NCBI RefSeq assembly: GCF_036365525.1
Contig: NW_027142279.1
Coordinates: forward strand, 744,001 to 808,000
Length of the DNA: 64,000 bases
From: Heterodontus francisci
Lineage: Eukaryota
Direction: 5' to 3'
In this document: positions 1 to 64,000 of the stretch, in pieces
Layout of the letters: each line of letters starts with the position of its first letter
How positions within the stretch are numbered: the first letter of the stretch is position 1
Made by a program: the position numbers and the translations under genes
Notes under the pieces: generated by a model
What the model was told of the DNA's origin: nothing
Seen by the model: only the letters and a program-made list of their open reading frames with translations
Databases searched by the model: none

Positions 1-849
1 AAAACTCTGCAACAGGGCACTCGTCACAACATATCCTTCAGAAATATGGGAAAGGAGGAGGAGGCTATTGGGTCATATCCCTATCATTGATATGTTGTCA
101 TTTTCTATTGGTTAGTAACAGTTCGGCATCTGGCAAAACCCATTAGGTCTTTCAGAGGAATTGGATTACAACATAATTAAAATTTATGTCTCAATTGCTA
201 TTCAATTCATTTAACCACTTGTCAGCTGGTTAGCTGAGCTCGTTAATCTACTTTAACTAGTTGAGATGTCTCCTGTCCATCTTTGAACCGTTTGCACACT
301 GAGCTTCATTTCTTTCAGTTGAGCTTCTTCATGAAGCACCCTTCTCTCTCTTGTGACATCAAGCAGGCTAATAAAAAGATCTGTGGAAATGATACGCTGT
401 GGTTTTAACTCTGCTTTTCGCACCTTTACACAACATTTCATCAGGCATTGCAGTTCGCCAGCTCGCAGGAGAAAATGCAGAACAGATACTGAGCTGAAAA
501 CAACATGACAAACACACAGGAGGAACAGAGTCGAAAGGGGCTCCTGAGGATGGGAGGAAATAACACGGCGGGCACATCAGTATTTTGGAGGAGTTTAGGA
601 TGGAGGGTCAATAGGGAATGTTAATAAGGGATGCTGGGTGGGTCCCCAGCACAGCTTTTTGTGTGACCGACTGGCTTGCCCAGTCATTTCAGAGTCAGCC
701 ACATTGTTGCAGGAATGGAGTCACCTTTTAGGCCAGGTTAAAGATGACAGATTTCCTTCTCTCAGTGAGAGATGGGTTTTTCAGGCAATCCAGTAGTTTT
801 ATGCTCACCATGACTGAGACCAGCTTTTTATCATTTTTTTAAATTCGTT

Positions 850-1240
850 CATAGGATGTGGGCGTCGCTGGCCAGGCCAGCATTTATTGCCCATCTCTAA
901 TTGCCCTTGAGAAGGTGGTGGTGAGCTGCCTTCTTGAACCACTGCAGTCCATGTGTGGTAGTTACATCCACAGTGCTGTTAGGAAGGGAGTTCCAGGATT
1001 TTGACCCAGCGACAGTGAAGGAACGGAGATATAGTTCCAAGTCAGGATGGTGTGTGACTTGGAGGGGAGCTTGCAGGTGGTGGTGTTCCGATGCATCTGC
1101 TGCCCTTGTCATTCTAGTTGGTAGAGGTCGCGAGTTTGTAAGGTGCTGTCTAAGGAGTCTTTGTGCATTGCTGCAGTGCGTCTTGTAGATGGTACACACT
1201 GCTGTCACTGTGTGTCGGTGGTGGAGGGAGTGAATGTTTA
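850..1240 (-). mobile_element. CR1/L2-group LINE 3' fragment
   Basis: Minus ORF 897..1208 ends ...LRSFTVAGSKSWNSLPNSTV..., typical of the RT C-terminus. Related 3' tail sequence recurs near 20550, 28080 and 30190. Boundaries approximate. Confidence 0.75.
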
Positions 1241-1487
1241 TCTAACTCAGTGAACTTACATTATCCACCTTGCTGGGATTCGAATTCACGTCACCAAGTT
1301 ATTAGCCCAGGCCTTTAGATTACTAACCCAGTAACGTAACACTTTGCGACCTTACACTTCAACCTTCTTTTGAGCCTCAGCCCTAGGAGTGGAAAATACA
1401 AATGTGGGCGGGTTTCTATGTGTGATTCACTCACTGTTAAACCCACTCACCAGCCTGTTTTTCTTTCTTAAGCTGTTTAAACGTTTG

Positions 1488-1531
1488 CAGCTGCACTCTG
1501 ATAACCGCACATCCTGACTGCGTGTTTCCTG
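1488..1531. promoter_or_regulatory. Candidate T-cell enhancer module (E-box, GATA, RUNX, ETS, ETS)
   Basis: CAGCTG 1488-1493, TGATAA 1499-1504, AACCGCA 1503-1509, CATCCTG 1510-1516, TTTCCTG 1525-1531. The minus strand reads CAGGATGTGCGGTTATCA. Confidence 0.45.
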
Positions 1532-2263
1532 TCTCTGTGTCTCTCTGTATAATTCGATTCTGCTGCTGTGTTGTTCTGACAAAGTCTTTCCACAAAAAAA
1601 CATGGAAAGAAAGCAGTACAGAGGAATTTGCAGGTAGTTAGGGCGACGAATTGAATTAACAGGGGAGATAGGAGGAGTTGCACTAGCTGGGTTGATCTTG
1701 CAGAGAGCTGGAATTGACTCGATGGGCCAAATGGCCTCCTTCTGTACTGTAACCAGTCTCTGATTCTATGATAGATTCCCTGTGGTCGGAGAATCTGAAA
1801 ATATATTTGATCAGTCAATCAAGTGTGAAGGAAATGCAACACCCAACATGTTTACATTGCTGACTCTTTATTCCCTCAGGTATAGAAGATTAAACGGTGA
1901 TCTGACTGAGGTGTTTAAAATGACTGAATGTGTTGATAGAGTAGATAGAGATAAACTATATCCTGTTGTTGGGGGCGGGGCACGGGGGCAGAACAAGTTG
2001 GTTTAAACCCAAACATCGAGCCAGGCTATTCAGGAGTGATGTCAGGAAGCATTTCTTCACACAAAGGGGCGTGGAAATCTGTTTCCTGTGTGCAGATTAG
2101 TGTTTGTAAGGTCAATAAAATTTTGCACGAATGGTGTGGTAGTGATTCCTTTAGAAGAACAACACTTTATCTTTAAGACAAGCAGTTAAACTATAAATGC
2201 ATGTGCCAGAGTAGCATTTACCCCCACATCAAGGTATTGTTTTTCATTACACCTCTGTTCATT

Positions 2264-2501
2264 NNNNNNNNNNNNNNNNNNNNNNNNNNNNNNNNNNNNN
2301 NNNNNNNNNNNNNNNNNNNNNNNNNNNNNNNNNNNNNNNNNNNNNNNNNNNNNNNNNNNNNNNNNNNNNNNNNNNNNNNNNNNNNNNNNNNNNNNNNNNN
2401 NNNNNNNNNNNNNNNNNNNNNNNNNNNNNNNNNNNNNNNNNNNNNNNNNNNNNNNNNNNNNNNNNNNNNNNNNNNNNNNNNNNNNNNNNNNNNNNNNNNN
2501 N
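2264..2501. other. Assembly gap (238 N)
   Basis: Run of N. Confidence 1.
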
Positions 2502-3370
2502 CTGTCTATGGCTATCTAATTATCTGTCTGTCTACCTATTTCACTCTCTATATAGAATCTTTATCCATCAATATTTATCTACAAATCTATCTGTTGATCC
2601 CTCTGTCTATCTATTCTCTAAACCACCTGTGGAACTCCCAATTCATTTCTTTCACTCTCTCTATCCAGTTATTTATCTATCTGTCTAGCCATCTCTCTAT
2701 CAATCTGTCTATCTATTTCTCTATCTATTGATCCCTTTATCCAACTGTATCTCTATCTATCTTATATGCCTATATATATATATCTATAACTGCATTGCTC
2801 GATCTTTCTATTTAGTTCTCTATCATTATCTACCCACATATCACTCTATCTATCTATTGCTCTCTCCATCCATCACTTTCTTTCTTTATATCCAACTATC
2901 TACCTATCCATTTATTCCAACAGTTCATCTATCCATTTATTCATAACTTTCTTTAACTATTTACCCATCACTCTGTCTATCTATTGATACCTCTATCCAT
3001 CTATTTCGTTATATCCATCTATCTCTTCATCTCGATTTCTCTCCCTGTATCTCCCTCTCTATCTATTGATATCTCTATCTATTGACTTTTCTGTCCATCT
3101 ATATCTCCTATATGTCTATATAGGTCTATATGATCTGATATGATATGCCTATATATGTCTCTAGAGATCGATCTTTCTATCTAACGCCCTATCTCTCTAT
3201 TAGTATCTATCTATCTACCACTTTATCAATTGATGTCTCCATACAACTCTCTTTATATCTATCAATAGCTTTCTATATTTATATCTATCTATCAATCCCT
3301 TTCTACCTATCAGTCAATCCTTGTCTATCTATCCATCTAACTCTCTATCCGTCTATCCATCTATTTTTCT
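2502..3370. repeat. Degenerate (TCTA)n/(TATC)n low-complexity tract
   Basis: Repeated tctatc/tatcta motifs. Confidence 0.9.
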
Positions 3371-3425
3371 GTCCACCAGATTGACATTGGACTCTCATTG
3401 ACAGGACCTGCATATAAGATGACAG

Positions 3426-3441
3426 ACAGCAGGTGGCAGCA
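3426..3441 (+). promoter_or_regulatory. CTCF-like motif, 3' of Cβ, pointing toward D-J-C
   Basis: ACAGCAGGTGGCAGCA versus consensus CCASYAGRKGGCRS, in a short unique island between low-complexity tracts. Confidence 0.5.
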
Positions 3442-3489
3442 GAGATCAACATTTCATCCAATTCCATCATCCTGAGCTCCAGTGAGAAA

Positions 3490-3970
3490 GACAGGATGGA
3501 GGAAGGACAGGGGGCAGGAAAAAAGAAAGTTTGTTTGGGTGAAAAAGGGGGAAAAAAGAGATTGAAAGAACGTGGCGAGAAAAGAGAGAAGAACTGCAAG
3601 AGAAATCCAAGGAAGGAGAAGAGTTTAGGAAAAAGGGGGCGGGAAGGAATGAGAAAGTAGAGAAAGAAAAAGAGAAGGGAAAGAAAATGGAGAGAAGAAA
3701 TCAGAACAAGAAAGAAAGACAGAGAGGAAGAGAGAGAGAGAGAAAGAAAGATAAACAATGAAGGAGAGGAGTAGATTGAAAGGAATGACAAAAGATAGAA
3801 AATTGGTCGATACAATAACAGAAAGTTTGATTGGATGAAATAAAAAAATTGATGGAAGAGAAGAATTAAAGAAAGGATAAAAGAATGATGGGGAGGAAGA
3901 AAGATAATTAAAATAAGGAACTGGAGACTGAAAGCATAACTAAATGAATGATATAAAAATGCTGAAGAAG
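3490..3970. repeat. Purine-rich (GA) low-complexity tract
   Basis: Nearly pure A/G on the + strand. Confidence 0.85.
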
Positions 3971-3989
3971 GAAATTCAGCTGCAATAGG

Positions 3990-4615
3990 CATCACAGACT
4001 TTGCTGCACTGACCCAGTAGCCACATTTCCTCTGCATGGAGGGGGCAGGTGCACGGGGCCCAGAGACAGCGTCTCTCCCAGGAGGAAATGAGACAAACAT
4101 GGGCTCAATCTGCCAGCCTCTGAGCGGAGAGCACAGCAACAATAACAGGTGGCACTTTCCGTTAAACCACAGGGTGAAACTCGGGCGCAATGACCTACTT
4201 TACAAACCGTGCAGCGCGCCTGCATGCAGAAAGCTGAGCTGCACCATTTGAAAGTTCACATCCCACGGCCTCCGTTTGATATCTTTCCGTGCAGCTGCAC
4301 AATGTTATTTTCAAGCTCCAGTCTTGTTTTGAGTTAATATTTTCCGGAGGAAATGACACTGTAACCGAATTTTAAAGTCAAAGCACATTATCGCTCCCAT
4401 TCACTCAACAGACAATCGCTTTAACAAGCAAAATGTTTACCCCCATACAGTATGTAAGATTTCAGTGAACGTTTGGCCGACTCTGCTCTGTCTCATTGAT
4501 ATTTTCCAGTGTTACTGCTGAAATTTTTGCATTTCGGGTTGTTTTTTTTATATATGGAGAATTGGAACGGGGAGTGAGCAAGTACTGGGAAAAAAGGGGA
4601 AGGGATGTGGTTCGA
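3990..4615. promoter_or_regulatory. Candidate TCRβ enhancer (Eβ-like)
   Basis: Unique island ~2.5-3 kb 3' of the poly(A) signal. It contains GCCACATTTCC (RUNX-ETS, ~4020), CAGGTG E-boxes (~4047, ~4146), AACCACA (~4166), GAGGAAAT, and GGATGTGGTT at 4603-4612, the ETS-RUNX composite type found in mammalian Eβ. Confidence 0.5.
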
Positions 4616-4629
4616 GACCAGATTGTGTG

Positions 4630-5340
4630 TGTGAGAGAAAGAGCTAGGGAGAGCTGGGGAGAGAGACAAAGAGAGGGAGAGGGTGAGGGGAAGAGGGGGC
4701 AAGGGAGCGAGAGAGAGAGATAAACAAACAGAGGGGGCAAGATATGGAGAGAGAGAAAGACAGAGGGAAAGAGAGGGGAAGGGATGGAGAGGGAGAAAGA
4801 CAGAGGGAAAGAGAAGGGAAGCGATGGAGAGAGAGAAAGACAGAGGGAAAGAGAGGGGAAGGGATGGAGAGAGACAAATAGACAGACAGGATAGAATATG
4901 GAGAGAAAGACAGGCAGCGAGAGAGAGAGAGAGGGTTACAGAGAGACAGAAAGGCAGACAATGAAAAATACTGAGGAGTCAGCAACTTGGAAAACGGTAA
5001 GCGAGGTGATAGAGAGGGAGGGGGAGGGGAGAGAGAGAGACAAACGTGGTGAGTGATGGGGAATTAAGCAGGCAGCGCACAGGAAGAGGGAGAAATGAGA
5101 TAGAAAGGAAAAGATGTAGGGGAATGGCTGTATAAGAGATACAGAGAGAAAGAAGGGATAAATGAAAGATACAGGGAGAGAAAAATAGAAAGAGAGAGGG
5201 AGAATGATAGTGGGGAATAGAAAAGGAGAGAAAGATGCAGGGCATAGAGAAAGGCAGGGGACGTATAGAGACAGAGAACTGGTGAGATAGAGAGACCAGG
5301 AGCTAGAATAGTGGGTAGATAGAGCTGACAAAAAAGAGTT
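4630..5340. repeat. GA-rich low-complexity tract
   Basis: (GA)n and GAGAGGG-like repeats. Confidence 0.85.
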
Positions 5341-7048
5341 TCCGATTACCAAAAATGCAACGCTTGTAGCCTTCTAAAGCTGGTTTAAAGATTGACTCGA
5401 TATCTACGTACATCAATCAGCCTGATAATGAAGGTATCTTTCAATGTCTGTAGCCAGTGAGAATGTGTTCATATTCCTGAGATGCAGGTCAGTGTGCACT
5501 GTTAGCCATCAGGAAAGAATGAACAGGCTGGGACACTTTTCTGTTGAATGAAGAAAGCTGAGGGGTGACCTGATAGACGTCTTTAGGCTTACGAAGGGGT
5601 TTGATAGGGGAGATGGGGCCATAAATATAAGACACATCACTATTGAATCCAATCAGGAGAGACTTCTTTACCCAGAGAGTGGTGGGAATGTGGAACTCGC
5701 TACCACTGTAAGAAGAATAGCATCGATGCCTTTAAGGGGAAGTTGGGAAAGCACTTGAAAGAGAACGGAATGGAAGGAGATGTGCTGAGGTGAGATGAAG
5801 CGTGGGTGGGAGGAGGCTCATGTGGAGCTGAAACACTGGCATGGACCAGACGGGCTGAATGGCCTGTTTCTGTGCTGAAATCTCTATGGAGCTGGGGTGC
5901 AGTTCAGACAAGGTCTCACTGAATGGCAGAACAGATGCGAGGATCAAAATGGCTCCCCTCTTGTTCCTCGGTTTCTATGAACACAGCCTGGGTCTGGTGC
6001 AGTTAAACACAGAGGTGACTGGCTCGATCCCTCCCCAACAGCATTCCTCAGTAACCCCATAGGGCAGAAGGGAGACAGCAGCCACCTGTCATTACCCATC
6101 TCCCACGTGGACAATCCCTTGGCGACTGTGAGCGCCATTGCCCGCTCAGAGCAAACCATTTACAAAGGAGGGGTGCAGCGTCCTGGGTGCCAAAGCCGGG
6201 GATGAAATTGCCCAAATCTAGAACAGTCTGGTAAAGCACTCATCGGTGAAATTGCTTGGAAGGACAGCATTGTGGTAGGAATGGGCTGGGCTCATAATCC
6301 CAAGATATGAGTTCAAATCCCATCATGGTCGCTGGGGAATTTCAAATCAGCTAATTAGCTCAAAATGTGCAATAAATAGCTAACATCAGCAATGGCGACC
6401 TTGAAACTGCGAGAGATTTGTATCAAACTCCATCTGGTTAACTCATGTTCTTTTGGGGTGGAAATCTGCAGCCGTTACCCGGCCTGGCCTACATGCAACT
6501 CCAGACCCACAGCAATGTGGTTGACTCATAACCGCTCTCTGAAATGGCCTAGAAAGACATTCATTTGTATTCAGGAAAGTAGTTCATCGACACCTTCTCA
6601 GTGGCTGTCAGGGATGGGTTACACATAGCAACAGGGAAACAGGAGACTATTTAGCCCACTCGAAGCTGCCACGTAGAGCGAGGAAGCGATTCTGCCCTCT
6701 CACGCCTGTTGCATAGAATTGGGTGGAGGAGGTCATTCAAACCAGGAGAGCCTGTTGCATTGCAACAGGAGGAGTCCAATTCAGCCCCTCGAGCCTATTA
6801 CATAGGCATAGTGTGAGGAGTCCATTAAACCCCGGCACATGTTCCGCCATTCAATTAGATCATGGAAGATCTGCACACCAACCCTATTTCCCCATCTTTG
6901 CTCAATATCCCTTGATCCCGTTACCCAATAAAATTCATCTAATGCCTACCTGCATATTTTAATGTTGTTTGGAAATGTTGTGCCAAGCGCGTGGGGTAAA
7001 ACTGAAATAATAGTGGAGAGAAACGGTTTTCTTTGTCGAAATATTCTA

Positions 7049-7054
7049 TTTATT
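7049..7054 (-). promoter_or_regulatory. Probable poly(A) signal of TRBC
   Basis: AATAAA on minus (tttatt on +), ~780 nt after the stop codon. Confidence 0.55.
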
Positions 7055-7828
7055 TCTTAACCAGTGAACAAGAAAAGAAAAAAAATATAGAAGATCACAA
7101 GCGAGCTGTCGATACTGGATCCACTGAGAACCCCACGACAAATAATGGACAATTATGAGCGCATTTTCCATCTGCAATCGATGAGGTGTCTGATACAAAT
7201 AGTAATAACATTTTTGCATTAACAGAAAAGGGAAAAAAGACATTAATAGTTGCACTAAACAGAACTTGAAGTTACAATTTGTTTACTACTGCTTAATATT
7301 ATACACAGCTTTACTAGAATTGCACGGAATGAGGGACTTAAGTTTCATGGAGAGATCAGCAAAGCTGGAATTGATCGCCTTGGCATTAACAACTGGCTTT
7401 TTCAAAGAGCTAGCACTTGCACGATGGGCCAAGTGGCCTCCTTTCGTCCTGTAAGGTTGTATGTTTCTTTATAACGTTTCAAACAACACAGACTAACAAT
7501 TAATAAACAGACAAAATAAACTGGAAAAAAAGTTTGCACGTTTCTCAAAGCTTCACCTACTGAGGCAACAGGAATTTAATACATTGACGAGAATATGAAA
7601 GGACTTATTCGAGTGGAAAAGACAGACTGGGGCTTAAAATTTCCTCTGTTCGTTTCCCGCAGTGGTGATGGGTATTTAGGGTTGTCCGCCAAAGTTACGC
7701 GAGTACAGCGGGAGTGGTTTAGACGAAATTCACCCCCGAGATATTCACAATAATCGTATTTTCTCTCCCCTTGCTCCCTCGTGTGTTCTGCTGCTTATCC
7801 ATCTTTTGAGTTCATTAATTTGCGACGA

Positions 7829-7855
7829 TCAGTCAAACCTTTTGCTGTAAGACGT
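7829..7855 (-). CDS. TRBC: TCR beta constant exon 4 (cytoplasmic tail TSYSKRFD*)
   Basis: Polypyrimidine tract + CAG acceptor, phase 0 matching exon 3, then TGA. Confidence 0.85.
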   Translation of the reverse strand, partial: TSYSKRFD

Positions 7856-7889
7856 CTGGTATATGATAAAAAAAAGAGGGAGTTATTAT

Positions 7890-8430
7890 CGTCATGGAAT
7901 TATGGACTGATACAGAACAGAAGGAGGCCATTCGTCCGGCGTGCCTATACTGGCATTTTGAAAGAGCTGTCCAATTAGTCCCATTTCACAGTTCTTTCCC
8001 CTATAGCCCTGAGACTATTCCCTCCCCCACTACCTCCACCCCCTCAAACAAGTATTCATCCAATTCCCTCTTGAAAGTTACTACTGAATCAGCTTCCACC
8101 GCCCTTTCAGCCAGTGCATTCTCAACCACAACAACTCGCTGGCTCAAAATATATTTCTCACCTGCCCCTCTGCTCCCTTGGCTAATCACCTTACAGCTGT
8201 GTCCTTGGTTGGGCAATCCTGCTGCCTCTTTGAAGCTGTTACCCCATTCGCTGTCCTATCCAAACCCTTCATCATTGTGCACACCTCTATTAAATCTCTC
8301 CTTAACCTTCCCTGATCCAAGGAGAACAATCCCAACTTCCGTATTCTCCTCACATCACTGAGGTCCCTCAACACTGTTACCGTTCAAGTAAATCGCCCCT
8401 TCACCCTCTCCAATGACTCGACATCACTGT
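7890..8430 (-). mobile_element. CR1-type LINE 3' fragment in TRBC intron 3
   Basis: Minus ORFs with KLGLFSLDQGRLRRDLIEV and SQRVVVVENALAERAVEA. Confidence 0.75.
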
Positions 8431-8800
8431 CCTGACCAGATCATCATGTGCATGAATAATCGAGACGAACCATGCACATGCTCTTTCCTGCTCATGCATT
8501 CCTAACCTTGCATATAAAGTCTTGTAAAGTTACAATAAGTTCAATTATTTTCCAAGGGAAATTCCAGAACATTGACAATTGTGTTCAAATGGATTAAATT
8601 GGTTGGTTAGTGTTGTGGGCGCAGGAATGAATGGAAAGTGAATTGGTGTATTCCATCTGCGTGCAATAGGAATGCAAAACTAGGGCTCGTGAATATCGGA
8701 TAGTCACTCGTAATTTCAGTCTGGAATTCAGGAGAAACTTCTTTACCCAGTTTCACCATGACAATACCTATGTTAAGAACTTCAGTAATTTTAATCTTAC

Positions 8801-8907
8801 CTTAGTTTTCCAAGCAATTGTTGAGATGAAAATTGCATAAAAGATGCTTTTGCAGATGAGGATCAGGTATGTCAGTTTTGCTGTTGCCATGCTTTGGATT
8901 TTCGCCT
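8801..8907 (-). CDS. TRBC: TCR beta constant exon 3 (connecting peptide/transmembrane)
   Basis: AG/GT-bounded, 107 nt, (E)AKIQSMATAKLTYLILICKSIFYAIFISTIAWKTK, with the TCRβ TM Tyr...Lys...Tyr (CART) pattern. Confidence 0.95.
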
Positions 8908-9709
8908 CTGTAAAATAAATGTAACAGGAAATGTTGCAATCTCTGTTCTCTCAAGGCAAGAAATGCTACTGCGTGAAAATGTAATGTGTGTCAGTGAAGG
9001 AGCCCAATGTAAGGGTCGAGCTGCGAAAGCAGAACTGATCTCCCTTTGACGCAAGGAGCCCTGGGGTATTCCTTACTACAAATGGAGTTCAGCAATATGG
9101 CCGATCTGAATTGGGGCCGCTGTAACTTATGTGTCAGCTATGGCTCACGTATGTATCAGCTCTAGCTGAGTGGGTAACGCTCTCCTGTCTGAGTCGTACG
9201 ATTGTGGGTTCATGCCCCAGTCCAAAGACATGAACCCCATAATCCAGACTGACTCTCCCAGTGCCAGCAGACAGCGTGTGTGCTGCACTGCAACTTTGGA
9301 GGAACCTTCTTTGAGATGATGTGTTAAACTAATTTAACCTCTGGGAAGTGGAACTGTCCCTCTTATCTCCACGCCAGATTCACAGTATCAACTCCCAAGG
9401 AATTGTACGTTTTAAGACAGGTGTACACAGCTCCCTCCCCTCCCATCCCCAGGCGTCCCCTCTCCCTCATCACAGGGCAACATATTTCCCTGAGGTCGTG
9501 AACCCAAGAGGACCGTGAGGTTATATCATTCGACTAGGCTGGTCTCGAAATTCCAACGGCCTTTCCCTCCCAGAGGAGTTTTCTCATAAACTCGTTGTGC
9601 ATGATAGTATGTATAACTGTAAAACTACAGCTTGGAAATGTTGAAATGAGTATATACATGAAATGTCTGACACAGTAATAATTCCAGAATTATTGGTGAA
9701 TATTTTTTG

Positions 9710-10245
9710 AGTCATGGAGTCATTACAGCACGGAAAGAGGTCATTCGGCCCATCGAGTCCATGCAGGATCTCTACAGAGCAATCCAATCAGTCCAGCTCT
9801 CCCCTTCCATCTCCATTGCCCTGCAAGTTAATTACCCTCAACAGTCCGTCCAGTTTCCTTATGAAATCATTCATTATCGCCATTTCCACCACCCTCGTAG
9901 ACAGTGACTTCCAGGTCATTACCACTCGCTGCATAAAACACTTCTGCCTCACATCCCCCCCCAGTGCATCTTTTTCCCAAAGCCTGAAAACTGTGACCCC
10001 CCCCCCACAGTCCTTATGCCAGCAACTCATGGGGACAACTTTTCTTTGTCTACCTATTGCAAACCTGTCATAATCTTGTACAACTCTGTCAAATAGCCCC
10101 TCAATCTCCTTTCCTCCAAGGAGAACAACCCAGGTTCTCCAATGTAACTTTGTAGCTAAAATTCCTCATCTCTGGAACCATTGTGGTAAATCTCCTCTGC
10201 ACCCTCTCAAGGACCTTCACCTCCTTTACAAAGTGTGGAGACCAG
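9710..10245 (-). mobile_element. CR1-type LINE 3' fragment in TRBC intron 2
   Basis: WSPHFVKEVKVLERVQRRFT and FMQRVVMTWKSL motifs plus the 3' tail. Confidence 0.8.
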
Positions 10246-10273
10246 ATACAGATAGAAGCAGATAGATATTCAC

Positions 10274-10294
10274 CTTTACTTATACCGCACATTT
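10274..10294 (-). CDS. TRBC: TCR beta constant exon 2 (hinge with interchain Cys)
   Basis: ttttcccag|AAATGTGCGGTATAAGTAAAG|gtgaat, 21 nt, phase 1/1, (E)MCGISK. Confidence 0.9.
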
Positions 10295-10614
10295 CTGGGA
10301 AAAGAAAGAAAAATCAATAAACATTCAGCATCAGAATATTTTATGAAATCACTGTGTAAATGTAGATTATCACAATTGAGTCCCGCACTGTACTCTAATA
10401 TATTGAGAGTCATTTTAATTGAGTGTTTAACCATATCTTCCCCTTTGCACTACAATATTGTTCTATTTCATGAATTATTTAATTATTTATTGACTTACTG
10501 ATACATCTACTTGCTTATTCGTACTTTCATAAGAGCACAGGTACTATATAAATGCAACTTTCTGATTTCTTTGAAGCTGAAATAAAATGGTATTGGTCTC
10601 ACTAGTGTGCTTAC

Positions 10615-10965
10615 CTGCTTTGACAGCTAATGTTGAACTGCTTGTTGTAGGCACTGATTCGTTAGTGTAGAGATCTACTCTGCACTCAACGTTCTTGGAC
10701 CGAGCCCAATCTAGGGCGTCGAATCTCAGCCGGCTGCTGATGCTGTAAGATGTATTTTCTTTTGATAGGATGGCATTGAGATCAGTGTGAATGTTCGTGT
10801 CATTGGCATCTTTCTCCTTGCCATCGACAAGCCAGTGGATCTTGATGTTGTCGGGGTAGAAGTCGCTTACGAGGCAGACCACAGTGGCTTTTTTCTTTTC
10901 TCTAATCTCTTCGGGAGAGGGCTCAAAGACAGTAACTTTGGCAGGCCTAATCGTATCGTTTTCGC
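10615..10965 (-). CDS. TRBC: TCR beta constant exon 1 (Ig C1 domain)
   Basis: ENDTIRPAKVTVFEPSPEEIREKKKATVVCLVSDFYPDNIKIHWLVDG...YSISSRLR...ECRV...AVKA, bounded by tgcag| and |gtaag. Confidence 0.98.
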
Positions 10966-11058
10966 CTGCAGGAAAAGTAAATGGAGAGAATATGGATGAG
11001 TATGAAACCCGTCTTGAGAATTTTAAACCACCAAACAATATCAACCTTTCAATTCTAG

Positions 11059-11111
11059 CCAGAGCAGTTAATTTTGTGCCAACTCCAGAATAAACCTCTC
11101 TGTTTCCCGAA
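11059..11111 (-). pseudogene. TRBJ: Jβ2-18: SGNREVYSGVGTKLTAL, donor lost, in frame with Cβ
   Basis: J-like G-x-GTKLT motif; G|CTAG where G|GT is expected; degenerate RSS CACCGAT-12-GTAGAATCA. Confidence 0.75.
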
Positions 11112-11349
11112 CACCGATCAGTCATAAAACGTAGAATCAGTTTGCAACCTCGACCTGCTTTTGTACATTTTAACCCAAAGTGGCAGAAACTGATCATCTC
11201 AACCTCTTAGTCATTGAGTGAAGTACAAGTCTGTCTCACTATGAAAGAGGTTCTCCTGTCTATCTGAAAAGTGTTACCCTGAACTCTGGGCCAGCCTGTT
11301 CTCAATAACCAGGCTATCACTCACCTTGTCCCATTATCTAGAGCCCTTT

Positions 11350-11940
11350 CCTATCAGGGAAGTTATGGGGAACATTTCTAAAGCTCTGGTTCGGAAACAA
11401 CTAGAGTTTTGCAGCCACTTCTGATCACCACATTTGAGGAAGGTTGTGAGTGTCCTTGAAAGGGTTCAGAGGATATTTAACAGAATGGTTCCAGGGATGA
11501 AGGATTTTAGCTACAAGGTTAGGTTGGAGAAGCTGGGATTGTTCTGCTTGGAACAAAGGAGATTGAGGGGAGATTTGATGGCAGCGTACAAGATTATGAC
11601 GGATTTAGATAAGGTAGACAAAGAAATGCGTCACCTATTAGTTGTTGGTGCAAGGACCAGAAGAGACAGATTTCTGGTGCTGTGCAAAAGATGCAGGGGG
11701 ATGTGAGGAGGGACACTTTTATGCCACGTGTGGTAATGACCTGGAACTCGCTGCCTACAAGGGTGGTGGAAGCGGAGACAATGAATGATTTCAGAAGGAA
11801 ATTGGATGGACACTTGAGGCAAATTAACTTGCAGGGCCACAGGGATAGAGCGAGGGAGTGGGACTGATTGGATTGCCAGACAGAGAGCTGGCATGGACTC
11901 GATGGGCGGAATGGCCCCCCTGTGTGCTGCATTATGATTC
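11350..11940 (+). mobile_element. CR1-type LINE 3' fragment
   Basis: ORFs LERVQRIFNRMVPGMKDFSYKVRLEKLGLFCLEQRRLRGDL and PRVVMTWNSLP. Confidence 0.85.
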
Positions 11941-12009
11941 TAATCCTACTCTTGTCTCTTCCCCCAAATGTAATATTTAATAATTAGTGCTACCATAAAC
12001 TCACACATG

Positions 12010-12760
12010 AAAGGAGGGGACCATTCGGCCTGTTGTGTGAATTCCAGCTCTTTGGTAGAACTAGCCAATTAATCCTACTCCCCACCCTGTTCTTCTCACA
12101 TAACCCAGTAAACTATGTACCTTCAAACTCTCTCTATTTCCCTTTTGAAAGCTACTATTGAAGTGAAGCTACTATTGAATCTGCTTTCAGCACCATGTCA
12201 GGCATTACATTCCAAATCACAACAACTCGCTGTTTAAACAAAATATTTCCTCATCCCCCTTTTTTTTGCCAACGACCTTAAATCTGTGTCCTTCTGGTTA
12301 CCGAACCTCCTCCCACTGGAAAAAAAGGTTTCTCCCTTTTAACTCTATCAAAAGCCTTCCTGAGTTTCAGCACCTCAATTAAAATTTTCCCTGTACCTTC
12401 TCTGCTCCAAGGAGAACAATCCCAGCTTCTACAATCTCTTCACGATATCTGAAGTGCCTCAACTCTGGAACCATTCCAGTCAATCTACTCTGCATTCTCT
12501 CTGGGGACTTAACCTGTTTTCCAAAGGGTGGCACCAGGATGGAATACAATGCTGCTACTGAGGCCTAAACAGTGTTTTATAAATGTTCATGATAACAGCT
12601 TTGCTTTTGCCCTCTGTGCCTCTGTTTACAGAGCCAAAAGGATTCAGTGTGCATTTTGATAGCCTTTTGAACCTGCCCTGCCACCTTCATAGATTTATGA
12701 ACATACATCCCCCTGGTTTCTCTGTTCCTGCACCCAATTTAAAATTGTACCGTTTGAGAA
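12010..12760 (-). mobile_element. CR1-type LINE fragment
   Basis: Reverse complement of the same family (ctccaaggagaacaatcccagcttct motif). Confidence 0.7.
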
Positions 12761-13323
12761 ACAATGTATTGGCTCAAAGAAAATAAGGGGAGTGTGTCCG
12801 AGCCAATATTTATCCCTCATTCAGCACTTCACATCCACCATTTCCGGTTATCTGGTCATTTAGTGCAATGATGCTTGTGGGATCTTGCTGTGCGCATTTT
12901 GGCTGAAACCTTTCCCTACATTACAACAGTGACTACACTCCACAGTCAGTTCTTTAACTCTAAAGCTCTATGAGCGTAATATTGCGAAAGAAATACCTGA
13001 ACAGGTTTGGGTTTACAGTCAAGACTCTGTGAGAATGCCATGAATATTAAAATGATACAATCATTAACATAATGACTGATGCCTAATTTTGTTACATTTT
13101 TGTTCTGAATATTGAACCAATGGAGATTTCAGGAGACTCCTCTTCACCCAGAGAATAGTGAGAATGTGGAATTCGCTTTTTTTTTTGACTCGGAGGTAAG
13201 AGTGTCACCACTGTGTAACTTCACTGAAATACTTAAACCCAAGCTGTATTTTGAGATCTGGTCTCTTTCTCAACCAGTTGAGCTGCAATTGACAGATGCA
13301 GTTTGACAATGGTGCGTCTTTAC

Positions 13324-13375
13324 CAAGAACTCGTTCGTTTGGTACCTTTGCTGCAATACACGAAAGTGCCTTGCG
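13324..13375 (-). pseudogene. TRBJ: Jβ2-17 pseudogene (QGTFVYCSKGTKRT/VL)
   Basis: FGXG changed to CSKG; +1 frameshift before GTT CTT G|gtaaag; heptamer CACGTTG, no recognisable nonamer. Confidence 0.65.
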
Positions 13376-14315
13376 CACGTTGCTGTCCAAAATCTGCCTG
13401 TTTGCAAAGGGGCTGAACGCAAGTTTAATTTTGGTCTTAACAATTGTACTTTTATTGGGACTTCCTCCCTCCGGGATTCACCACGCTGTTGTTTGTCTTC
13501 AATTAATTTTCCCTTTATATTTTGTCTGCTTTTCCTGGTTACTTGCGAATGTGTCTTTATTTTAAGAATAAGTTTAATAAAACAACACTGATCTCCCCTT
13601 CGCCTTCTCTGCTCCAAGGAGAACAATCCCAGCTTCTCCCATTTCTAAACACAAGTGAAACCTCCCCATGTCTGGTACCATTCTAGTAAACATCTTCTGC
13701 ACCCTCTCTATGGCCTTGACATCCTTCCTAAAGTGTGTTCGCCACGAATTGGTCACAATACTCCAGGCGAGGCCTACCTGGTGATTAATAACAACAAAAA
13801 ATTGCATTTAACTAGCACCGTTGATGCAGTGAAAAATCACACCATCAGAGCAACTCAGACAGCAACTTGATACCGTGTTATCGAAGTAGATATTAGGGAC
13901 AGGTGACCTGTCAAAGAAGTAGGTTCTAAGATACTTCTCAAAGAAGGAGAGAGGGAGAGAAGCAGAGGTGTATAAGGAGGGAATTCCAGGGTTTAGGGCT
14001 CAGGCAGCTGAAGGCACAGCCGCCAATGGTGGGTTCGAGGGAGGGCAGGATGCACAAGAGGCCAGAATTGGAGGAGCACAGAGAAATCATCAGGGTTTCT
14101 TTTAGGTCCAGAGGAAGTTACAGAAATAAGGAGCCACCGCCTCACTGACAGAACAATGCACGAATCCCGCGTAAATGTCCCCTACACGTGAAATGAATCC
14201 TCGTGTTCATCTGCTAAAATCCCTCCCCACAATTAGAGAACTGCATCCGTATAACAACAGCAGACTTCTGTCCATCCATCATTAACTGAGACCTCTTGTA
14301 CTGTCAGCTACTCAC

Positions 14316-14366
14316 CCGAAACGCTTAGCTTCGTGCCCCCTCCAGAATACTGTTCATATCCTGAAG
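14316..14366 (-). CDS. TRBJ: Jβ2-16 SGYEQYSGGGTKLSVS (Ser in place of J-Phe)
   Basis: GTGAG donor; RSS CACCATG-12-ACTAAAACT at 14367-14394. Confidence 0.88.
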
Positions 14367-15383
14367 CACCATGCTACAACCCTACACTAAAACTAACAAG
14401 AGTGTCTCTCCCCTCCAGATGGATGGAGTTGGTGCTGGGGATTTTACATCGAAATTCATTGAAATTGCAACAATCTAACCAAAGTTCTATATAAGTTTCA
14501 TGTAACTTCTGTGCTTTGGAATGCTAGCTAATCCCCTGCAAAGGAAGCCCTGTGCTTTGCTTGCTGTTATTATTGGATATTAGTCAATATTAAAGATGCA
14601 GACAAGTACTATGTCGCACTGCATCAGGGGATACCAATTAGAATTAAGCCTTCAGGTTGCTCAATCTTCTGCGAACACCCAGAGCTTCTTGCTGCTTCAC
14701 CATAACCCTACATTTGTTCGCCTTCAAGTATGCATCAAATGCATTGTTTGAGCTATTTTCAGGCAGTGCATTCCACATCACAACAATTGGCTGTGTAAAA
14801 GCAAATACTCATCTCCCTCTTTGTTTCTTTTGCCAATCACAAATCTGTTCTCTTTGCTTACCGACTCTTCTCCCAGCAGAAATGAGTTATTCTTATTTAC
14901 TCTATTACAAACCATATGATTTTGGACATTTTGAATATGATATTAATTCTCACCTTAACCTTCTCTTCTCTAAGGAGAACAACCCCAGTTTCTCCAGTAT
15001 CTCCACACAATTGAAGTCATTCATCCCTGGTACCACACTGGCAAATCTTCTTTAACCTTCTCTGCTCCAAGGAGAACAATATTCAGCTTTTCCAGTCTCT
15101 CTACAAAGCTGAAATCCTTTCTCCCTGGTATCAATCCTCCCACCACCACTTAATCTTCTCTGCTTTATCCTACTTGTTTTCAGAATACATCTTGCTGAAA
15201 TATTGCGAAATAAATATAATAATTATTACGATAATTTGGTAATAAGTGGGGCAACGAGGGAAATCTGGGTAGCAGGGTCAGACATACAGCACTGTGCAGT
15301 TATGTACTGGAGTGCAATGCCATGGGTAAATATGCAACTAACTTAATTGACGCACTCAAAACGTTACATTTTTTAAAACTTAC

Positions 15384-15435
15384 CCAACACTGTTAATTTG
15401 GAACCGGGGCCAAAATGAAAGTTAGTAGTTACATC
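15384..15435 (-). CDS. TRBJ: Jβ2-15 DVTTNFHFGPGSKLTVL
   Basis: GTAAG donor; RSS CACAATG-12-CAGAAAACT. Confidence 0.93.
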
Positions 15436-16071
15436 CACAATGCTACATTCCTATCAGAAAACTAGGATTGCCTAACAGTTCCCGTAGACTGCCAATGCAG
15501 TAGCTTGTTCCCTATATTTATTTAGTATGCCAAGAAAGCAAGTAGTGAAATTGTTAAACTGTTTGGACATTGCCAAGTACCTCTCACTTTGAATTCTGAT
15601 TTGAAATAGTGTTTCAGCATAAATGTAAGTCAATTCCTTATGCACTCAATTTAGTTATTTTCTTGAAGGAAGACCAGGTGAGTTTGCCATTTAGTATCTA
15701 ATCTTCTACAACCTTGACTAGATCTAGTCTTTGTTTATTACATTCAATCATTTTTGTTGGGTCAGTGTGTTAAAGGTTATGGAACCAAAGACGGTAGCTG
15801 GAGCTAAGATAAAACTCAGCCATGATTTAAGTGAATGGTGTAAGAGGCTCAAGGGATGAATGGTCCTTTGTGGCTTCTTGTGTTTGATTGGAGTCCTTTC
15901 AAAATCGTTGACTCGGGTTTGCATCTGTTATAAACTCGACAGTGGCCCTTCCTGAGTTCAGCCTTTAAGATAATCACTACTAGTTGAGCCTTGCCTCTCT
16001 GCTTTTACATTGGTGAAGATTAATGCTTTTACATTGACCACTGGGGGGACAAATCGCTCGGTTTTACATAC

Positions 16072-16127
16072 CCAGAACTGTTAATCTTGTCCCATCGCCA
16101 AAGCGGAGAGGTGTGCTGTTTCCAGAA
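16072..16127 (-). CDS. TRBJ: Jβ2-14 SGNSTPLRFGDGTRLTVL
   Basis: GTATG donor; RSS CACAGTG-12-ATTAAAACT. Confidence 0.95.
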
Positions 16128-16684
16128 CACAGTGTTACAAAGCAGTATTAAAACTGCTGGGGACCAATGATTACACGATACTTCATCGAATGCTCTGACA
16201 CCTTTGAACAATTATAATTCAACCAATTGCAATGTGTAGATTTGTCTGTCCTTTTCTCCACCATTCCATTTTAAAGCAGAGAAATTATGGTAAAATTTGC
16301 TTAGACGTTCTTGGAGCTCTGTGCACAGTTCTGGTCTCCATATCCCTCGGTTAGACCACACTTGGATCACTGTGCACAGTTCTCGTCTTCATACATATTT
16401 ACCTATCAGGAAAGACTGAATAGCCTTTATGATAGATAAGAGAAGGCTTAGAGGTGACCTGAAAGAGGCGTCTAAGATTATGAAAGGGTTGGGGGGTTCC
16501 AGAGGGTAGACACAGAGAAGTCTGGTAACGTTGTCTTTGCAAAATTGTGCATCTTGGGATACAAATTTACTCAAGTTTTCCAGTATGTGGCCAGGTTTGT
16601 GAGTTTTGGCAGAATTACGAAGCAATGAATGAACACTTAGAGGGAATTAAATTTGAATATTGAGATCTATTCTTGTTCACCTAC

Positions 16685-16733
16685 CTAGAACGTAATCCCA
16701 GAGCCAAAGTAAGAGATCGAGGTCCCAGCTGCA
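16685..16733 (-). pseudogene. TRBJ: Jβ2-13 pseudogene (AAGTSISYFGSG, then ~7-nt deletion and stop)
   Basis: The FGSG frame runs ITF* into the donor; RSS CACAATA-12-TGTAAAACT. Confidence 0.8.
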
Positions 16734-16749
16734 CACAATATCACAGGCC

Positions 16750-17310
16750 AGTTGTAAAACTACCAGGGCCCTCAGTTACGCCTGAGCTGGAGTCTCGTGC
16801 CCAATTCAGGGCACCACACTTTTGGAAGGATGTCAAGGTCTTGGAGAGCGTGCAGAGAGAGATTTACTGGAATGGTCCTAGAAATGAGGGACTCAGTTAT
16901 GTGGACAGACTGGAGAAGGTGGGATTGTTCTCCCAGAGAAGGTGAAGGAGAGATTTAATAGTTGATTTCAAAGCCACGAAGGGCTTTGTTAGAGTCAGTA
17001 GGGGGAGACTGATTCCACAGGCCGGAGATTTCACAACCAGAGAACATAGATTTAAGGCAATTGGCAAAAGATCCAGATGTTTATTGAGGGGCCATTTCTT
17101 TACACAACGACTTGTTATGATATGGAATGCATTACCTGAAAATGTGATAGATACTGATTGCATATTGAACTTCAAAAAAGAATTGGAGCATAGTTCAAAA
17201 AGGCGAAAATTGCAGGGCTGTATAGAAAGAAAAGGGGTGAGGGAGGCGAATTGGAGAACATTTCCCAACAGCCGACTCGAGTAAGATGGGCCGAGTGGTA
17301 TTCTTGTGTC
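16750..17310 (+). mobile_element. CR1-type LINE 3' fragment
   Basis: QFRAPHFWKDVKVLESVQR and FFTQRLVMIWNALPENV. Confidence 0.8.
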
Positions 17311-17909
17311 CAACATGCATACTTGTCGAATTATTTCCATCAACTGTTTTTTTTAGAAGTCTGTCCCATTATCAACAGTGAGCATTCATTCCAGAAGATC
17401 ACTGTTTCAGGACGTTAATCATAACAAGCTGAACAAACTCTGTTTCAGAATGGGATTGAATTTTATACGGATGAAGGCAAAGCACAATCTTCTAAAACAA
17501 AATCGAAGCGGTCATTTTTATTAATTAGTGTGAGGTTAACAATTTTATGCGGCAACAGCTCAGAATTGTTGACTTAATTTTGGCTGCAAGCCCATAAAGT
17601 ATGGATTGACAAAAGTATTAGGGTCATGTCTTTCCAGCCATGTCTATCCTGGATTCTACTCCACCCAATAACCCTCCTGAGAAAAGAGCCTGAGGAATGT
17701 CTCCCAATTCCAAAACAATTCAGCCAATCACAAGAAGGCATTTCCAACATAACATTCTACGTTGGACAACCCAATGCACTTCTCTGTCGGTTTAATGTCA
17801 CACAGCATTTTCTATATTTTTGAAAGGATAATAAGATTGTCGATGTGCTGGTTGATAATTCGAAAACTGGACACTAATGGGAAACTACAGAATATGATGA
17901 TAGACTATC

Positions 17910-18430
17910 CCTTCTTCTTTCTTTTCTTTCTTTTGGGCCTACTTATCTCGAGAGACAATGGATACGCGCCTGGAGGTGGTCAGTGGTTTGTCAAGCAGCG
18001 CCTGGAGTGGCTATAAAGGCCAATTCTGGAGTGACAGGCTCTTCCACAGGTGCTGCAGAGAAATTTGTTTGTCGGGGCTGTTGCACAGTTGGCTGTCCCC
18101 TTGCGCCTCTGTCTTTTTTCCTGCCAACTACTAAGTCTCTTCGACTCGCCACAATTTAGCCCTGTCTTTATGGCTGCCCGCCAGCTCTGGCGAACGCTGG
18201 CAACTGACTCCCACGACTTGTGATCAATGTCACACGATTTCATGTCGCGTTTGCAGACGTCTTTATAGCGGAGACATGGACAGCCAGTGGGTCTGATACC
18301 AGTGGCGAGCTCGCTGTACAATGTGTCTTTGGGGATCCTGCCATCTTCCATGCGGCTCACATGGCCAAGCCATCTCAAGCGCCGCTGACTCAGTAGTGTG
18401 TATAAGCTGGGAGTGTTGGCCGCTTCAAGG
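17910..18430 (-). mobile_element. RTE-clade LINE 3' end, 5'-truncated
   Basis: Uninterrupted ORF RWLGHVSRMEDGRIPKDTLYSEL...RYKDVCKRDMK...CSTCGRACHSRIGLYSHSRRC, a short 3' UTR and a (GAA)-rich tail. Confidence 0.88.
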
Positions 18431-18467
18431 ACTAGTTAGACAAACAAAGTCTTTAACATTTACATAC

Positions 18468-18523
18468 CCAAAACTGTGAGCTTGGTCCCTTGGCCAAAAT
18501 ATAATGGTTCGGTCTTTCCATAA
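18468..18523 (-). CDS. TRBJ: Jβ2-12 YGKTEPLYFGQGTKLTVL
   Basis: GTATG donor; RSS CACAGTG-12-TACAAAACT. Confidence 0.95.
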
Positions 18524-19193
18524 CACAGTGTTACACTCCCATTACAAAACTATTACCCTCCAGACAACCTATTGCACCAGGAGGCGGCCATTCAGCCCCT
18601 CTATCCTGCTCCTCTATTCAAAGGCTGATCTGTACCTCACTTCATTTACCATTCTGATCTCGATATCCCTCGATAACCTCCCCAAACAAAGTTATTTCCA
18701 TCTCAATTTTGTCAGGTCTAATCGCCCTCCAGGATTCACAGCTTTTTGTTGAAGAGGGAGTTCCAGAGATCTTTTACAATCAATTATTATCATGTACTTT
18801 TACTACGGATTCCTCTGCGAGAGGTGAAATCAGAGGGTTTTCCATCAAAATATCTGATGTTCGACATCCCAGTACGGCTTTAGTTTCACATAAAAAGCTA
18901 CAATGAGATTCTTAATATTCCCATTGATAACTAGAATAATGGAGAGTTGTGGGCAATCACAGAATATAACAATAGACCAACAAATGGCTTTATCAAGTTT
19001 GACTATCCCAGTAGATAGTGAATGGAACAATTTAACAATAGTGTTACTCTAAAAGAGAAGCAAATTAATCTCTTTTAAAGGCAGGCTGGAGATTGGGTCA
19101 AATCATTAACTAAACCCTCGCCACTCCCCATTGGAGGCAACATAATAGCAATTAAACTGTAAAATGAATACAATGCTGAAACCGTTCACCTAC

Positions 19194-19246
19194 CGAAAAC
19201 TACTAACTTGGTCCCATCGCCAAAAGTATAATCGTAGTTATTTGAG
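19194..19246 (-). CDS. TRBJ: Jβ2-11 SNNYDYTFGDGTKLVVF
   Basis: GTAGG donor; RSS CACAGTG-12-GTTAAAACT. Confidence 0.95.
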
Positions 19247-19754
19247 CACAGTGATGCCTGTCAGTGTTAAAACTCCCATCAAGTTAGAAATGCTAAAATG
19301 CACCGTCTTCGAAATGATGTACTCAAATTGTAGATTTACATACTATTAATGTGTGATGTAAAGACAGCGGCAATGCACCCTAGATATTGGACAGGAGAAC
19401 AAAAGGTTAGTTATAGGGCCTGGTGGAGGTTACAGAGACAGCGAGATTTGTCGGGATTGGAGGATGTTACAGGGATAAGGAGAGTTATAGAGGCTGGAGG
19501 CGGTTACAGGGATAGGGAGGTTTGTAGGGGCCGGAGGACGTTGCAGGGACAGGGAGACAGCGAGGCCTTGGGGTGAGTTGAAAACAAAGGTGAAAGATGT
19601 TTAAACCAAGATATTGCAGGTCCGGCTGCCAATATAAATCGGCGAGGTGATCCTGTGACCGAGAACATGATGTATTTTAGAGCATCTAATTTCGTCTGAG
19701 AATCTCAGGGATCCTCATTAACGAAAACAACAAAAGCTTCAGTTCTGTGCTCAC

Positions 19755-19807
19755 CTAAAACAATCAATTTTGTCCCGTCACCGAAGTAATACAGAGTATT
19801 TCCTGTA
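19755..19807 (-). CDS. TRBJ: Jβ2-10 TGNTLYYFGDGTKLIVL
   Basis: GTGAG donor; RSS CACAATG-12-AGTATAACT. Confidence 0.93.
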
Positions 19808-20864
19808 CACAATGTTACATGACAATAGTATAACTACAGGTCGAAGAGCAATGAAGCTGGTGCACTGATGCAAAACCTCACACAGAATGCACTGGAGATT
19901 TGACTCTTTATGTTAAGGGCATTATAATGTTAATTAGAAAATCATTGTGAGGAATAGAAAGGGAAGTTCGTTACTCAGATAGTGGTAATAATGTGGAATG
20001 CACTACCACAGGGAATGGGTTGAGATGGATTTTGGAGATGCTTTCAAGGAGTAAATTGGAAAAAGACATGGGAGAGAAAGTAATAGAAGATTAGATGATG
20101 TAAGGGTGAGAGGAGGCTCGTGTGCAGTTTCACCACTGGCTTGCTGACACACTGTAAATTCTATATAATTAAATGTAATTATGATGTTTTATTTCACTCA
20201 TTCTGGGGGAAGAACGATGACAGCATTTTTTGGAAACAAATAATCTGCCCTCTGAGAAAACGGTTCACAAATCTGCAACTCCCTCCCAGACAGGACTGCG
20301 GAAAGACCTACACCCCATTGAGTGCAGGGGCGATGGTTGCAAAGTGATAATGTCACTGTGCTAGTAATGTTCTGGTTCAAATCCCGGGGGTAGCTAGAGG
20401 AATTAAACTTCAACTGATAAATGAAAGTCTGGTTTAACTGCATGAAACTATCGTCAATTGTCAGAAAACCCCGCCTGTTGTCATATAAGTGACTTCAGAC
20501 TTCAGTTGACTCTCAACTGCCTTCTGAAACAGCAAACCACCCAGTCCAAGAGCAATTAGGGTTGGGCAGAAAAACTTGGCCTTGCCAGCGACGCCCATAT
20601 CTGATGAAAAAAAATGAGCTAGCAGACCACTCAGAGGGCAATTATGGATGGGCAATAAATTCTGGTCCACATGCCACGAACGAATTAAAAAAATGTATTT
20701 CCCTGTGCATCTTAGTATTTTCCATCTATTCTGCCTTTTATGCACATTGGAAATGCTGCCTGAAATTTTTTTGTTATTTGTCAATGCAACATTTCAGTTG
20801 CAAACTGAAACTCAGAAACAGCGTGAGCTACAATCATTTTTTTTTCAAAGAACGTCCAACTCAC

Positions 20865-20917
20865 CCAACACAGTCAGTTTTGTCCCGTCACCGAAGAAAT
20901 ACTCGTAGCTTCCAGAA
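20865..20917 (-). CDS. TRBJ: Jβ2-9 SGSYEYFFGDGTKLTVL
   Basis: GTGAG donor; RSS CACAGTG-12-TACTAAACT. Confidence 0.95.
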
Positions 20918-21219
20918 CACAGTGTTTCAGCCCTGTTACTAAACTATACTGGTCCCTGAAAGGTTGCCGAATATTTGAGTGAATAATACAGCTCTTGTTT
21001 GTTTGTCCATGATCAGCTAAATGGGAGAAATTTTCCCTTCTTTAAACACAGATCCAGTTCAAGAATCAGTCTTTCTCCTTCTCTCTCTCTCTGTCTCTGT
21101 TTGTGTCTTAAATGCATTGGAAAAATGTCTTTCACCAATGAACCCGGAGCCTTAAACATCTTTCCGACCATTTCAGACAACATGCATTCTCAGAATTGGC
21201 CTAACATTCCTGGACTCAC

Positions 21220-21269
21220 CTGTCACAACTAACTTGGTACCGCTTCCGAAGTAATATTGATTGCCAGAA
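21220..21269 (-). CDS. TRBJ: Jβ2-8 SGNQYYFGSGTKLVVT
   Basis: GTGAG donor; RSS CACAGTG-12-AACAAAACC. Confidence 0.95.
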
Positions 21270-22343
21270 CACAGTGAGAGACCCTTGTAACAAAACCTCA
21301 GAAGGCGAGGTGCAGGTCTTGCCTATATCACACTTGGACCCTGTCCTCGAAAGGGTTTGTAGATCACATCTCCTTAATTTATATATCTCCTAATTTATAT
21401 TTGTGGCTCAATGAACAAGCTCATAGAATCATAGAAATATGCAGCGCAGAAGGGGAGACCATTCGGCCCGAAGGTCCTGTGCTGACTTTATGAAAGAGTT
21501 TTCCCATAGTCCAGTATATTTCCCTTCGAGTATCTATCCAATTCCCATTTGAAAGTCACGACTGAACCAACTTCCACCACCATTTCAGATGTGCCTTCCC
21601 GATCACAGTAACTACCTCTGTGGGAGAATGTCTCTTCATCCCGCCTCTGGTCCTTTTTGTTAATTGCCTCAAAACCTGTGTCCTCTGGTTACCGACCCTT
21701 CTACCAATGGAGACAGTTTCTGATTATTAACTCGATCCAAAACCTTCATTAATTTGAACACCTCTATTCTATCTCCCTTTAACCTTCTCTGTTTAAAGGA
21801 GAACAAGCCCAGGTTATCCAGTCTCTACAACTATCTGAGGTCCCTCATCTCTGGTACAATTCTGGTGAATCATTTCTGCTCCCAATCTAAGGCCTCGACA
21901 TCCTTCATAAAGTGTGGTACCGAGAACTGAACACAATACTCCAGCTGGGACCGAACCAGTGATTTGTAAATGTTAATCCTCACTTCCTTACTCAACTCCT
22001 CGTGAATCTTTAATCAATGATGGTGCGTTCCAGAATCATCAACTGGTCATTTCAAACATCTTGTCTCTTTTTTTAACCTAGCTCTCTCTCTATCTCACTC
22101 CTCGCATTAAACTGATAGAGTAACATTAGGGGCAGTGGTAGGCCATTCAGAGTCTGCTTTTTCAGATAGCTATCACTTGTTGATTTCCACACACACAATC
22201 GGTCATTGTTAAGAAACGGATGTCACCTGAATAGGAAATATGATTAGCGTTATCTTCATATATTAATCTTGTAAATTTCAATCAGACTATACCATATCAG
22301 ACCGTGCGGAATGATTCTCACTGACGCCACGTTAATCAGTTAC

Positions 22344-22395
22344 CTAAAACCACGAGGTTTGTGCCATCGCCAAATGTGTAGTCATTGTTCCCTGA
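22344..22395 (-). CDS. TRBJ: Jβ2-7 SGNNDYTFGDGTNLVVL
   Basis: GTAAC donor; RSS CACAATG-12-AACAAAGCT. Confidence 0.93.
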
Positions 22396-22828
22396 CACAA
22401 TGTTACACAGTTGTAACAAAGCTAGGGAATCTTTAACTCTCTACACGCCGGTTAATTAAGCACAGTTGCATCATTTTGTATTGGGTGGCATTCATTACCC
22501 CGCCCTTTCCCTCTTTACCTCTGTTTGTCATTTCTTTTGTCTTTGTCTCTACCTCTCCAAACTTTTTCTCTCTAATTCTCTGTCCCCTTTTGCCTGCATT
22601 TTGCTCCCAATCTGTCTCTCTGTAGATATGGTTTGCCTCCCTAGCCTTCCTCCATTTCCACCTCGCCATTCCCCTATGTTTATTTGTTTTAACTCTTGCT
22701 TCGCTACTCTTTGTTTTTTTCTAAAGTTTACGTTCTCTCCCCTTTCTTCAAACTGATGGGAGCAAACCGGCCGACAGTTTTAATACTTACTGAGACCACT
22801 GATATGTTTCAACAAATATCTCACTCAC

Positions 22829-22886
22829 CCAGGACTGTTAACTTAGTGCCGTCTCCAAAATATGATAGCTGGGTACTTCCTGCACC
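22829..22886 (-). CDS. TRBJ: Jβ2-6 GAGSTQLSYFGDGTKLTVL
   Basis: GTGAG donor; RSS CACATCA-12-ACAAAAACA. Confidence 0.93.
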
Positions 22887-23436
22887 CACATCATCATGTC
22901 ACAACACAAAAACATTCCGCAATAGCGCCCTGCCAGTTTTCAGTGTCCATCTCATTAATATTTGATATTGCCCTTTGACTAACATGAGCTGACCATACAA
23001 CAAAGTACACGCATAAAATAACCGGGTGGGGAGGTGGGGGAGAGGGGGCTTGACCATTAAAGCCAGCAACATTCACAGTACCGTCTATCCATCCATCTGT
23101 GAATATGTTAGATGTCCACAGATACAGTGCTTATAATACTGGAAGATTTTACATGGAGTTGTTCATAGTTATTAATTAACTTCTACACACAAGTTGGGGA
23201 CCAGATAGCTCAGGTGCCGAACGTGCCAGTTAGAAAAATGCTTACAGAACGGATTCATTTCTCACCGTGTCTGGGGAAGGCAAGGGGAAGCCTCCTCATA
23301 GACACTCCTCCCCATTCATGCTCCTCTCTCCTGCTGGTGAAAAGGAGCAGAGAGCCAGTCCATCAGATGACCACCAGCCTGCACAGACAAGATGAACCCA
23401 GCATCCCTAGCTTCATTGAATGAAAGTCTAACTCAC

Positions 23437-23493
23437 CCAATACTGTTAGAGCCGAACGTTCTCCAAAATGTAAAGGCTGGTAGCTCCCGCCTG
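23437..23493 (-). CDS. TRBJ: Jβ2-5 GGSYQPLHFGERSALTVL (FGER motif)
   Basis: GTGAG donor; weak RSS CACTATA-12-ACCAAAGAA. Confidence 0.82.
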
Positions 23494-23650
23494 CACTATA
23501 CTAAACAACAGTACCAAAGAACACACCTTTGGATAGACATATACACCGACAGAAAAGTAGCTACGTCGATAGATAAACATAAAGATGGATACACAGACCG
23601 ATACATTATGGATGATGGAACAATAGATGTTTATATAGACGGTAACGTAC

Positions 23651-23700
23651 CTAAAACAGTTAACTTGGTACCAGCTCCGAAGTAGTAAATATCAGAAGAG
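23651..23700 (-). CDS. TRBJ: Jβ2-4 SSDIYYFGAGTKLTVL
   Basis: GTACG donor; RSS CACAGAG-12-ATCAAAACC. Confidence 0.93.
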
Positions 23701-25241
23701 CACAGAGCTAAATCCCTGCATCAAAACCTCTCACCTCTCTCTGATTCATGTCCTGAAGGAGCCTTTCACAACTAGAAAGAACCTCCCGGAGTATTGGCAC
23801 AAAGGAACATAGAAATGCTGTCGCTGGAGTAGGCCATTCAGCCCATCGAGCTTGTTCCGACATTCAGTGAGGTCATGACTCATCTGTATTGTAACCCCAT
23901 CAGCCTGTTTGTGTTCCAAACCCTTTTCCTAACAAGGCTCTATCATTCTCAGATTGGGAAGTGACAATTGACCCTGTGGCCTCAGCAGTTTCATAGGGGA
24001 GAGAGGCCCAGATTTCCACCACCGTTTGTTCAGTTATGTCCTTTCTGGCATCACCCCTGAACGGCCAAGCTTTAATGTTAAGCTAATGCTCCCCTCCACC
24101 CTCACCCTTGTTCTGGGCTCTGACACCCGCGTAAATTGCAGCTCTATCTGCCCTATCGAATCCTCTCATTATCTTAAACACATCAGTTGGATCAATCCTT
24201 AATCTCCAATGCTCAACATCTCTAAGCAACCTGCCCCCACAATTTAATTCCGGCATGATTCTGGTAAATGAGGAAAGATCATTCGCAATCTGCCCTGGAC
24301 TTTCAGCTCACGTTTCCCAGGCCGTTCAATGTGCATTCTACACCCAGTCTCCATTCACAAATTTAAAAAATCCCTTTTGATATTTCTCATCCATTTAAAC
24401 GCTTCAGGTTAATGGGGAATACATCAAATCATATCGACACTTCAGCACCGAACCAGGCCATTCAGCCCACTACATCCTAGCCGATTAAATGCTACACATT
24501 ATCCTTCTCACACCCTCTTCATCTCACCCCATCAATAGGTCCTTTTATTCCTTTCTCCCCCATATGTTTATCCAGCTTCCCTCTTAAATACATCTCTGCT
24601 ATTCGCCTCAGCCCACTCCCTGTGGTAGCGAGGTCCACATTCTCGCCACTCTCTGGTTGAAAAGGCTTCTCCTGAATTCCATATTGGATTTATTAGTAAC
24701 TGTCTTATATTGATGGTCCCCTGGTTCTGGTCTCCCCAACAAGTAGAATCATCTTGCCTCTGTCATAATTTTAAATACCTCGATCAGGTTATTCCCTTCA
24801 GCCTTCTCTTTTCTAGAGAAAACAGCACCAGCCTCTTCATTCTTTCCTGTGGTTATATCCTCTCAGTTTTGGGAGCTCACTTGTAAATATGTTTTGTTTT
24901 GCTCTATCCAGAGCCTCTGCTTTTTTAATCATATGCAGTCCATAACGGCATACTGAAGAATTGAATCTGACAGTTTTCGTTCTGTGCCTGTGTCCTCTTG
25001 TTCTGTTCTCATTTGCAGCTGCAATTGCTGTTTACACTGTTTATTTTAGAGACCCTACCTTATGTCCCCACTCAAACCCCTTTCCATCCAGTGACGTGAA
25101 TTCAGCAGTTGTAGGTCTCCCTTTGGCAGCTCAAGAGTCGAAATCAATTCACCAAATTCCCATATTTTCACTCCCTGGACCACCCCACGTGAATTCCCAA
25201 ATTGAATTAACTTTTCCAGCATTAGGAATGCATTCACTCAC

Positions 25242-25291
25242 CTAAAACCACCAGTTTGGTCCCATCTCCGAAATATGCTTCTCTAGCATTA
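25242..25291 (-). CDS. TRBJ: Jβ2-3 NAREAYFGDGTKLVVL
   Basis: GTGAG donor; RSS CACAATG-12-CGCAAAATC. Confidence 0.93.
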
Positions 25292-25870
25292 CACAATGGT
25301 ATGGGGCTGTCGCAAAATCCCCCTCTAGTCTAGATTGTTAAGTCTATTCCATTGAAGTTCTGACTGTTTCAATGGCCCGTAAAGGGTGTTGGAACAGGGG
25401 GACAGGAGGTGGCTGTTCAGCCCTTCGAGCCTCTTCCACCATGCAGTTAGATCAGGGTTGTTCTGAATCTTAACTCCATCATCCCACCTTGGTTCTGTAA
25501 CTGTCAATACTTCTGTTTAACAAAAATCTAACAATCTTGAATTTGAACTTATCAATCGACGCCCAGCCTCAACAGCATATTATTTTGTTGTGGGGGGTGC
25601 GGGGAGAGTTCCTGATATCACCCCTGAACGGCTCGAATTTAAATTGTTCTGGACTCCCCCCAACCTGAAGAAGCAGTTTCTCTCTATCGATCCAACACCT
25701 CAAGCACCTCGATTATATCAGCCCTTTAATGATCTCGATTCAAGGGACTGTCAGCTTAGTCTGAGTAACCAAGTCCTCATGATTTAACCCCTTTCTGCAT
25801 CTAATATCTGAACTTACTCCCCGCATATAAACCTAGATGTTGATCTGATAGGAAGAACAGAGTCCCTTAC

Positions 25871-25918
25871 CGAAAACTGTTAACTTGGTCCCGTCGCCGA
25901 AGTAAGCTATGTTTCCTG
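25871..25918 (-). CDS. TRBJ: Jβ2-2 GNIAYFGDGTKLTVF
   Basis: GTAAG donor; RSS CACAGTG-12-TCATGAACT. Confidence 0.93.
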
Positions 25919-26279
25919 CACAGTGGCCTAAACCCAGTCATGAACTGGCCCGGGAACTGTTACCCTTGCAGCTGAACGGGTCTGTGCCGGGCGGTTTACC
26001 GTGGAACACATCACCAAGCGGGTGTCCCGTTGGACTGGTCTTTGCGAACCAGAAGGAAGGGCCAGTGTCGTCCCGGGGAGAGAAACACCGCGCCAAAGTG
26101 ACAAACGGATGCTTGTGGCAGGAGGGAAATTAGGCGCAATTCTCGGCGGTCATGAGACAGATCTAACCGGCTGCCTAACTCGTTAAACTGTCCGGGGAGG
26201 AGGGGGGGGGGGGCAGTAAGCTTGGAATGCACACAGCTAGACATGAAGGTAGAGAGAACAAAAGACCCCTTTATCTTAC

Positions 26280-26330
26280 CTAACACCGTCAGTTTGGTGC
26301 CGGTCCCGAAATTGAGTGGTGCTGTTGTCG
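26280..26330 (-). CDS. TRBJ: Jβ2-1 TTAPLNFGTGTKLTVL
   Basis: GTAAG donor; RSS CACATCA-12-ACACGAACC. Confidence 0.92.
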
Positions 26331-26851
26331 CACATCAGCAAATCATGTTACACGAACCCGGTCGAAAACAGTTTGCTAAAAGTGACCTGCTCAGCATTTA
26401 GGAAGCACTGGTCAAGACAATCAGGACACACAAAGCAGCTTACAGCCAATGAAGCAGTTTGTTTAGGAAGTGGTCACCACAGGGAGACAGAGCAACTGAT
26501 ATTGGACCAAGGAAGTCCCATCAAACAGCAGTGAAATTAATGAGCAGATCATTGTGATGTTGGTTGAGGGATCAATATTGGTCCCAAGACACCGGGGTGG
26601 TGTTTCAGGGGTAAAAGAGTAACCAGTTTTCACACAAATAACACAGTTATTCTCTTTTCCAGAGGAATGCTCTAGGTTATAAAGCTGGACCATTCTGAGG
26701 CATCTACAAGATTGAAAGGGCCCAGCTCCCGCCATAATCCAGAGGAGATGTTTATTCGTTTACTCTGTTGCCACTGCTCTTCTGCTGATCTTCCTCGAGG
26801 TGTGTAGAGCGAGGTTTTTGTACGGAGGCTGCATTGGATTCTATCACAGTG

Positions 26852-26864
26852 TCCCCCCTGTCCC
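26852..26864 (-). CDS. TRBD: Dβ2 GGGACAGGGGGGA
   Basis: 5' 12-RSS (heptamer 26865-26871, nonamer 26884-26892) and 3' 23-RSS (heptamer 26845-26851, nonamer 26813-26821). Core matches the conserved vertebrate TRBD1 GGGACAGGGGG; open in all three frames. Confidence 0.97.
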
Positions 26865-27029
26865 CACGGTGATAGACACTCATACAAAAAAGAACGCGAA
26901 TTTTGCAAGGCCCTGCTTCTTCAAAGACTCCCGAGGGCTTCACTTGGTGAAGTCAGTTTAGATTGAGCTGCTGAAAGTTTTTTAGTCCTTTGGACCATAA
27001 TTAAAGGCCGTTCATTCCGTCTCAAAACT

Positions 27030-27200
27030 GTTAGCAGGAACTGGAGGTGGCCATTCCGCCCCTTCTCAGCCTGCTACACAGGTGCAGCAAGAGGCCATTC
27101 AGCCCCTCTAGACCTTGTTACACAGGAAGAAGAGGAGGCCCATTCAGCCCCTCTTGAGCTGCTTACACAGTAACAGGCCCATTCATCCACTCAAGCCTCC
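27030..27200. repeat. ~4 degenerate copies of the 44-bp satellite unit upstream of Dβ2
   Basis: aggccattcagcccctc...tgttacacaggaa units, followed by a (CCTT)n tract. Confidence 0.75.
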
Positions 27201-28478
27201 TTCCTTTCCTCTACTTCCTTCCTTCCTTCCTTCCCTTCCGTCCTTCCGTCCTTCCTCCCTTCCTTCCTTTCATGGTTTTTTTCTTGCTTGCTTTCTCTCT
27301 TGCTTTCTCTCTCTCCATTCCATCTCTCTGTTGCACCCCTTCTCCCCTTCCCCCTCCCCCATCCCTTACCCGCTTCATGATCCGCATTCTCTCTTGTACA
27401 ACGTGCAGGACCTCAGGACATACCGGCCACGGGACCTCAAACAGAAGCCACTTACTCTAGACAGTAAATCGTTCACACTGCTATCTCTTATCTTATCACT
27501 CAGAGAGACCCATGTTTGCCAAACTAGTGCAAGTTTCCCAGGTGTCGTGTTGATGTGTGCGGTGCTGTTATCATTCCTGCAGATCTCATTGCACACCAAC
27601 CCCCATCGCCATGCACCTGACATCAGGGAGAAAGGAATAGAAGTTTAGATGGAGTAGGGTGGGGGTGGGGAGAGGAGGCTCGTGTTCAGTATCACCACTG
27701 GCTTGATGACACATTTCTGGGGGGATTCGAGCAATGTTTGAAAATGAATAATCCGCCCTCTGAGAAAATGGGTCAAAAAAGGAACTCCTTCCTTAACAAC
27801 ACTGTGGAAATACCTAAAACACATTGAACGCAGGCGTGACGCCAGCAAAATGATAATGTTGCTGGGCTAGTAATCCTGCAGCCCGGGCTAGTGTTCTGGT
27901 TGTGTGAATTCAAATGGCCGCAGATGGGATTTAAATTCAGCTGATTCATAAAAATCTGTCAGGGTGCCATGAAACTGTCGTCGATTGTCATAAAAACCCA
28001 TCTACCATCTTCTATGGGACTGCAAACCTGCAGCATGCAGTTGACTGTTAACTGCCCTCTGAAATTGCAAAGCACTCAGTTCAAGGGCAATTAGGGATGG
28101 GCAACAAATGTTGGCCTTGCCATCGATGCCCACATCCCATGACAAGAATAAAAACATGGCCTAACAAACCACTCAGAAGGCAATTATGGGTGGGCAATAA
28201 ATGCATCCCAGCACGAATTAACAATGACTTTTCCTGTTCATTTTTGTCTGTATTTTGCTCCCAATCTGTGCCTCTCTGCATATGGTTGCCTCCCTAGCCT
28301 TCTTCCACTCTCCACCTCGCCTTTCCTCTATGTTTAATTGTTTTAACCTTTGCTTCTTTACTGTAATGCTTACTGTTTATTTTTCCAAATTTCATGTTCT
28401 CTCCCCTTTCTTCAAACGGAAGGGAGCAAACTGCCCAACAGTTTCAGTGCTGATTGAGGCCACTGATATATTTCGACA

Positions 28479-28816
28479 CAGTGGCGCAGTGGTTAGCACC
28501 GCAGCCTCACAGCTCCAGGGACCCGGGTTCGATTCCGGGTACTGCCTGTGTGGAGTTTGCAAGTTCTCCCTGTGTCTGCGTGGGTTTTCTCCGGGTGCTC
28601 CGGTTTCCTCCCACAAGCCAAAAGACTTGCAGGTTGATAGGTAAATTGGCCATTATAAATTGTCACTAGTATAGGTAGGTGGTAGGGAAATATAGGGACA
28701 GGTGGGGATGTTTGGTAGGAATATGGGTTAGTGTAGGATTAGTATAAATGGGTGGTTGATGTTCGGCACAGACTCGGTGGGCCGAAGGGCCTGTTTCAGT
28801 GCTGTATCTCTAATCT
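28479..28816 (+). mobile_element. tRNA-derived V-SINE (HE1-like)
   Basis: Pol III A box GTGGCGCAGTGG, B box GGTTCGATTCC, V-domain tgtgtggagtttgc...ggtgctccggtttcctccc, and a LINE-type 3' tail. Absent at the paralogous sites ~22810 and ~32690. Confidence 0.88.
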
Positions 28817-28830
28817 AATATTCTACTCAC

Positions 28831-28888
28831 CCAGGACCGTTAACTTCGTGGCATCTCCAAAATATGATGGATGGTTACTTCCTGCTCC
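28831..28888 (-). pseudogene. TRBJ: Jβ1-9 GAGSNHPSYFGDATKLTVL, nonamer deleted
   Basis: FGDA motif; heptamer CACATCA and spacer present, but the ACAAAAAC seen in paralogs J2-6 and J1-5 is missing. Confidence 0.8.
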
Positions 28889-29409
28889 CACATCACCATG
28901 TCACAACATTCCTCAACAGTGTCCTGCTTATTTGCATTGTCCCGATCATTAATATTTGATATGGGCCTTTGAGTGACATAGGCCAAAGTAAACTCATAAA
29001 CTAACCAGGGTGTTTGGCAATTAAAACTAGCAACATTCCCAATACTGGCTCTGCATCAATGTATGGACCAGTTCGTCAGATGTCCACAGAAACAGCTCTG
29101 ACAATATTGGAAAATTTTACTTGGAGTTCGTCATAATTATTAAGTAAGTTGTGCATGTAGGATGGGGACCTATTAGTTCAGTTAGCTAGATGGTTCACGT
29201 GTGATTCAGAGCAAGGTCAACAGCAGGGGTTCAGTTATCGTCTTGTTCTGACGAAAGTAACGGGAAACCGCCTTACCTACCTTTTTCCCTTGTCATTCTC
29301 ATCTCTCCTGCTGGAGAAAAGGAGCACAGAGCCATGGACAGAACATCTGCATGACACAGGCAATATGAAACCAGCCATCCTGGCTTAATCGAATAAACAT
29401 GTAACTCAC

Positions 29410-29466
29410 CCAAAACTGTTAGAGTCCAGCCTTCCCCAAAATGTAGAGTCTGGATGTTCCCGCCTA
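29410..29466 (-). CDS. TRBJ: Jβ1-8 GGNIQTLHFGEGWTLTVL
   Basis: GTGAG donor; RSS CACTATA-12-ACCAAAACA. Confidence 0.85.
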
Positions 29467-29625
29467 CACTATACTAAACAACAGTACCAAAACACAGCGT
29501 TGGGTAGACAGGTACAGTCTCAAACAAGTAATGTATCTATATCTAAACACAAAGATGGATGCACAGATACATTGTGGATCGATCGAACAATGGATATTTG
29601 CACATTTATGTAGATGGGATATTAC

Positions 29626-29660
29626 CTAAAACTTAGATCCAGTTCCGATTCAGCAGAGCA
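29626..29660 (-). pseudogene. TRBJ: Jβ1-7 relic (deleted paralog of J2-4/J1-3)
   Basis: Donor and flanks align with 23651-23730 (tacctaaaac...ccagttccga...atccctg...aaaacctctca) with internal deletions and no heptamer. Confidence 0.65.
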
Positions 29661-29949
29661 AAACCTAGATCCCTGAATAAAACCTCTCAACTCTCTGTGG
29701 TTCTATCCCAAGAGAGCCTTTCACAACAATGGAGAACCGACAAGTACAGGAATATTGGCTGACAGCAGCACGAGAGCATAAATTGACCGTTCAGCCCTTC
29801 GAGTAGGATCCGACATGCAAAAAGATCATGTATCTTCGTATCGTCAAGGTGGATGGAAAGAAAGGTGCAGAGCTGAGTGGTTAAGTGCACAGCTCTCAAT
29901 GGTGGATTGATGGAAATCGGACAGTCCAGAATTTCAGGATCACAAAGAT

Positions 29950-30170
29950 CTCGGAGAGTTGTAGAGGCTGGAGGAGGTTACAGAGATAGGAAGGGTTGTC
30001 GGGGCTGGAGGAGGTTACAGAGATAGGGAGGGATGTAGGGGCATGGAGGAGGTTATAGACATAGGGAGGGTTGTCGGGACTGGAGGTGGTTACAGACATA
30101 GAGAGGGTTGTAAGGGACTGGAGGAGGTTACAGGGATAGGGAGGGTTGTAGGGTGCTGGAGGAGGTTGAG
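29950..30170. repeat. ~37-bp minisatellite (GGGGCTGGAGGAGGTTACAGAGATAGGGAGGGTTGTA), ~6 copies
   Basis: Direct tandem copies; a degenerate relative lies at 19410-19570. Confidence 0.85.
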
Positions 30171-31916
30171 GCGCTTTTAAAAAACTCCTTCATGGGATGT
30201 GGGCGTCGATGACAAGGCCAGCATTTGTTACCCATCCCTAGTTGCCCTTGACAACTGCGTGGCTATTTCAGAAAGCAGTTACGAGTAAAGCAAAATAGTT
30301 AATAGGTAGAATGAGGTAGAAGTCTTGTTTCAGCTATACAAAGCCCTGGTTACACCACATCTGGAGTTCCTCTGAGCATTTATGGGCACCAGACATTAGG
30401 AAGGATATGCTGGTCTTGGGGGAAGTGTAATGTAGATTAAACAGACTGATACCTGGACGCCAAGGGTTAAATTGCAAGGAAAGATTCGACATTTCCTATT
30501 CTTTGGAAAAGAGAAGGTTAAAGGGTGGTTTGAGCAAAGTTTTCAAGGTATTAAGGGGAATGCATGATGTAGATGGAGAGAAACGATCTCCATTGGTTGT
30601 GCAGTCTAGATCTCCGGGACAGAGTTTAAGAATTAGAGCCAGAACTTTTCAGGCATGAAATTAGAAAACATCTTTTCACATAAAGGATGGTAGAAGTTTG
30701 GAACTCTCTTCTGCTGGAACAATTGTCAATTTTAAATCTCAAATTGATAGATTTTTGTTAACCATAGCTATTAAGGGATTATGGGGCAATGGGGGTAGAT
30801 GGAGTTAGGTCACTGATCAGTCATGATCGCATTGATTGGCAGAACAGACTCGAGGGGCCGAATGGACTACTCCTGCTCCTGTGTACCGATGATCCTATGT
30901 TCCTGTAACTTCTATTTAAACATAGAGTCAGCATTCTGCTTCAGTTAGAGTGTCCCAAATTCTGACAACTCTGAGTGAAAAGGAATCTAGTAATTGTCCT
31001 TGTAGATCTTTTGTCAATGATTTTAAATATCTGACCTTTGTTTATTGACCCATCCACCAGTAGAAATAATTTCCCCTTCAAGTAATTGTCCAGTCCCCCT
31101 TTTGAAAGTTACTATTGAGTCTGTTTGCACCACCCTTTCAGGCAGCGCATTCCAGATAACAACACACCGCATAATTGTTTTATTCTTCATATCACCCCTG
31201 TTTATTTTGTCAATTACCTTAACTCTGTGCCCTTTGTTTACCAACGCTTCGAGCATTGGAAATTGTTTCTGAGCATGTACTGTGTCCAAAGCCTTCATTG
31301 CTTTGGACACCTCTGTCAAATCCCCCCTAAACTTTCTCTGCTCTAGTCTCTAGACGCAACTGAAGACCCTCATCGCTGGAACCAGTCGAATAAATCATTC
31401 GTGCAACCACTCTAAGGCCTTGACATCCATCCTAACATGTGACACCCACAATTCTCCAGCTGGGACCTAACCAGCGATTCATCGAGGTTCAGCTTAACTC
31501 CCTTGCTCAACTCCTCGTCAATCCTTCTTTAACGAAGGTACTTTCCAGCTTCCTCAACTCTTTATTCTAAATTTCTTGATTGTCACGTATTTGTCCCTGT
31601 ACCTCACTCCTATCATCAACTCGCATTACGCCGATTTAGCTACATTAGGGACTGGATTAGGCCATTCAACCTCTGATATCCAAGGTACTTATCACATGTC
31701 GATTTCCACATGCACAATACGTCTCTAGTTTGTTTCAGGAAATATTCCATATGGGGCTCGGAAGTAATGCATGAAGCCGGAACACAAATACAAGGTGTAT
31801 GTTTCTATATAAGGTCCTCAGATCCACAACTAGGTTTGAATAATTTTAAATTTCAACTAGACATCCCTCTGATTCCACTTTCCTTTAAAGAGCTAATTCG
31901 ATTCTATCTCACTTAC

Positions 31917-31968
31917 CTAAAACCATGAGTTTTGAATTACCCCCAAAAGTATAACCATCGTTGCCTGA
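31917..31968 (-). pseudogene. TRBJ: Jβ1-6 SGNDGYTFGGNSKLMVL, likely non-rearranging
   Basis: Heptamer CGCAATG (invariant CAC broken), FGGN motif, intact GTAAG donor; paralog of J2-7. Confidence 0.75.
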
Positions 31969-32708
31969 CGCAATGTTACACTTTTGTATCAGAACTCGCG
32001 TTTCTTCAACTCGATACACAATAGTTAATGAACATAGTTGGAACATTTTGCCTTGTGTTATATTCATTATTCCACCCTATTGCTCTTTATCTTATATTCT
32101 GTTACAATTGATCTCCTTGTCTCTGTCTCTTTTTCACTGTTTTAAATCTAATTTCCCATCTCCCTCCAGTTTTGTCTGCTGTTTGCTCTCCATCTGGAGT
32201 TAAGAAGAATGGGAGATGATCTTCTGGGAAATTCTAAGATTCTGAGGGCGCTTGACAGGGTAAAGGCTGAGAGAATGTTCCCATGTAGAATTAAAGGGCA
32301 CAGTTTCAGAATGAGGGGTCGCTCATTTAGGACGGAGTGGAGAAGGAATGTCTTCCATCAGGGAGTCGTGAATCTTTGGAATTCCCTCCTCCAGAGCGCT
32401 GTGGAGACTGAGCCCGTGAATGCATTCAAACTGAGATAGAGAGCGGAGCCAAGGATTATGGAGAACAGGTAGGAAAGAGGGATCGAGGCCAACATCAGAT
32501 CAGCCATGATCTCTGGTTGCAAATTCCTCTCTCACCAGCCCTCCTCCAATCTCCTACATTTAGCTATTTACATTCTTGCTTCTTCAATGCAATGCTTACT
32601 CTTTTGCCTGTTTTCACATTCTCTCGCCTTTCTTTAAATTGAAGAGAGTAAACTAGTCGACGTTTTCAATGCTAGTAAGAGACGTATTTTGACTAACATC
32701 TCACTTAC

Positions 32709-32766
32709 CCTGGACAGTTAATTTAGTGCCATCTCCAAAATACATAGGTTGAATACTCCCTGCTCC
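32709..32766 (-). CDS. TRBJ: Jβ1-5 GAGSIQPMYFGDGTKLTVQ
   Basis: GTAAG donor; RSS CACATCA-12-ACAAAAACA. Confidence 0.92.
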
Positions 32767-33110
32767 CACATCATCACCTCACATCACAAAAACATTCCCC
32801 AACTCTCTTCTGGAAGAAAAGAAACTCACTGGGCCATTCCTTAATATTTGATAGTGGCCTCTGGTTAACGCAAGCTAACTGTAAGTTAATGTAAACTCGT
32901 GGACTAACCAGGCAGTTTGCAGTTATAACTAACAGAATTCCCAAGACTGTCTGCCCCGTCTATATGTGGACCCGTTCATCAGTTATCCACCGTGGCAATC
33001 CTGACAATAGGAGATTTTCTCTAAGTCCCTCACAATTATTCATTCAATCCTTCTTGCAAGATGTTTACAGGTGACCCTTGCTTCACTGAAAACAAAGAAA
33101 CTGAACTCAC

Positions 33111-33167
33111 CCAAAATCGTCAACGTGGACACGTCCCCAAAATGTAGCAGGTTGGTATACCCGCCCG
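33111..33167 (-). CDS. TRBJ: Jβ1-4 GGYTNLLHFGDVSTLTIL (FGDV motif)
   Basis: GTGAG donor; RSS CACTGCA-12-ACCAAAATA. Confidence 0.8.
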
Positions 33168-33382
33168 CACTGCACTAAACAACAATACCAAAATACAACG
33201 ATGGGTAGACAGATGTCTAGACAAACAAATAGATAGATAGGTGGACAAACAGACAGACAGATGGATCCACAGTCCAACAAATAGATAGGTACATTGATAG
33301 ATAGATAGATAAATAGATAGACTTACAGATGAAAAGATGTATTTACATAGATAAATATATACATGTGCAAACATAATCTTAC

Positions 33383-33432
33383 CTAAAACAGTGAGTTTAG
33401 TCCCAGCTCCGAAATAATAAATGTCACCAGAG
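33383..33432 (-). CDS. TRBJ: Jβ1-3 SGDIYYFGAGTKLTVL
   Basis: GTAAG donor; RSS CACAATG-12-ATTAAAACA. Confidence 0.93.
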
Positions 33433-34937
33433 CACAATGATAAACTCATGTATTAAAACATCACCTGTCTTTGAGCCCTTTCCCGAAGTAGCCCCTCATA
33501 ATAAGGGAGAACCGACAAGTATAAGGAAAATTTGTCCATAGGAACATAGCAACTGGGGAACAGGAGTTGACCATTCAGCCCTTCGTGCTTATTCCGACAT
33601 TTAATTAGATTATAAATTATTTGTACCATAACCCCATCGACCTGCCTTCTTGGTTCCATAACCATTAGCATCTTTGCCGATCAAAAAATAATCAACCACA
33701 CATTTGAAATTTTCAGTTGACCCCTCAGCTTTCTGTGGGAGAGATTTCTGGATTCCACGGGGCATTTTGGAAACAAGTCCTTCTTGACATCACTCCTGAA
33801 TGGTCTAGCTATCAGTGTATGATTTTGCTCTCTTGTTCTGGACCCATCACACCAGAGGAAATATCAGATCCTACCATTATCTTAAACACATCAATTGGAT
33901 CACCCCTGAATCTCAAATTCTCAATTTACTGCAATCCTACTTTAAACAACACATCGTCATAAATTAAACTCTTTCAATTCCGTTATTATCCTGGGTGAAT
34001 GAGGAAAGGTCATGGGGCCCTTGACACCTCATTGTCCACTGGATATGGGTAGCCCACCAGTTCGATTAGTAACTTGAAAATACTGGGTCTCAAAACGGTT
34101 TCATTCATTGCCGCTCGAGGTTAAGAGGGAATAGATAGAATTATACAGAATTTACAACACACAAACAGGCCATTCAGCCCATCTGCTCCATGCCAGTGTT
34201 TACACTCCACTTGAGATTCCTCTCATCCCCTTCGTTCAATTCAATTTTTTTTTATCCAATCTACTTTTTTAAACCCACTCCTTGTAGTATTGAGTTCCAC
34301 ATTCGCACCACTGTCTGGGTAAAGAAATTTCTCCTGAATTCCCTATTGAATTTATTACTGACTGTCTGACATTTATGCTCTCCCCGTTCTGGTCTCCCCA
34401 CAAGTGGAAAAAACTTCGGTGTGTCTACCCGATCGAAACCCCTTTCAAAATCGTACAGACCTCTACCAGGTCACCCCTCAAACTTCACTGCTCTCGAGAA
34501 CGGAGTCCCAGTCTGTCCGACCTTCCCCAATAGTTATAACAGTTTGGGCAGCACAGCTGTTAATCTGTATTGACTTACCTTATCCAGAGCCTCTACATCA
34601 TTTCTTTTATAATATGCAGACCAGAACTGCATACTGAACGATGCAATCTGACATTTTTCGTTCTATGTCTGTGTCCTCTTGTTCTTCTCTTACAAGCGCA
34701 ATCATTCTATTTGTATCTACATTGCTGTTTGTTCTGTTTATTTTAGAGACCCTCCCTTATGTATCCACTCAAACCCCTTCCCTACAGTGAAACGAATTCG
34801 GCAGTTGTAGGTCTCCATTTGTAAGCTGAAGAATTGTAATTAATTCACCAAATTTCTATATTTTCACCCCCTCGACCACCTCACGTGAATTCCCAAATTG
34901 AATCAACTTTTCCAGTATTAGGAATGCATTCACTCAC

Positions 34938-34987
34938 CTAAAACCACCAGTTTGGTCCCATCTCCAAAATATGCTTCGGTATTGGAG
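34938..34987 (-). CDS. TRBJ: Jβ1-2 SNTEAYFGDGTKLVVL
   Basis: GTGAG donor; RSS CACACTG-12-CACAAAATC. Confidence 0.93.
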
Positions 34988-35621
34988 CACACTGGTATGG
35001 GGCTGTCACAAAATCCCCTTCAATCCCCTTAGATTGTTAAGTCTGTTCCATTGAAGTTCCTATTATGTAAATGACCGTAAAGGTCGTAGGAACATGGGGA
35101 CAGGAGGTGGCCATTCAGCCCTTCGAGCCTGTTCCACCATTCAGTTAGTTCAGGGTTGATCTGACTCTTAACTCCATCATCCCTCCTTGGTTCTGCAACC
35201 CTCAATACTTTTGTTTTACACAGGTCGATCAATCTTGGATTTGAATTTATCAATTGACCCCCAGTCTCAACTGATTGTTTTGGGGAGGGAAGGAGGGGGG
35301 AGAGAGTTCCTGATTTCCACTACCCTTTGTGTGAAGAAGTGCTTCCTGATATCACCCCTGAAAGGTGATAATTTAAATTGTTCTGGACACCCCCCAACCT
35401 GAGAAAGCAGCTTCTCTCTCTATCTATCCAACACCTCAAACCCCTCCATTATATCAGCCCTTAATGTTCTATATTCGAGGGACTGTCAGCTTAGTCTGAG
35501 TAACCAGTCCTCATGAGTTAACCCTTTAATGTATCTAATATCTGAACATTACTCCTGGTGATTTTTAAACTAGATATAGATTCTGATCGATAGGAGGAAC
35601 AGAAATACAGAGTCACCTTAC

Positions 35622-35669
35622 CCAACACTGTCAACTTGGTCCCATCGCCGAAGTAAGCTATGTCTTTTG
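35622..35669 (-). CDS. TRBJ: Jβ1-1 KDIAYFGDGTKLTVL
   Basis: GTAAG donor; RSS CACGATG-12-TCATGAACA. Confidence 0.9.
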
Positions 35670-36051
35670 CACGATGCTCCAAACTCAGTCATGAACAGAC
35701 CCGGGAGATGTTCCCCTTGTAACTGAACGAGACAGGGCGGGGTGGTTCACAGGCCAGGGTCATATTGGACTGGTCTTTGCAAACCAGAAAGAAGGGCCAG
35801 CGTCGTCCACACAAATGTAATCACATTTCCACACAAATGACACACAGTTCTTCTCTTTTCCTCAGGATTGTTCTAGGTTTTCAGGCTGGACCACTCTGAG
35901 ACATCTTTAAGATGAAAAGGGCCCAGTTCCCGTTATAATCCAGGGCCATGTTGACTCGTTTACTCTGTTGTCACTGCTCTTCTGCTGATCCTCCACCAGG
36001 TGTGTAGAGCAAGGTTTTTGTACGGAGGTTGCATTGGATTTTATCACCGTG

Positions 36052-36064
36052 TCCCTGCTGTTCC
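36052..36064 (-). CDS. TRBD: Dβ1 GGAACAGCAGGGA
   Basis: 5' 12-RSS (heptamer 36065-36071, nonamer 36084-36092) and 3' 23-RSS (heptamer 36045-36051, nonamer 36013-36021). Flanks are paralogous to Dβ2; open in all three frames. Confidence 0.96.
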
Positions 36065-36205
36065 CACAGTGATAGACACTCACACAAAAAATAGGAACGC
36101 AAAACTTACATGTCGCCGCCACTTGAAGTGCTCCCGAGGTCTTCACCTGGTGACGGCAGTTGAGACTGAGGTGCTGAAATTTAGTTAGACCTTTGCAGCA
36201 CAATT

Positions 36206-39200
36206 AGAGGACATTCAGCCCCTCTCCAGTCTATTAAACAGGAACAGGAGGAGAACATTCAGCCCCTCTCCAGTCTGTTACACAAGAACAAGAGAAAGCC
36301 AATTCAAACCCCTCTCCAGTCTGTTACACAGGAACAGGAGGAAGACATTCAGCCCCTCGCCAGTCTGTTACACAGGAACACGAGGAGGACATTCAGCCCC
36401 TCACCAGTCTGTTACACAGGAACAGGAGGAGGACATTCAGCCCCTCTCCTGTCTGCTTCACAGGAACAGCTGGAGGACATTCAGCCTCTCTCCAGTCTGT
36501 TACACAGGAACAGGAGGAGGACATTCAGCCCCTCTCCAGCCTGTTACACAGGAACAGCTGGAGGACATTCAGCCCCTCTCCAGTCTATTACACAGGAACA
36601 GGAGGAGGACATTCAGCCCCTCTCCAGTCTGTTACTCAGGAACAGGAGGAGGACATTCAGCCCCTCGCCAGTCTGTTACACAGCAACAGGAGGAGGACAT
36701 TCAGCCCCTCTCCAGTCTATTACACAGGAACAGGAGGAGGACATTCAGCCGCTCTCCAGTCTGTTACACAGGAACAGGATGAAGACATTCAGCACCTCGC
36801 CAGTCTGTTACACAGGAACACGAGGAGGACATTCAGCCCCTCACCAGTCTGTTACACAGGAACAGGAGGAGGACATTCAGACCCTCTCCTGTCTGCTTCA
36901 CAGGAACAGCTGGAGGACATTCAGCCCCTCTCCAGTCTGTTACACAGGAACAGGAGGAGGACATTCAGCCGCTCTCCAGTCTGTTACACAGGAACAGGAG
37001 GAAGACATTCAGCCCCTCGCCAGTCTGTTACACAGCAACACGAGGAGGACATTCAGCCCCTCACCAGTCTGTTACACAGGAACAGGAGGAGGTCATTCAG
37101 CCCCTCTCCTGTCTGCTTCACAGGAACAGCTGGAGGAGATTCAGCCCCTCTCCAGTCTGTTACAAAGGAACAGGAGGAGGACATTCAGTCCCTCTCCAGT
37201 CTGTTACACAGGAACAGGAGGAGGACATTCAGCCCCTCTCCAGTCTGCTACACAGGAACAGGAGGAGGACATTCAGCTGCTCTCCAGTCTGTTACACAGG
37301 AACAGGAGGAGGGCATTCAGACACTCGCCAGTCTGTTACACAGCAACAGGAGGAGGACATTCAGCCCCTCTCCAGTCTATTACACAGGAACAGGAGGAGG
37401 ACATTCAGCCGCTCTCCAGTCTGTTACACAGGAACAGTCGGAAGACATTCAGCCCCTCGCCAGTCTGTTACACAGGAACACGAGGAGGACATTCAGCCCC
37501 TCACTAGTCTGTTACACAGGAACAGGAGGAGGTCATTCAGCCCCTCTTCTGTCTGCTTCACAGGAACAGTTGGAGGAGATTCAGCCACTCTCCAGTCTGT
37601 TACACAGGAAGAGGAGGAGGACATTCAGCCCCTCTCCAGTCTGTTACACAGGAACAGGAGGAGGACATTCGGCCCCTCTCCAGTCTGTTACTCAGGAACA
37701 GGAGGAGGACATTCAGCCCCGCTCCAGTCTGTTACACAGGAACAGGAGGAGGACATTCAGCCCCTCTCCAGTCTGTAACACAGGAACAGGAGGAGGACAT
37801 TCAGCCCGTCTCCAGTCTGCTACACAGGAACAGGAGGAGGACATTCAGCCCCTCTCCAGTATGTTACATATGAACAGGAGGAGGACATTCAGCCCCTCTC
37901 CAGTCTGCTACACAGGAACAGGAGGAGGACATTCAGCTGCTCTCCAGTCTGTTACACAGGAACAGGAGGAGGGCATTCAGACCCTCGCCAGTCTGTTACA
38001 CAGCAACAGGAGGAGGACATTCAGCCCCTCTCCAGTCTATTACACAGGAACAGGAGGAGGACATTCAGCCGCTCTCCAGTCTGTTACACAGGAACAGTAG
38101 GAAGACATTCAGCCCCTCGCCAGTCTGTTACACAGGAACACGAGGAGGACATTCAGCCCCTCACTAGTCTGTTACACAGGAACAGGAGGAGGTCATTCAG
38201 CCCCTCTTCTGTCTGCTTCACAGGAACAGCTGGAGGAGATTCAGCCCCTCTCCAGTCTGTTACACAGGAACAGGAGGAGGACATTCAGCCCCTCTCCAGT
38301 CTGTTACACAGGAACAGGAGGAGGACATTCAGCCCCTCTGCAGTCTGTTACTCAGGAACAGGAGGAGGACATTCAGCCCCTCTCCAGTCTGTTACACAGG
38401 AACAGGAGGAGGACATTCAGCCCCTCTCCAGTCTGTAACACAGGAACAGGAGGGGGACATTCAGCCCGTCTCCAGTCTGCTACACAGGAACAGGAGGAGG
38501 ACATTCAGCCCCTCTCCAGTATGTTACATATGAACAGGAGGAGGACATTCAGCCCCTCTCCAGTCTGAAACACAGGAACAGGAGGAGGACATTCAGCCCC
38601 TCTCCAGTCTGTTACATTTGAACAGGAGGGTAACATTCAGCCCCTCTCCTGTCTGCTACACGGGAACAGGAGGAGGACATTCAGCCCATCTCCAGTCTGT
38701 TACACAGGAACAGGAGGAGGACATTCAGCACCTCTCTAGTCTGTTACACAGGAACAGGAGGAGGACATTCAGTCCCTCTCCAGTCTGTTACACAAAAACA
38801 GGAGGAGGACATTCAGCCCCTCTCCAGTCTGTTACACAGGAAGAGGAGGAAGACATTCAGCCCCTCTCGTGCTTGTTACACTGGAACAGGAGGAGGACAT
38901 TCAGCCACTCTCGAGTCTGTTGGACAGGAGCAGGAGGAGGACATTCCGCCCCTCTGGAGCCTGTTATACAGGAACAGGAGGAGGACATTCAGCCCCTCTC
39001 CAGTCTGTTACATAGGAACAGGAGGAGGACATTCAGCCCCTCTCCAGTCTGTTACACAGGAAGAGGAGGAAGACATTCAGCCCCTCTCGAGTCTGTTACA
39101 CTGGAACAGGAGGAGGACATTCAGCCACTCTCGAGTCTGTTGGACAGGAGCAGGAGGAGGACATTCAGCCCCTCTCCAGTCTGTTACATAGGAACAGGAG

Positions 39201-42200
39201 GAGGACATTCAGCCCCTCTCCAGTCTGTTACACAGGAAGAGGAGGAAGACATTCAGCCCCTCTCGAGTCTGTTACACTGGAACAGGAGGAGGACATTCAG
39301 CCACTCTCGAGTCTGTTGGACAGGAGCAGGAGGAGGACATTCAGCCCCTCTGGAGCCTGTTCTACAGGAACAGGAGGAGGACATTCAGCCCCTCTCCAGT
39401 CTGTTAGACAGGAGCAGGAGGAGGACATTCAGCCCCTCTCCAGTCTGTTACATAGGAACAGGAGGAGGACATTCAGCCCCTCTCCAGTCTGTTACACAGG
39501 AAGCGGAGGAAGACATTCAGCCCCTCTCGAGTCTGTTACACTGGAACAGGAGGAGGACATTCAGCCACTCTCGAGTCTGTTAGACAGGAGCAGGAGGAGG
39601 ACATTCAGCCCCTCTGGAGCCTGTTATACAGGAACAGGAAGAGGACATTCAGCACCTCTCCAGTCTGTTAGGCAGGAGCAGGAGGAGGACATTCAGCCCC
39701 TCTCCAGTCTGTTAGACAGGAGTAGGAGGAGGACATTCAGCCCCACTCGAGTCTGTTACACAGGAGCAGGAGGAGGACATTCAGCCCCTCTCGAGTCTGT
39801 TACATAGGAACAGGAGGAGGACATTCAGCCCCTCTCCAGTCTGTTACACAGGAAGAGGAGGAGGACATTCAGCCACTCTCGAGTCTGTTAGACAGGAGCA
39901 GGAGGAGGACATTCAGCCCCTCTGGACCCTGTTGTACAGGCACAGGAGGAGGACATTCAGCCCCTCTCCAGTCTGTTGGACAGGAGCAGGAGGAGGACAT
40001 TCAGCCCCTCTCCAGTTTGTTACATTGGATCAGGAGGAGGACATTCAGCCCCTCTCCAGTCTGTTACACGGGAAGAGGAGGAAGACATTCAGACCCTCTC
40101 CAGTCTGTTACACTGGAACAGGAGGAGGACATTCAGTCACTCTCCAGTCTGTAGACTGGAGCAGGAGGAGGACATTCAGCCCCTCTGGAGCCTGTTATAC
40201 AGGAACAGGAGGAGGACATTCAGCCCCTCTCCAGTCTGTTAGACATTAGCACGAGGAGGACATTCAGCCCCTCTCCAGTCTGTTACTCAGGAACAGGAGG
40301 AGGACATTCAGCCCCTCGCCAGTCTGTTACACAGCAACAGGAGGAGGACATTCAGCCCCTCTCCAGTCTATTACACAGGAACAGGAGGAGGACATTCAGC
40401 CGCTCTCCAGTCTGTTACACAGGAACAGGATGAAGACATTCAGCACCTCGCCAGTCTGTTACACAGGAACACGAGGAGGACATTCAGCCCCTCACCAGTC
40501 TGTTACACAGGAACAGGAGGAGGACATTCAGACCCTCTCCTGTCTGCTTCACAGGAACAGCTGGAGGACATTCAGCCCCTCTCCAGTCTGTTACACAGGA
40601 ACAGGAGGAGGACATTCAGCCGCTCTCCAGTCTGTTACACAGGAACAGGAGGAAGACATTCAGCCCCTCGCCAGTCTGTTACACAGCAACACGAGGAGGA
40701 CATTCAGCCCCTCACCAGTCTGTTACACAGGAACAGGAGGAGGTCATTCAGCCCCTCTCCTGTCTGCTTCACAGGAACAGCTGGAGGAGATTCAGCCCCT
40801 CTCCAGTCTGTTACAAAGGAACAGGAGGAGGACATTCAGTCCCTCTCCAGTCTGTTACACAGGAACAGGAGGAGGACATTCAGCCCCTCTCCAGTCTGCT
40901 ACACAGGAACAGGAGGAGGACATTCAGCTGCTCTCCAGTCTGTTACACAGGAACAGGAGGAGGGCATTCAGACCCTCGCCAGTCTGTTACACAGCAACAG
41001 GAGGAGGACATTCAGCCCCTCTCCAGTCTATTACACAGGAACAGGAGGAGGACATTCAGCCGCTCTCCAGTCTGTTACACAGGAACAGTCGGAAGACATT
41101 CAGCCCCTCGCCAGTCTGTTACACAGGAACACGAGGAGGACATTCAGCCCCTCACTAGTCTGTTACACAGGAACAGGAGGAGGTCATTCAGCCCCTCTTC
41201 TGTCTGCTTCACAGGAACAGTTGGAGGAGATTCAGCCCCTCTCCAGTCTCTTACACAGGAACAGGAGGAGGACATTCAGCCCCTCTCCAGTCTGTTACAC
41301 AGGAACAGGAGGAGGACATTCGGCCCCTCTCCAGTCTGTTACTCAGGAACAGGAGGAGGACATTCAGCCCCGCTCCAGTCTGTTCCACAGGAACAGGAGG
41401 AGGACATTCAGCCCCTCTCCAGTCTGTAACACAGGAACAGGAGGAGGACATTCAGCCCGTCTCCAGTCTGCTACACAGGAACAGGAGGAGGACATTCAGC
41501 CCCTCTCCAGTATGTTATATATGAACAGGAGGAGGACATTCAGCCCCTCTCCAGTCTGCTACACAGGAACAGGAGGAGGACATTCAGCTGCTCTCCAGTC
41601 TGTTACACAGGAACAGGAGGAGGGCATTCAGACCCTCGCCAGTCTGTTACACAGCAACAGGAGGAGGACATTCAGCCCCTCTCCAGTCTATTACACAGGA
41701 ACAGGAGGAGGACATTCAGCCGCTCTCCAGTCTGTTACACAGGAACAGTAGGAAGACATTCAGCCCCTCGCCAGTCTGTTACACAGGAACACGAGGAGGA
41801 CATTCAGCCCCTCACTAGTCTGTTACACAGGAACAGGAGGAGGTCATTCAGCCCCTCTTCTGTCTGCTTCACAGGAACAGCTGGAGGAGATTCAGCCCCT
41901 CTCCAGTCTGTTACACAGGAACAGGAGGAGGACATTCAGCCCCTCTCCAGTCTGTTACACAGGAACAGGAGGAGGACATTCAGCCCCTCTCCAGTCTGTT
42001 ACTCAGGAACAGGAGGAGGACATTCAGCCCCTCTCCAGTCTGTTACACAGGAACAGGAGGAGGACATTCAGCCCCTCTCCAGTCTGTAACACAGGAACAG
42101 GAGGAGGACATTCAGCCCGTCTCCAGTCTGCTACACAGGAACAGGAGGAGGACATTCAGCCCCTCTCCAGAATGTTACATATGAACAGGAGGAGGACATT

Positions 42201-45200
42201 CAGCCCCTCTCCAGTCTGAAACACAGGAACAGGAGGAGGACATTCAGCCCCTCTCCAGTCTGTTACATTTGAACAGGAGGGTAACATTCAGCCCCTCTCC
42301 TGTCTGCTACACGGGAACAGGAGGAGGACATTCAGCCCATCTCCAGTCTGTTACACAGGAACAGGAGGAGGACATTCAGCACCTCTCTAGTCTGTTACAC
42401 AGGAACAGGAGGAGGACATTCAGTCCCTCTCCAGTCTGTTACACAAAAACAGGAGGAGGACATTCAGCCCCTCTCCAGTCTGTTACACAGGAAGAGGAGG
42501 AAGACATTCAGCCCCTCTCGTGTTTGTTACACTGGAACAGGAGGAGGACATTCAGCCACTCTCGAGTCTGTTGGACAGGAGCAGGAGGAGGACATTCCGC
42601 CCCTCTGGAGCCTGTTATACAGGAACAGGAGGAGGACATTCAGCCCCTCTCCAGTCTGTTACATAGGAACAGGAGGAGGACATTCAGCCCCTCTCCAGTC
42701 TGTTACACAGGAAGAGGAGGAAGACATTCAGCCCCTCTCGAGTCTGTTACACTGGAACAGGAGGAGGACATTCAGCCACTCTCGAGTCTGTTGGACAGGA
42801 GCAGGAGGAGGACATTCAGCCCCTCTCCAGTCTGTTACATAGGAACAGGAGGAGGACATTCAGCCCCTCTCCAGTCTGTTACACAGGAAGAGGAGGAAGA
42901 CATTCAGCCCCTCTCGAGTCTGTTACACTGGAACAGGAGGAGGACATTCAGCCACTCTCGAGTCTGTTGGACAGGAGCAGGAGGAGGACATTCAGCCCCT
43001 CTGGAGCCTGTTCTACAGGAACAGGAGGAGGACATTCAGCCCCTCTCCAGTCTGTTAGACAGGAGCAGGAGGAGGACATTCAGCCCCTCTCCAGTCTGTT
43101 ACATAGGAACAGGAGGAGGACATTCAGCCCCTCTCCAGTCTGTTACAGAGGAAGCGGAGGAAGACATTCAGCCCCTCTCGAGTCTGTTACACTGGAACAG
43201 GAGGAGGACATTCAGCCACTCTCGAGTCTGTTAGACAGGAGCAGGAGGAGGACATTCAGCCCCTCTGGAGCCTGTTATACAGGAACAGGAAGAGGACATT
43301 CAGCACCTCTCCAGTCTGTTAGGCAGGAGCAGGAGGAGGACATTCAGCCCCTCTCCAGTCTGTTAGACAGGAGTAGGAGGAGGACATTCAGCCCCACTCG
43401 AGTCTGTTACACAGGAGCAGGAGGAGGACATTCAGCCCCTCTCGAGTCTGTTACATAGGAACAGGAGGAGGACATTCAGCCCCTCTCCAGTCTGTTACAC
43501 AGGAAGAGGAGGAGGACATTCAGCCACTCTCGAGTCTGTTAGACAGGAGCAGGAGGAGGACATTCAGCCCCTCTGGACCCTGTTGTACAGGCACAGGAGG
43601 AGGACATTCAGCCCCTCTCCAGTCTGTTGGACAGGAGCAGGAGGAGGACATTCAGCCCCTCTCCAGTCTGTTACATTGGATCAGGAGGAGGACATTCAGC
43701 CCCTCTCCAGTCTGTTACACGGGAAGAGGAGGAAGACATTCAGACCCTCTCCAGTCTGTTACACTGGAACAGGAGGAGGACATTCAGTCACTCTCCAGTC
43801 TGTAGACTGGAGCAGGAGGAGGACATTCAGCCCCTCTGGAGCCTGTTATACAGGAACAGGAGGAGGACATTCAGCCCCTCTCCAGTCTGTTAGACAGTAG
43901 CACGAGGAGGACATTCAGCCCCTCTCCAGTCTGTTAGACAAGAGCAGGAGGAGGACATTCAGCCCCACTCGAGTCTGTTACACAGGAGCAGGAGGAGGAC
44001 ATTCAAACCCTCACCGCTCTGTTAGACAGGAGCAGGAGTAGGACATTCGGCCCTTCTCCAGTCTGCTACACAGGAACAGGAGGAGGACATTCAGCCCCTC
44101 TCCAGTATGTTACATATGAACAGGAGGAGGACATTCAGCCCCTCTCCAGTCTGAAACACAGGAACAGGAGGAGGACATTCAGCCCCTCTCCAGTCTGTTA
44201 CATTTGAACAGGAGGTTAACATTCAGCCCCTCTCCTGTCTGCTATACAGGAACAGGAGGAGGACATTCAGCCCATCTCCAGTCTGTTACACAGGAACAGG
44301 AGGAGGACATTCAGCCCCTCTCTAGTCTGTTACACAGGAACAGGAGGAGGACATTCAGTCCCTCTCCAGTCTGTTACATAGGAACAGGAGGAGGACATTC
44401 AGCCCCTCTCCAGTCTGTTACACAGGAAGAGGAGGAAGACATTCAGCCCCTCTCGTGTTTGTTACACTGGAACAGGAGGAGGACATTCAGCCAATCTCGA
44501 GTCTGTTGGACAGGAGCAGGAGGAGGACATTCAGACCCTCTGGAGCCTGTTATACAGGAGCAGGAGGAGGACATTCAGCCCCTCTCCAGTCTGTTACATT
44601 GGATCAGGAGGAGGACATTCAGCCCCTCTCCAGTCTGTTACACGGGAAGAGGAGGAAGACATTCAGTCCCTCTCCAGTCTGTTACACTGGAACAGGAGGA
44701 GGACATTCAGTCACTCTCCAGTCTGTAGACTGGAGCAGGAGGAGGACATTCAGCCCCTCTGGAGCCTGTTATACAGGAACAGGAGGAGGACATTCAGCCC
44801 CTCTCCAGTCTGTTAGACAGGAGCAGGAGGAGGACATTCAGCCCCACTCGAGTCTGTTACACAGGAGCAGGAGGAGGACATTCAAACCCTCACCGCTCTG
44901 TTAGACAGGAGCAGGAGTAGGACATTCAGCCCTTCTCCAGTCTGCTACACAGGAACAGGAGGAGGACATTCAGCCCCTCTCCAGTATGTTACATATGAAC
45001 AGGAGGAGGACATTCAGCCCCTCTCCAGTCTGAAACACAGGAACAGGAGGAGGACATTCAGCCCCTCTCCAGTCTGTTACATTTGAACAGGAGGTTAACA
45101 TTCAGCCCCTCTCCTGTCTGCTATACAGGAACAGGAGGAGGACATTCAGCCCATCTCCAGTCTGTTACACAGGAACAGGAGGAGGACATTCAGCCCCTCT

Positions 45201-46921
45201 CTAGTCTGTTACACCGGAACAGGAGGAGGACATTCAGTCCCTCTCCAGTCTGTTACATAGGAACAGGAGGAGGACATTCAGCCCCTCTCCAGTCTGTTAC
45301 ACAGGAAGAGGAGGAAGACATTCAGCCCCTCTCTTGTTTGTTACACTGGAACAGGAGGAGGACATTCAGCCAATCTCGAGTCTGTTGGACAGGAGCAGGA
45401 GGAGGACATTCAGACCCTCTGGAGCCTGTTATACAGGAACAGGAGGAGGACATTCAGCCCCTCTCCAGTCTGTTACACAGGAAGAGGAGGAAGACATTCA
45501 GCCCCTCTCGAGTCTGTTACACTGGAACAGGAGGAGGACATTCAGCCACTCTCGAGTCTGTTGGACAGGAGCAGGAGGAGGACATTCAACCCCTCTGGAG
45601 CCTGTTCTACAGGAACAGGAGGAGGACATTCAGCCCCTCTCCAGTCTGTTAGACAGGAGCAGGAGGAGGACATTCAGCCCCTCTCCAGTCTGTTACACAG
45701 GAACAGGAGGAAGACATTCAGCCCCTCTCGAGTCTGTTACACTGGAACAGGAGAAGGACATTCAGCCACTCTCGAGTCTGTTAGACAGGAGCAGGAGGAG
45801 GACATTCAGCCCCTCTGGAGCCTGTTACACAGGAACAGGAGGAGGACATTCAGCCCCTCTCCAGTCTGTTAGACAGGAGCAGGAGGAGGACATTCAGCCC
45901 CTCTCCAGTCTGTTGGACAGGAGCAGGAGGAGGACATTCAGCCCCACTCGAGTCTGTTACACAGGAGCAGGAGGAAGACATTCAGCCCCTCTCCAGTCTG
46001 TTAGACAGGAGCAGGAGGGGGACATTCAGCCCCTCTGGAGCCTGTTATACAGGAACAGGAGGAGGACATTCAGCCCCTCTCCATCTGTTGGACAGGAGCA
46101 GGAGGAGGTCATTCAGCCCCTCTCCAGTCTGTTACATAGAAACAGGAGGAGGACTTTCAGCCCCTCTCCAGGCTGTTACACAGGAAGAGGAGGAAGACAT
46201 TCTGCCCCTCTCCAGTCTGTTACACTGGAACAGGAGGAGGACATTCAGCCCCTCTGGAGCCTGTTATACAGGAACGGGAGGAGGACATTCAGCCCCTCTC
46301 CAGTCTGTTAGACAGTAGCAGGAGGAGGACATTCAGCCCCTCTCCAGTCTGTTAGACAGGAGCAGGAGGAGGAAATTCAGCCCCACTCGAGTCTGTTACT
46401 CAGGAGCAGGAGGAGGACATTCAAACCCTCTCCGCTCTGTTGGACAGGAGCAGGAGGAGGACATTCAGCCCCTCGAGAGTCTGTTACACAGTAACAGGAG
46501 GAGGACATTCAGCCCCTCTCCAGTCTGTTACAGAGGAACAGGAGGAGGACATTCAGCCCCTCTCCAGTCTGTTACACAGGAACAGGAGGTGGACATTCAG
46601 CCCCTCTGGAGCCTGTTATACAGGAACAGGAGGAGGACAGTCAGCCCCTCTCCAGTCTGTTACACAGGAACAGGATTAGGACATTCAGCCCCTCTCCGGT
46701 CTGTTGCAAAGGAACAGGAGGCGGACATTCAGCCACTCTCCAGTCTGTTACACTGGAACAGGAGGAGGACACTCAGCCCCTCTCCAATCTTTTACACAGT
46801 AACAGGAGGAAGACATTCAGCCCCTCGAGAGCCTGTTACACAGGAACAGGAGGAGGCACTTTAGCCCCTCTTGAACCTCTTGCACCGGAACAGGAGGAGG
46901 CCATTCAGCCACTCTCGAGCC
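36206..46921. repeat. 44-bp tandem satellite (~240 copies) with nested higher-order repeats
   Basis: Unit ACATTCAGCCCCTCTCCAGTCTGTTACACAGGAACAGGAGGAGG. Variant patterns recur at offsets of 660, 879 and 3651 bp. Confidence 0.99.
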
Positions 46922-46935
46922 TTTCTCTCTTTCCT

Positions 46936-46987
<52 letters not shown>

Positions 46988-47040
46988 TATTTCTTTCTTT
47001 CTTTCTTTCTATCTCACTTTCTTTCTTACTTTCTTTCTGT
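46922..47040. repeat. (TTTC)n microsatellite
   Basis: Direct reading. Confidence 0.95.
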
Positions 47041-48269
47041 CCCTCTCAATTCCCTCCCTCTGTTGCACCCCTTATCCAAATCCCTGCCTCCGTCCCTTAC
47101 CCTTTTCTTTCCCTGCATTGTCCCTCCACAACCTGTAGGATCTCAAGAAGCACCGGCTACGGGTCCTCAGATAGAACGCACTTACTGTATCCAGTAAATT
47201 GTGCACACTGCAGTCTCTTCACCTATCACTCAGAGAGTCCAAGGTCTTCCAAACTAGGGGTGTGCAAGTTCCCAGGTGTTCTGTTGATGTGCGCAGTGCT
47301 GTTATCATTTCAGCTGATTTGTCTGCACACCAACACCCATCGCCCATGCACCTGGTCCTCAGCCACAACATTGAGGGTTTTACTCTTTTGTTCTGTTCTT
47401 CTGCTGCTTGCTCTTCAGATGAAAGTGACGCGAGTTTCTGGGTTGAAGAGGTTCCAAAAATGTCTAACAATAAAGGTGGACGTTGAATGAAGGATTGGGA
47501 TATGGGCACAAAACATTTTCAAAGAAAGGCCATTATGGAGTCATCAAAGTAAGTACATTTCCCTTTGTCCTTTTGCAAACATGGCACAAAGTAGGAATCC
47601 ATTGCTGATTCTAAAAGTTCCCTCGACATTATAGAGCGATGAGAAGTCATGTTCAACTTGTATAGAATCTTCCTTAGACCACAGTTAGAGCACTTTTCAC
47701 AGTTCTGTTATTCATTTTAAGAGATATAGAGATACAGGAGAAGGGGCAAAAAAGTAATGACAAGGATGATATCAGAACTGAGAGGTTATAGTTATCAGGA
47801 AGAGCTGGAAAGAGAAGGCTGAGGGGGTGATCTGATGGAGGGCTTTAAGATTATGAAAGGGCTTTGGATAGGGTAGACGTGAAAAAGATGTTTTCACTGG
47901 TGGGGGAGTCAGGAACTCCGAAACATCAACAGAAGATAGTCACTAATAAATAAAATCGGGAATTCAGGAGAAAATTCTTTACCCAGAGAGTGGGAGGATG
48001 TAGGGAGTGGGATAAGGCGAATAGCGGAGATGTATCCAAGAGGGAAGCTAGGTACATAAATAGGGGGAAGGAGATTTAGAAGGATCTATTGATGGGAAGA
48101 GATGAAGACGGGAGCGAGGAAGCTCGAGTGGAGGATGAACACCAGCATGAATGTGTTGGGCCGAATGGGCTGCTTCTTTGCTATTTGCCTCACGGCACAG
48201 ACCAAGGGATATAGTGCATCTCACCTGAGAAGGCAAACCAGCCGCTGGTTTAACATCTCAGGTGAAAAT

Positions 48270-48655
48270 GCAGCACTCCCTTAGTACTGACCCTCTGACA
48301 GTGCAGTGCTCCCTCAGTAATGACCCTCTGACAGTGCAGTGCTCCCTCAGTAATGACCCTCTGACAGTGCAGCACTTCCTCAGTACTGATCCTCTGAAAG
48401 TGCAGTGCTCCCGCAGTACTGACCCTCCAACAGTGCAGCACTCCCACAGTACTGACCCTCTGACAGTGCAGCACTCCCTCAGTACTGACCCTCCAACAAT
48501 GCAGCACTCCTTCAGTACTGACTCTCTGACAGTGCAGCACTCCCTCGGTACTGACCCTCCAACAGTGCAGCACTCCCTCTGTACTAACCCTCTGACAGTG
48601 CAGCACTCCCTCGGTACTGACCCTCCAACAGTGCAACACCCCCTCAGTACTGAAT
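48270..48655. repeat. 33-bp minisatellite (ACAGTGCAGCACTCCCTCAGTACTGACCCTCTG), ~12 copies
   Basis: Tandem copies give the 11-aa periodic ORFs at 48250-48732. Confidence 0.95.
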
Positions 48656-49339
48656 TGACCAAGTTGGCTGCATTGGCGATCGATGGGCGGTAGGTGGTGA
48701 TATTGCTCCACTAACCCTGATCGCTTCTTCATTTCTCGGCCGTTCCTTCCTCTGACAGCGACATCAGCTCTGCAATTCCCTCCCTAACCCTCTCCACCAC
48801 CCTCTCCTCCAAACCGGACCGTTTTCGGGACGTTTTCTCTACGGACGCTGAAGTCGCTGTATAAATGCAAGTCACATTTGTGAACAGGAGGTCCAGGACT
48901 TGGAGCATGTCCTCCAGAAACTGATTCTGCCGGCAGTTTCGCTTTATGTTCCTTCTACGGGTAGACACGAACTAAACTGGTCACAGAAAAAGTAACTGGA
49001 ATTTGTCACGACCGGGATTTCGCGTTTTGTTGCTCCAATTTTCAGCACTTGCCTGTCGTCACTTGATGCAACTGAGTGGCACTGGGAGAACAGTTAAGTG
49101 ATAACTACATTGATGTGGACCAGGAGTCAGGTAGAAGGGGGTAAGTAGGGCAAATGTTTTCCTGTGGGACATTAGAGAACCAACAACAATCAGGTAGTTT
49201 CATGGTCATAATTCATGTCACTGGTACTTTATCTCAATCAATTGAACTTCAACTCTTCTGAAGGCTGCAGTGGGGTTTGAACTCGCGACTACCAAAGCGC
49301 CAGCCCGGGCTGTTGGCTTACTGGTCCAGTAATATCACC

Positions 49340-50490
49340 ACCAGTCTAACAACTCAGCTTGTCCCATTCCCCGGCCTTTTCCCTGTAGTCCTGTAAATTT
49401 TTGTTTCTCTTCAGGTAATTATCCTGGACCTCGATTGACTCTATCTCCATCGCACTGTCAGGCAGTGCATCGCAGATCATAACACTCACTGTGTTGAAAA
49501 GGGTTTTCCCCTGTCACGTTTGTTTGTTTGGGTTTTTTTGCCGTTTACCTTAAACTGGTGTCCCCTGGTTCTCCAGACTTCTGCCAATGAGAACAGATTC
49601 TCTCTATCTACTCTGTCCGCACCCCTCATGATTTGGAACAACCCTATCAAGTCTAATCTCAAGTTTCTCTTCTCTATGGAGAACCACCCCAGCTTCTCCA
49701 ATCTATCCACGTAACTGAAGCCCCCTCATCTCTGGAACCAATCTCTTAAAACATTTCTGCACCCTTTACATCCTTCTTAAAGTGTGGTGTCCAGAATTGG
49801 GTGTAATATTCCAGTTGAGGTAGAACCCGTGTTATGTAGAAGTTCGCCATAACCTCTTTGTTTTTCTTTTTAATTTGATGCCTCGATTGATAAAGCCCAG
49901 GATTCAGTCGGCCTTATTAACCACTTCCTCAACTTGCCCTGTCATCTTGAGTAATTTACATTGATATACCCCCCAGGTCTCTCTGTTCCTGCACCACCTT
50001 TAGAATTGTATCCTTTATTTGAGATTGTCTCTCCTCGTTTTCACCACCAAAATGAAACACTTCACACTTTTATGTAATAAACTGCATTTGCTATTTGCCC
50101 GCCCATTCCACCAGCCATTCTACATCCTCTTAAAATCTATCACCATCCTCCTCACGGTTCATAATACTTCCACGTTTTGTGTCATCTGCAAAGTTTGAAA
50201 TTGTGCCCTGCCCACCCAAGTCTAGGTCATTAATATCGATCAAGAAAAACAGTGGCCCCTGGAGAACCGCACTATATACCTTCCTCCAGTCTGAACAACA
50301 ACTGTTTACCACTACTCTGCTCCCTGTCACTTTGTATCCATGTTGCTAATGCCCCTTTTATTCCATGGGCTTTATCTTTGCTGACAAGCCTGTTATGTAG
50401 TACTTTAACAAACGCTTTTTTTGAAGTTCATGTGCCCCACATCAACCGCATTACCCTCATTAACCCTCTCTGTTACCTCATCAAAAAATG
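49340..50490 (-). mobile_element. CR1-type LINE RT/3' fragment
   Basis: Minus ORFs with INDLDLGGQGTISNFADDTK and DRLEKLGWFSIEKRNLRLDL. Confidence 0.85.
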
Positions 50491-50629
50491 TGTATCCGAC
50501 TCTTGGTTTTCTGATTCGTCTACAGAGTGCTGGCTGTTTCAAAAGGCCGTGTAGTATTCATCATCTCTGCAGATGGGAGAACCTCAAAGTATCCTGTGTG
50601 ACTGACCACTTCCTCTGATGTGTCTGTAT

Positions 50630-50950
50630 ATATCAGCCGTAGTTTAGTGGGGAGCACCTCGGCACTGAGTCGGAGGTTTGTGGGTTGAAGACCCTGTACA
50701 GAGATTTAAGCACAAAATCTAGGCTGACACCCCCAGTGCAGGACAGAGAAAGTGCTGCACCGTGTGGAGGTGTCGCACCGAGTTACTCTCTTTATTTTGG
50801 CTGAGATGTTAAAACGAGGCCCCCACTGCAGACGGGTAGGATTCCATAGCCACTATTTCGGAGAATAACAGGGGCATTCTCCAGGGTTTCCAGGCACAAT
50901 AGTCATCCCTCAACCAACTTTACTAAAACATATTATCTGGTCATTCTCAG
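50630..50950 (+). mobile_element. Degenerate SINE (Deu/SINE3-like); related copy at ~9130-9330
   Basis: gcacaaaatctaggctgacacccccagtgca...gtgctgcac and ccctcaaccaac...attatctggtcatt motifs. Confidence 0.5.
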
Positions 50951-51034
50951 TTGGCGCAGTACTACGCAGAACCCGGGGCTGCAAATCGAGTTCGATCAGA
51001 TGTCAGACAATGAATTTCCATTCAGCGAGTGATC

Positions 51035-51050
51035 GCGCCCTCTGGCGGCC
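51035..51050 (-). promoter_or_regulatory. Strong CTCF motif in the V-D interval
   Basis: Minus strand GGCCGCCAGAGGGCGC closely matches the CTCF core and retains CpGs in a CpG-poor region. Confidence 0.7.
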
Positions 51051-54000
51051 GCAGAGGCAATACGATGGAGCCTGAATGATTTTCATCACCATTTACCATT
51101 TGGATCATTCATCTGGCGTTACCGAGTCGCAGCCGGAGTATGATCAATGCTACCTACTTCCAGTGAGACGTAGGATTATTTATTGCCATGTGCAAAGATA
51201 ACCAGATGGTGACAAGTGGAGCAAAACTCCCCCCCTCCCTCCACCCACCCCTCCGCTACCAATATTGGATCTAAGATGCATCAGTTGGAATTCATTCCTG
51301 GTTATGTGAATTCACCTCACATTGGTATTTCGAGACAGGGTGCCGACCGGGAGTTTTATAACGCTGCTTGATCTTGGAGCCTGCAAGTAAAGGGTTACTA
51401 TCTTGTTGGCACGTGGAAAAGACTTCTGATCTGCATCCCTGCAATTTTGCTTCAATAATTAGAGAGCACATTAGCTCAGGAACTCACTTTCGACTTCACT
51501 CGCATAATGCAGGTTGGAAATGTGAACAGCATCACTAATCCGTAAAGACTGGGGGAAATCTTAGCGCCGGGAGCCCATTAAAAGTCTTCCACTTAATAAA
51601 AGCCAAGAAAAAGAAATGACGGCATGTTGTAGATTTCGGGAACTCCAGTCCAATCTGAAAATATCTGGGGCTGTAGCAAAAGTGGTCGAGCAACAGGGTG
51701 AGTAATTTCAATAGCAACATTCTTCTCATTATTGATACTGCAAGAGGGACTCGTGTATATGAACCAGAATAATTTTACATCAATGTACAGCAAGGAATTA
51801 GGAAGGCGAGTAACATGTTAGCTTTTATTATAAGGCGTTTGAAACATAAGAGTAAGAAAATTCTTCTGCAGCTAGTTAGGACTTTGGTAACAACACACCT
51901 ATAGTGTTGTATAGAGTGTTGCTTTCCTTATCTACTGAAGCATGTATTTGCCTCAGCGGAGGTTGCAACGAAGGTTCACTCAATTGGTTCCTCGGAGGAG
52001 AAGGCTGCCCAATGAGGAGAAATTGAGTCGAATGGGCTGTTACTCGCTGGAAGAATCAGAGGTGATCCATTTGAAACGTACAAGATGATGAGAGGGTTTG
52101 ACAGGGGACACACTGAGAGGCTGTTTCCCCCCTGGCTGGAGAACCTAGAAATAAGGGGTCGAAGCTTCAGGATAAGGGGTCGTCTATCGTACTTAGATGA
52201 GGAGGAATGTCTTCACTCAGAGGGTTATGACTCTTTGGAATTCGGAGAGCTTTGGATTCTCAGTCAATGAAAATATTGAAGACATGAGATCCATAGATTT
52301 TAGGCACCAAGGGAATCCAGGGATGTAGGAATATGGCGGGGAAGTGGAGTGAAGGTAGCAGATCCTCAAGATCTTCATTACGTGGAGGAGCAGACACGGC
52401 GGGCCGAATGGCTTACTCCTGCTCCTATTTTCTCATGTTCTGATGTAAGTGGTTCCTGCGCGTTTGCAGTGTCAGGTCATTGTGTCATCACAGCACATAC
52501 GGTCTAAAATATTATCTTTCTCTTCCGGTCTATCCCGTGTTTCACTTGACCATGAAGTCTCGTCATGGCAAACCCTGAAGCCAGTTACAGGCCAACAGAT
52601 CTTGATAAGGGAAGTTTGTAGATTTCAGTGCAATTTCCAGGCAATCGGAATGAATTATAATCAGAGCAGAGAAAGTTAAGGGACCCAGAGGAAGGTGGTG
52701 TTGGAAATCAGGAAGGGTTTTGATAAATTGAACAGAGCGAAGCTGTTTTCTGTGGCAGGAAGGTCGCTAACCAGGGAGGCGCTGATTTAGGGTCAGTGGC
52801 AAAAGAAGCAGAAGCAGGACGAGGAGAAAGATTCTGACTGGGACGGGTATTAATGATCTGGAACACATCACCTGAAAGGGCAGTGGAATGGGATTCAGCT
52901 TTCAAAAGGGAATTGGATAGATCCTTGGAGCAGACGATTTCCAGGGCAAGGGCAAAAGGGCAGGAGAGTGGGACTAACTGGATAGATATTTTCACAAAAG
53001 CAAGCAGAGGCGGGAAGATCTCCTTTCTGTTGAATCTTTCTGTGATGCTAAAATGTGGACAGATCAGAAAGGAACAACTTGACATCATTGCCTTTATTTA
53101 AGAAAAGTAAAACTATTCTCCACCCTTTGGCATATGAAACGTGACAACAAAGATATTGGGAGTCTGTGAACCTTATCTGTTATCTCTATGGGTGCATTCT
53201 CACTGCAGACAGGGTTCCAGTCAAGCAAACCCTACTTATATGGCTGTGTTGGAGTAGGAACTGCCCTGGGACAAATTCCTCCCGGTACACCAGGGAATTC
53301 TGTCAAGAGCAGGCTGGTTATCATCTCAACAGGTCAGTGTTGAAGAGGTTTAACATGACATGTGGAAGTATGTCAATGAGACACCGGTCATTCTTTTTTC
53401 AATAGGGGCCCGAAGACTGTCTTCGCCCCTGGTATTGATCCATCCATATCCAGATTTGATAGATTTGCTTCAGTGAGGAACCGTTTTGGGATGCAGTCGA
53501 TGATTAAGTGGAGACATGACATGTGACAAGAGCTGCCAGCTTGGGAGGAACAGGAACTTTGGGCCTGGCATTTTGGTGCATTCCCCGCCTCATGTCTGGG
53601 CCCTGTTGTGGATCAAGTCACCGCAATTGGTTTATTTCTGTTCATTTACGGGATGAGGGCTGGCGAGGGCTACGTTTATTCCCAGGTCTAAAAGCTCTGA
53701 AGCAGACTTCTTCTTGAATGCAACTCCGTGGCTGACTAGGCCCATTCCTCAGGGCAGTTAAGGGTGAACAGCACTGCTGCCGGGGTCTGGAGTCACTGAG
53801 AGTTCAGACTGGGTGAGGGAGGCAACATTCCTTCCCTAAAGGATATCACTGAACCAGGTGGCTCTTTCCGCCAATCCAGCAGCTTTATGCTGAGCATCAT
53901 TGCTGGAATACAACTACTGTTACAAAGGCTGCCATCATCAACAACGAAATTATTGGTCGACAAGGATGTCAGAAGGTGAACGAGGTGTCCTGGCTATTTT

Positions 54001-54439
54001 GGCATCTGGCAAAGGCTGCGTTCCGAAGCCTGCCTCTTCAGAATGCAGCCTTCCATACCAGTGCCCTGTTTAGCTTAGTGATAAAACCCAACACCGTTTA
54101 ATTCAGAGAGTACAGATCTGAGAGATGCCGGATAAACCTTATTCTTGAGATTCACTGTGACACCAGTGACAGTCTCAGTCAGCTCGATGGACCCTCCACC
54201 AGTTGGACCGTGTTTCAGCTGAAAGCCCGGCGCCAGCGCCTGGGAGTTCCTGCTGCGAATTCGTTAGACCAAAGTACGTGAATTGAATGCAGTTATGAGA
54301 CAGTGCACTCCAGGAAGGTGGTGATTGCTCTACCTGGGGATATCGGAATATAATTTCTGAAAATGAGATGGATAAGTTAGCGGTTTGTCAATAAAAAAGA
54401 TACTGATACGCAGATTAACCACAAGCATTATTCATGGTT

Positions 54440-55095
54440 GGCGCTGGACAGGTTGAGAGAGCAGTTAATAAAGCATACAGTATCCTGGGCTTTATTAAAA
54501 GGGGCAGAGAGTACAAGAGCATGGAAGTAAGTTGAACTTGTACAAGACACTAGTTCAGCCTCAGCTGGAGTATTGTGTCCAGTTCTGGCACTTGAGGAAA
54601 GAAATGAAAGAATTGGAGAGAGTGAGGGAAAGATTCAGGAGAATGGTTCCACGGGTGAGGGACCTCAGTTATGATGATAGATTGGAGAAGTTGGGATTGT
54701 TTTCCTTGGAGGAGAGAAGGCTGAGAGGTGATTTGATAGAGGGATTCAAAATCATGAGGTGTCGGGACAGAACAGATAGAGAGAAACTGCTCCCACTCGT
54801 GAAAGGATGGAGAATGAGAGGGCACAGATTTAAACTAATTGGAAAAAGAAGTAAAAGTGACATGAGGAAAAAATTGTTTCACACAGCGAGTGGTTAATGT
54901 CTGGAGTGCAGGCCCAGAGAGTATGATGAGGGCACGTTCAATCGGGGCATTCAAAAGGGACTTATGAAAAAGGAAGACTGTGCAGGGTTACGGGAAGAAG
55001 GCGGGGGAATGGGACAAAGTGAATTGCTCATTCGGAGGGCCAGTTCTGACACGATGGGCCGAATGGCCTCCTGTACTGTACCAATTCTCTGATTC
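54440..55095 (+). mobile_element. CR1-type LINE 3' fragment
   Basis: LYKTLVQPQLEYCVQFW...LEKLGLFSLEERRLRGDLIE. Confidence 0.88.
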
Positions 55096-55852
55096 TGTGA
55101 TGAGGAATGTCGATGATAAGTGGCAGTAACTTGATTGCTAACCAGATGATCAAAATTGGGTAAAATTTGTGATAAACACAACAATGGTCAGTTTAAACGG
55201 TACAGGGTGATATTCTAAGACAATAACATGTATCTATCCATCGGAACTTTGATAGTTCTGTCTTTCAGCAGAACCAAGCCATCTATTTATCACTTTAAGA
55301 GCTGCTTGCAAGCTGAAAGATAGAGATGCAGACTCACACAGACAATACCAGCACAGCTGAAGAGATTTTTCTTTTAACTTGTTGAGTTATTTTGATCAGG
55401 AATGCGATGCCTGAAAGGATGGAGGAAGCAGATTCAGCAGTAACTTGGAAAGGAGATTGGGAAATATATTTGAACAGGAAATATCTGCCGCCCATTGAGG
55501 AAAGAGCAGGAGAGTGGGATGAAATAAGTAGATCTTCCGAAGTGATGGCACAGGAACGATGGGCCGAATTGCCTCCTCTGTCCTGTATGATTGTCCAATT
55601 CTTTGCAGATTATTTCATCCGCTTTGGAAAGTACTGAAGTGTGGAACTGGATTTTGAGCTGTCTCTCTGGGAGCACTGAGAAACTATTGGATTATTTCAA
55701 CACTCTGAAAGTTGATGGAAAACTCTGCAAAGTTTCATCAATGAACAGCTGACTTTATGAACTCTGCTTCCTTGAGTTTTCCTCTCTAACACTCACAGTA
55801 TAAGAGGGTGGTATGTTTTTGACGCAGCCCTGCTCCTGTTTGAATCACTGTG

Positions 55853-56154
55853 ATCACTAGCAGCACAGTAATACACCGCCCTGTCAGTCTGATCCACCCT
55901 CAGTATTTTCAGGCTGCAGGTTTTAAGATCGGGTCTGGTGGCTTTAAATCTCTCCTTGAAACCGTCTTCAGGCGTTGAATCAGAGGTACCAACCGAGGTC
56001 ACTATGAGCTGCAACCCTGCTCCGCTGTGCTGGCGATACCAGTACATGTAGTTATAGTCGGTGTCATTCTGGAAACAGTGCATTTCCGCCGTTTTCCCCT
56101 CTGCGACCGTCAGCCGGTCCCCCCACTGGGTAATGAGAGCGCTCCTGGACCGGG
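55853..56154 (-). CDS. TRBV: Vβ (D-proximal) V exon: ALITQWGD...MHC...MYWYRQ...DRAVYYCAASD
   Basis: Ig V domain with both Cys and WYRQ; acceptor ccacag|; 23-RSS CACAGTG (55846-55852)-23-TCAAAAACA (55814-55822). Confidence 0.97.
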
Positions 56155-56467
56155 CTGTGGAGGAACAAGAGAAACAGATCGGGTCAAAGAGAACAGACAC
56201 AATGAGGAGAGAGACAGAGCTTTAATGGTAAACCTCCCAATGCACACTACAGTCGATCAGCCCGCTGACGCCCCAGCACAGGCTCATGTGCTAATACCCA
56301 GAATCGCTGAGCACAACTGCAGCGGCGCTAAATAACGACACTTGTCCTCAACAGCAAAACCAAACCAGTAAATCTCTAACTGATTGGAGCCCTTCGATAT
56401 CAGCAGGAATTGTGTCTCAAAGCTGATTAACTGGGGCCTGAATTTCCCTCCAAGTAGGAGCAGTAAC

Positions 56468-56513
56468 CTGGGAGCAGCAGAAACAGTAGATGGAGGTAAA
56501 CAGTACACAGCAT
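56468..56513 (-). CDS. TRBV: Leader exon of D-proximal Vβ (MLCTVYLHLLFLLLP)
   Basis: ATG, hydrophobic 15 codons + 1 nt, GT donor, phase matches the V exon. Confidence 0.85.
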
Positions 56514-56789
56514 GATGCAGGAATGTGAACCCTTCTTTCAACCTTCCAGCTTGGTCCAGCTCTCACACACACTGCAGTCCTATTGGTGCACAGCCTGCTT
56601 TTGTGATGCAGTGTGGAAGTGACTCCATTGCAATGTCAACCAATAGAACTTCCCTTGTGTATCCAACAAAGAAGGTGGTTCTTTCACCTGTGTGGGTGTA
56701 GGAATTAGAATGACACAAGATTGACTTGCAAAGTCCCATCTATTGCAGGGTTTGGGGATGTTCATAAAGATTGGAATGATTGACATATA

Positions 56790-57760
56790 TACCAACTTGA
56801 TTGTATTTTTCGAGGAGGTGACTTGATGTGTAGATGAGGGGTAAGTAGTTGATGTCGTCTACATGGAATTCAGTAAGGCTTTTGATAAAGCCCCACAAGA
56901 GAGATTGGTTAAGAAGCTAAGAGCACATGGGATCCAGGGCAATTTGGTAAATTGGATTCAAAATTGGCTTATTGGCAGGAGGCAGAGGGTAAAGGTCGAG
57001 GGTTGTTTTTGCGAGTGGGAGCCTGGGTGGTTGATGGTCGGCGCAGACTCAGTGGGCCGAAGGGCCTGTTTCGGTGCTGTAACTCTAATCAAATCTAATC
57101 TAATAATCTGTGACCAATGGTGTACCACAGGGATCTGTGCTGGGCCCTTGCTGTTTCTGGTGCAAATTAATGATTTTGATGTGAATATAGCAGGTATTAA
57201 ATATAAGTTCGCTGACAACATGAAAATTGTTGACGTTGTAAATAGTGAAGAGGGAAGCCTTAGATTTCAGGACGATATGGATGTACAGTTCTGGGCACCA
57301 CACGAAAGGAAAGATGTGATTGCACTGGAGAGGGTCTAGAGGAGATTCACCAGGATGTTGCATGGGATGGAACATTTCAGCTATGATGAGAGACTGAAAA
57401 GGCTAGGGTTGTTTTATACCCAGCAGAGGAGGCTGAGGGGGGACCTGATTGAGGTATACAAAATTGTGAGGTGCACTGATAGGTCAGATAGGAAGATTTT
57501 TTTCCCTTTATAGGAGGGGCAATAACCAGGGCATAGATTTAAGGTAAGAGGCAGGAGGTTTAGAGGGAATTTGAGGAAAAAAATTTTCAACCAGAGGGTG
57601 GTTGGAATCTGGAACGCTCTGCCAAAAGAGGTGGTAGAGGCAGGAAGCATCACAACATTTAAGAAATATTTAGATGAGCACTTGAAACGCCATAGCATAC
57701 AAGACTACGGGCCAAATGCTGGAAAATGGGGCGAGAATATTTAGGTGCTTGATGGCCGGC
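56790..57760 (+). mobile_element. CR1-type LINE RT fragment with an embedded SINE/LINE tail
   Basis: EFSKAFDKAPQERLVKKL...FADNMK...WAPHERKDVIALERV; insert at ~57020-57105 matches the 3' end of the 28479 SINE. Confidence 0.85.
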
Positions 57761-58885
57761 ACTATTCGGTAGATGCTCAGGCTTTTCAGAAGCAAGTGGG
57801 ACTCAGGCTGCGGTGGAACTCCATCCCCACCTCCTGGCTGTAACGTGTAACTACAGGCACCTGCGATTTGCACATTGCAATTGATAAAATAGGCATCATG
57901 AAGACATGCTTTGCAATTGCTCCATCTTCCTAATTTTTATCCATTGCTTCAGCTAGTGACGCTGGTGACATCGTATTAGATAGAATTTACAGCACATATT
58001 CAGGCTAGTCGGCCCGATGGGCCCATGTTTCAGACTAGTCTGGGGCAGATGGCAGTGTAGTTGTGATGTCACTGAGCTAGAAATCCAGAGGCCGGGGGGG
58101 GGTGGGGGGTGGTGGAGGGGGTGGGGGGAGGCGGATTCTCCAGGGGACATGCGTTCGAATCCCACCAGGTCAGATGGCAGAATTTAAATTCTGAATCTAA
58201 GGAATTCTGGAAAATCATAGCCAGCGCCTCCACTCTCTCTGCAGCTATCTCTTTTCGAACTCAAGTATGAAATCCATCTGTTCCAGGGGACTTGTCAGAT
58301 TTTAAGCCCTGAAGTTTCTCCAAGACTTTTTCTCAATTGATATGAATATCCTTAATTTCCTCACTCTTCTTAGCCCCCACATTACTGTCTATTTCTGGGA
58401 TGGAACTTGTGTCTTCTACTGTGAAGACAGGCACAAAATATTAGTTCAATGCCCCTGCCATTTCCCCATTCCCCATGATAATTATTCCTGTCTTTACCTC
58501 TAAGGAACCAACGTCAACTTTAGCTACTCTCTTGCTTTTTATGTAAAAGCTCCTACCATCTGTTTTTATATTGCTGGTTAGTTTATTCTCATATTTTATT
58601 CCAACATCCGATGAAAGAACATAAACAATGTCTTCATCCAGCCCTATCAGTATGAGGTGCTATTTCCTGCTGCCTAATGTTTTTATCCAGCATCCATTTA
58701 CATATATCTGGTTGTGGGGAGTTAGAACATGGGAGTTCTGCGATTCGAACGGGCACTGAACAGATGCAGATCCGCATCCGATCACCCAGGGCTGCTCTTC
58801 ACCGAATGCTGGGTTAAATGCATCTGTTTGAAGGGAGACATGTGAGGGTTTTTGTCAAGGCAGCCAATGACTCTGAACCGCTGTG

Positions 58886-59194
58886 TCCCATCAGCAGCTG
58901 CACAGAAATACACCGCCTCGTCTTTGGCGTTCACACTCTCGATCGTCAGAGTGGATTTCTTATTTTCCAGAGTCCTCGTGATTGCAAATCCGCTCTTAAA
59001 TCCATCTTCATATTGAGGTTCACCTGCTGCTAATGTAAACCCGATTAACAGGAATCCTCTGCCGGGGGACTGACGATACCAGTACATGTTGTTGCGAACT
59101 GCTCCTTCCTGCAGACAGTTCATTTCCACGGGTCCTGGTTGTTTAACAGCCAGTGACTGAGGCCATTGATGTATCACATCACCCCGGCAAACAC
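58886..59194 (-). CDS. TRBV: Vβ V exon: DVIHQWPQ...MNC...MYWYRQ...DEAVYFCAAADG
   Basis: Canonical Cys/Trp; 23-RSS CACAGCG (58879-58885)-23-ACAAAAACC (58847-58855). Confidence 0.97.
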
Positions 59195-59573
59195 CTAGAA
59201 AGAGAAATTAGAGTGAATGAACTGGTATCGATGGAGTTACAATTGCGACGATGGACGTCGGTGTTGCACCGAATTAACGACGGAAATTCGGTCTGTGTCC
59301 TAATTTCCGACAAGAACCTGGATCTTTACAACTGTAAAATAGAATTGTGGAATCGACAAGCTTGCAAGTGGGTGCAATCATTAAAGTGTTAACATCATAT
59401 TAATAACACTTGTCTTCCCGAACTAGGGGACAGATTAATGAGTTCACTGTCTTATATGAAATAATCGATTACTGATTTAACAAGTCACCGCCACTCAGTT
59501 TTATTAAGATCATTAATCATCCCTTTCAGTTGATCAAATGTAGAAGAGTGATTGGGACAGAATTTTAACCTAC

Positions 59574-59619
59574 TCAGCGCCAGAATGGAAATAGCAAAGA
59601 GGATGAAACTGAAAAGCAT
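59574..59619 (-). CDS. TRBV: Leader exon (MLFSFILFAISILAL)
   Basis: 46 nt, GTAGG donor, phase 1. Confidence 0.88.
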
Positions 59620-60445
59620 GTTTGCGGTGGATCTGAGAGACTTTCTGCTGGTTACTCTGGGTTTTAAGGGAGGGAGAGAGCTGAGGTGTTGGCAGAGCGG
59701 ATCGTCATAAGAGGAAGTTATCTCAAGGCAATGATCCCCGCCCCTACCTTTAAGTTGTCCCCCATTCCTTTGTTTGCTTCCTTATGCCCCCGTTTCCCTC
59801 TTTGTTCTCTCCCCTTGCCTCCCCCCTCGTCACTTTCTGCTCCACTGTAAATATCCTCATTCTTATCTCTTTGTGAGCTTGCTTTCACACCGAAGCCAGG
59901 GGATCTCTGAAGGTAGCGAGGTGTTGGAGAAGGGGATTTGTCCCAATCCTTTCCCTCAGACAGCATAACGGCTCCCCACACTCCTCCTTCCACCCTTTCA
60001 GCTCTGCCCTTTAAACCCCCTTTTCACCCCTCTCCTCATGTACTTGTTAATATATAGAGGCAACAGTGAAGAGAGAGGCGAGACAATCATTGACATGGCA
60101 TTATTGATAACTCAAAATGAGTTGAACTCTTCTACATTTACAGAGAGTAGGTCGACTAATCGATGTGAATGGTATATCATTTATTTAACGTCATGAAGTA
60201 AAGAATAGAGGCAGGTAGGTTAGTGGATGATAGATCGATAGACAGGTTGCAGACAGGTGGATGAGTGAAATGTATGTACAGGTGCAGACAGACAGTTGTG
60301 TGTTTAGATAGACAGATTGATAAAGAGACATACAAGGAGACAGACAGACTCACAGGCAGACAGAGAGACAGATCACTCTGCCACAGTTAATTCCTGTCTC
60401 CTTTGGGGTTTTTGTTGAACTGCTGTATTTCTCTGAGTCACTGTG

Positions 60446-60744
60446 TAAACTCCAGGCACAGTAATACACGGCTGAGTGATTCTCCCACAGGCCGGAGGAC
60501 TCCAGGTAAAAGTGAGTGCTGTCAGGTCTCCTGGCGGTGAAACCGTCCACCTCACCGGAGGGGGTGACCATGTCGATGTATTTAGAATAGAAAAGGTCCT
60601 GAAGCTCACTGTCAGGGTGCCATCGGTACCAGTAGAAATACGAGTCAGCTGCTGCTTCAGTGCAAATGCACTCGATGCTGACTGGAGATCCCGGGGAATG
60701 GGATATAGAATGGGGAATCTGTTGGATCAGCACGGCTCTAACAT
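60446..60744 (-). CDS. TRBV: Vβ V exon: VLIQQIP...IEC...FYWYRW...SAVYYCAWSL
   Basis: Open Ig V domain; consensus 23-RSS CACAGTG (60439-60445)-23-ACAAAAACC (60407-60415). Confidence 0.96.
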
Positions 60745-61297
60745 CTGTAAAACACAAAGTGAGCAGAGAGGTGTTAAGAATGATACACCATGAAGGGGCA
60801 AATGAATGGAGAGGTGGGAGTGTGTGTGAGAGAGAGACAGAGAGAGAGAGATTCGTGCTATAAAGACAGAAAAATAGAGAGGGAGAAAGAGTGAGTGAGA
60901 GAAAATGAGACATGCAGAAAGAGAGAGAGAGAGAGTGAGAGAGAGCATGACAGAAAGTTAAAGGTAAAACCAAGGGTAATCGATCGAACAAAGAAAGGGA
61001 AAGAGTGAGAGAAAGAGAGAGAGAGAGGAAAGCAGACAGGGACAGGGAGAATGAGAAACGGACAAAAGGAGAGTCAGACTAGAAAAAGAAAGAAAAAAGA
61101 GGATAGGGAGAGAGAAAGTGTGAAAAAGATAGGAAGAAAAAGAGAGAGATAGACCGAGTGATATATAAACCGATGCAGAGAGAATCTACACAGCCAAACG
61201 GTGTTAATAAACCGAGGGGTGGGTTAAACCCCAAAGGGGACATTCGGGGAAGGATCAGTGAGGATCACTGACATCTCCCAGTTCAGTTCCACCTTAC

Positions 61298-61340
61298 CCC
61301 TTAACACCAGCAACACAACCCAGAGGTGAGACACAATCAT
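61298..61340 (-). CDS. TRBV: Leader exon (MIVSHLWVVLLVLR)
   Basis: 43 nt, GTAAG donor, phase 1. Confidence 0.85.
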
Positions 61341-61929
61341 CTCTGGAGGGAGACAGATCCATGTGTTCATTGTGTGAAATCACTGAGCTGTTTTATTGCA
61401 GAATATCTCAATGTTCTGAGTGGGATTTACTGTCCCCTCCTCCCCACTGTTAAATGGCCGTATGGGAGGAGCAAATCTCTTTGTACTTGTTCATTGTCTC
61501 CCACAAGGGGACTGTACTTTTCTGGGGCGGGGTTAAACCAGGACCTGAGTAATCGGCCGGGCTGTGTCCTCCCATTGATGGCGGGGTCTGGAGTTACTTT
61601 AACACTGCTGCAACTCAGAGGATCCCTCTGAGATAGCAGTGATGTGAGGGGAGGAAAGGGGAGTTACACTGTTTGTCTGACATCCCGATCTAACCAGTGA
61701 ATGGGAGATTTTACTCTGCACCTTATTGCTGGGTGATGGGTTTGCCTCTGTACCTATCCAATGCGTGATAGGCTTAATGCTGTATCGAATCGGTATGTGA
61801 TGGGATTGACTTTGTGGAAACATCCTCTGTAAATCTACCCTATCAATCAGTTCCATCATTTTATAGTATTCTAAGTGTGTCTCTCTGCTTCCCCCTGTCA
61901 CATTCGCCCAGTCTGAGCCCAGCCTGTTG

Positions 61930-62269
61930 TGAGGGTTTTTGTTTTAGGAAATTTAGGAAATTGGGTCTTTGACCGAATTTCCTACAAGAACCTGGATCTA
62001 TAAAACTGTAAAATAAACTAATGGAATCTACATGCTTGCAAGTGGGTGGAATAATTAAAGTGTTAACATCTTATTAGTAACACTTGGGCACCCAAACTAG
62101 GGAACAGGTTAAAGACTTCACTATCTGATATTAAATGATTGATTACTTATTGCACAGTTTTACTGAGATCATTAATCAGTTGATCAAATGTAGAAGAGTG
62201 ATTGGGACAGAATTTTAACCTACTCAGCGCCAGAAGGAAAATAGCAAAGGTGATGAAGTTGAAAGGCAT
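61930..62269 (-). pseudogene. TRBV: Vβ relic: intact leader MPFNFITFAIFLLAL (62224-62269), intron and nonamer; V exon deleted
   Basis: Homologous to 59280-59620; the intron abuts gtgagGGTTTTTGT at ~61930-61943. Confidence 0.8.
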
Positions 62270-62999
62270 GTTTGGTGCAGATCTGAGACACTTTCTGCTG
62301 GTTACTCTGGTTTAAGGGTAAGAGGCAGTTGTAGTTCCCCTAGTGCAGAACGTCATTGAGATGGTCCCCGCCCCTACTTTTTAAGTTGTCCCCCATTCTT
62401 TTGTTTGCTTCCTTCCGCCCCTTTCCACTTGTTTCTTCTCTCCATTTTCCCCCCTTGCACTCCACTTTCTGCTCTGCTGCAAATATCTTCACAAGCCTTT
62501 GTGAGCTTGCTTTCATGCCGAGGCGAGGGGCTTTCTGAAGGTAGCGAGGTGTTGGAGAGGGTAGGTGAAAAAAACAATGGGCGGTGCAACAATAGCTGTT
62601 TTGGGTGACTCCAGAGGTTATGGTGCAGAACAGGCGATTATTAACATCCTTTTGCAAATTAAAATCAGTAGTGGAGGAAAAGAAGGTGGATAGTTCGATG
62701 GCAGCGGAGGCGGCTCATATAACATCACTGTAAAGTGGCAATCTAACTGCGTTTAGCCTTTAAAGTGAAAAGATTGCAGAAGCAGAGGAATTGACTCATC
62801 GATCAGCGGCGCCAAAGCCTGTGGTGGCGCGAAATATAGTGGAGCCACTGCGCCGACCAGTGGCAGCATGGTGCAACTGCAACAAGCTGTGTGTTACTTT
62901 CCCAGTGAAACCCATGCTGTGGGCTTCTTCAAGTCACTTCCCGAAATTCATCCTCCTTCTCAGTGTTTCATCCTCTCCTGCAGAGGATTATTACCCGCA

Positions 63000-63336
63000 G
63001 AATTAACGATACAAATTCAGTCTTTGTCCTAATTTCCTCCCGGTATCTGTACAGATGGAAAGCAGAATAGTGAAATCTACATGAGTAAAAGTGGGTGTAG
63101 ATGTTATATGGTTAACAGCATATTCTTAACACTTTTGTTGCCAAAAAAGGTTGAACAGATTAATGAGTTCACTATCTTATATTCAATAATTGATTGCTGA
63201 TTTCACAAGTCACCGCCGCACAGTCTTGTTGAGCTCATTGAGCAATTGATCAAATGTAAAACAGTGATTGTGCCAGAATTTAAACATACTCAGCGACAGA
63301 AGGAAAATAGTACATGTCGATGAAATTGAATGGCAT
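63000..63336 (-). pseudogene. TRBV: Vβ relic: frameshifted leader (63290-63336) and intron, no V exon
   Basis: Third copy of the 59270-59670 unit; leader is 47 nt (+1). Confidence 0.7.
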
Positions 63337-63384
63337 GTTTGCGGTGGATCGAAGACACTTTCTGCTGGTTGCTCTGGATTTAAG

Positions 63385-64000
63385 GGAGCGAAGCTGAGGG
63401 AGGAAACATTAATGGGATTAGCATCCTTGAAAGTTGATAAATCATCAGGGCCAGATGAAATGAATCCTCGGCTGCAAAAAGAAACAAGAGAAGATATAGC
63501 AGAGCATCTTTTTGCAGTCCTCATTGATTGCAGATGTGGTGCCAGAGGATTGGAGAATTGTTAACGTTCTGCCTCCGTTTAAAAAGAGAGAGAAGGATAG
63601 ACTGACTACTTACAGGCCAGTCAGTCTGACCTCAGTAATGAGCAAATTATTGCAATCTATACTGGGAGACAGGATAAACTGTCACTTAGAAAGGCAGAGA
63701 TTAATCCAGGATAGTCAGCATAGATTTGTTAAGGGATGAACTTATTTGATCAATTTGATCGAATTTTTTGAAGAAGTAACAAGGAAGATAGATGAGGGTA
63801 GTGCAGTTGACGTGGTCTACCTGGATTTTAGCAAGGCTTTTGAAAAGGCTGCACATGGCAGACTGGTTAAAAAAAAACAAAATCCCATGGGATCAAGGGA
63901 AATGCAGCAAGGTGGATACAAAATTGGCTCAGTGGCAGGATACAAAGGGTAATTGTTGATGGGTGTTTTAGCGACTGGAGGGCTGTTTCCAGTGGCGTTC
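63385..64000 (+). mobile_element. CR1-type LINE RT fragment (runs off the window)
   Basis: KSSGPDEMNPR, VPEDWR, YRPVSLTSV, VDVVYLDFSKAF. Confidence 0.9.

What the first reader, a model, noticed from the sequence alone, without database searches (positions are those of the whole stretch)
7829..36092. Two Dβ-Jβ clusters share a single Cβ (V-D1-J×9-D2-J×18-C)
Seen: two D segments with full 12/23 RSS, each followed by its own J array, and no C exon between J1-9 and Dβ2. Known: mammalian TRB duplicates whole D-J-C cassettes. Inference: the duplication here left out C. J1 rearrangements would have to splice 18-25 kb to Cβ, across Dβ2 and the downstream J donors. Nested D1-J then D2-J secondary rearrangement (receptor editing) would be possible, as in a Jα-like array. 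27 J elements is a large Jβ set.
Basis: partly seen in the sequence, partly recalled or inferred. Interest (0 to 1): 0.8.

Follow-up and report, generated by a model that had tools for sequence, protein, structure and literature searches.

The report
Two D-J clusters, one constant gene
In this horn shark T-cell-receptor beta region, the block holding a D segment and its J segments was copied in tandem long ago without the constant gene, and RNA shows the upstream copy still splices across the downstream copy to the single constant gene, which is a modest variation on a well-known design.

Summary
On the minus strand the window reads: 3 V genes, a 10.7 kb satellite, D1, 9 J-like elements, D2, 18 J-like elements, then one intact four-exon C-beta gene. 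Both D segments have a complete 12-RSS and 23-RSS.

No C-like sequence lies between the clusters. That interval is made of paralogous DNA plus a SINE-like insert.

The layout is an old tandem duplication, with blocks 74-79% identical. Its junction maps to about 27619. The distal breakpoint lies inside the J array, so C was most likely never part of the copied unit.

The upstream cluster is in use:
- Two RNA-derived contigs join the J1.1 splice donor (35622) to C exon 1 (10965), across a 24.7 kb germline intron.
- A horn shark cDNA-derived protein in the database carries a J closest to J1.2.

Only about 18 of the 27 J-like elements look functional.

A multi-D, single-C TRB is in print for a skink, and I found no shark TRB map in seven literature searches. 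This scan had already noted the same layout on other pieces of this genome.

Verdict: real and working; a new variant of a known kind, of moderate interest.

The parts
60425..60733 (-). V-beta segment with 23-RSS (CACAGTG/23/ACAAAAACC)
   Evidence: Pfam V-set, E 7.7e-10. Cys104 and the RSS were found; the heptamer is at 60439-60445.
58875..59207 (-). V-beta segment with 23-RSS (CACAGCG/23/ACAAAAACC)
   Evidence: Pfam V-set, E 3e-11.
55838..56212 (-). V-beta segment nearest the D-J region, with 23-RSS
   Evidence: Pfam V-set, E 1.8e-17. It is 85% identical to the V of the horn shark cDNA protein P0004. RSS.
36207..46916 (.). 44-bp satellite, 243.5 copies, directly upstream of D1
   Evidence: TRF; self-BLAST.
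46737..47354 (-). Proximal end of the upstream duplication unit, homologous to 27020-27619
   Evidence: 74% identity over 622 nt; 253/328 identical, ending at 47354.
36013..36092 (-). D1 with 5' 12-RSS and 3' 23-RSS; coding 36064-36052
   Evidence: Read directly; RSS scan.
35622..35669 (-). J1.1: FGDG, heptamer CATCGTG, donor GTAAGG
   Evidence: Two X1 contigs join its donor to C exon 1.
35470..35500 (-). J relic (TQTKLTV; no FGxG, no donor); paralogue of the relic at 25761
34938..34987 (-). J1.2: FGDG, CAGTGTG, donor GTGAGT
   Evidence: It is the best match of the J in cDNA protein P0004, 18/21. X3 contig record 20 aligns only to 34937-34982.
33383..33432 (-). J1.3: FGAG, CATTGTG
33111..33167 (-). 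J1.4: FGDV, non-canonical, doubtful
   Evidence: The copy in gene model P0005 reads FGDG.
32709..32766 (-). J1.5: FGDG, nonamer TGTTTTTGT, heptamer TGATGTG
31917..31968 (-). J1.6: FGGN, heptamer CATTGCG, likely defective
29410..29466 (-). J1.7: FGEG, heptamer TATAGTG; second copy of the J1.4/J2.5 type
28831..28893 (-). J1.8: FGDA, nonamer lost, likely a pseudo-J; second copy of the J1.5/J2.6 type
28478..28820 (+). SINE-like insert (tRNA-like box; naming it a SINE is my recollection) filling the only unaligned part of the inter-cluster interval
   Evidence: Read; every frame has stops. ARAGORN calls no tRNA.
27619..28283 (-). Tail of the upstream unit, homologous to 20065-20750
   Evidence: 479/734 identical, starting exactly at 27619 / 20065.
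27619..27619 (.). Tandem-duplication junction, where the tail of unit A abuts the head of unit B
   Evidence: Both alignments meet at this base.
27020..27619 (-). Head of the downstream unit; includes a 2.8-copy seed of the 44-bp satellite at 27049-27170
26813..26892 (-). D2 with 5' 12-RSS and 3' 23-RSS; coding 26864-26852
   Evidence: Read directly; RSS scan.
26280..26330 (-). J2.1: FGTG; no partner in cluster 1
25871..25918 (-). J2.2: FGDG, CACTGTG; paralogue of J1.1
   Evidence: 41/48 identical to J1.1.
25735..25765 (-). J relic (TQTKLTV)
25242..25291 (-). J2.3: FGDG; paralogue of J1.2
23651..23700 (-). J2.4: FGAG; paralogue of J1.3
23437..23493 (-). J2.5: FGER, non-canonical
22829..22886 (-). 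J2.6: FGDG; paralogue of J1.5
22344..22395 (-). J2.7: FGDG; paralogue of J1.6
21220..21269 (-). J2.8: FGSG, CACTGTG
20865..20917 (-). J2.9: FGDG, CACTGTG; last J inside the duplicated unit
19755..19807 (-). J2.10: FGDG; first J outside the duplicated unit
19194..19246 (-). J2.11: FGDG
18468..18523 (-). J2.12: FGQG
16681..16733 (-). J2.13: pseudo-J, FGSG followed by an in-frame stop
16072..16127 (-). J2.14: FGDG
15384..15435 (-). J2.15: FGPG
14316..14366 (-). J2.16: SGGG instead of FGGG, doubtful
11050..11111 (-). J2.17: J-like (SGVG), no splice donor, poor RSS, about 85 nt upstream of C exon 1
10615..10965 (-). C-beta exon 1 (C1-set Ig domain)
   Evidence: Pfam C1-set, E 2.5e-19. 100% identical to horn shark cDNA protein P0004. 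Acceptor read, donor.
10274..10294 (-). C-beta exon 2 (connecting peptide, MCGISK)
8801..8907 (-). C-beta exon 3 (transmembrane)
   Evidence: tblastn with P0004 97% and P0006 100%.
7829..7855 (-). C-beta exon 4 coding part (TSYSKRFD, then stop)

Best explanation
This is one unit of the horn shark TCR-beta locus. A roughly 7.5 kb block was copied once, in tandem and long ago. The block held the upstream flank, a short satellite seed, the D segment and the first nine or so J segments. Its distal breakpoint lay inside the J array, so the constant gene was never in the copied unit.

The result is V(n) - D1 - J cluster 1 - D2 - J cluster 2 - a single C-beta.

The upstream copy changed afterwards:
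- Its satellite grew to 10.7 kb.
- Two J segments were copied again.
- A SINE-like element inserted.
- Some J segments decayed.

Both D segments keep full 12/23 signals.

A J of cluster 1 reaches the constant gene by ordinary splicing from its own donor to C exon 1. The intron is 18-25 kb and contains D2 and cluster 2, much as unused J segments sit in the J-C intron of TCR-alpha or Ig-kappa.

Shown here: the anatomy, the paralogy, the junction, J1.1-to-C splicing in RNA, and a cDNA protein with a J1.2-type J.

Inferred: that V-D1-J1 joins give working chains at a useful rate, that V-to-D2J2 can replace a failed V-D1-J1 join, and that D1 can join D2.
For: Anatomy:
- Both D segments have complete RSSs and are the only two D-like sites in the window.
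- There are 9 + 18 J-like elements, all on one strand.
- There are 3 V genes with 23-RSS.
- There is one intact four-exon C gene.

Age of the duplication:
- Paralogous blocks are 75.3% identical over 1567 nt, 78.8% over 561 nt and 74.0% over 622 nt. That is far too diverged for an assembly duplicate or a haplotig.

Junction:
- 27300-27619 aligns to 47030-47354.
- From the same base, 27619 onward aligns to 20065 onward.

Inter-cluster interval:
- It consists of head homology, tail homology, a homologue of 22580-22814, and a 340-nt SINE-like insert with stops in every frame.
- No C-like tblastn hit at E<=1 with 16 shark proteins.

Conservation in six positional J pairs:
- Coding 252/322 (78%) and RSS 136/168 (81%).
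- 200-nt flanks 837/1296 (65%) and 856/1331 (64%).

Expression:
- In run X1, two contigs end their match at the J1.1 donor and continue with 24 letters that occur once in the window, at 10941-10964. These are the first bases of C exon 1.
- J2.2, the paralogue, is only 41/48 identical to J1.1, so it would fail the 95% cut-off.
- An X3 contig of 313 nt matches only 34937-34982, which is J1.2 up to its donor, with 69 and 198 unmatched letters on either side.
- P0004, 'T-cell receptor homolog [Heterodontus francisci]', is 100% identical in C exon 1. Its J matches J1.2 at 18/21 and J2.3 at 16/21.
- NCBI gene model P0005, from another copy, strings J1.4-like and J1.6-like exons to the same C.
Against: - The two J1.1-C contigs could be sterile germline transcripts that start near D1, not products of V(D)J joining. 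X1 contigs also cover unrearranged DNA at 35.9-36.0 kb and 30.2-34.9 kb.
- The flanks of the X3 J1.2 contig were not printed, so its V and C ends are inferred.
- This genome holds at least three near-identical C-beta genes: the window, P0005 and P0006. X1 contigs differ from the window by 1-5%. The transcripts may therefore come from a sister copy or another haplotype.
- Four of the 9 cluster-1 J elements look defective. J1.1 has a weak nonamer and the heptamer CATCGTG.
- Part of the 'tail' homology (about 28041-28230) is repeat-derived, so the distal breakpoint is likely but not proven.
- No DNA reads were laid across 26-29 kb, so the assembly there was checked only by internal logic.
Confidence: 0.85

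Rival explanations
1. Assembly artefact: the second D-J cluster is a falsely duplicated haplotype, or a C gene between the clusters was lost through a mis-join.
For: - No reads were laid across 26-29 kb.
- The window has an N gap elsewhere, at 2264-2501.
- The region is rich in repeats.
Against: - The copies are only 65-79% identical, not the 98% or more expected of haplotigs.
- The interval is fully accounted for by paralogous DNA plus one SINE-like insert.
- The junction is a single clean point.
- RNA contigs splice J1.1 directly to the C exon 1 found downstream of cluster 2.
- Earlier scan notes report the same layout on other pieces of this genome. These are unchecked leads.
Confidence: 0.04
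2. The layout is real, but cluster 1 is a decaying relic. It is transcribed and spliced only as sterile germline RNA and adds little or nothing to the receptor repertoire.
For: - Four of 9 cluster-1 J elements are defective.
- The J1.1-C contigs may be germline transcripts.
- A 10.7 kb satellite separates D1 from the V genes.
Against: - D1 keeps both RSSs.
- Five cluster-1 J segments keep FGxG, a donor and a GTG-ending heptamer.
- J coding and RSS sequence is better conserved than the flanks: 78-81% against 64-65%.
- cDNA protein P0004 has a V, a junction and a J closest to J1.2.
- The X3 contig matches J1.2 only from 5 nt inside its 5' end to its donor, as a rearranged transcript would.
Confidence: 0.1
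3. C was once present between the clusters, as in a mammal-like D-J-C / D-J-C arrangement, and was deleted later.
For: Whole D-J-C cassettes are the usual duplication unit in tetrapods: cattle in PMC2685407 (passages) and axolotl in PMC12529555 (passages).
Against: - The tail of the upstream unit is homologous to DNA between J2.9 and J2.10, not to DNA downstream of C.
- That tail abuts the head of the downstream unit at one base.
- No relic of any C exon is present.
Confidence: 0.03

Closest known systems
Mammalian TRB D-J-C region (two cassettes in human and mouse, three in cattle)
   Same: - V genes lie upstream.
- Each D has a 5' 12-RSS and a 3' 23-RSS and is followed by its own J array.
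- The D core GGGACAGGGGG is conserved.
- A downstream D-J cluster can serve for a second rearrangement attempt (this last point is recalled, not tested).
   Different: - Here no C lies between the clusters.
- Cluster-1 J segments must splice 18-25 kb across D2 and cluster 2.
- The duplicated unit ended inside the J array. In cattle the unit was C-D-J (PMC2685407, passages).
Skink Tiliqua rugosa TRB: three TRBD, six TRBJ, a single TRBC (PMC11754216, passages)
   Same: There are several D segments with 12/23 RSS and only one constant gene.
   Different: - The order of the D and J segments is given in a figure that I could not see.
- It has far fewer J segments.
- It is a distant lineage, so an independent event.
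- No breakpoint or splicing evidence appears in the passages I read.
Duck, zebrafish and catfish TRB: D-(J)n-C1-(J)n-C2 (PMC5278385, abstract and passages; catfish abstract)
   Same: A departure from the whole-cassette rule, produced by a partial duplication of the D-J-C region.
   Different: It is the converse case. There J-C was copied without D; here D-J was copied without C.
J arrays of TRA and IGK (recalled)
   Same: The rearranged J splices to a single C, and the unused downstream J segments are carried in the intron.
   Different: Those loci have no D segment inside the intron.
TRD locus with several D segments (recalled)
   Same: The 12/23 geometry allows D-to-D joining.
   Different: In TRD the D segments lie together upstream of all J segments. 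Here a J array lies between them.

Membership tests
TCR-beta (TRB) locus | D segment flanked by a 5' 12-RSS and a 3' 23-RSS, with a G-rich core | tested here: met
   Met by D1 and D2.
TCR-beta (TRB) locus | J segments with a 12-RSS, an FGxG motif and a splice donor | tested here: met
   18 of 27 J-like elements meet all three criteria.
TCR-beta (TRB) locus | V segments with a 23-RSS upstream, in the same orientation | tested here: met
   3 V genes.
TCR-beta (TRB) locus | C gene that matches known TCR-beta chains | tested here: met
   Exon 1 is 100% identical to P0004, 'T-cell receptor homolog [Heterodontus francisci]'. It is 52-62% identical to proteins named TCR beta chain in nurse shark, Mustelus and Pristiophorus. 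Pfam C1-set.
Mammal-type duplicated D-J-C cassettes | Each D-J cluster is followed by its own C gene | tested here: not met
   There is one C exon 1 in 64 kb and none between the clusters.
Multi-D, single-C TRB (as reported for the skink) | More than one TRBD and a single TRBC in one translocon | tested here: met
   Two D segments and one C. Whether the skink also interleaves D and J segments I could not see, because figures are not held.
Functional use of the upstream cluster | Transcripts that join a cluster-1 J to C | tested here: met
   J1.1 donor joined to C exon 1 in 2 contigs of X1.
Functional use of the upstream cluster | Productive V-D-J1 joins in T cells | tested here: inconclusive
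   One cDNA protein has a J1.2-type J at 18/21, and one X3 contig is consistent with such a join. No repertoire data were available.
Secondary rearrangement / D1-D2 joining | Joints V-D2J2 replacing V-D1J1, or V-D1-D2-J joints | not testable with these tools
   Only the RSS geometry is shown.

The most novel reading that the evidence does not exclude
The D-J copy without C is an old, selectively kept feature of horn shark (perhaps elasmobranch) TRB units. On this reading it gives each allele a second in-cis rearrangement attempt and allows V-D1-D2-J chains with long CDR3-beta. The 10.7 kb satellite that grew just upstream of D1 would act as a boundary element setting the order in which D1 and D2 are used. 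The same layout on sister copies would mean it predates the multiplication of the whole TRB unit.
Probability: 0.12. Interest if true: 0.6.

Novelty: new variant of a known kind. Interest (0 to 1): 0.4.

Why it matters
TRB loci are usually described as growing by whole D-J-C cassettes. This is a mapped case, in a cartilaginous fish, where the copied unit stopped short of C. It comes with RNA evidence that the upstream J segments still reach the single C by long-range splicing.

It adds a data point on how antigen-receptor loci are remodelled. It gives a natural system in which a D segment with live RSSs sits inside the J-C intron. It is also needed for correct annotation of horn shark TCR-beta repertoires, where J segments of both clusters must be in the reference.

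It does not change how the receptor is thought to work.

Tried and rejected
- More horn shark cDNAs: a V-exon protein search returned 1 hit among 8 candidates, a bamboo shark protein. No further horn shark cDNA was found, so J usage could not be tallied.
- C exon 1 alone found only 3 proteins, because of the length limits of the search. I repeated it with the contiguous genomic ORF and a region restriction, which gave 16 proteins.
- Literature: searches found no genomic map of a shark TRB D-J-C region. One search was badly aimed and useless. Two papers were not held: the Rast & Litman 1994 DOI and PMC3222143. PMC5931798 and PMC6795676 held nothing on the TRB layout.
- Supplements I could not see: PMC10322711 says it catalogued trb V, D, J and C elements of the bamboo shark in supplementary tables (passage). 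Those tables, and Figure 1A and Supplementary Table 6 of the skink paper, may bear on novelty.
- ARAGORN found no tRNA in the window, so the SINE label rests on reading the sequence and on recall.
- A third D segment: none found.
- A second C of the divergent type that earlier notes place below the window: no C-like hit at 1-7800 with the 16 proteins I had. I had no sequence of that type, so this is weak.
- Depth from read laying was not used to rank J segments, because the runs are contigs.
- The correct ones are D1 36064-36052 and D2 26864-26852.
C was searched as exon 1 alone or as the unspliced genomic ORF.

Full report
WHAT IS THERE

The locus lies on the minus strand.

A translated scan for [FW]GxG gave 33 matches on the minus strand, of which 19 have the look of TCR J segments (…YFGxGTKLTVLG followed by GT). 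None of the 14 plus-strand matches has that look.

I built a nucleotide profile from 18 of these. It gave 24 hits with E<1e-3. All are on the minus strand between 11060 and 35663, and the best plus-strand hit has E=0.099. Six of the 24 were new: 33152, 31935, 28872, 23477, 14355 and 11094.

Each was checked for RSS, motif and donor. Eighteen of the 27 (5 of 9 and 13 of 18) have FGxG, a GT donor in phase 1 and a heptamer ending in GTG.

The other nine:
- J1.4 reads FGDV.
- J1.6 reads FGGN and has the heptamer CATTGCG.
- J1.8 reads FGDA and has lost its nonamer.
- J2.5 reads FGER.
- J2.13 has an in-frame stop.
- J2.16 reads SGGG.
- J2.17 has no donor.
- Two are relics.

The two D segments were read directly:
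- D1: ATTTTTTGT / 12 / CACTGTG - GGAACAGCAGGGA - CACGGTG / 23 / ACAAAAACC, at 36092-36013.
- D2: CTTTTTTGT / 12 / CACCGTG - GGGACAGGGGGGA - CACTGTG / 23 / ACAAAAACC, at 26892-26813.

A scan of both strands for this architecture gave four hits. Two are these D segments and two are the end of a V gene.

Three V segments with 23-RSS lie at 60.4, 58.9 and 55.9 kb (Pfam V-set). Between the last V and D1 lies a 44-bp satellite of 243.5 copies, at 36207-46916.

C-beta has four exons:
- Exon 1: 10965-10615.
- Exon 2: 10294-10274.
- Exon 3: 8907-8801.
- Exon 4: 7855-7829, ending in the stop.

Exon 1 is a C1-set domain. It is 100% identical to the database protein P0004, 'T-cell receptor homolog [Heterodontus francisci]'. 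That supports the earlier scan notes that this is the horn shark.

IS A C MISSING BETWEEN THE CLUSTERS?

tblastn with C exon 1 finds it once in 64 kb. tblastn with 16 shark C-beta or TCR-beta proteins at E<=1 gives only J-like matches and weak stray matches between 26 and 29 kb.

The interval from D2 to J1.8 is fully explained:
- 27020-27619 is homologous to 46737-47354.
- 27619-28283 is homologous to 20065-20750.
- 28234-28478 is homologous to 22580-22814.
- 28478-28820 is a SINE-like insert with stops in all frames.

HOW IT AROSE

Self-comparison shows an old tandem duplication:
- 34274-35808 ~ 24612-26073: 75.3% over 1567 nt.
- 35826-36380 ~ 26627-27175: 78.8% over 561 nt; includes D and the start of the satellite.
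- 46737-47354 ~ 27020-27619: 74.0% over 622 nt.

The J segments pair by position: J1.1/J2.2, relic/relic, J1.2/J2.3, J1.3/J2.4, J1.4/J2.5, J1.5/J2.6 and J1.6/J2.7. J1.7 and J1.8 are a further copy of the J2.5 and J2.6 types. J2.1 has no partner.

A fine alignment shows that 27300-27619 matches 47030-47354 (253/328). From the very same base, 27619 onward matches 20065 onward (479/734). So unit A (27619-47354) and unit B (20065-27619) meet at one point.

The distal breakpoint, at about 20065, lies between J2.9 and J2.10. C, 9 kb further on, was therefore outside the copied block.

Caveat: about 190 nt of the tail is repeat-derived, so the breakpoint is likely, not certain.

The satellite has 2.8 copies in unit B (27049-27170) and 243.5 in unit A. 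It expanded after the duplication, or shrank in B.

In the six positional pairs, J coding (252/322, 78%) and RSS (136/168, 81%) are better kept than the 200-nt flanks (837/1296 and 856/1331, 64-65%). This fits continued constraint on both clusters.

IS CLUSTER 1 USED?

The run search returned three runs of one sample, kept as contigs and labelled RNA by guess. I laid them on 30101-36100.

- J1.1. Run X1 gave a loose end in two contigs. The match stops at 35621 and continues with 24 letters that occur once in the window, at 10941-10964. On the minus strand this reads …GTG TTG G|GC GAA AAC GAT ACG ATT AGG CCT GC. That is the J1.1 donor joined to the acceptor of C exon 1. It shows that X1 holds RNA-derived sequence and that a cluster-1 J is spliced to the single C across 24,656 nt of germline DNA. 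The paralogue J2.2 is only 41/48 identical, so it would not pass the 95% threshold.
- J1.2. A 313-nt contig of X3 matches only 34937-34982. This is J1.2 from 5 nt inside its 5' end to its donor, with 69 and 198 unmatched letters on either side (table 8). That is what a V-D-J-C transcript would give, but its flanks were not printed.
- cDNA. Protein P0004 has …YYCAAS GHPSD SNSEAYFGDGTKLVVLG ENDT… Its J matches J1.2 at 18/21 and J2.3 at 16/21.
- Gene model. NCBI model P0005, from another contig, strings J1.4-like and J1.6-like exons to the same C.

Against:
- The J1.1-C contigs may be sterile germline transcripts, since X1 also covers unrearranged DNA.
- X1 contigs differ from the window by 1-5%.
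- At least three near-identical C-beta genes exist: the window has VPTTSSS/IFYAIF, P0005 has VPATSSS/IFYTIF and P0006 has VPATSSS/IFYAIF. The RNA may come from a sister copy or another haplotype.

HOW IT MOST LIKELY WORKS

V-to-D1J1 joins are transcribed from the V promoter and spliced from the used J donor to C exon 1. D2 and cluster 2 are removed as intron. The splicing step is shown; the rest is inferred.

The RSS geometry allows three further joins:
- D1 to any J of either cluster.
- D1 to D2.
- After a V-D1-J1 join, a V-to-D2J2 join that deletes the first one.

This last is the second attempt known from the two-cluster mouse locus (recalled, not tested here).

WHAT IS KNOWN

- Whole D-J-C cassettes are the usual unit: cattle (PMC2685407, passages), axolotl with five (PMC12529555, passages) and salmonids with separate V-D-J-C loci (PMC10464911, passages).
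- Duck and zebrafish have D-(J)n-C1-(J)n-C2 (PMC5278385, abstract and passages). Catfish has one TRBD, 31 TRBJ and two TRBC (abstract in the listing).
[quoted passage not shown] The order is in a figure that I could not see.
- No paper with a genomic map of a shark TRB D-J-C region turned up in searches.

EARLIER NOTES OF THIS SCAN

Searches report the same D-J/D-J layout without C on other pieces of this genome (s1-874195, s1-872923, s1-874207). They also report further working C-beta genes 292 and 553 kb away on this piece, and an inverted, decayed second-type cassette just below the window. I did not test those. If they are right, this window is one of several sister units and the duplication predates their multiplication.

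VERDICT

This is a real, working, old partial duplication: a new variant of a known kind, of moderate interest.

Noticed in passing
window 36207-46916 and 27049-27170: A 44-bp satellite with 243.5 copies (10.7 kb) lies directly upstream of D1. The paralogous site upstream of D2 has only 2.8 copies, so the array changed in size after the duplication.
   Followed up: partly
window 11050-11111: A J-like element (…VYSGVGTKLTAL) with a poor RSS and no splice donor lies about 85 nt upstream of C exon 1. It is in the same reading frame as C exon 1, within an open frame (ORF 10544-11197).
   Followed up: partly
window 28478-28820 (+): A SINE-like insert with a tRNA-like box lies just downstream of J1.8. 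ARAGORN calls no tRNA there. Related short repeats are at 832-910, 20547-20608, 28041-28158 and 30182-30289.
   Followed up: partly
window 48269-48653: A 33-bp tandem repeat of 11.7 copies lies between the last V and the satellite. Its function is unknown.
   Followed up: no
window 19409-19557 and 29953-30167: Related 37-bp tandem repeats (78-86% identical) lie in J-J spacers of both clusters, at positions that are not paralogous by order.
   Followed up: no
window 30210-34911 (read-laying table 8): X1 contigs cover unspliced inter-J DNA at 95-99% identity, for example 15 differences in 535 nt. A second haplotype or a sister copy of this unit is transcribed, or DNA is present in the run.
   Followed up: no
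proteins P0005, P0006 (other contigs of the same species): Two NCBI gene models carry C-beta 99% identical to the window but with different residues (VPATSSS; IFYTIF or IFYAIF). The genome therefore holds at least three C-beta genes or alleles of this type. In P0005 the J1.4-type element reads FGDG, where the window has FGDV.
   Followed up: partly
window 2264-2501: An assembly gap (238 N) lies downstream of C. It is flanked by low-complexity AT-rich and AG-rich repeats at 2.6-5.3 kb. It was left untouched.
   Followed up: no

What the first reader, a model, noticed from the sequence alone, without database searches (positions are those of the whole stretch)
36206..46921. 10.7 kb satellite expanded just upstream of Dβ1 from a seed that stays ~4 copies at Dβ2
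Seen: the array starts ~115 bp beyond the Dβ1 5' nonamer. The paralogous spot at Dβ2 (27030-27200) holds ~4 degenerate units. Both are followed by a pyrimidine microsatellite and homologous unique DNA (27300-27620 vs 47040-47350). The unit resembles the antisense 3' tail of the local CR1-type LINE (e.g. gaacaggagttgaccattcagcccttcgtg near 33560). Known: the germline Dβ promoter lies just 5' of D in mammals. Inference: a retroposon-tail seed expanded ~60-fold after the duplication and could alter Dβ1 accessibility or V-D1 distance.
Basis: partly seen in the sequence, partly recalled or inferred. Interest (0 to 1): 0.7.

Follow-up and report, generated by a model that had tools for sequence, protein, structure and literature searches.

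The report
Retroposon-tail minisatellite marks eroded TCR-beta cassettes
A 10.7-kb run of 243 copies of a 44-base piece of a jumping-gene tail sits just upstream of a T-cell-receptor beta D gene in a shark genome that holds over twenty such receptor cassettes; only four sister cassettes carry the giant repeat, and they have also lost a J gene and two likely CTCF boundary motifs, so the repeat likely grew passively in a cassette type whose first D unit is likely decaying.

Summary
The array is real (36207-46916, 44 bp x 243.5). The unit is the 3'-terminal ~45 nt of a LINE-like retroposon; at unrelated loci the same array runs straight out of the element's end. The assembly holds 21 Cβ exons and 23 D1 cassettes, with D1 arrays of 6.5-34 units in 19 and 227-308 units in a clade of four, this one included. 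All 21 D2 sites found keep 3-4 units. Growth was stepwise: the last jump came after the cassettes multiplied, by nested block duplications (83-unit block, 99.5% identical). The giant-array clade alone has an altered D1, a deleted first J, two broken CTCF-like motifs and about twice the V-D1 distance. Best reading (0.6): passive minisatellite growth on a D1 haplotype under relaxed constraint. An effect on D1 use is untested. This scan already noted a sibling ~300-unit array and a multiplied TCRβ on other DNA; the census, the clade-linked lesions and the tandem-tailed retroposon source are added here.

The parts
36207..46916 (-). 44-bp minisatellite, 243.5 units; unit = 3'-terminal ~45 nt of a LINE-like retroposon, retroposon sense on the minus strand
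36559..43862 (.). two tandem copies of an 83-unit (~3.65 kb) higher-order block, 99.5% identical, with nested ~15-unit and 3-5-unit repeats
36013..36092 (-). TCRβ D1 (36052-36064) with 5' 12-RSS and 3' 23-RSS; third base A instead of the G found in the 17 non-clade D1 segments read and in D2
46921..47038 (.). (CTTT)n microsatellite closing the array, 29.5 units
47040..47354 (.). unique block homologous to 27300-27619; 81.5% against 78-80% for paralogous intron DNA, so no clear sign of constraint
26812..26893 (-). TCRβ D2 (26852-26864) with 12- and 23-RSS
27005..27197 (-). degenerate 4-5-unit seed upstream of D2, followed by a (TCCT)n microsatellite (27198-27269)
35807..35825 (-). junction of a deletion (net 436 bp, with an 18-base filler) that removes the first J of the D1 cluster; found only in the four giant-array cassettes
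33110..33166 (-). J segment with FGDV in place of FGxG (shared with two small-array cassettes, so not clade-specific)
48687..48700 (+). remnant of a V-facing CTCF-like motif; two clade-specific substitutions
50941..50957 (+). site of a second V-facing CTCF-like motif, removed by a 13-bp deletion; the junction occurs 4 times in the genome, all in giant-array cassettes
51035..51048 (-). retained D-facing CTCF-like motif, present in 23 of 23 cassettes
55853..56155 (-). nearest Vβ exon with 23-RSS, 19.8 kb from D1 (further V exons at ~58.9 and ~60.5 kb)
10615..10966 (-). Cβ exon 1 (C1-set), 100% identical to a protein named Heterodontus francisci T-cell receptor homolog; 21 copies at 99-100% in the assembly
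35085..35360 (-). single-tail LINE 3' fragment in the J1 cluster; best match to the unit within the window

Best explanation
The array is a minisatellite made of the last ~45 bases of a LINE-like retroposon, and it likely grew without a function by repeated block duplication on one D1 haplotype of a multi-cassette shark TCRβ complex, a haplotype that is likely under relaxed constraint. Steps: (1, shown) the unit is the element's 3' end, and young copies of the element elsewhere usually end in the same tandem tail; (2, inferred) a tail-only, few-unit copy inserted upstream of the ancestral D before the D-J block doubled; (3, shown) D2 copies keep 3-4 diverged units while D1 copies carry 6.5-308; (4, shown) the giant arrays consist of nested duplicated blocks shared among four cassettes; (5, inferred) unequal exchange or conversion drove this, the short diverged D2 seed being too poor a substrate; (6, shown) the same four cassettes lost the first J and two CTCF-like motifs; (7, inferred) these are parallel signs of relaxed selection on a redundant D1-J1 unit, with the intact D2-J2-C likely keeping the cassette usable.
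For: Origin: all 17 non-TRB loci fetched from the unit search hold 45-46-bp arrays of 12-99 units; in 9 of 17 the array runs into aligned LINE 3' sequence and 6 of those gave an ORF2-end-like peptide (some loci are duplicates of each other). Of the 12 best matches to that LINE end, 9 (8 of 11 without the query locus) continue directly into a 44-47-bp array with the same junction. One exact 45-mer occurs 429 times in the genome, its reversed control 0 times. Census: 21 Cβ exons, 23 D1-type sites, array sizes 6.5 x3, 8.5 x2, 13.6 x3, 16.5, 22.4-34.4 x10, 227.5, 243.5, 303.5, 308.5. The giant ones form one clade on both flanks, 0-3 differences in 381 bp. Block structure. Lesions; the 900 bp around the CTCF-like pair carry 35 private substitutions in this clade against 0-1 in the other four groups. 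No switch-like or RSS-like content: AGCT 1.1/kb against 3.8/kb outside, WRCY+RGYW 35 against 57/kb, no RSS hit inside the array, hairpin z about -1.4.
Against: All four giant arrays descend from one event, so the link with the lesions is a single observation and cannot give cause or order. Both D1 RSSs, three J1 segments with FGxG, D2, J2, C and three V exons are open. A contig of the guessed-RNA run X5 matches only this clade's J (0-1 differences against 6 or more) with its unrearranged 5' flank, and that run shows J-to-C joints, so the unit is probably not silent. The clade has spread to four places on three contigs, which decay alone does not predict. The CTCF role rests on a recalled consensus; window-wide matches do not exceed chance (6 found, 11.4 expected). 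The small-array clade with 6.5-8.5 units has similar numbers of private substitutions next to its array, so divergence near the array is not itself a sign of decay.
Confidence: 0.6

Rival explanations
1. The array is the cause: its growth pushed the D1 promoter region away from the upstream CTCF boundary or silenced D1, after which the first J and the CTCF-like motifs decayed.
For: It starts ~115 bp from the D1 RSS, inside the zone where mouse has the minimal promoter and a 3-kb barrier region (PMC4291525, passages). It moves the remaining CTCF-like motif from 4.4-5.3 kb (18 of 19 cassettes) to 14.3-17.9 kb from D1 and doubles the V-D1 distance. The clade has several private changes in a GC-box-like stretch 5' of D1.
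Against: No excess CpG decay beside the array, as germline methylation spreading might leave. Mouse Vβ segments reach Dβ over more than 250 kb, so 10 kb more is small. A clade-type J1 contig appears in the guessed-RNA run. The order of events is unknown.
Confidence: 0.2
2. The giant-array cassette is a selected regulatory variant: array plus loss of the V-facing CTCF motifs retunes which V genes, or which D, this cassette uses, and it was copied for that reason.
For: Four copies in different surroundings. Two of three motifs lost, both of one orientation, the third kept in 23 of 23; rough joint chance 0.056 x 0.037 from clade-specific rates (post hoc). Most CTCF-like hits among the V genes face the lost motifs, as convergent sites do in mouse Tcrb (PMC10772921, passages). 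Old D1 haplotypes persist at 2-14% divergence in cassettes otherwise mostly 0-3% apart.
Against: No usage or binding data; other D1 haplotypes have 3-5 copies too, so four copies is not unusual; array length varies 227-308 among near-identical copies.
Confidence: 0.12
3. The array length or the number of cassettes is largely an assembly artefact (false duplication of blocks or of haplotypes).
For: All TRB cassettes lie on six contigs of 0.5-2 Mb; two pairs are near-identical over 17-19 kb (0 and 1 mismatch); the window and C761:561k differ by only 26 in 19 kb and could be alleles.
Against: RAG1 is found once; single contigs hold 4-6 distinct cassettes; block-specific unit variants recur across separately assembled copies.
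Confidence: 0.06

Closest known systems
Retrotransposon-derived tandem repeats, e.g. the cetacean common satellite (L1 3' part) and chicken HinfI/SCR1 satellite (CR1 3' UTR and part of ORF2); review PMC9659126, passages read
   Same: Tandem unit taken from the 3' end of a LINE; growth in place.
   Different: Here the unit is only the terminal ~45 nt, young elements carry it as a ready tandem tail, and the array sits ~115 bp from a D segment's RSS.
Shark HER1 LINE / HE1 SINE shared 3' tail (recalled; one search listing only; paper not read)
   Same: Elasmobranch retroposon tail of this kind.
Multi-unit TRB loci: bamboo shark with two D-J-C units in opposite orientation and bichir with five tandem V-D-J-C units (PMC10322711, supplementary file 16, part 1 of 5 read)
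   Same: Repeated V-D-J-C units, including inverted pairs sharing a V array.
   Different: 21 C exons and 23 D1 sites here, each unit mostly D1-J-D2-J-C with one C, nearly homogenised except around D1. A multicluster TCRβ in the horned shark was proposed by Rast and Litman in 1994 (recalled; paper not held), whereas a review states that cartilaginous-fish TCR genes are translocons (PMC6795676, passage).
Mouse Tcrb 5' flank of Dβ1: minimal promoter, 3-kb barrier with a repetitive tract and CTCF sites, 5'PC tether (PMC4291525 and PMC10772921, passages)
   Same: Repeats and CTCF-type motifs between the V genes and D1.
   Different: The mouse elements are tested; the shark motifs are consensus matches only, and the nearest V is 9-23 kb away, not more than 250 kb.

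Membership tests
Minisatellite / VNTR | Head-to-tail units of 10-100 bp | tested here: met
   44 bp x 243.5
Minisatellite / VNTR | Variable copy number with interspersed variant units and block duplications | tested here: met
   227-308 units among four near-identical copies; 108-112 distinct units each, 86-99 shared
Minisatellite / VNTR | Length polymorphism between individuals | not testable with these tools
   one assembly; no raw long reads
LINE-3'-end-derived tandem repeat | Unit aligns to, and is continuous with, the 3' end of a dispersed element | tested here: met
CR1-clade LINE (HER1) | Source element encodes an endonuclease-RT ORF2 that groups with CR1 | tested here: inconclusive
   attached copies are 340-470-bp 3' fragments; their peptide matches other ORF2-end fragments in the window (E 4e-13) but found no named homolog; the CR1 label is recalled
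TCRβ D segment | 5' 12-RSS, 3' 23-RSS, three open frames, followed by FGxG J segments and a Cβ exon | tested here: met
Ig switch-region-like repeat | AGCT/WRCY-rich tandem repeats | tested here: not met
   AGCT and WRCY/RGYW are depleted against the rest of the window
Dβ germline promoter or chromatin barrier | Drives germline transcription or marks a chromatin boundary in thymocytes | not testable with these tools
   only contigs of a guessed-RNA run
CTCF-binding elements between V and D | CTCF occupancy and orientation convergent with V-side sites | tested here: inconclusive
   motifs 2 and 3 kept in 19 of 19 non-clade cassettes; V-side hits mostly of opposite orientation; no enrichment over shuffles; binding untested

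The most novel reading that the evidence does not exclude
The horn shark runs TCRβ from about twenty near-identical cassettes that differ mainly in an old D1 haplotype block, and the 10-14 kb retroposon-tail array together with the loss of both V-facing CTCF sites switches one cassette type to a different recombination mode (D1 bypassed, V choice changed). That would be a natural allelic series, inside one genome, for how spacing and CTCF boundaries steer V-to-D joining and how exclusion works across many TCRβ loci.
Probability: 0.2. Interest if true: 0.75.

Novelty: new member of a known kind. Interest (0 to 1): 0.45.

Why it matters
The repeat itself is an ordinary kind of object, a retroposon-derived minisatellite, though with an unusually complete record: source element, seed, intermediate sizes and block history all lie in one genome. 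Its value is as a marker. It exposes a TCRβ complex of about 21 cassettes, far more than the two (bamboo shark) or five (bichir) tabulated in the supplement read, and it tags a cassette type with diagnostic D and J sequences. Cassette-resolved repertoire or ATAC data could therefore test directly whether 10 kb of repeat and lost CTCF motifs change D1 use, and how a T cell limits itself to one of many β loci.

Tried and rejected
Hairpin-driven instability: two-unit folds are not stronger than shuffles (z -1.40 and -1.35). Cryptic RSSs: none in the array at the scan's thresholds. Switch-region likeness: rejected. Methylation spreading seen as CpG decay in flanks: not seen. Far block as conserved promoter: 81.5% against 78-80% in paralogous introns. 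The giant array as a special barrier to gene conversion: a divergence island around D1 exists, but also in the 6.5-8.5-unit clade, so size is not the cause. Expression: no RNA holder listed; in the guessed-RNA run X5 the contig across D was D2-type and the D1-flank differences listed were not of this clade, which as missing cover in contigs is no evidence; only 32600-36206 was laid, so D2, J2 and the array have no read data. D use from cDNAs: a search for shorter TCRβ proteins gave 3 hits, none from this species; the one named cDNA protein carries a J of small-array cassettes (n = 1). Naming the LINE family by protein search failed. Literature: searches found no description of this array or of the horn-shark TRB genomic layout; primary papers tried by identifier were not held, so absence from print is not shown. 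Files 12-19 of PMC10322711 were not searched; only part 1 of file 16 was read.

Full report
Observation. Tandem Repeats Finder gives one array at 36207-46916 with period 44, 243.5 copies and 88% matches, followed by (CTTT)n at 46921-47038. The window is a TCRβ unit on the minus strand: three V exons with 23-RSS at about 55.9, 58.9 and 60.5 kb, D1 at 36052-36064, J segments, D2 at 26852-26864, more J segments and a C1-set exon at about 10.6-11.0 kb. The C exon is 100% identical to a protein named Heterodontus francisci T-cell receptor homolog. The array begins about 115 bp beyond the D1 12-nonamer. Upstream of D2 lie 4-5 degenerate units whose first and last members match the ends of the D1 arrays, then a microsatellite and DNA homologous to the far side of the array (74.8%).

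Origin of the unit. Searching the genome with five units gave 175 matches from 36 scored candidates, part of them outside TCR loci. I fetched 17 of the non-TRB places: all 17 hold 45-46-bp arrays of 12-99 units. In 9 of the 11 that I aligned (9 of the 17) the array runs without a break into LINE-type 3' sequence, and 6 of these gave an ORF2-end-like peptide (some of the 17 are duplicates of each other). Searching with that LINE end gave 5711 first-look candidates; of the 12 best loci, 9 continue directly into a 44-47-bp array with the same junction, one has an array 110 bp later and two have none. These elements are 340-470-bp 3' fragments, 94-98% alike. So the unit is the last ~45 nt of a retroposon, and a young subfamily usually carries it as a tandem tail. 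The TRB array has no element body, so I infer a tail-only insertion that was probably already several units long. The CR1/HER1 name is recalled and was not confirmed.

The assembly holds 21 copies of Cβ exon 1 at 99-100% on six contigs and 23 D1-type sites, with V genes of both orientations between them on the contig listed. RAG1 is found once. Two cassette pairs are near-identical and may be assembly duplicates, leaving at least 21 distinct D1 sites, and single contigs hold 4-6 cassettes. D1 array sizes are 6.5 (3), 8.5 (2), 13.6 (3), 16.5, 22.4-34.4 (10), 227.5, 243.5, 303.5 and 308.5. D2 was found in 21 of 23 cassettes, always with 3-4 seed motifs. The four giant arrays form one clade on both flanks. 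Outside a 6-7-kb island around D1 the cassettes are mostly within 0-3% of a cassette of another clade; inside it they differ by about 2-14%, also for a clade with only 6.5-8.5 units (7 cassettes used as queries). I infer frequent exchange among cassettes that spares the repeat-rich D1 block.

How it grew. Coding each unit by its variant shows nested duplications: 3-5-unit and ~15-unit repeats inside an 83-unit block present twice in the window (99.5% identical over 3671 bp) and nearly three times in the two C407 copies. Four of the 12 unit differences between the two blocks recur at matching positions in the C761 copy, so the block duplication is inherited and not made by the assembler. This is ordinary minisatellite turnover. 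Folding gives no unusual hairpin; the array is poor in AID hot-spot motifs and holds no RSS.

What comes with the giant array. In all four cassettes and in no other: a G-to-A change at the third base of D1, a deletion of net 436 bp that removes the first J, a 13-bp deletion through one CTCF-like motif (junction found 4 times in the genome) and two substitutions in the 3' end of a second. Among the other 19 cassettes the first of these motifs and the D-facing one are kept in 19; the second is within one mismatch of the consensus in 16, within two in 2, and broken in 1. The lead to these motifs came from earlier scan notes. The nearest V lies 19.1-22.7 kb from D1 against 9.0-10.1 kb in 17 of 18 small-array cassettes. 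The RSSs, three J1 segments, D2, J2 and C remain intact. In the guessed-RNA run X5 one 182-base contig matches only this clade's J with its unrearranged flank, and loose ends show J joined to the start of Cβ, a weak hint that the region is transcribed.

Mechanism and rivals. I put 0.6 on passive growth on a D1 haplotype under relaxed constraint in a highly redundant complex, 0.2 on the array having caused the loss of D1 activity, 0.12 on a selected retuning of the cassette and 0.06 on assembly inflation. The four copies stem from one event, so the link between array and lesions cannot show cause. In mouse the region 5' of Dβ1 holds a minimal promoter, a barrier with repeats and CTCF sites, and V segments reach it over more than 250 kb (PMC4291525 and PMC10772921, passages); this makes an effect plausible but makes 10 kb of added distance a weak lever.

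Comparison and verdict. Tandem repeats from LINE 3' ends are known (PMC9659126, passages). Multi-unit TRB loci are known in bamboo shark (two) and bichir (five) (PMC10322711, supplementary file 16, part 1); a multicluster TCRβ in this species was proposed in 1994 (recalled, paper not held). Earlier notes of this scan report a sibling ~300-unit array and a multiplied TCRβ. The repeat is a new member of a known kind. Interest is moderate, 0.45, and rests on the testable series of about twenty cassettes rather than on the repeat itself.

Noticed in passing
G000 contigs C2233, C407, C761, C779, C1317, C1675: 21 Cβ exons and 23 D1 sites in tandem and inverted V-D1-J-D2-J-C units, 55-600 kb apart; TCRγ-like and TCRα/δ-like V genes listed lie on one chromosome-scale contig each.
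   Followed up: partly
G000:C779 near 1395 kb and C761 near 1356 kb (L077, L078): Two cassettes lack D2 and the first J2 segments within the 10 kb read; J1 runs on into J2.
   Followed up: no
G000:C1317 near 278 kb and C779 near 1106 kb (L018, L020): D1 23-RSS heptamer altered at its last base in two cassettes.
   Followed up: no
G000:C39, 31-44 Mb (L053-L057, L113-L124): Dense cluster of young 340-470-bp LINE 3' fragments with tandem 45-bp tails, often inserted in or beside 33-, 37- or 48-bp minisatellites.
   Followed up: partly
L045, about G000:C2233:824850-825220: Eight CTCF-consensus matches at 45-bp spacing next to a V gene, all in one orientation.
   Followed up: no
L047:4400-5250 (G000:C2233, about 728.4-729.3 kb) and window 6700-6800: Further short degenerate runs of the same LINE-tail unit downstream of Cβ.
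   Followed up: no
window 48269-48653: 33-bp minisatellite of 11.7 units, longer in some other cassettes; third tandem repeat within the divergent D1 block.
   Followed up: partly
window 33.3-51.3 kb and paralogs: Island of old, unhomogenised haplotypes around D1 in cassettes that are otherwise mostly 0-3% apart.
   Followed up: partly
window 2264-2501: A run of 238 N; not interpreted.
   Followed up: no
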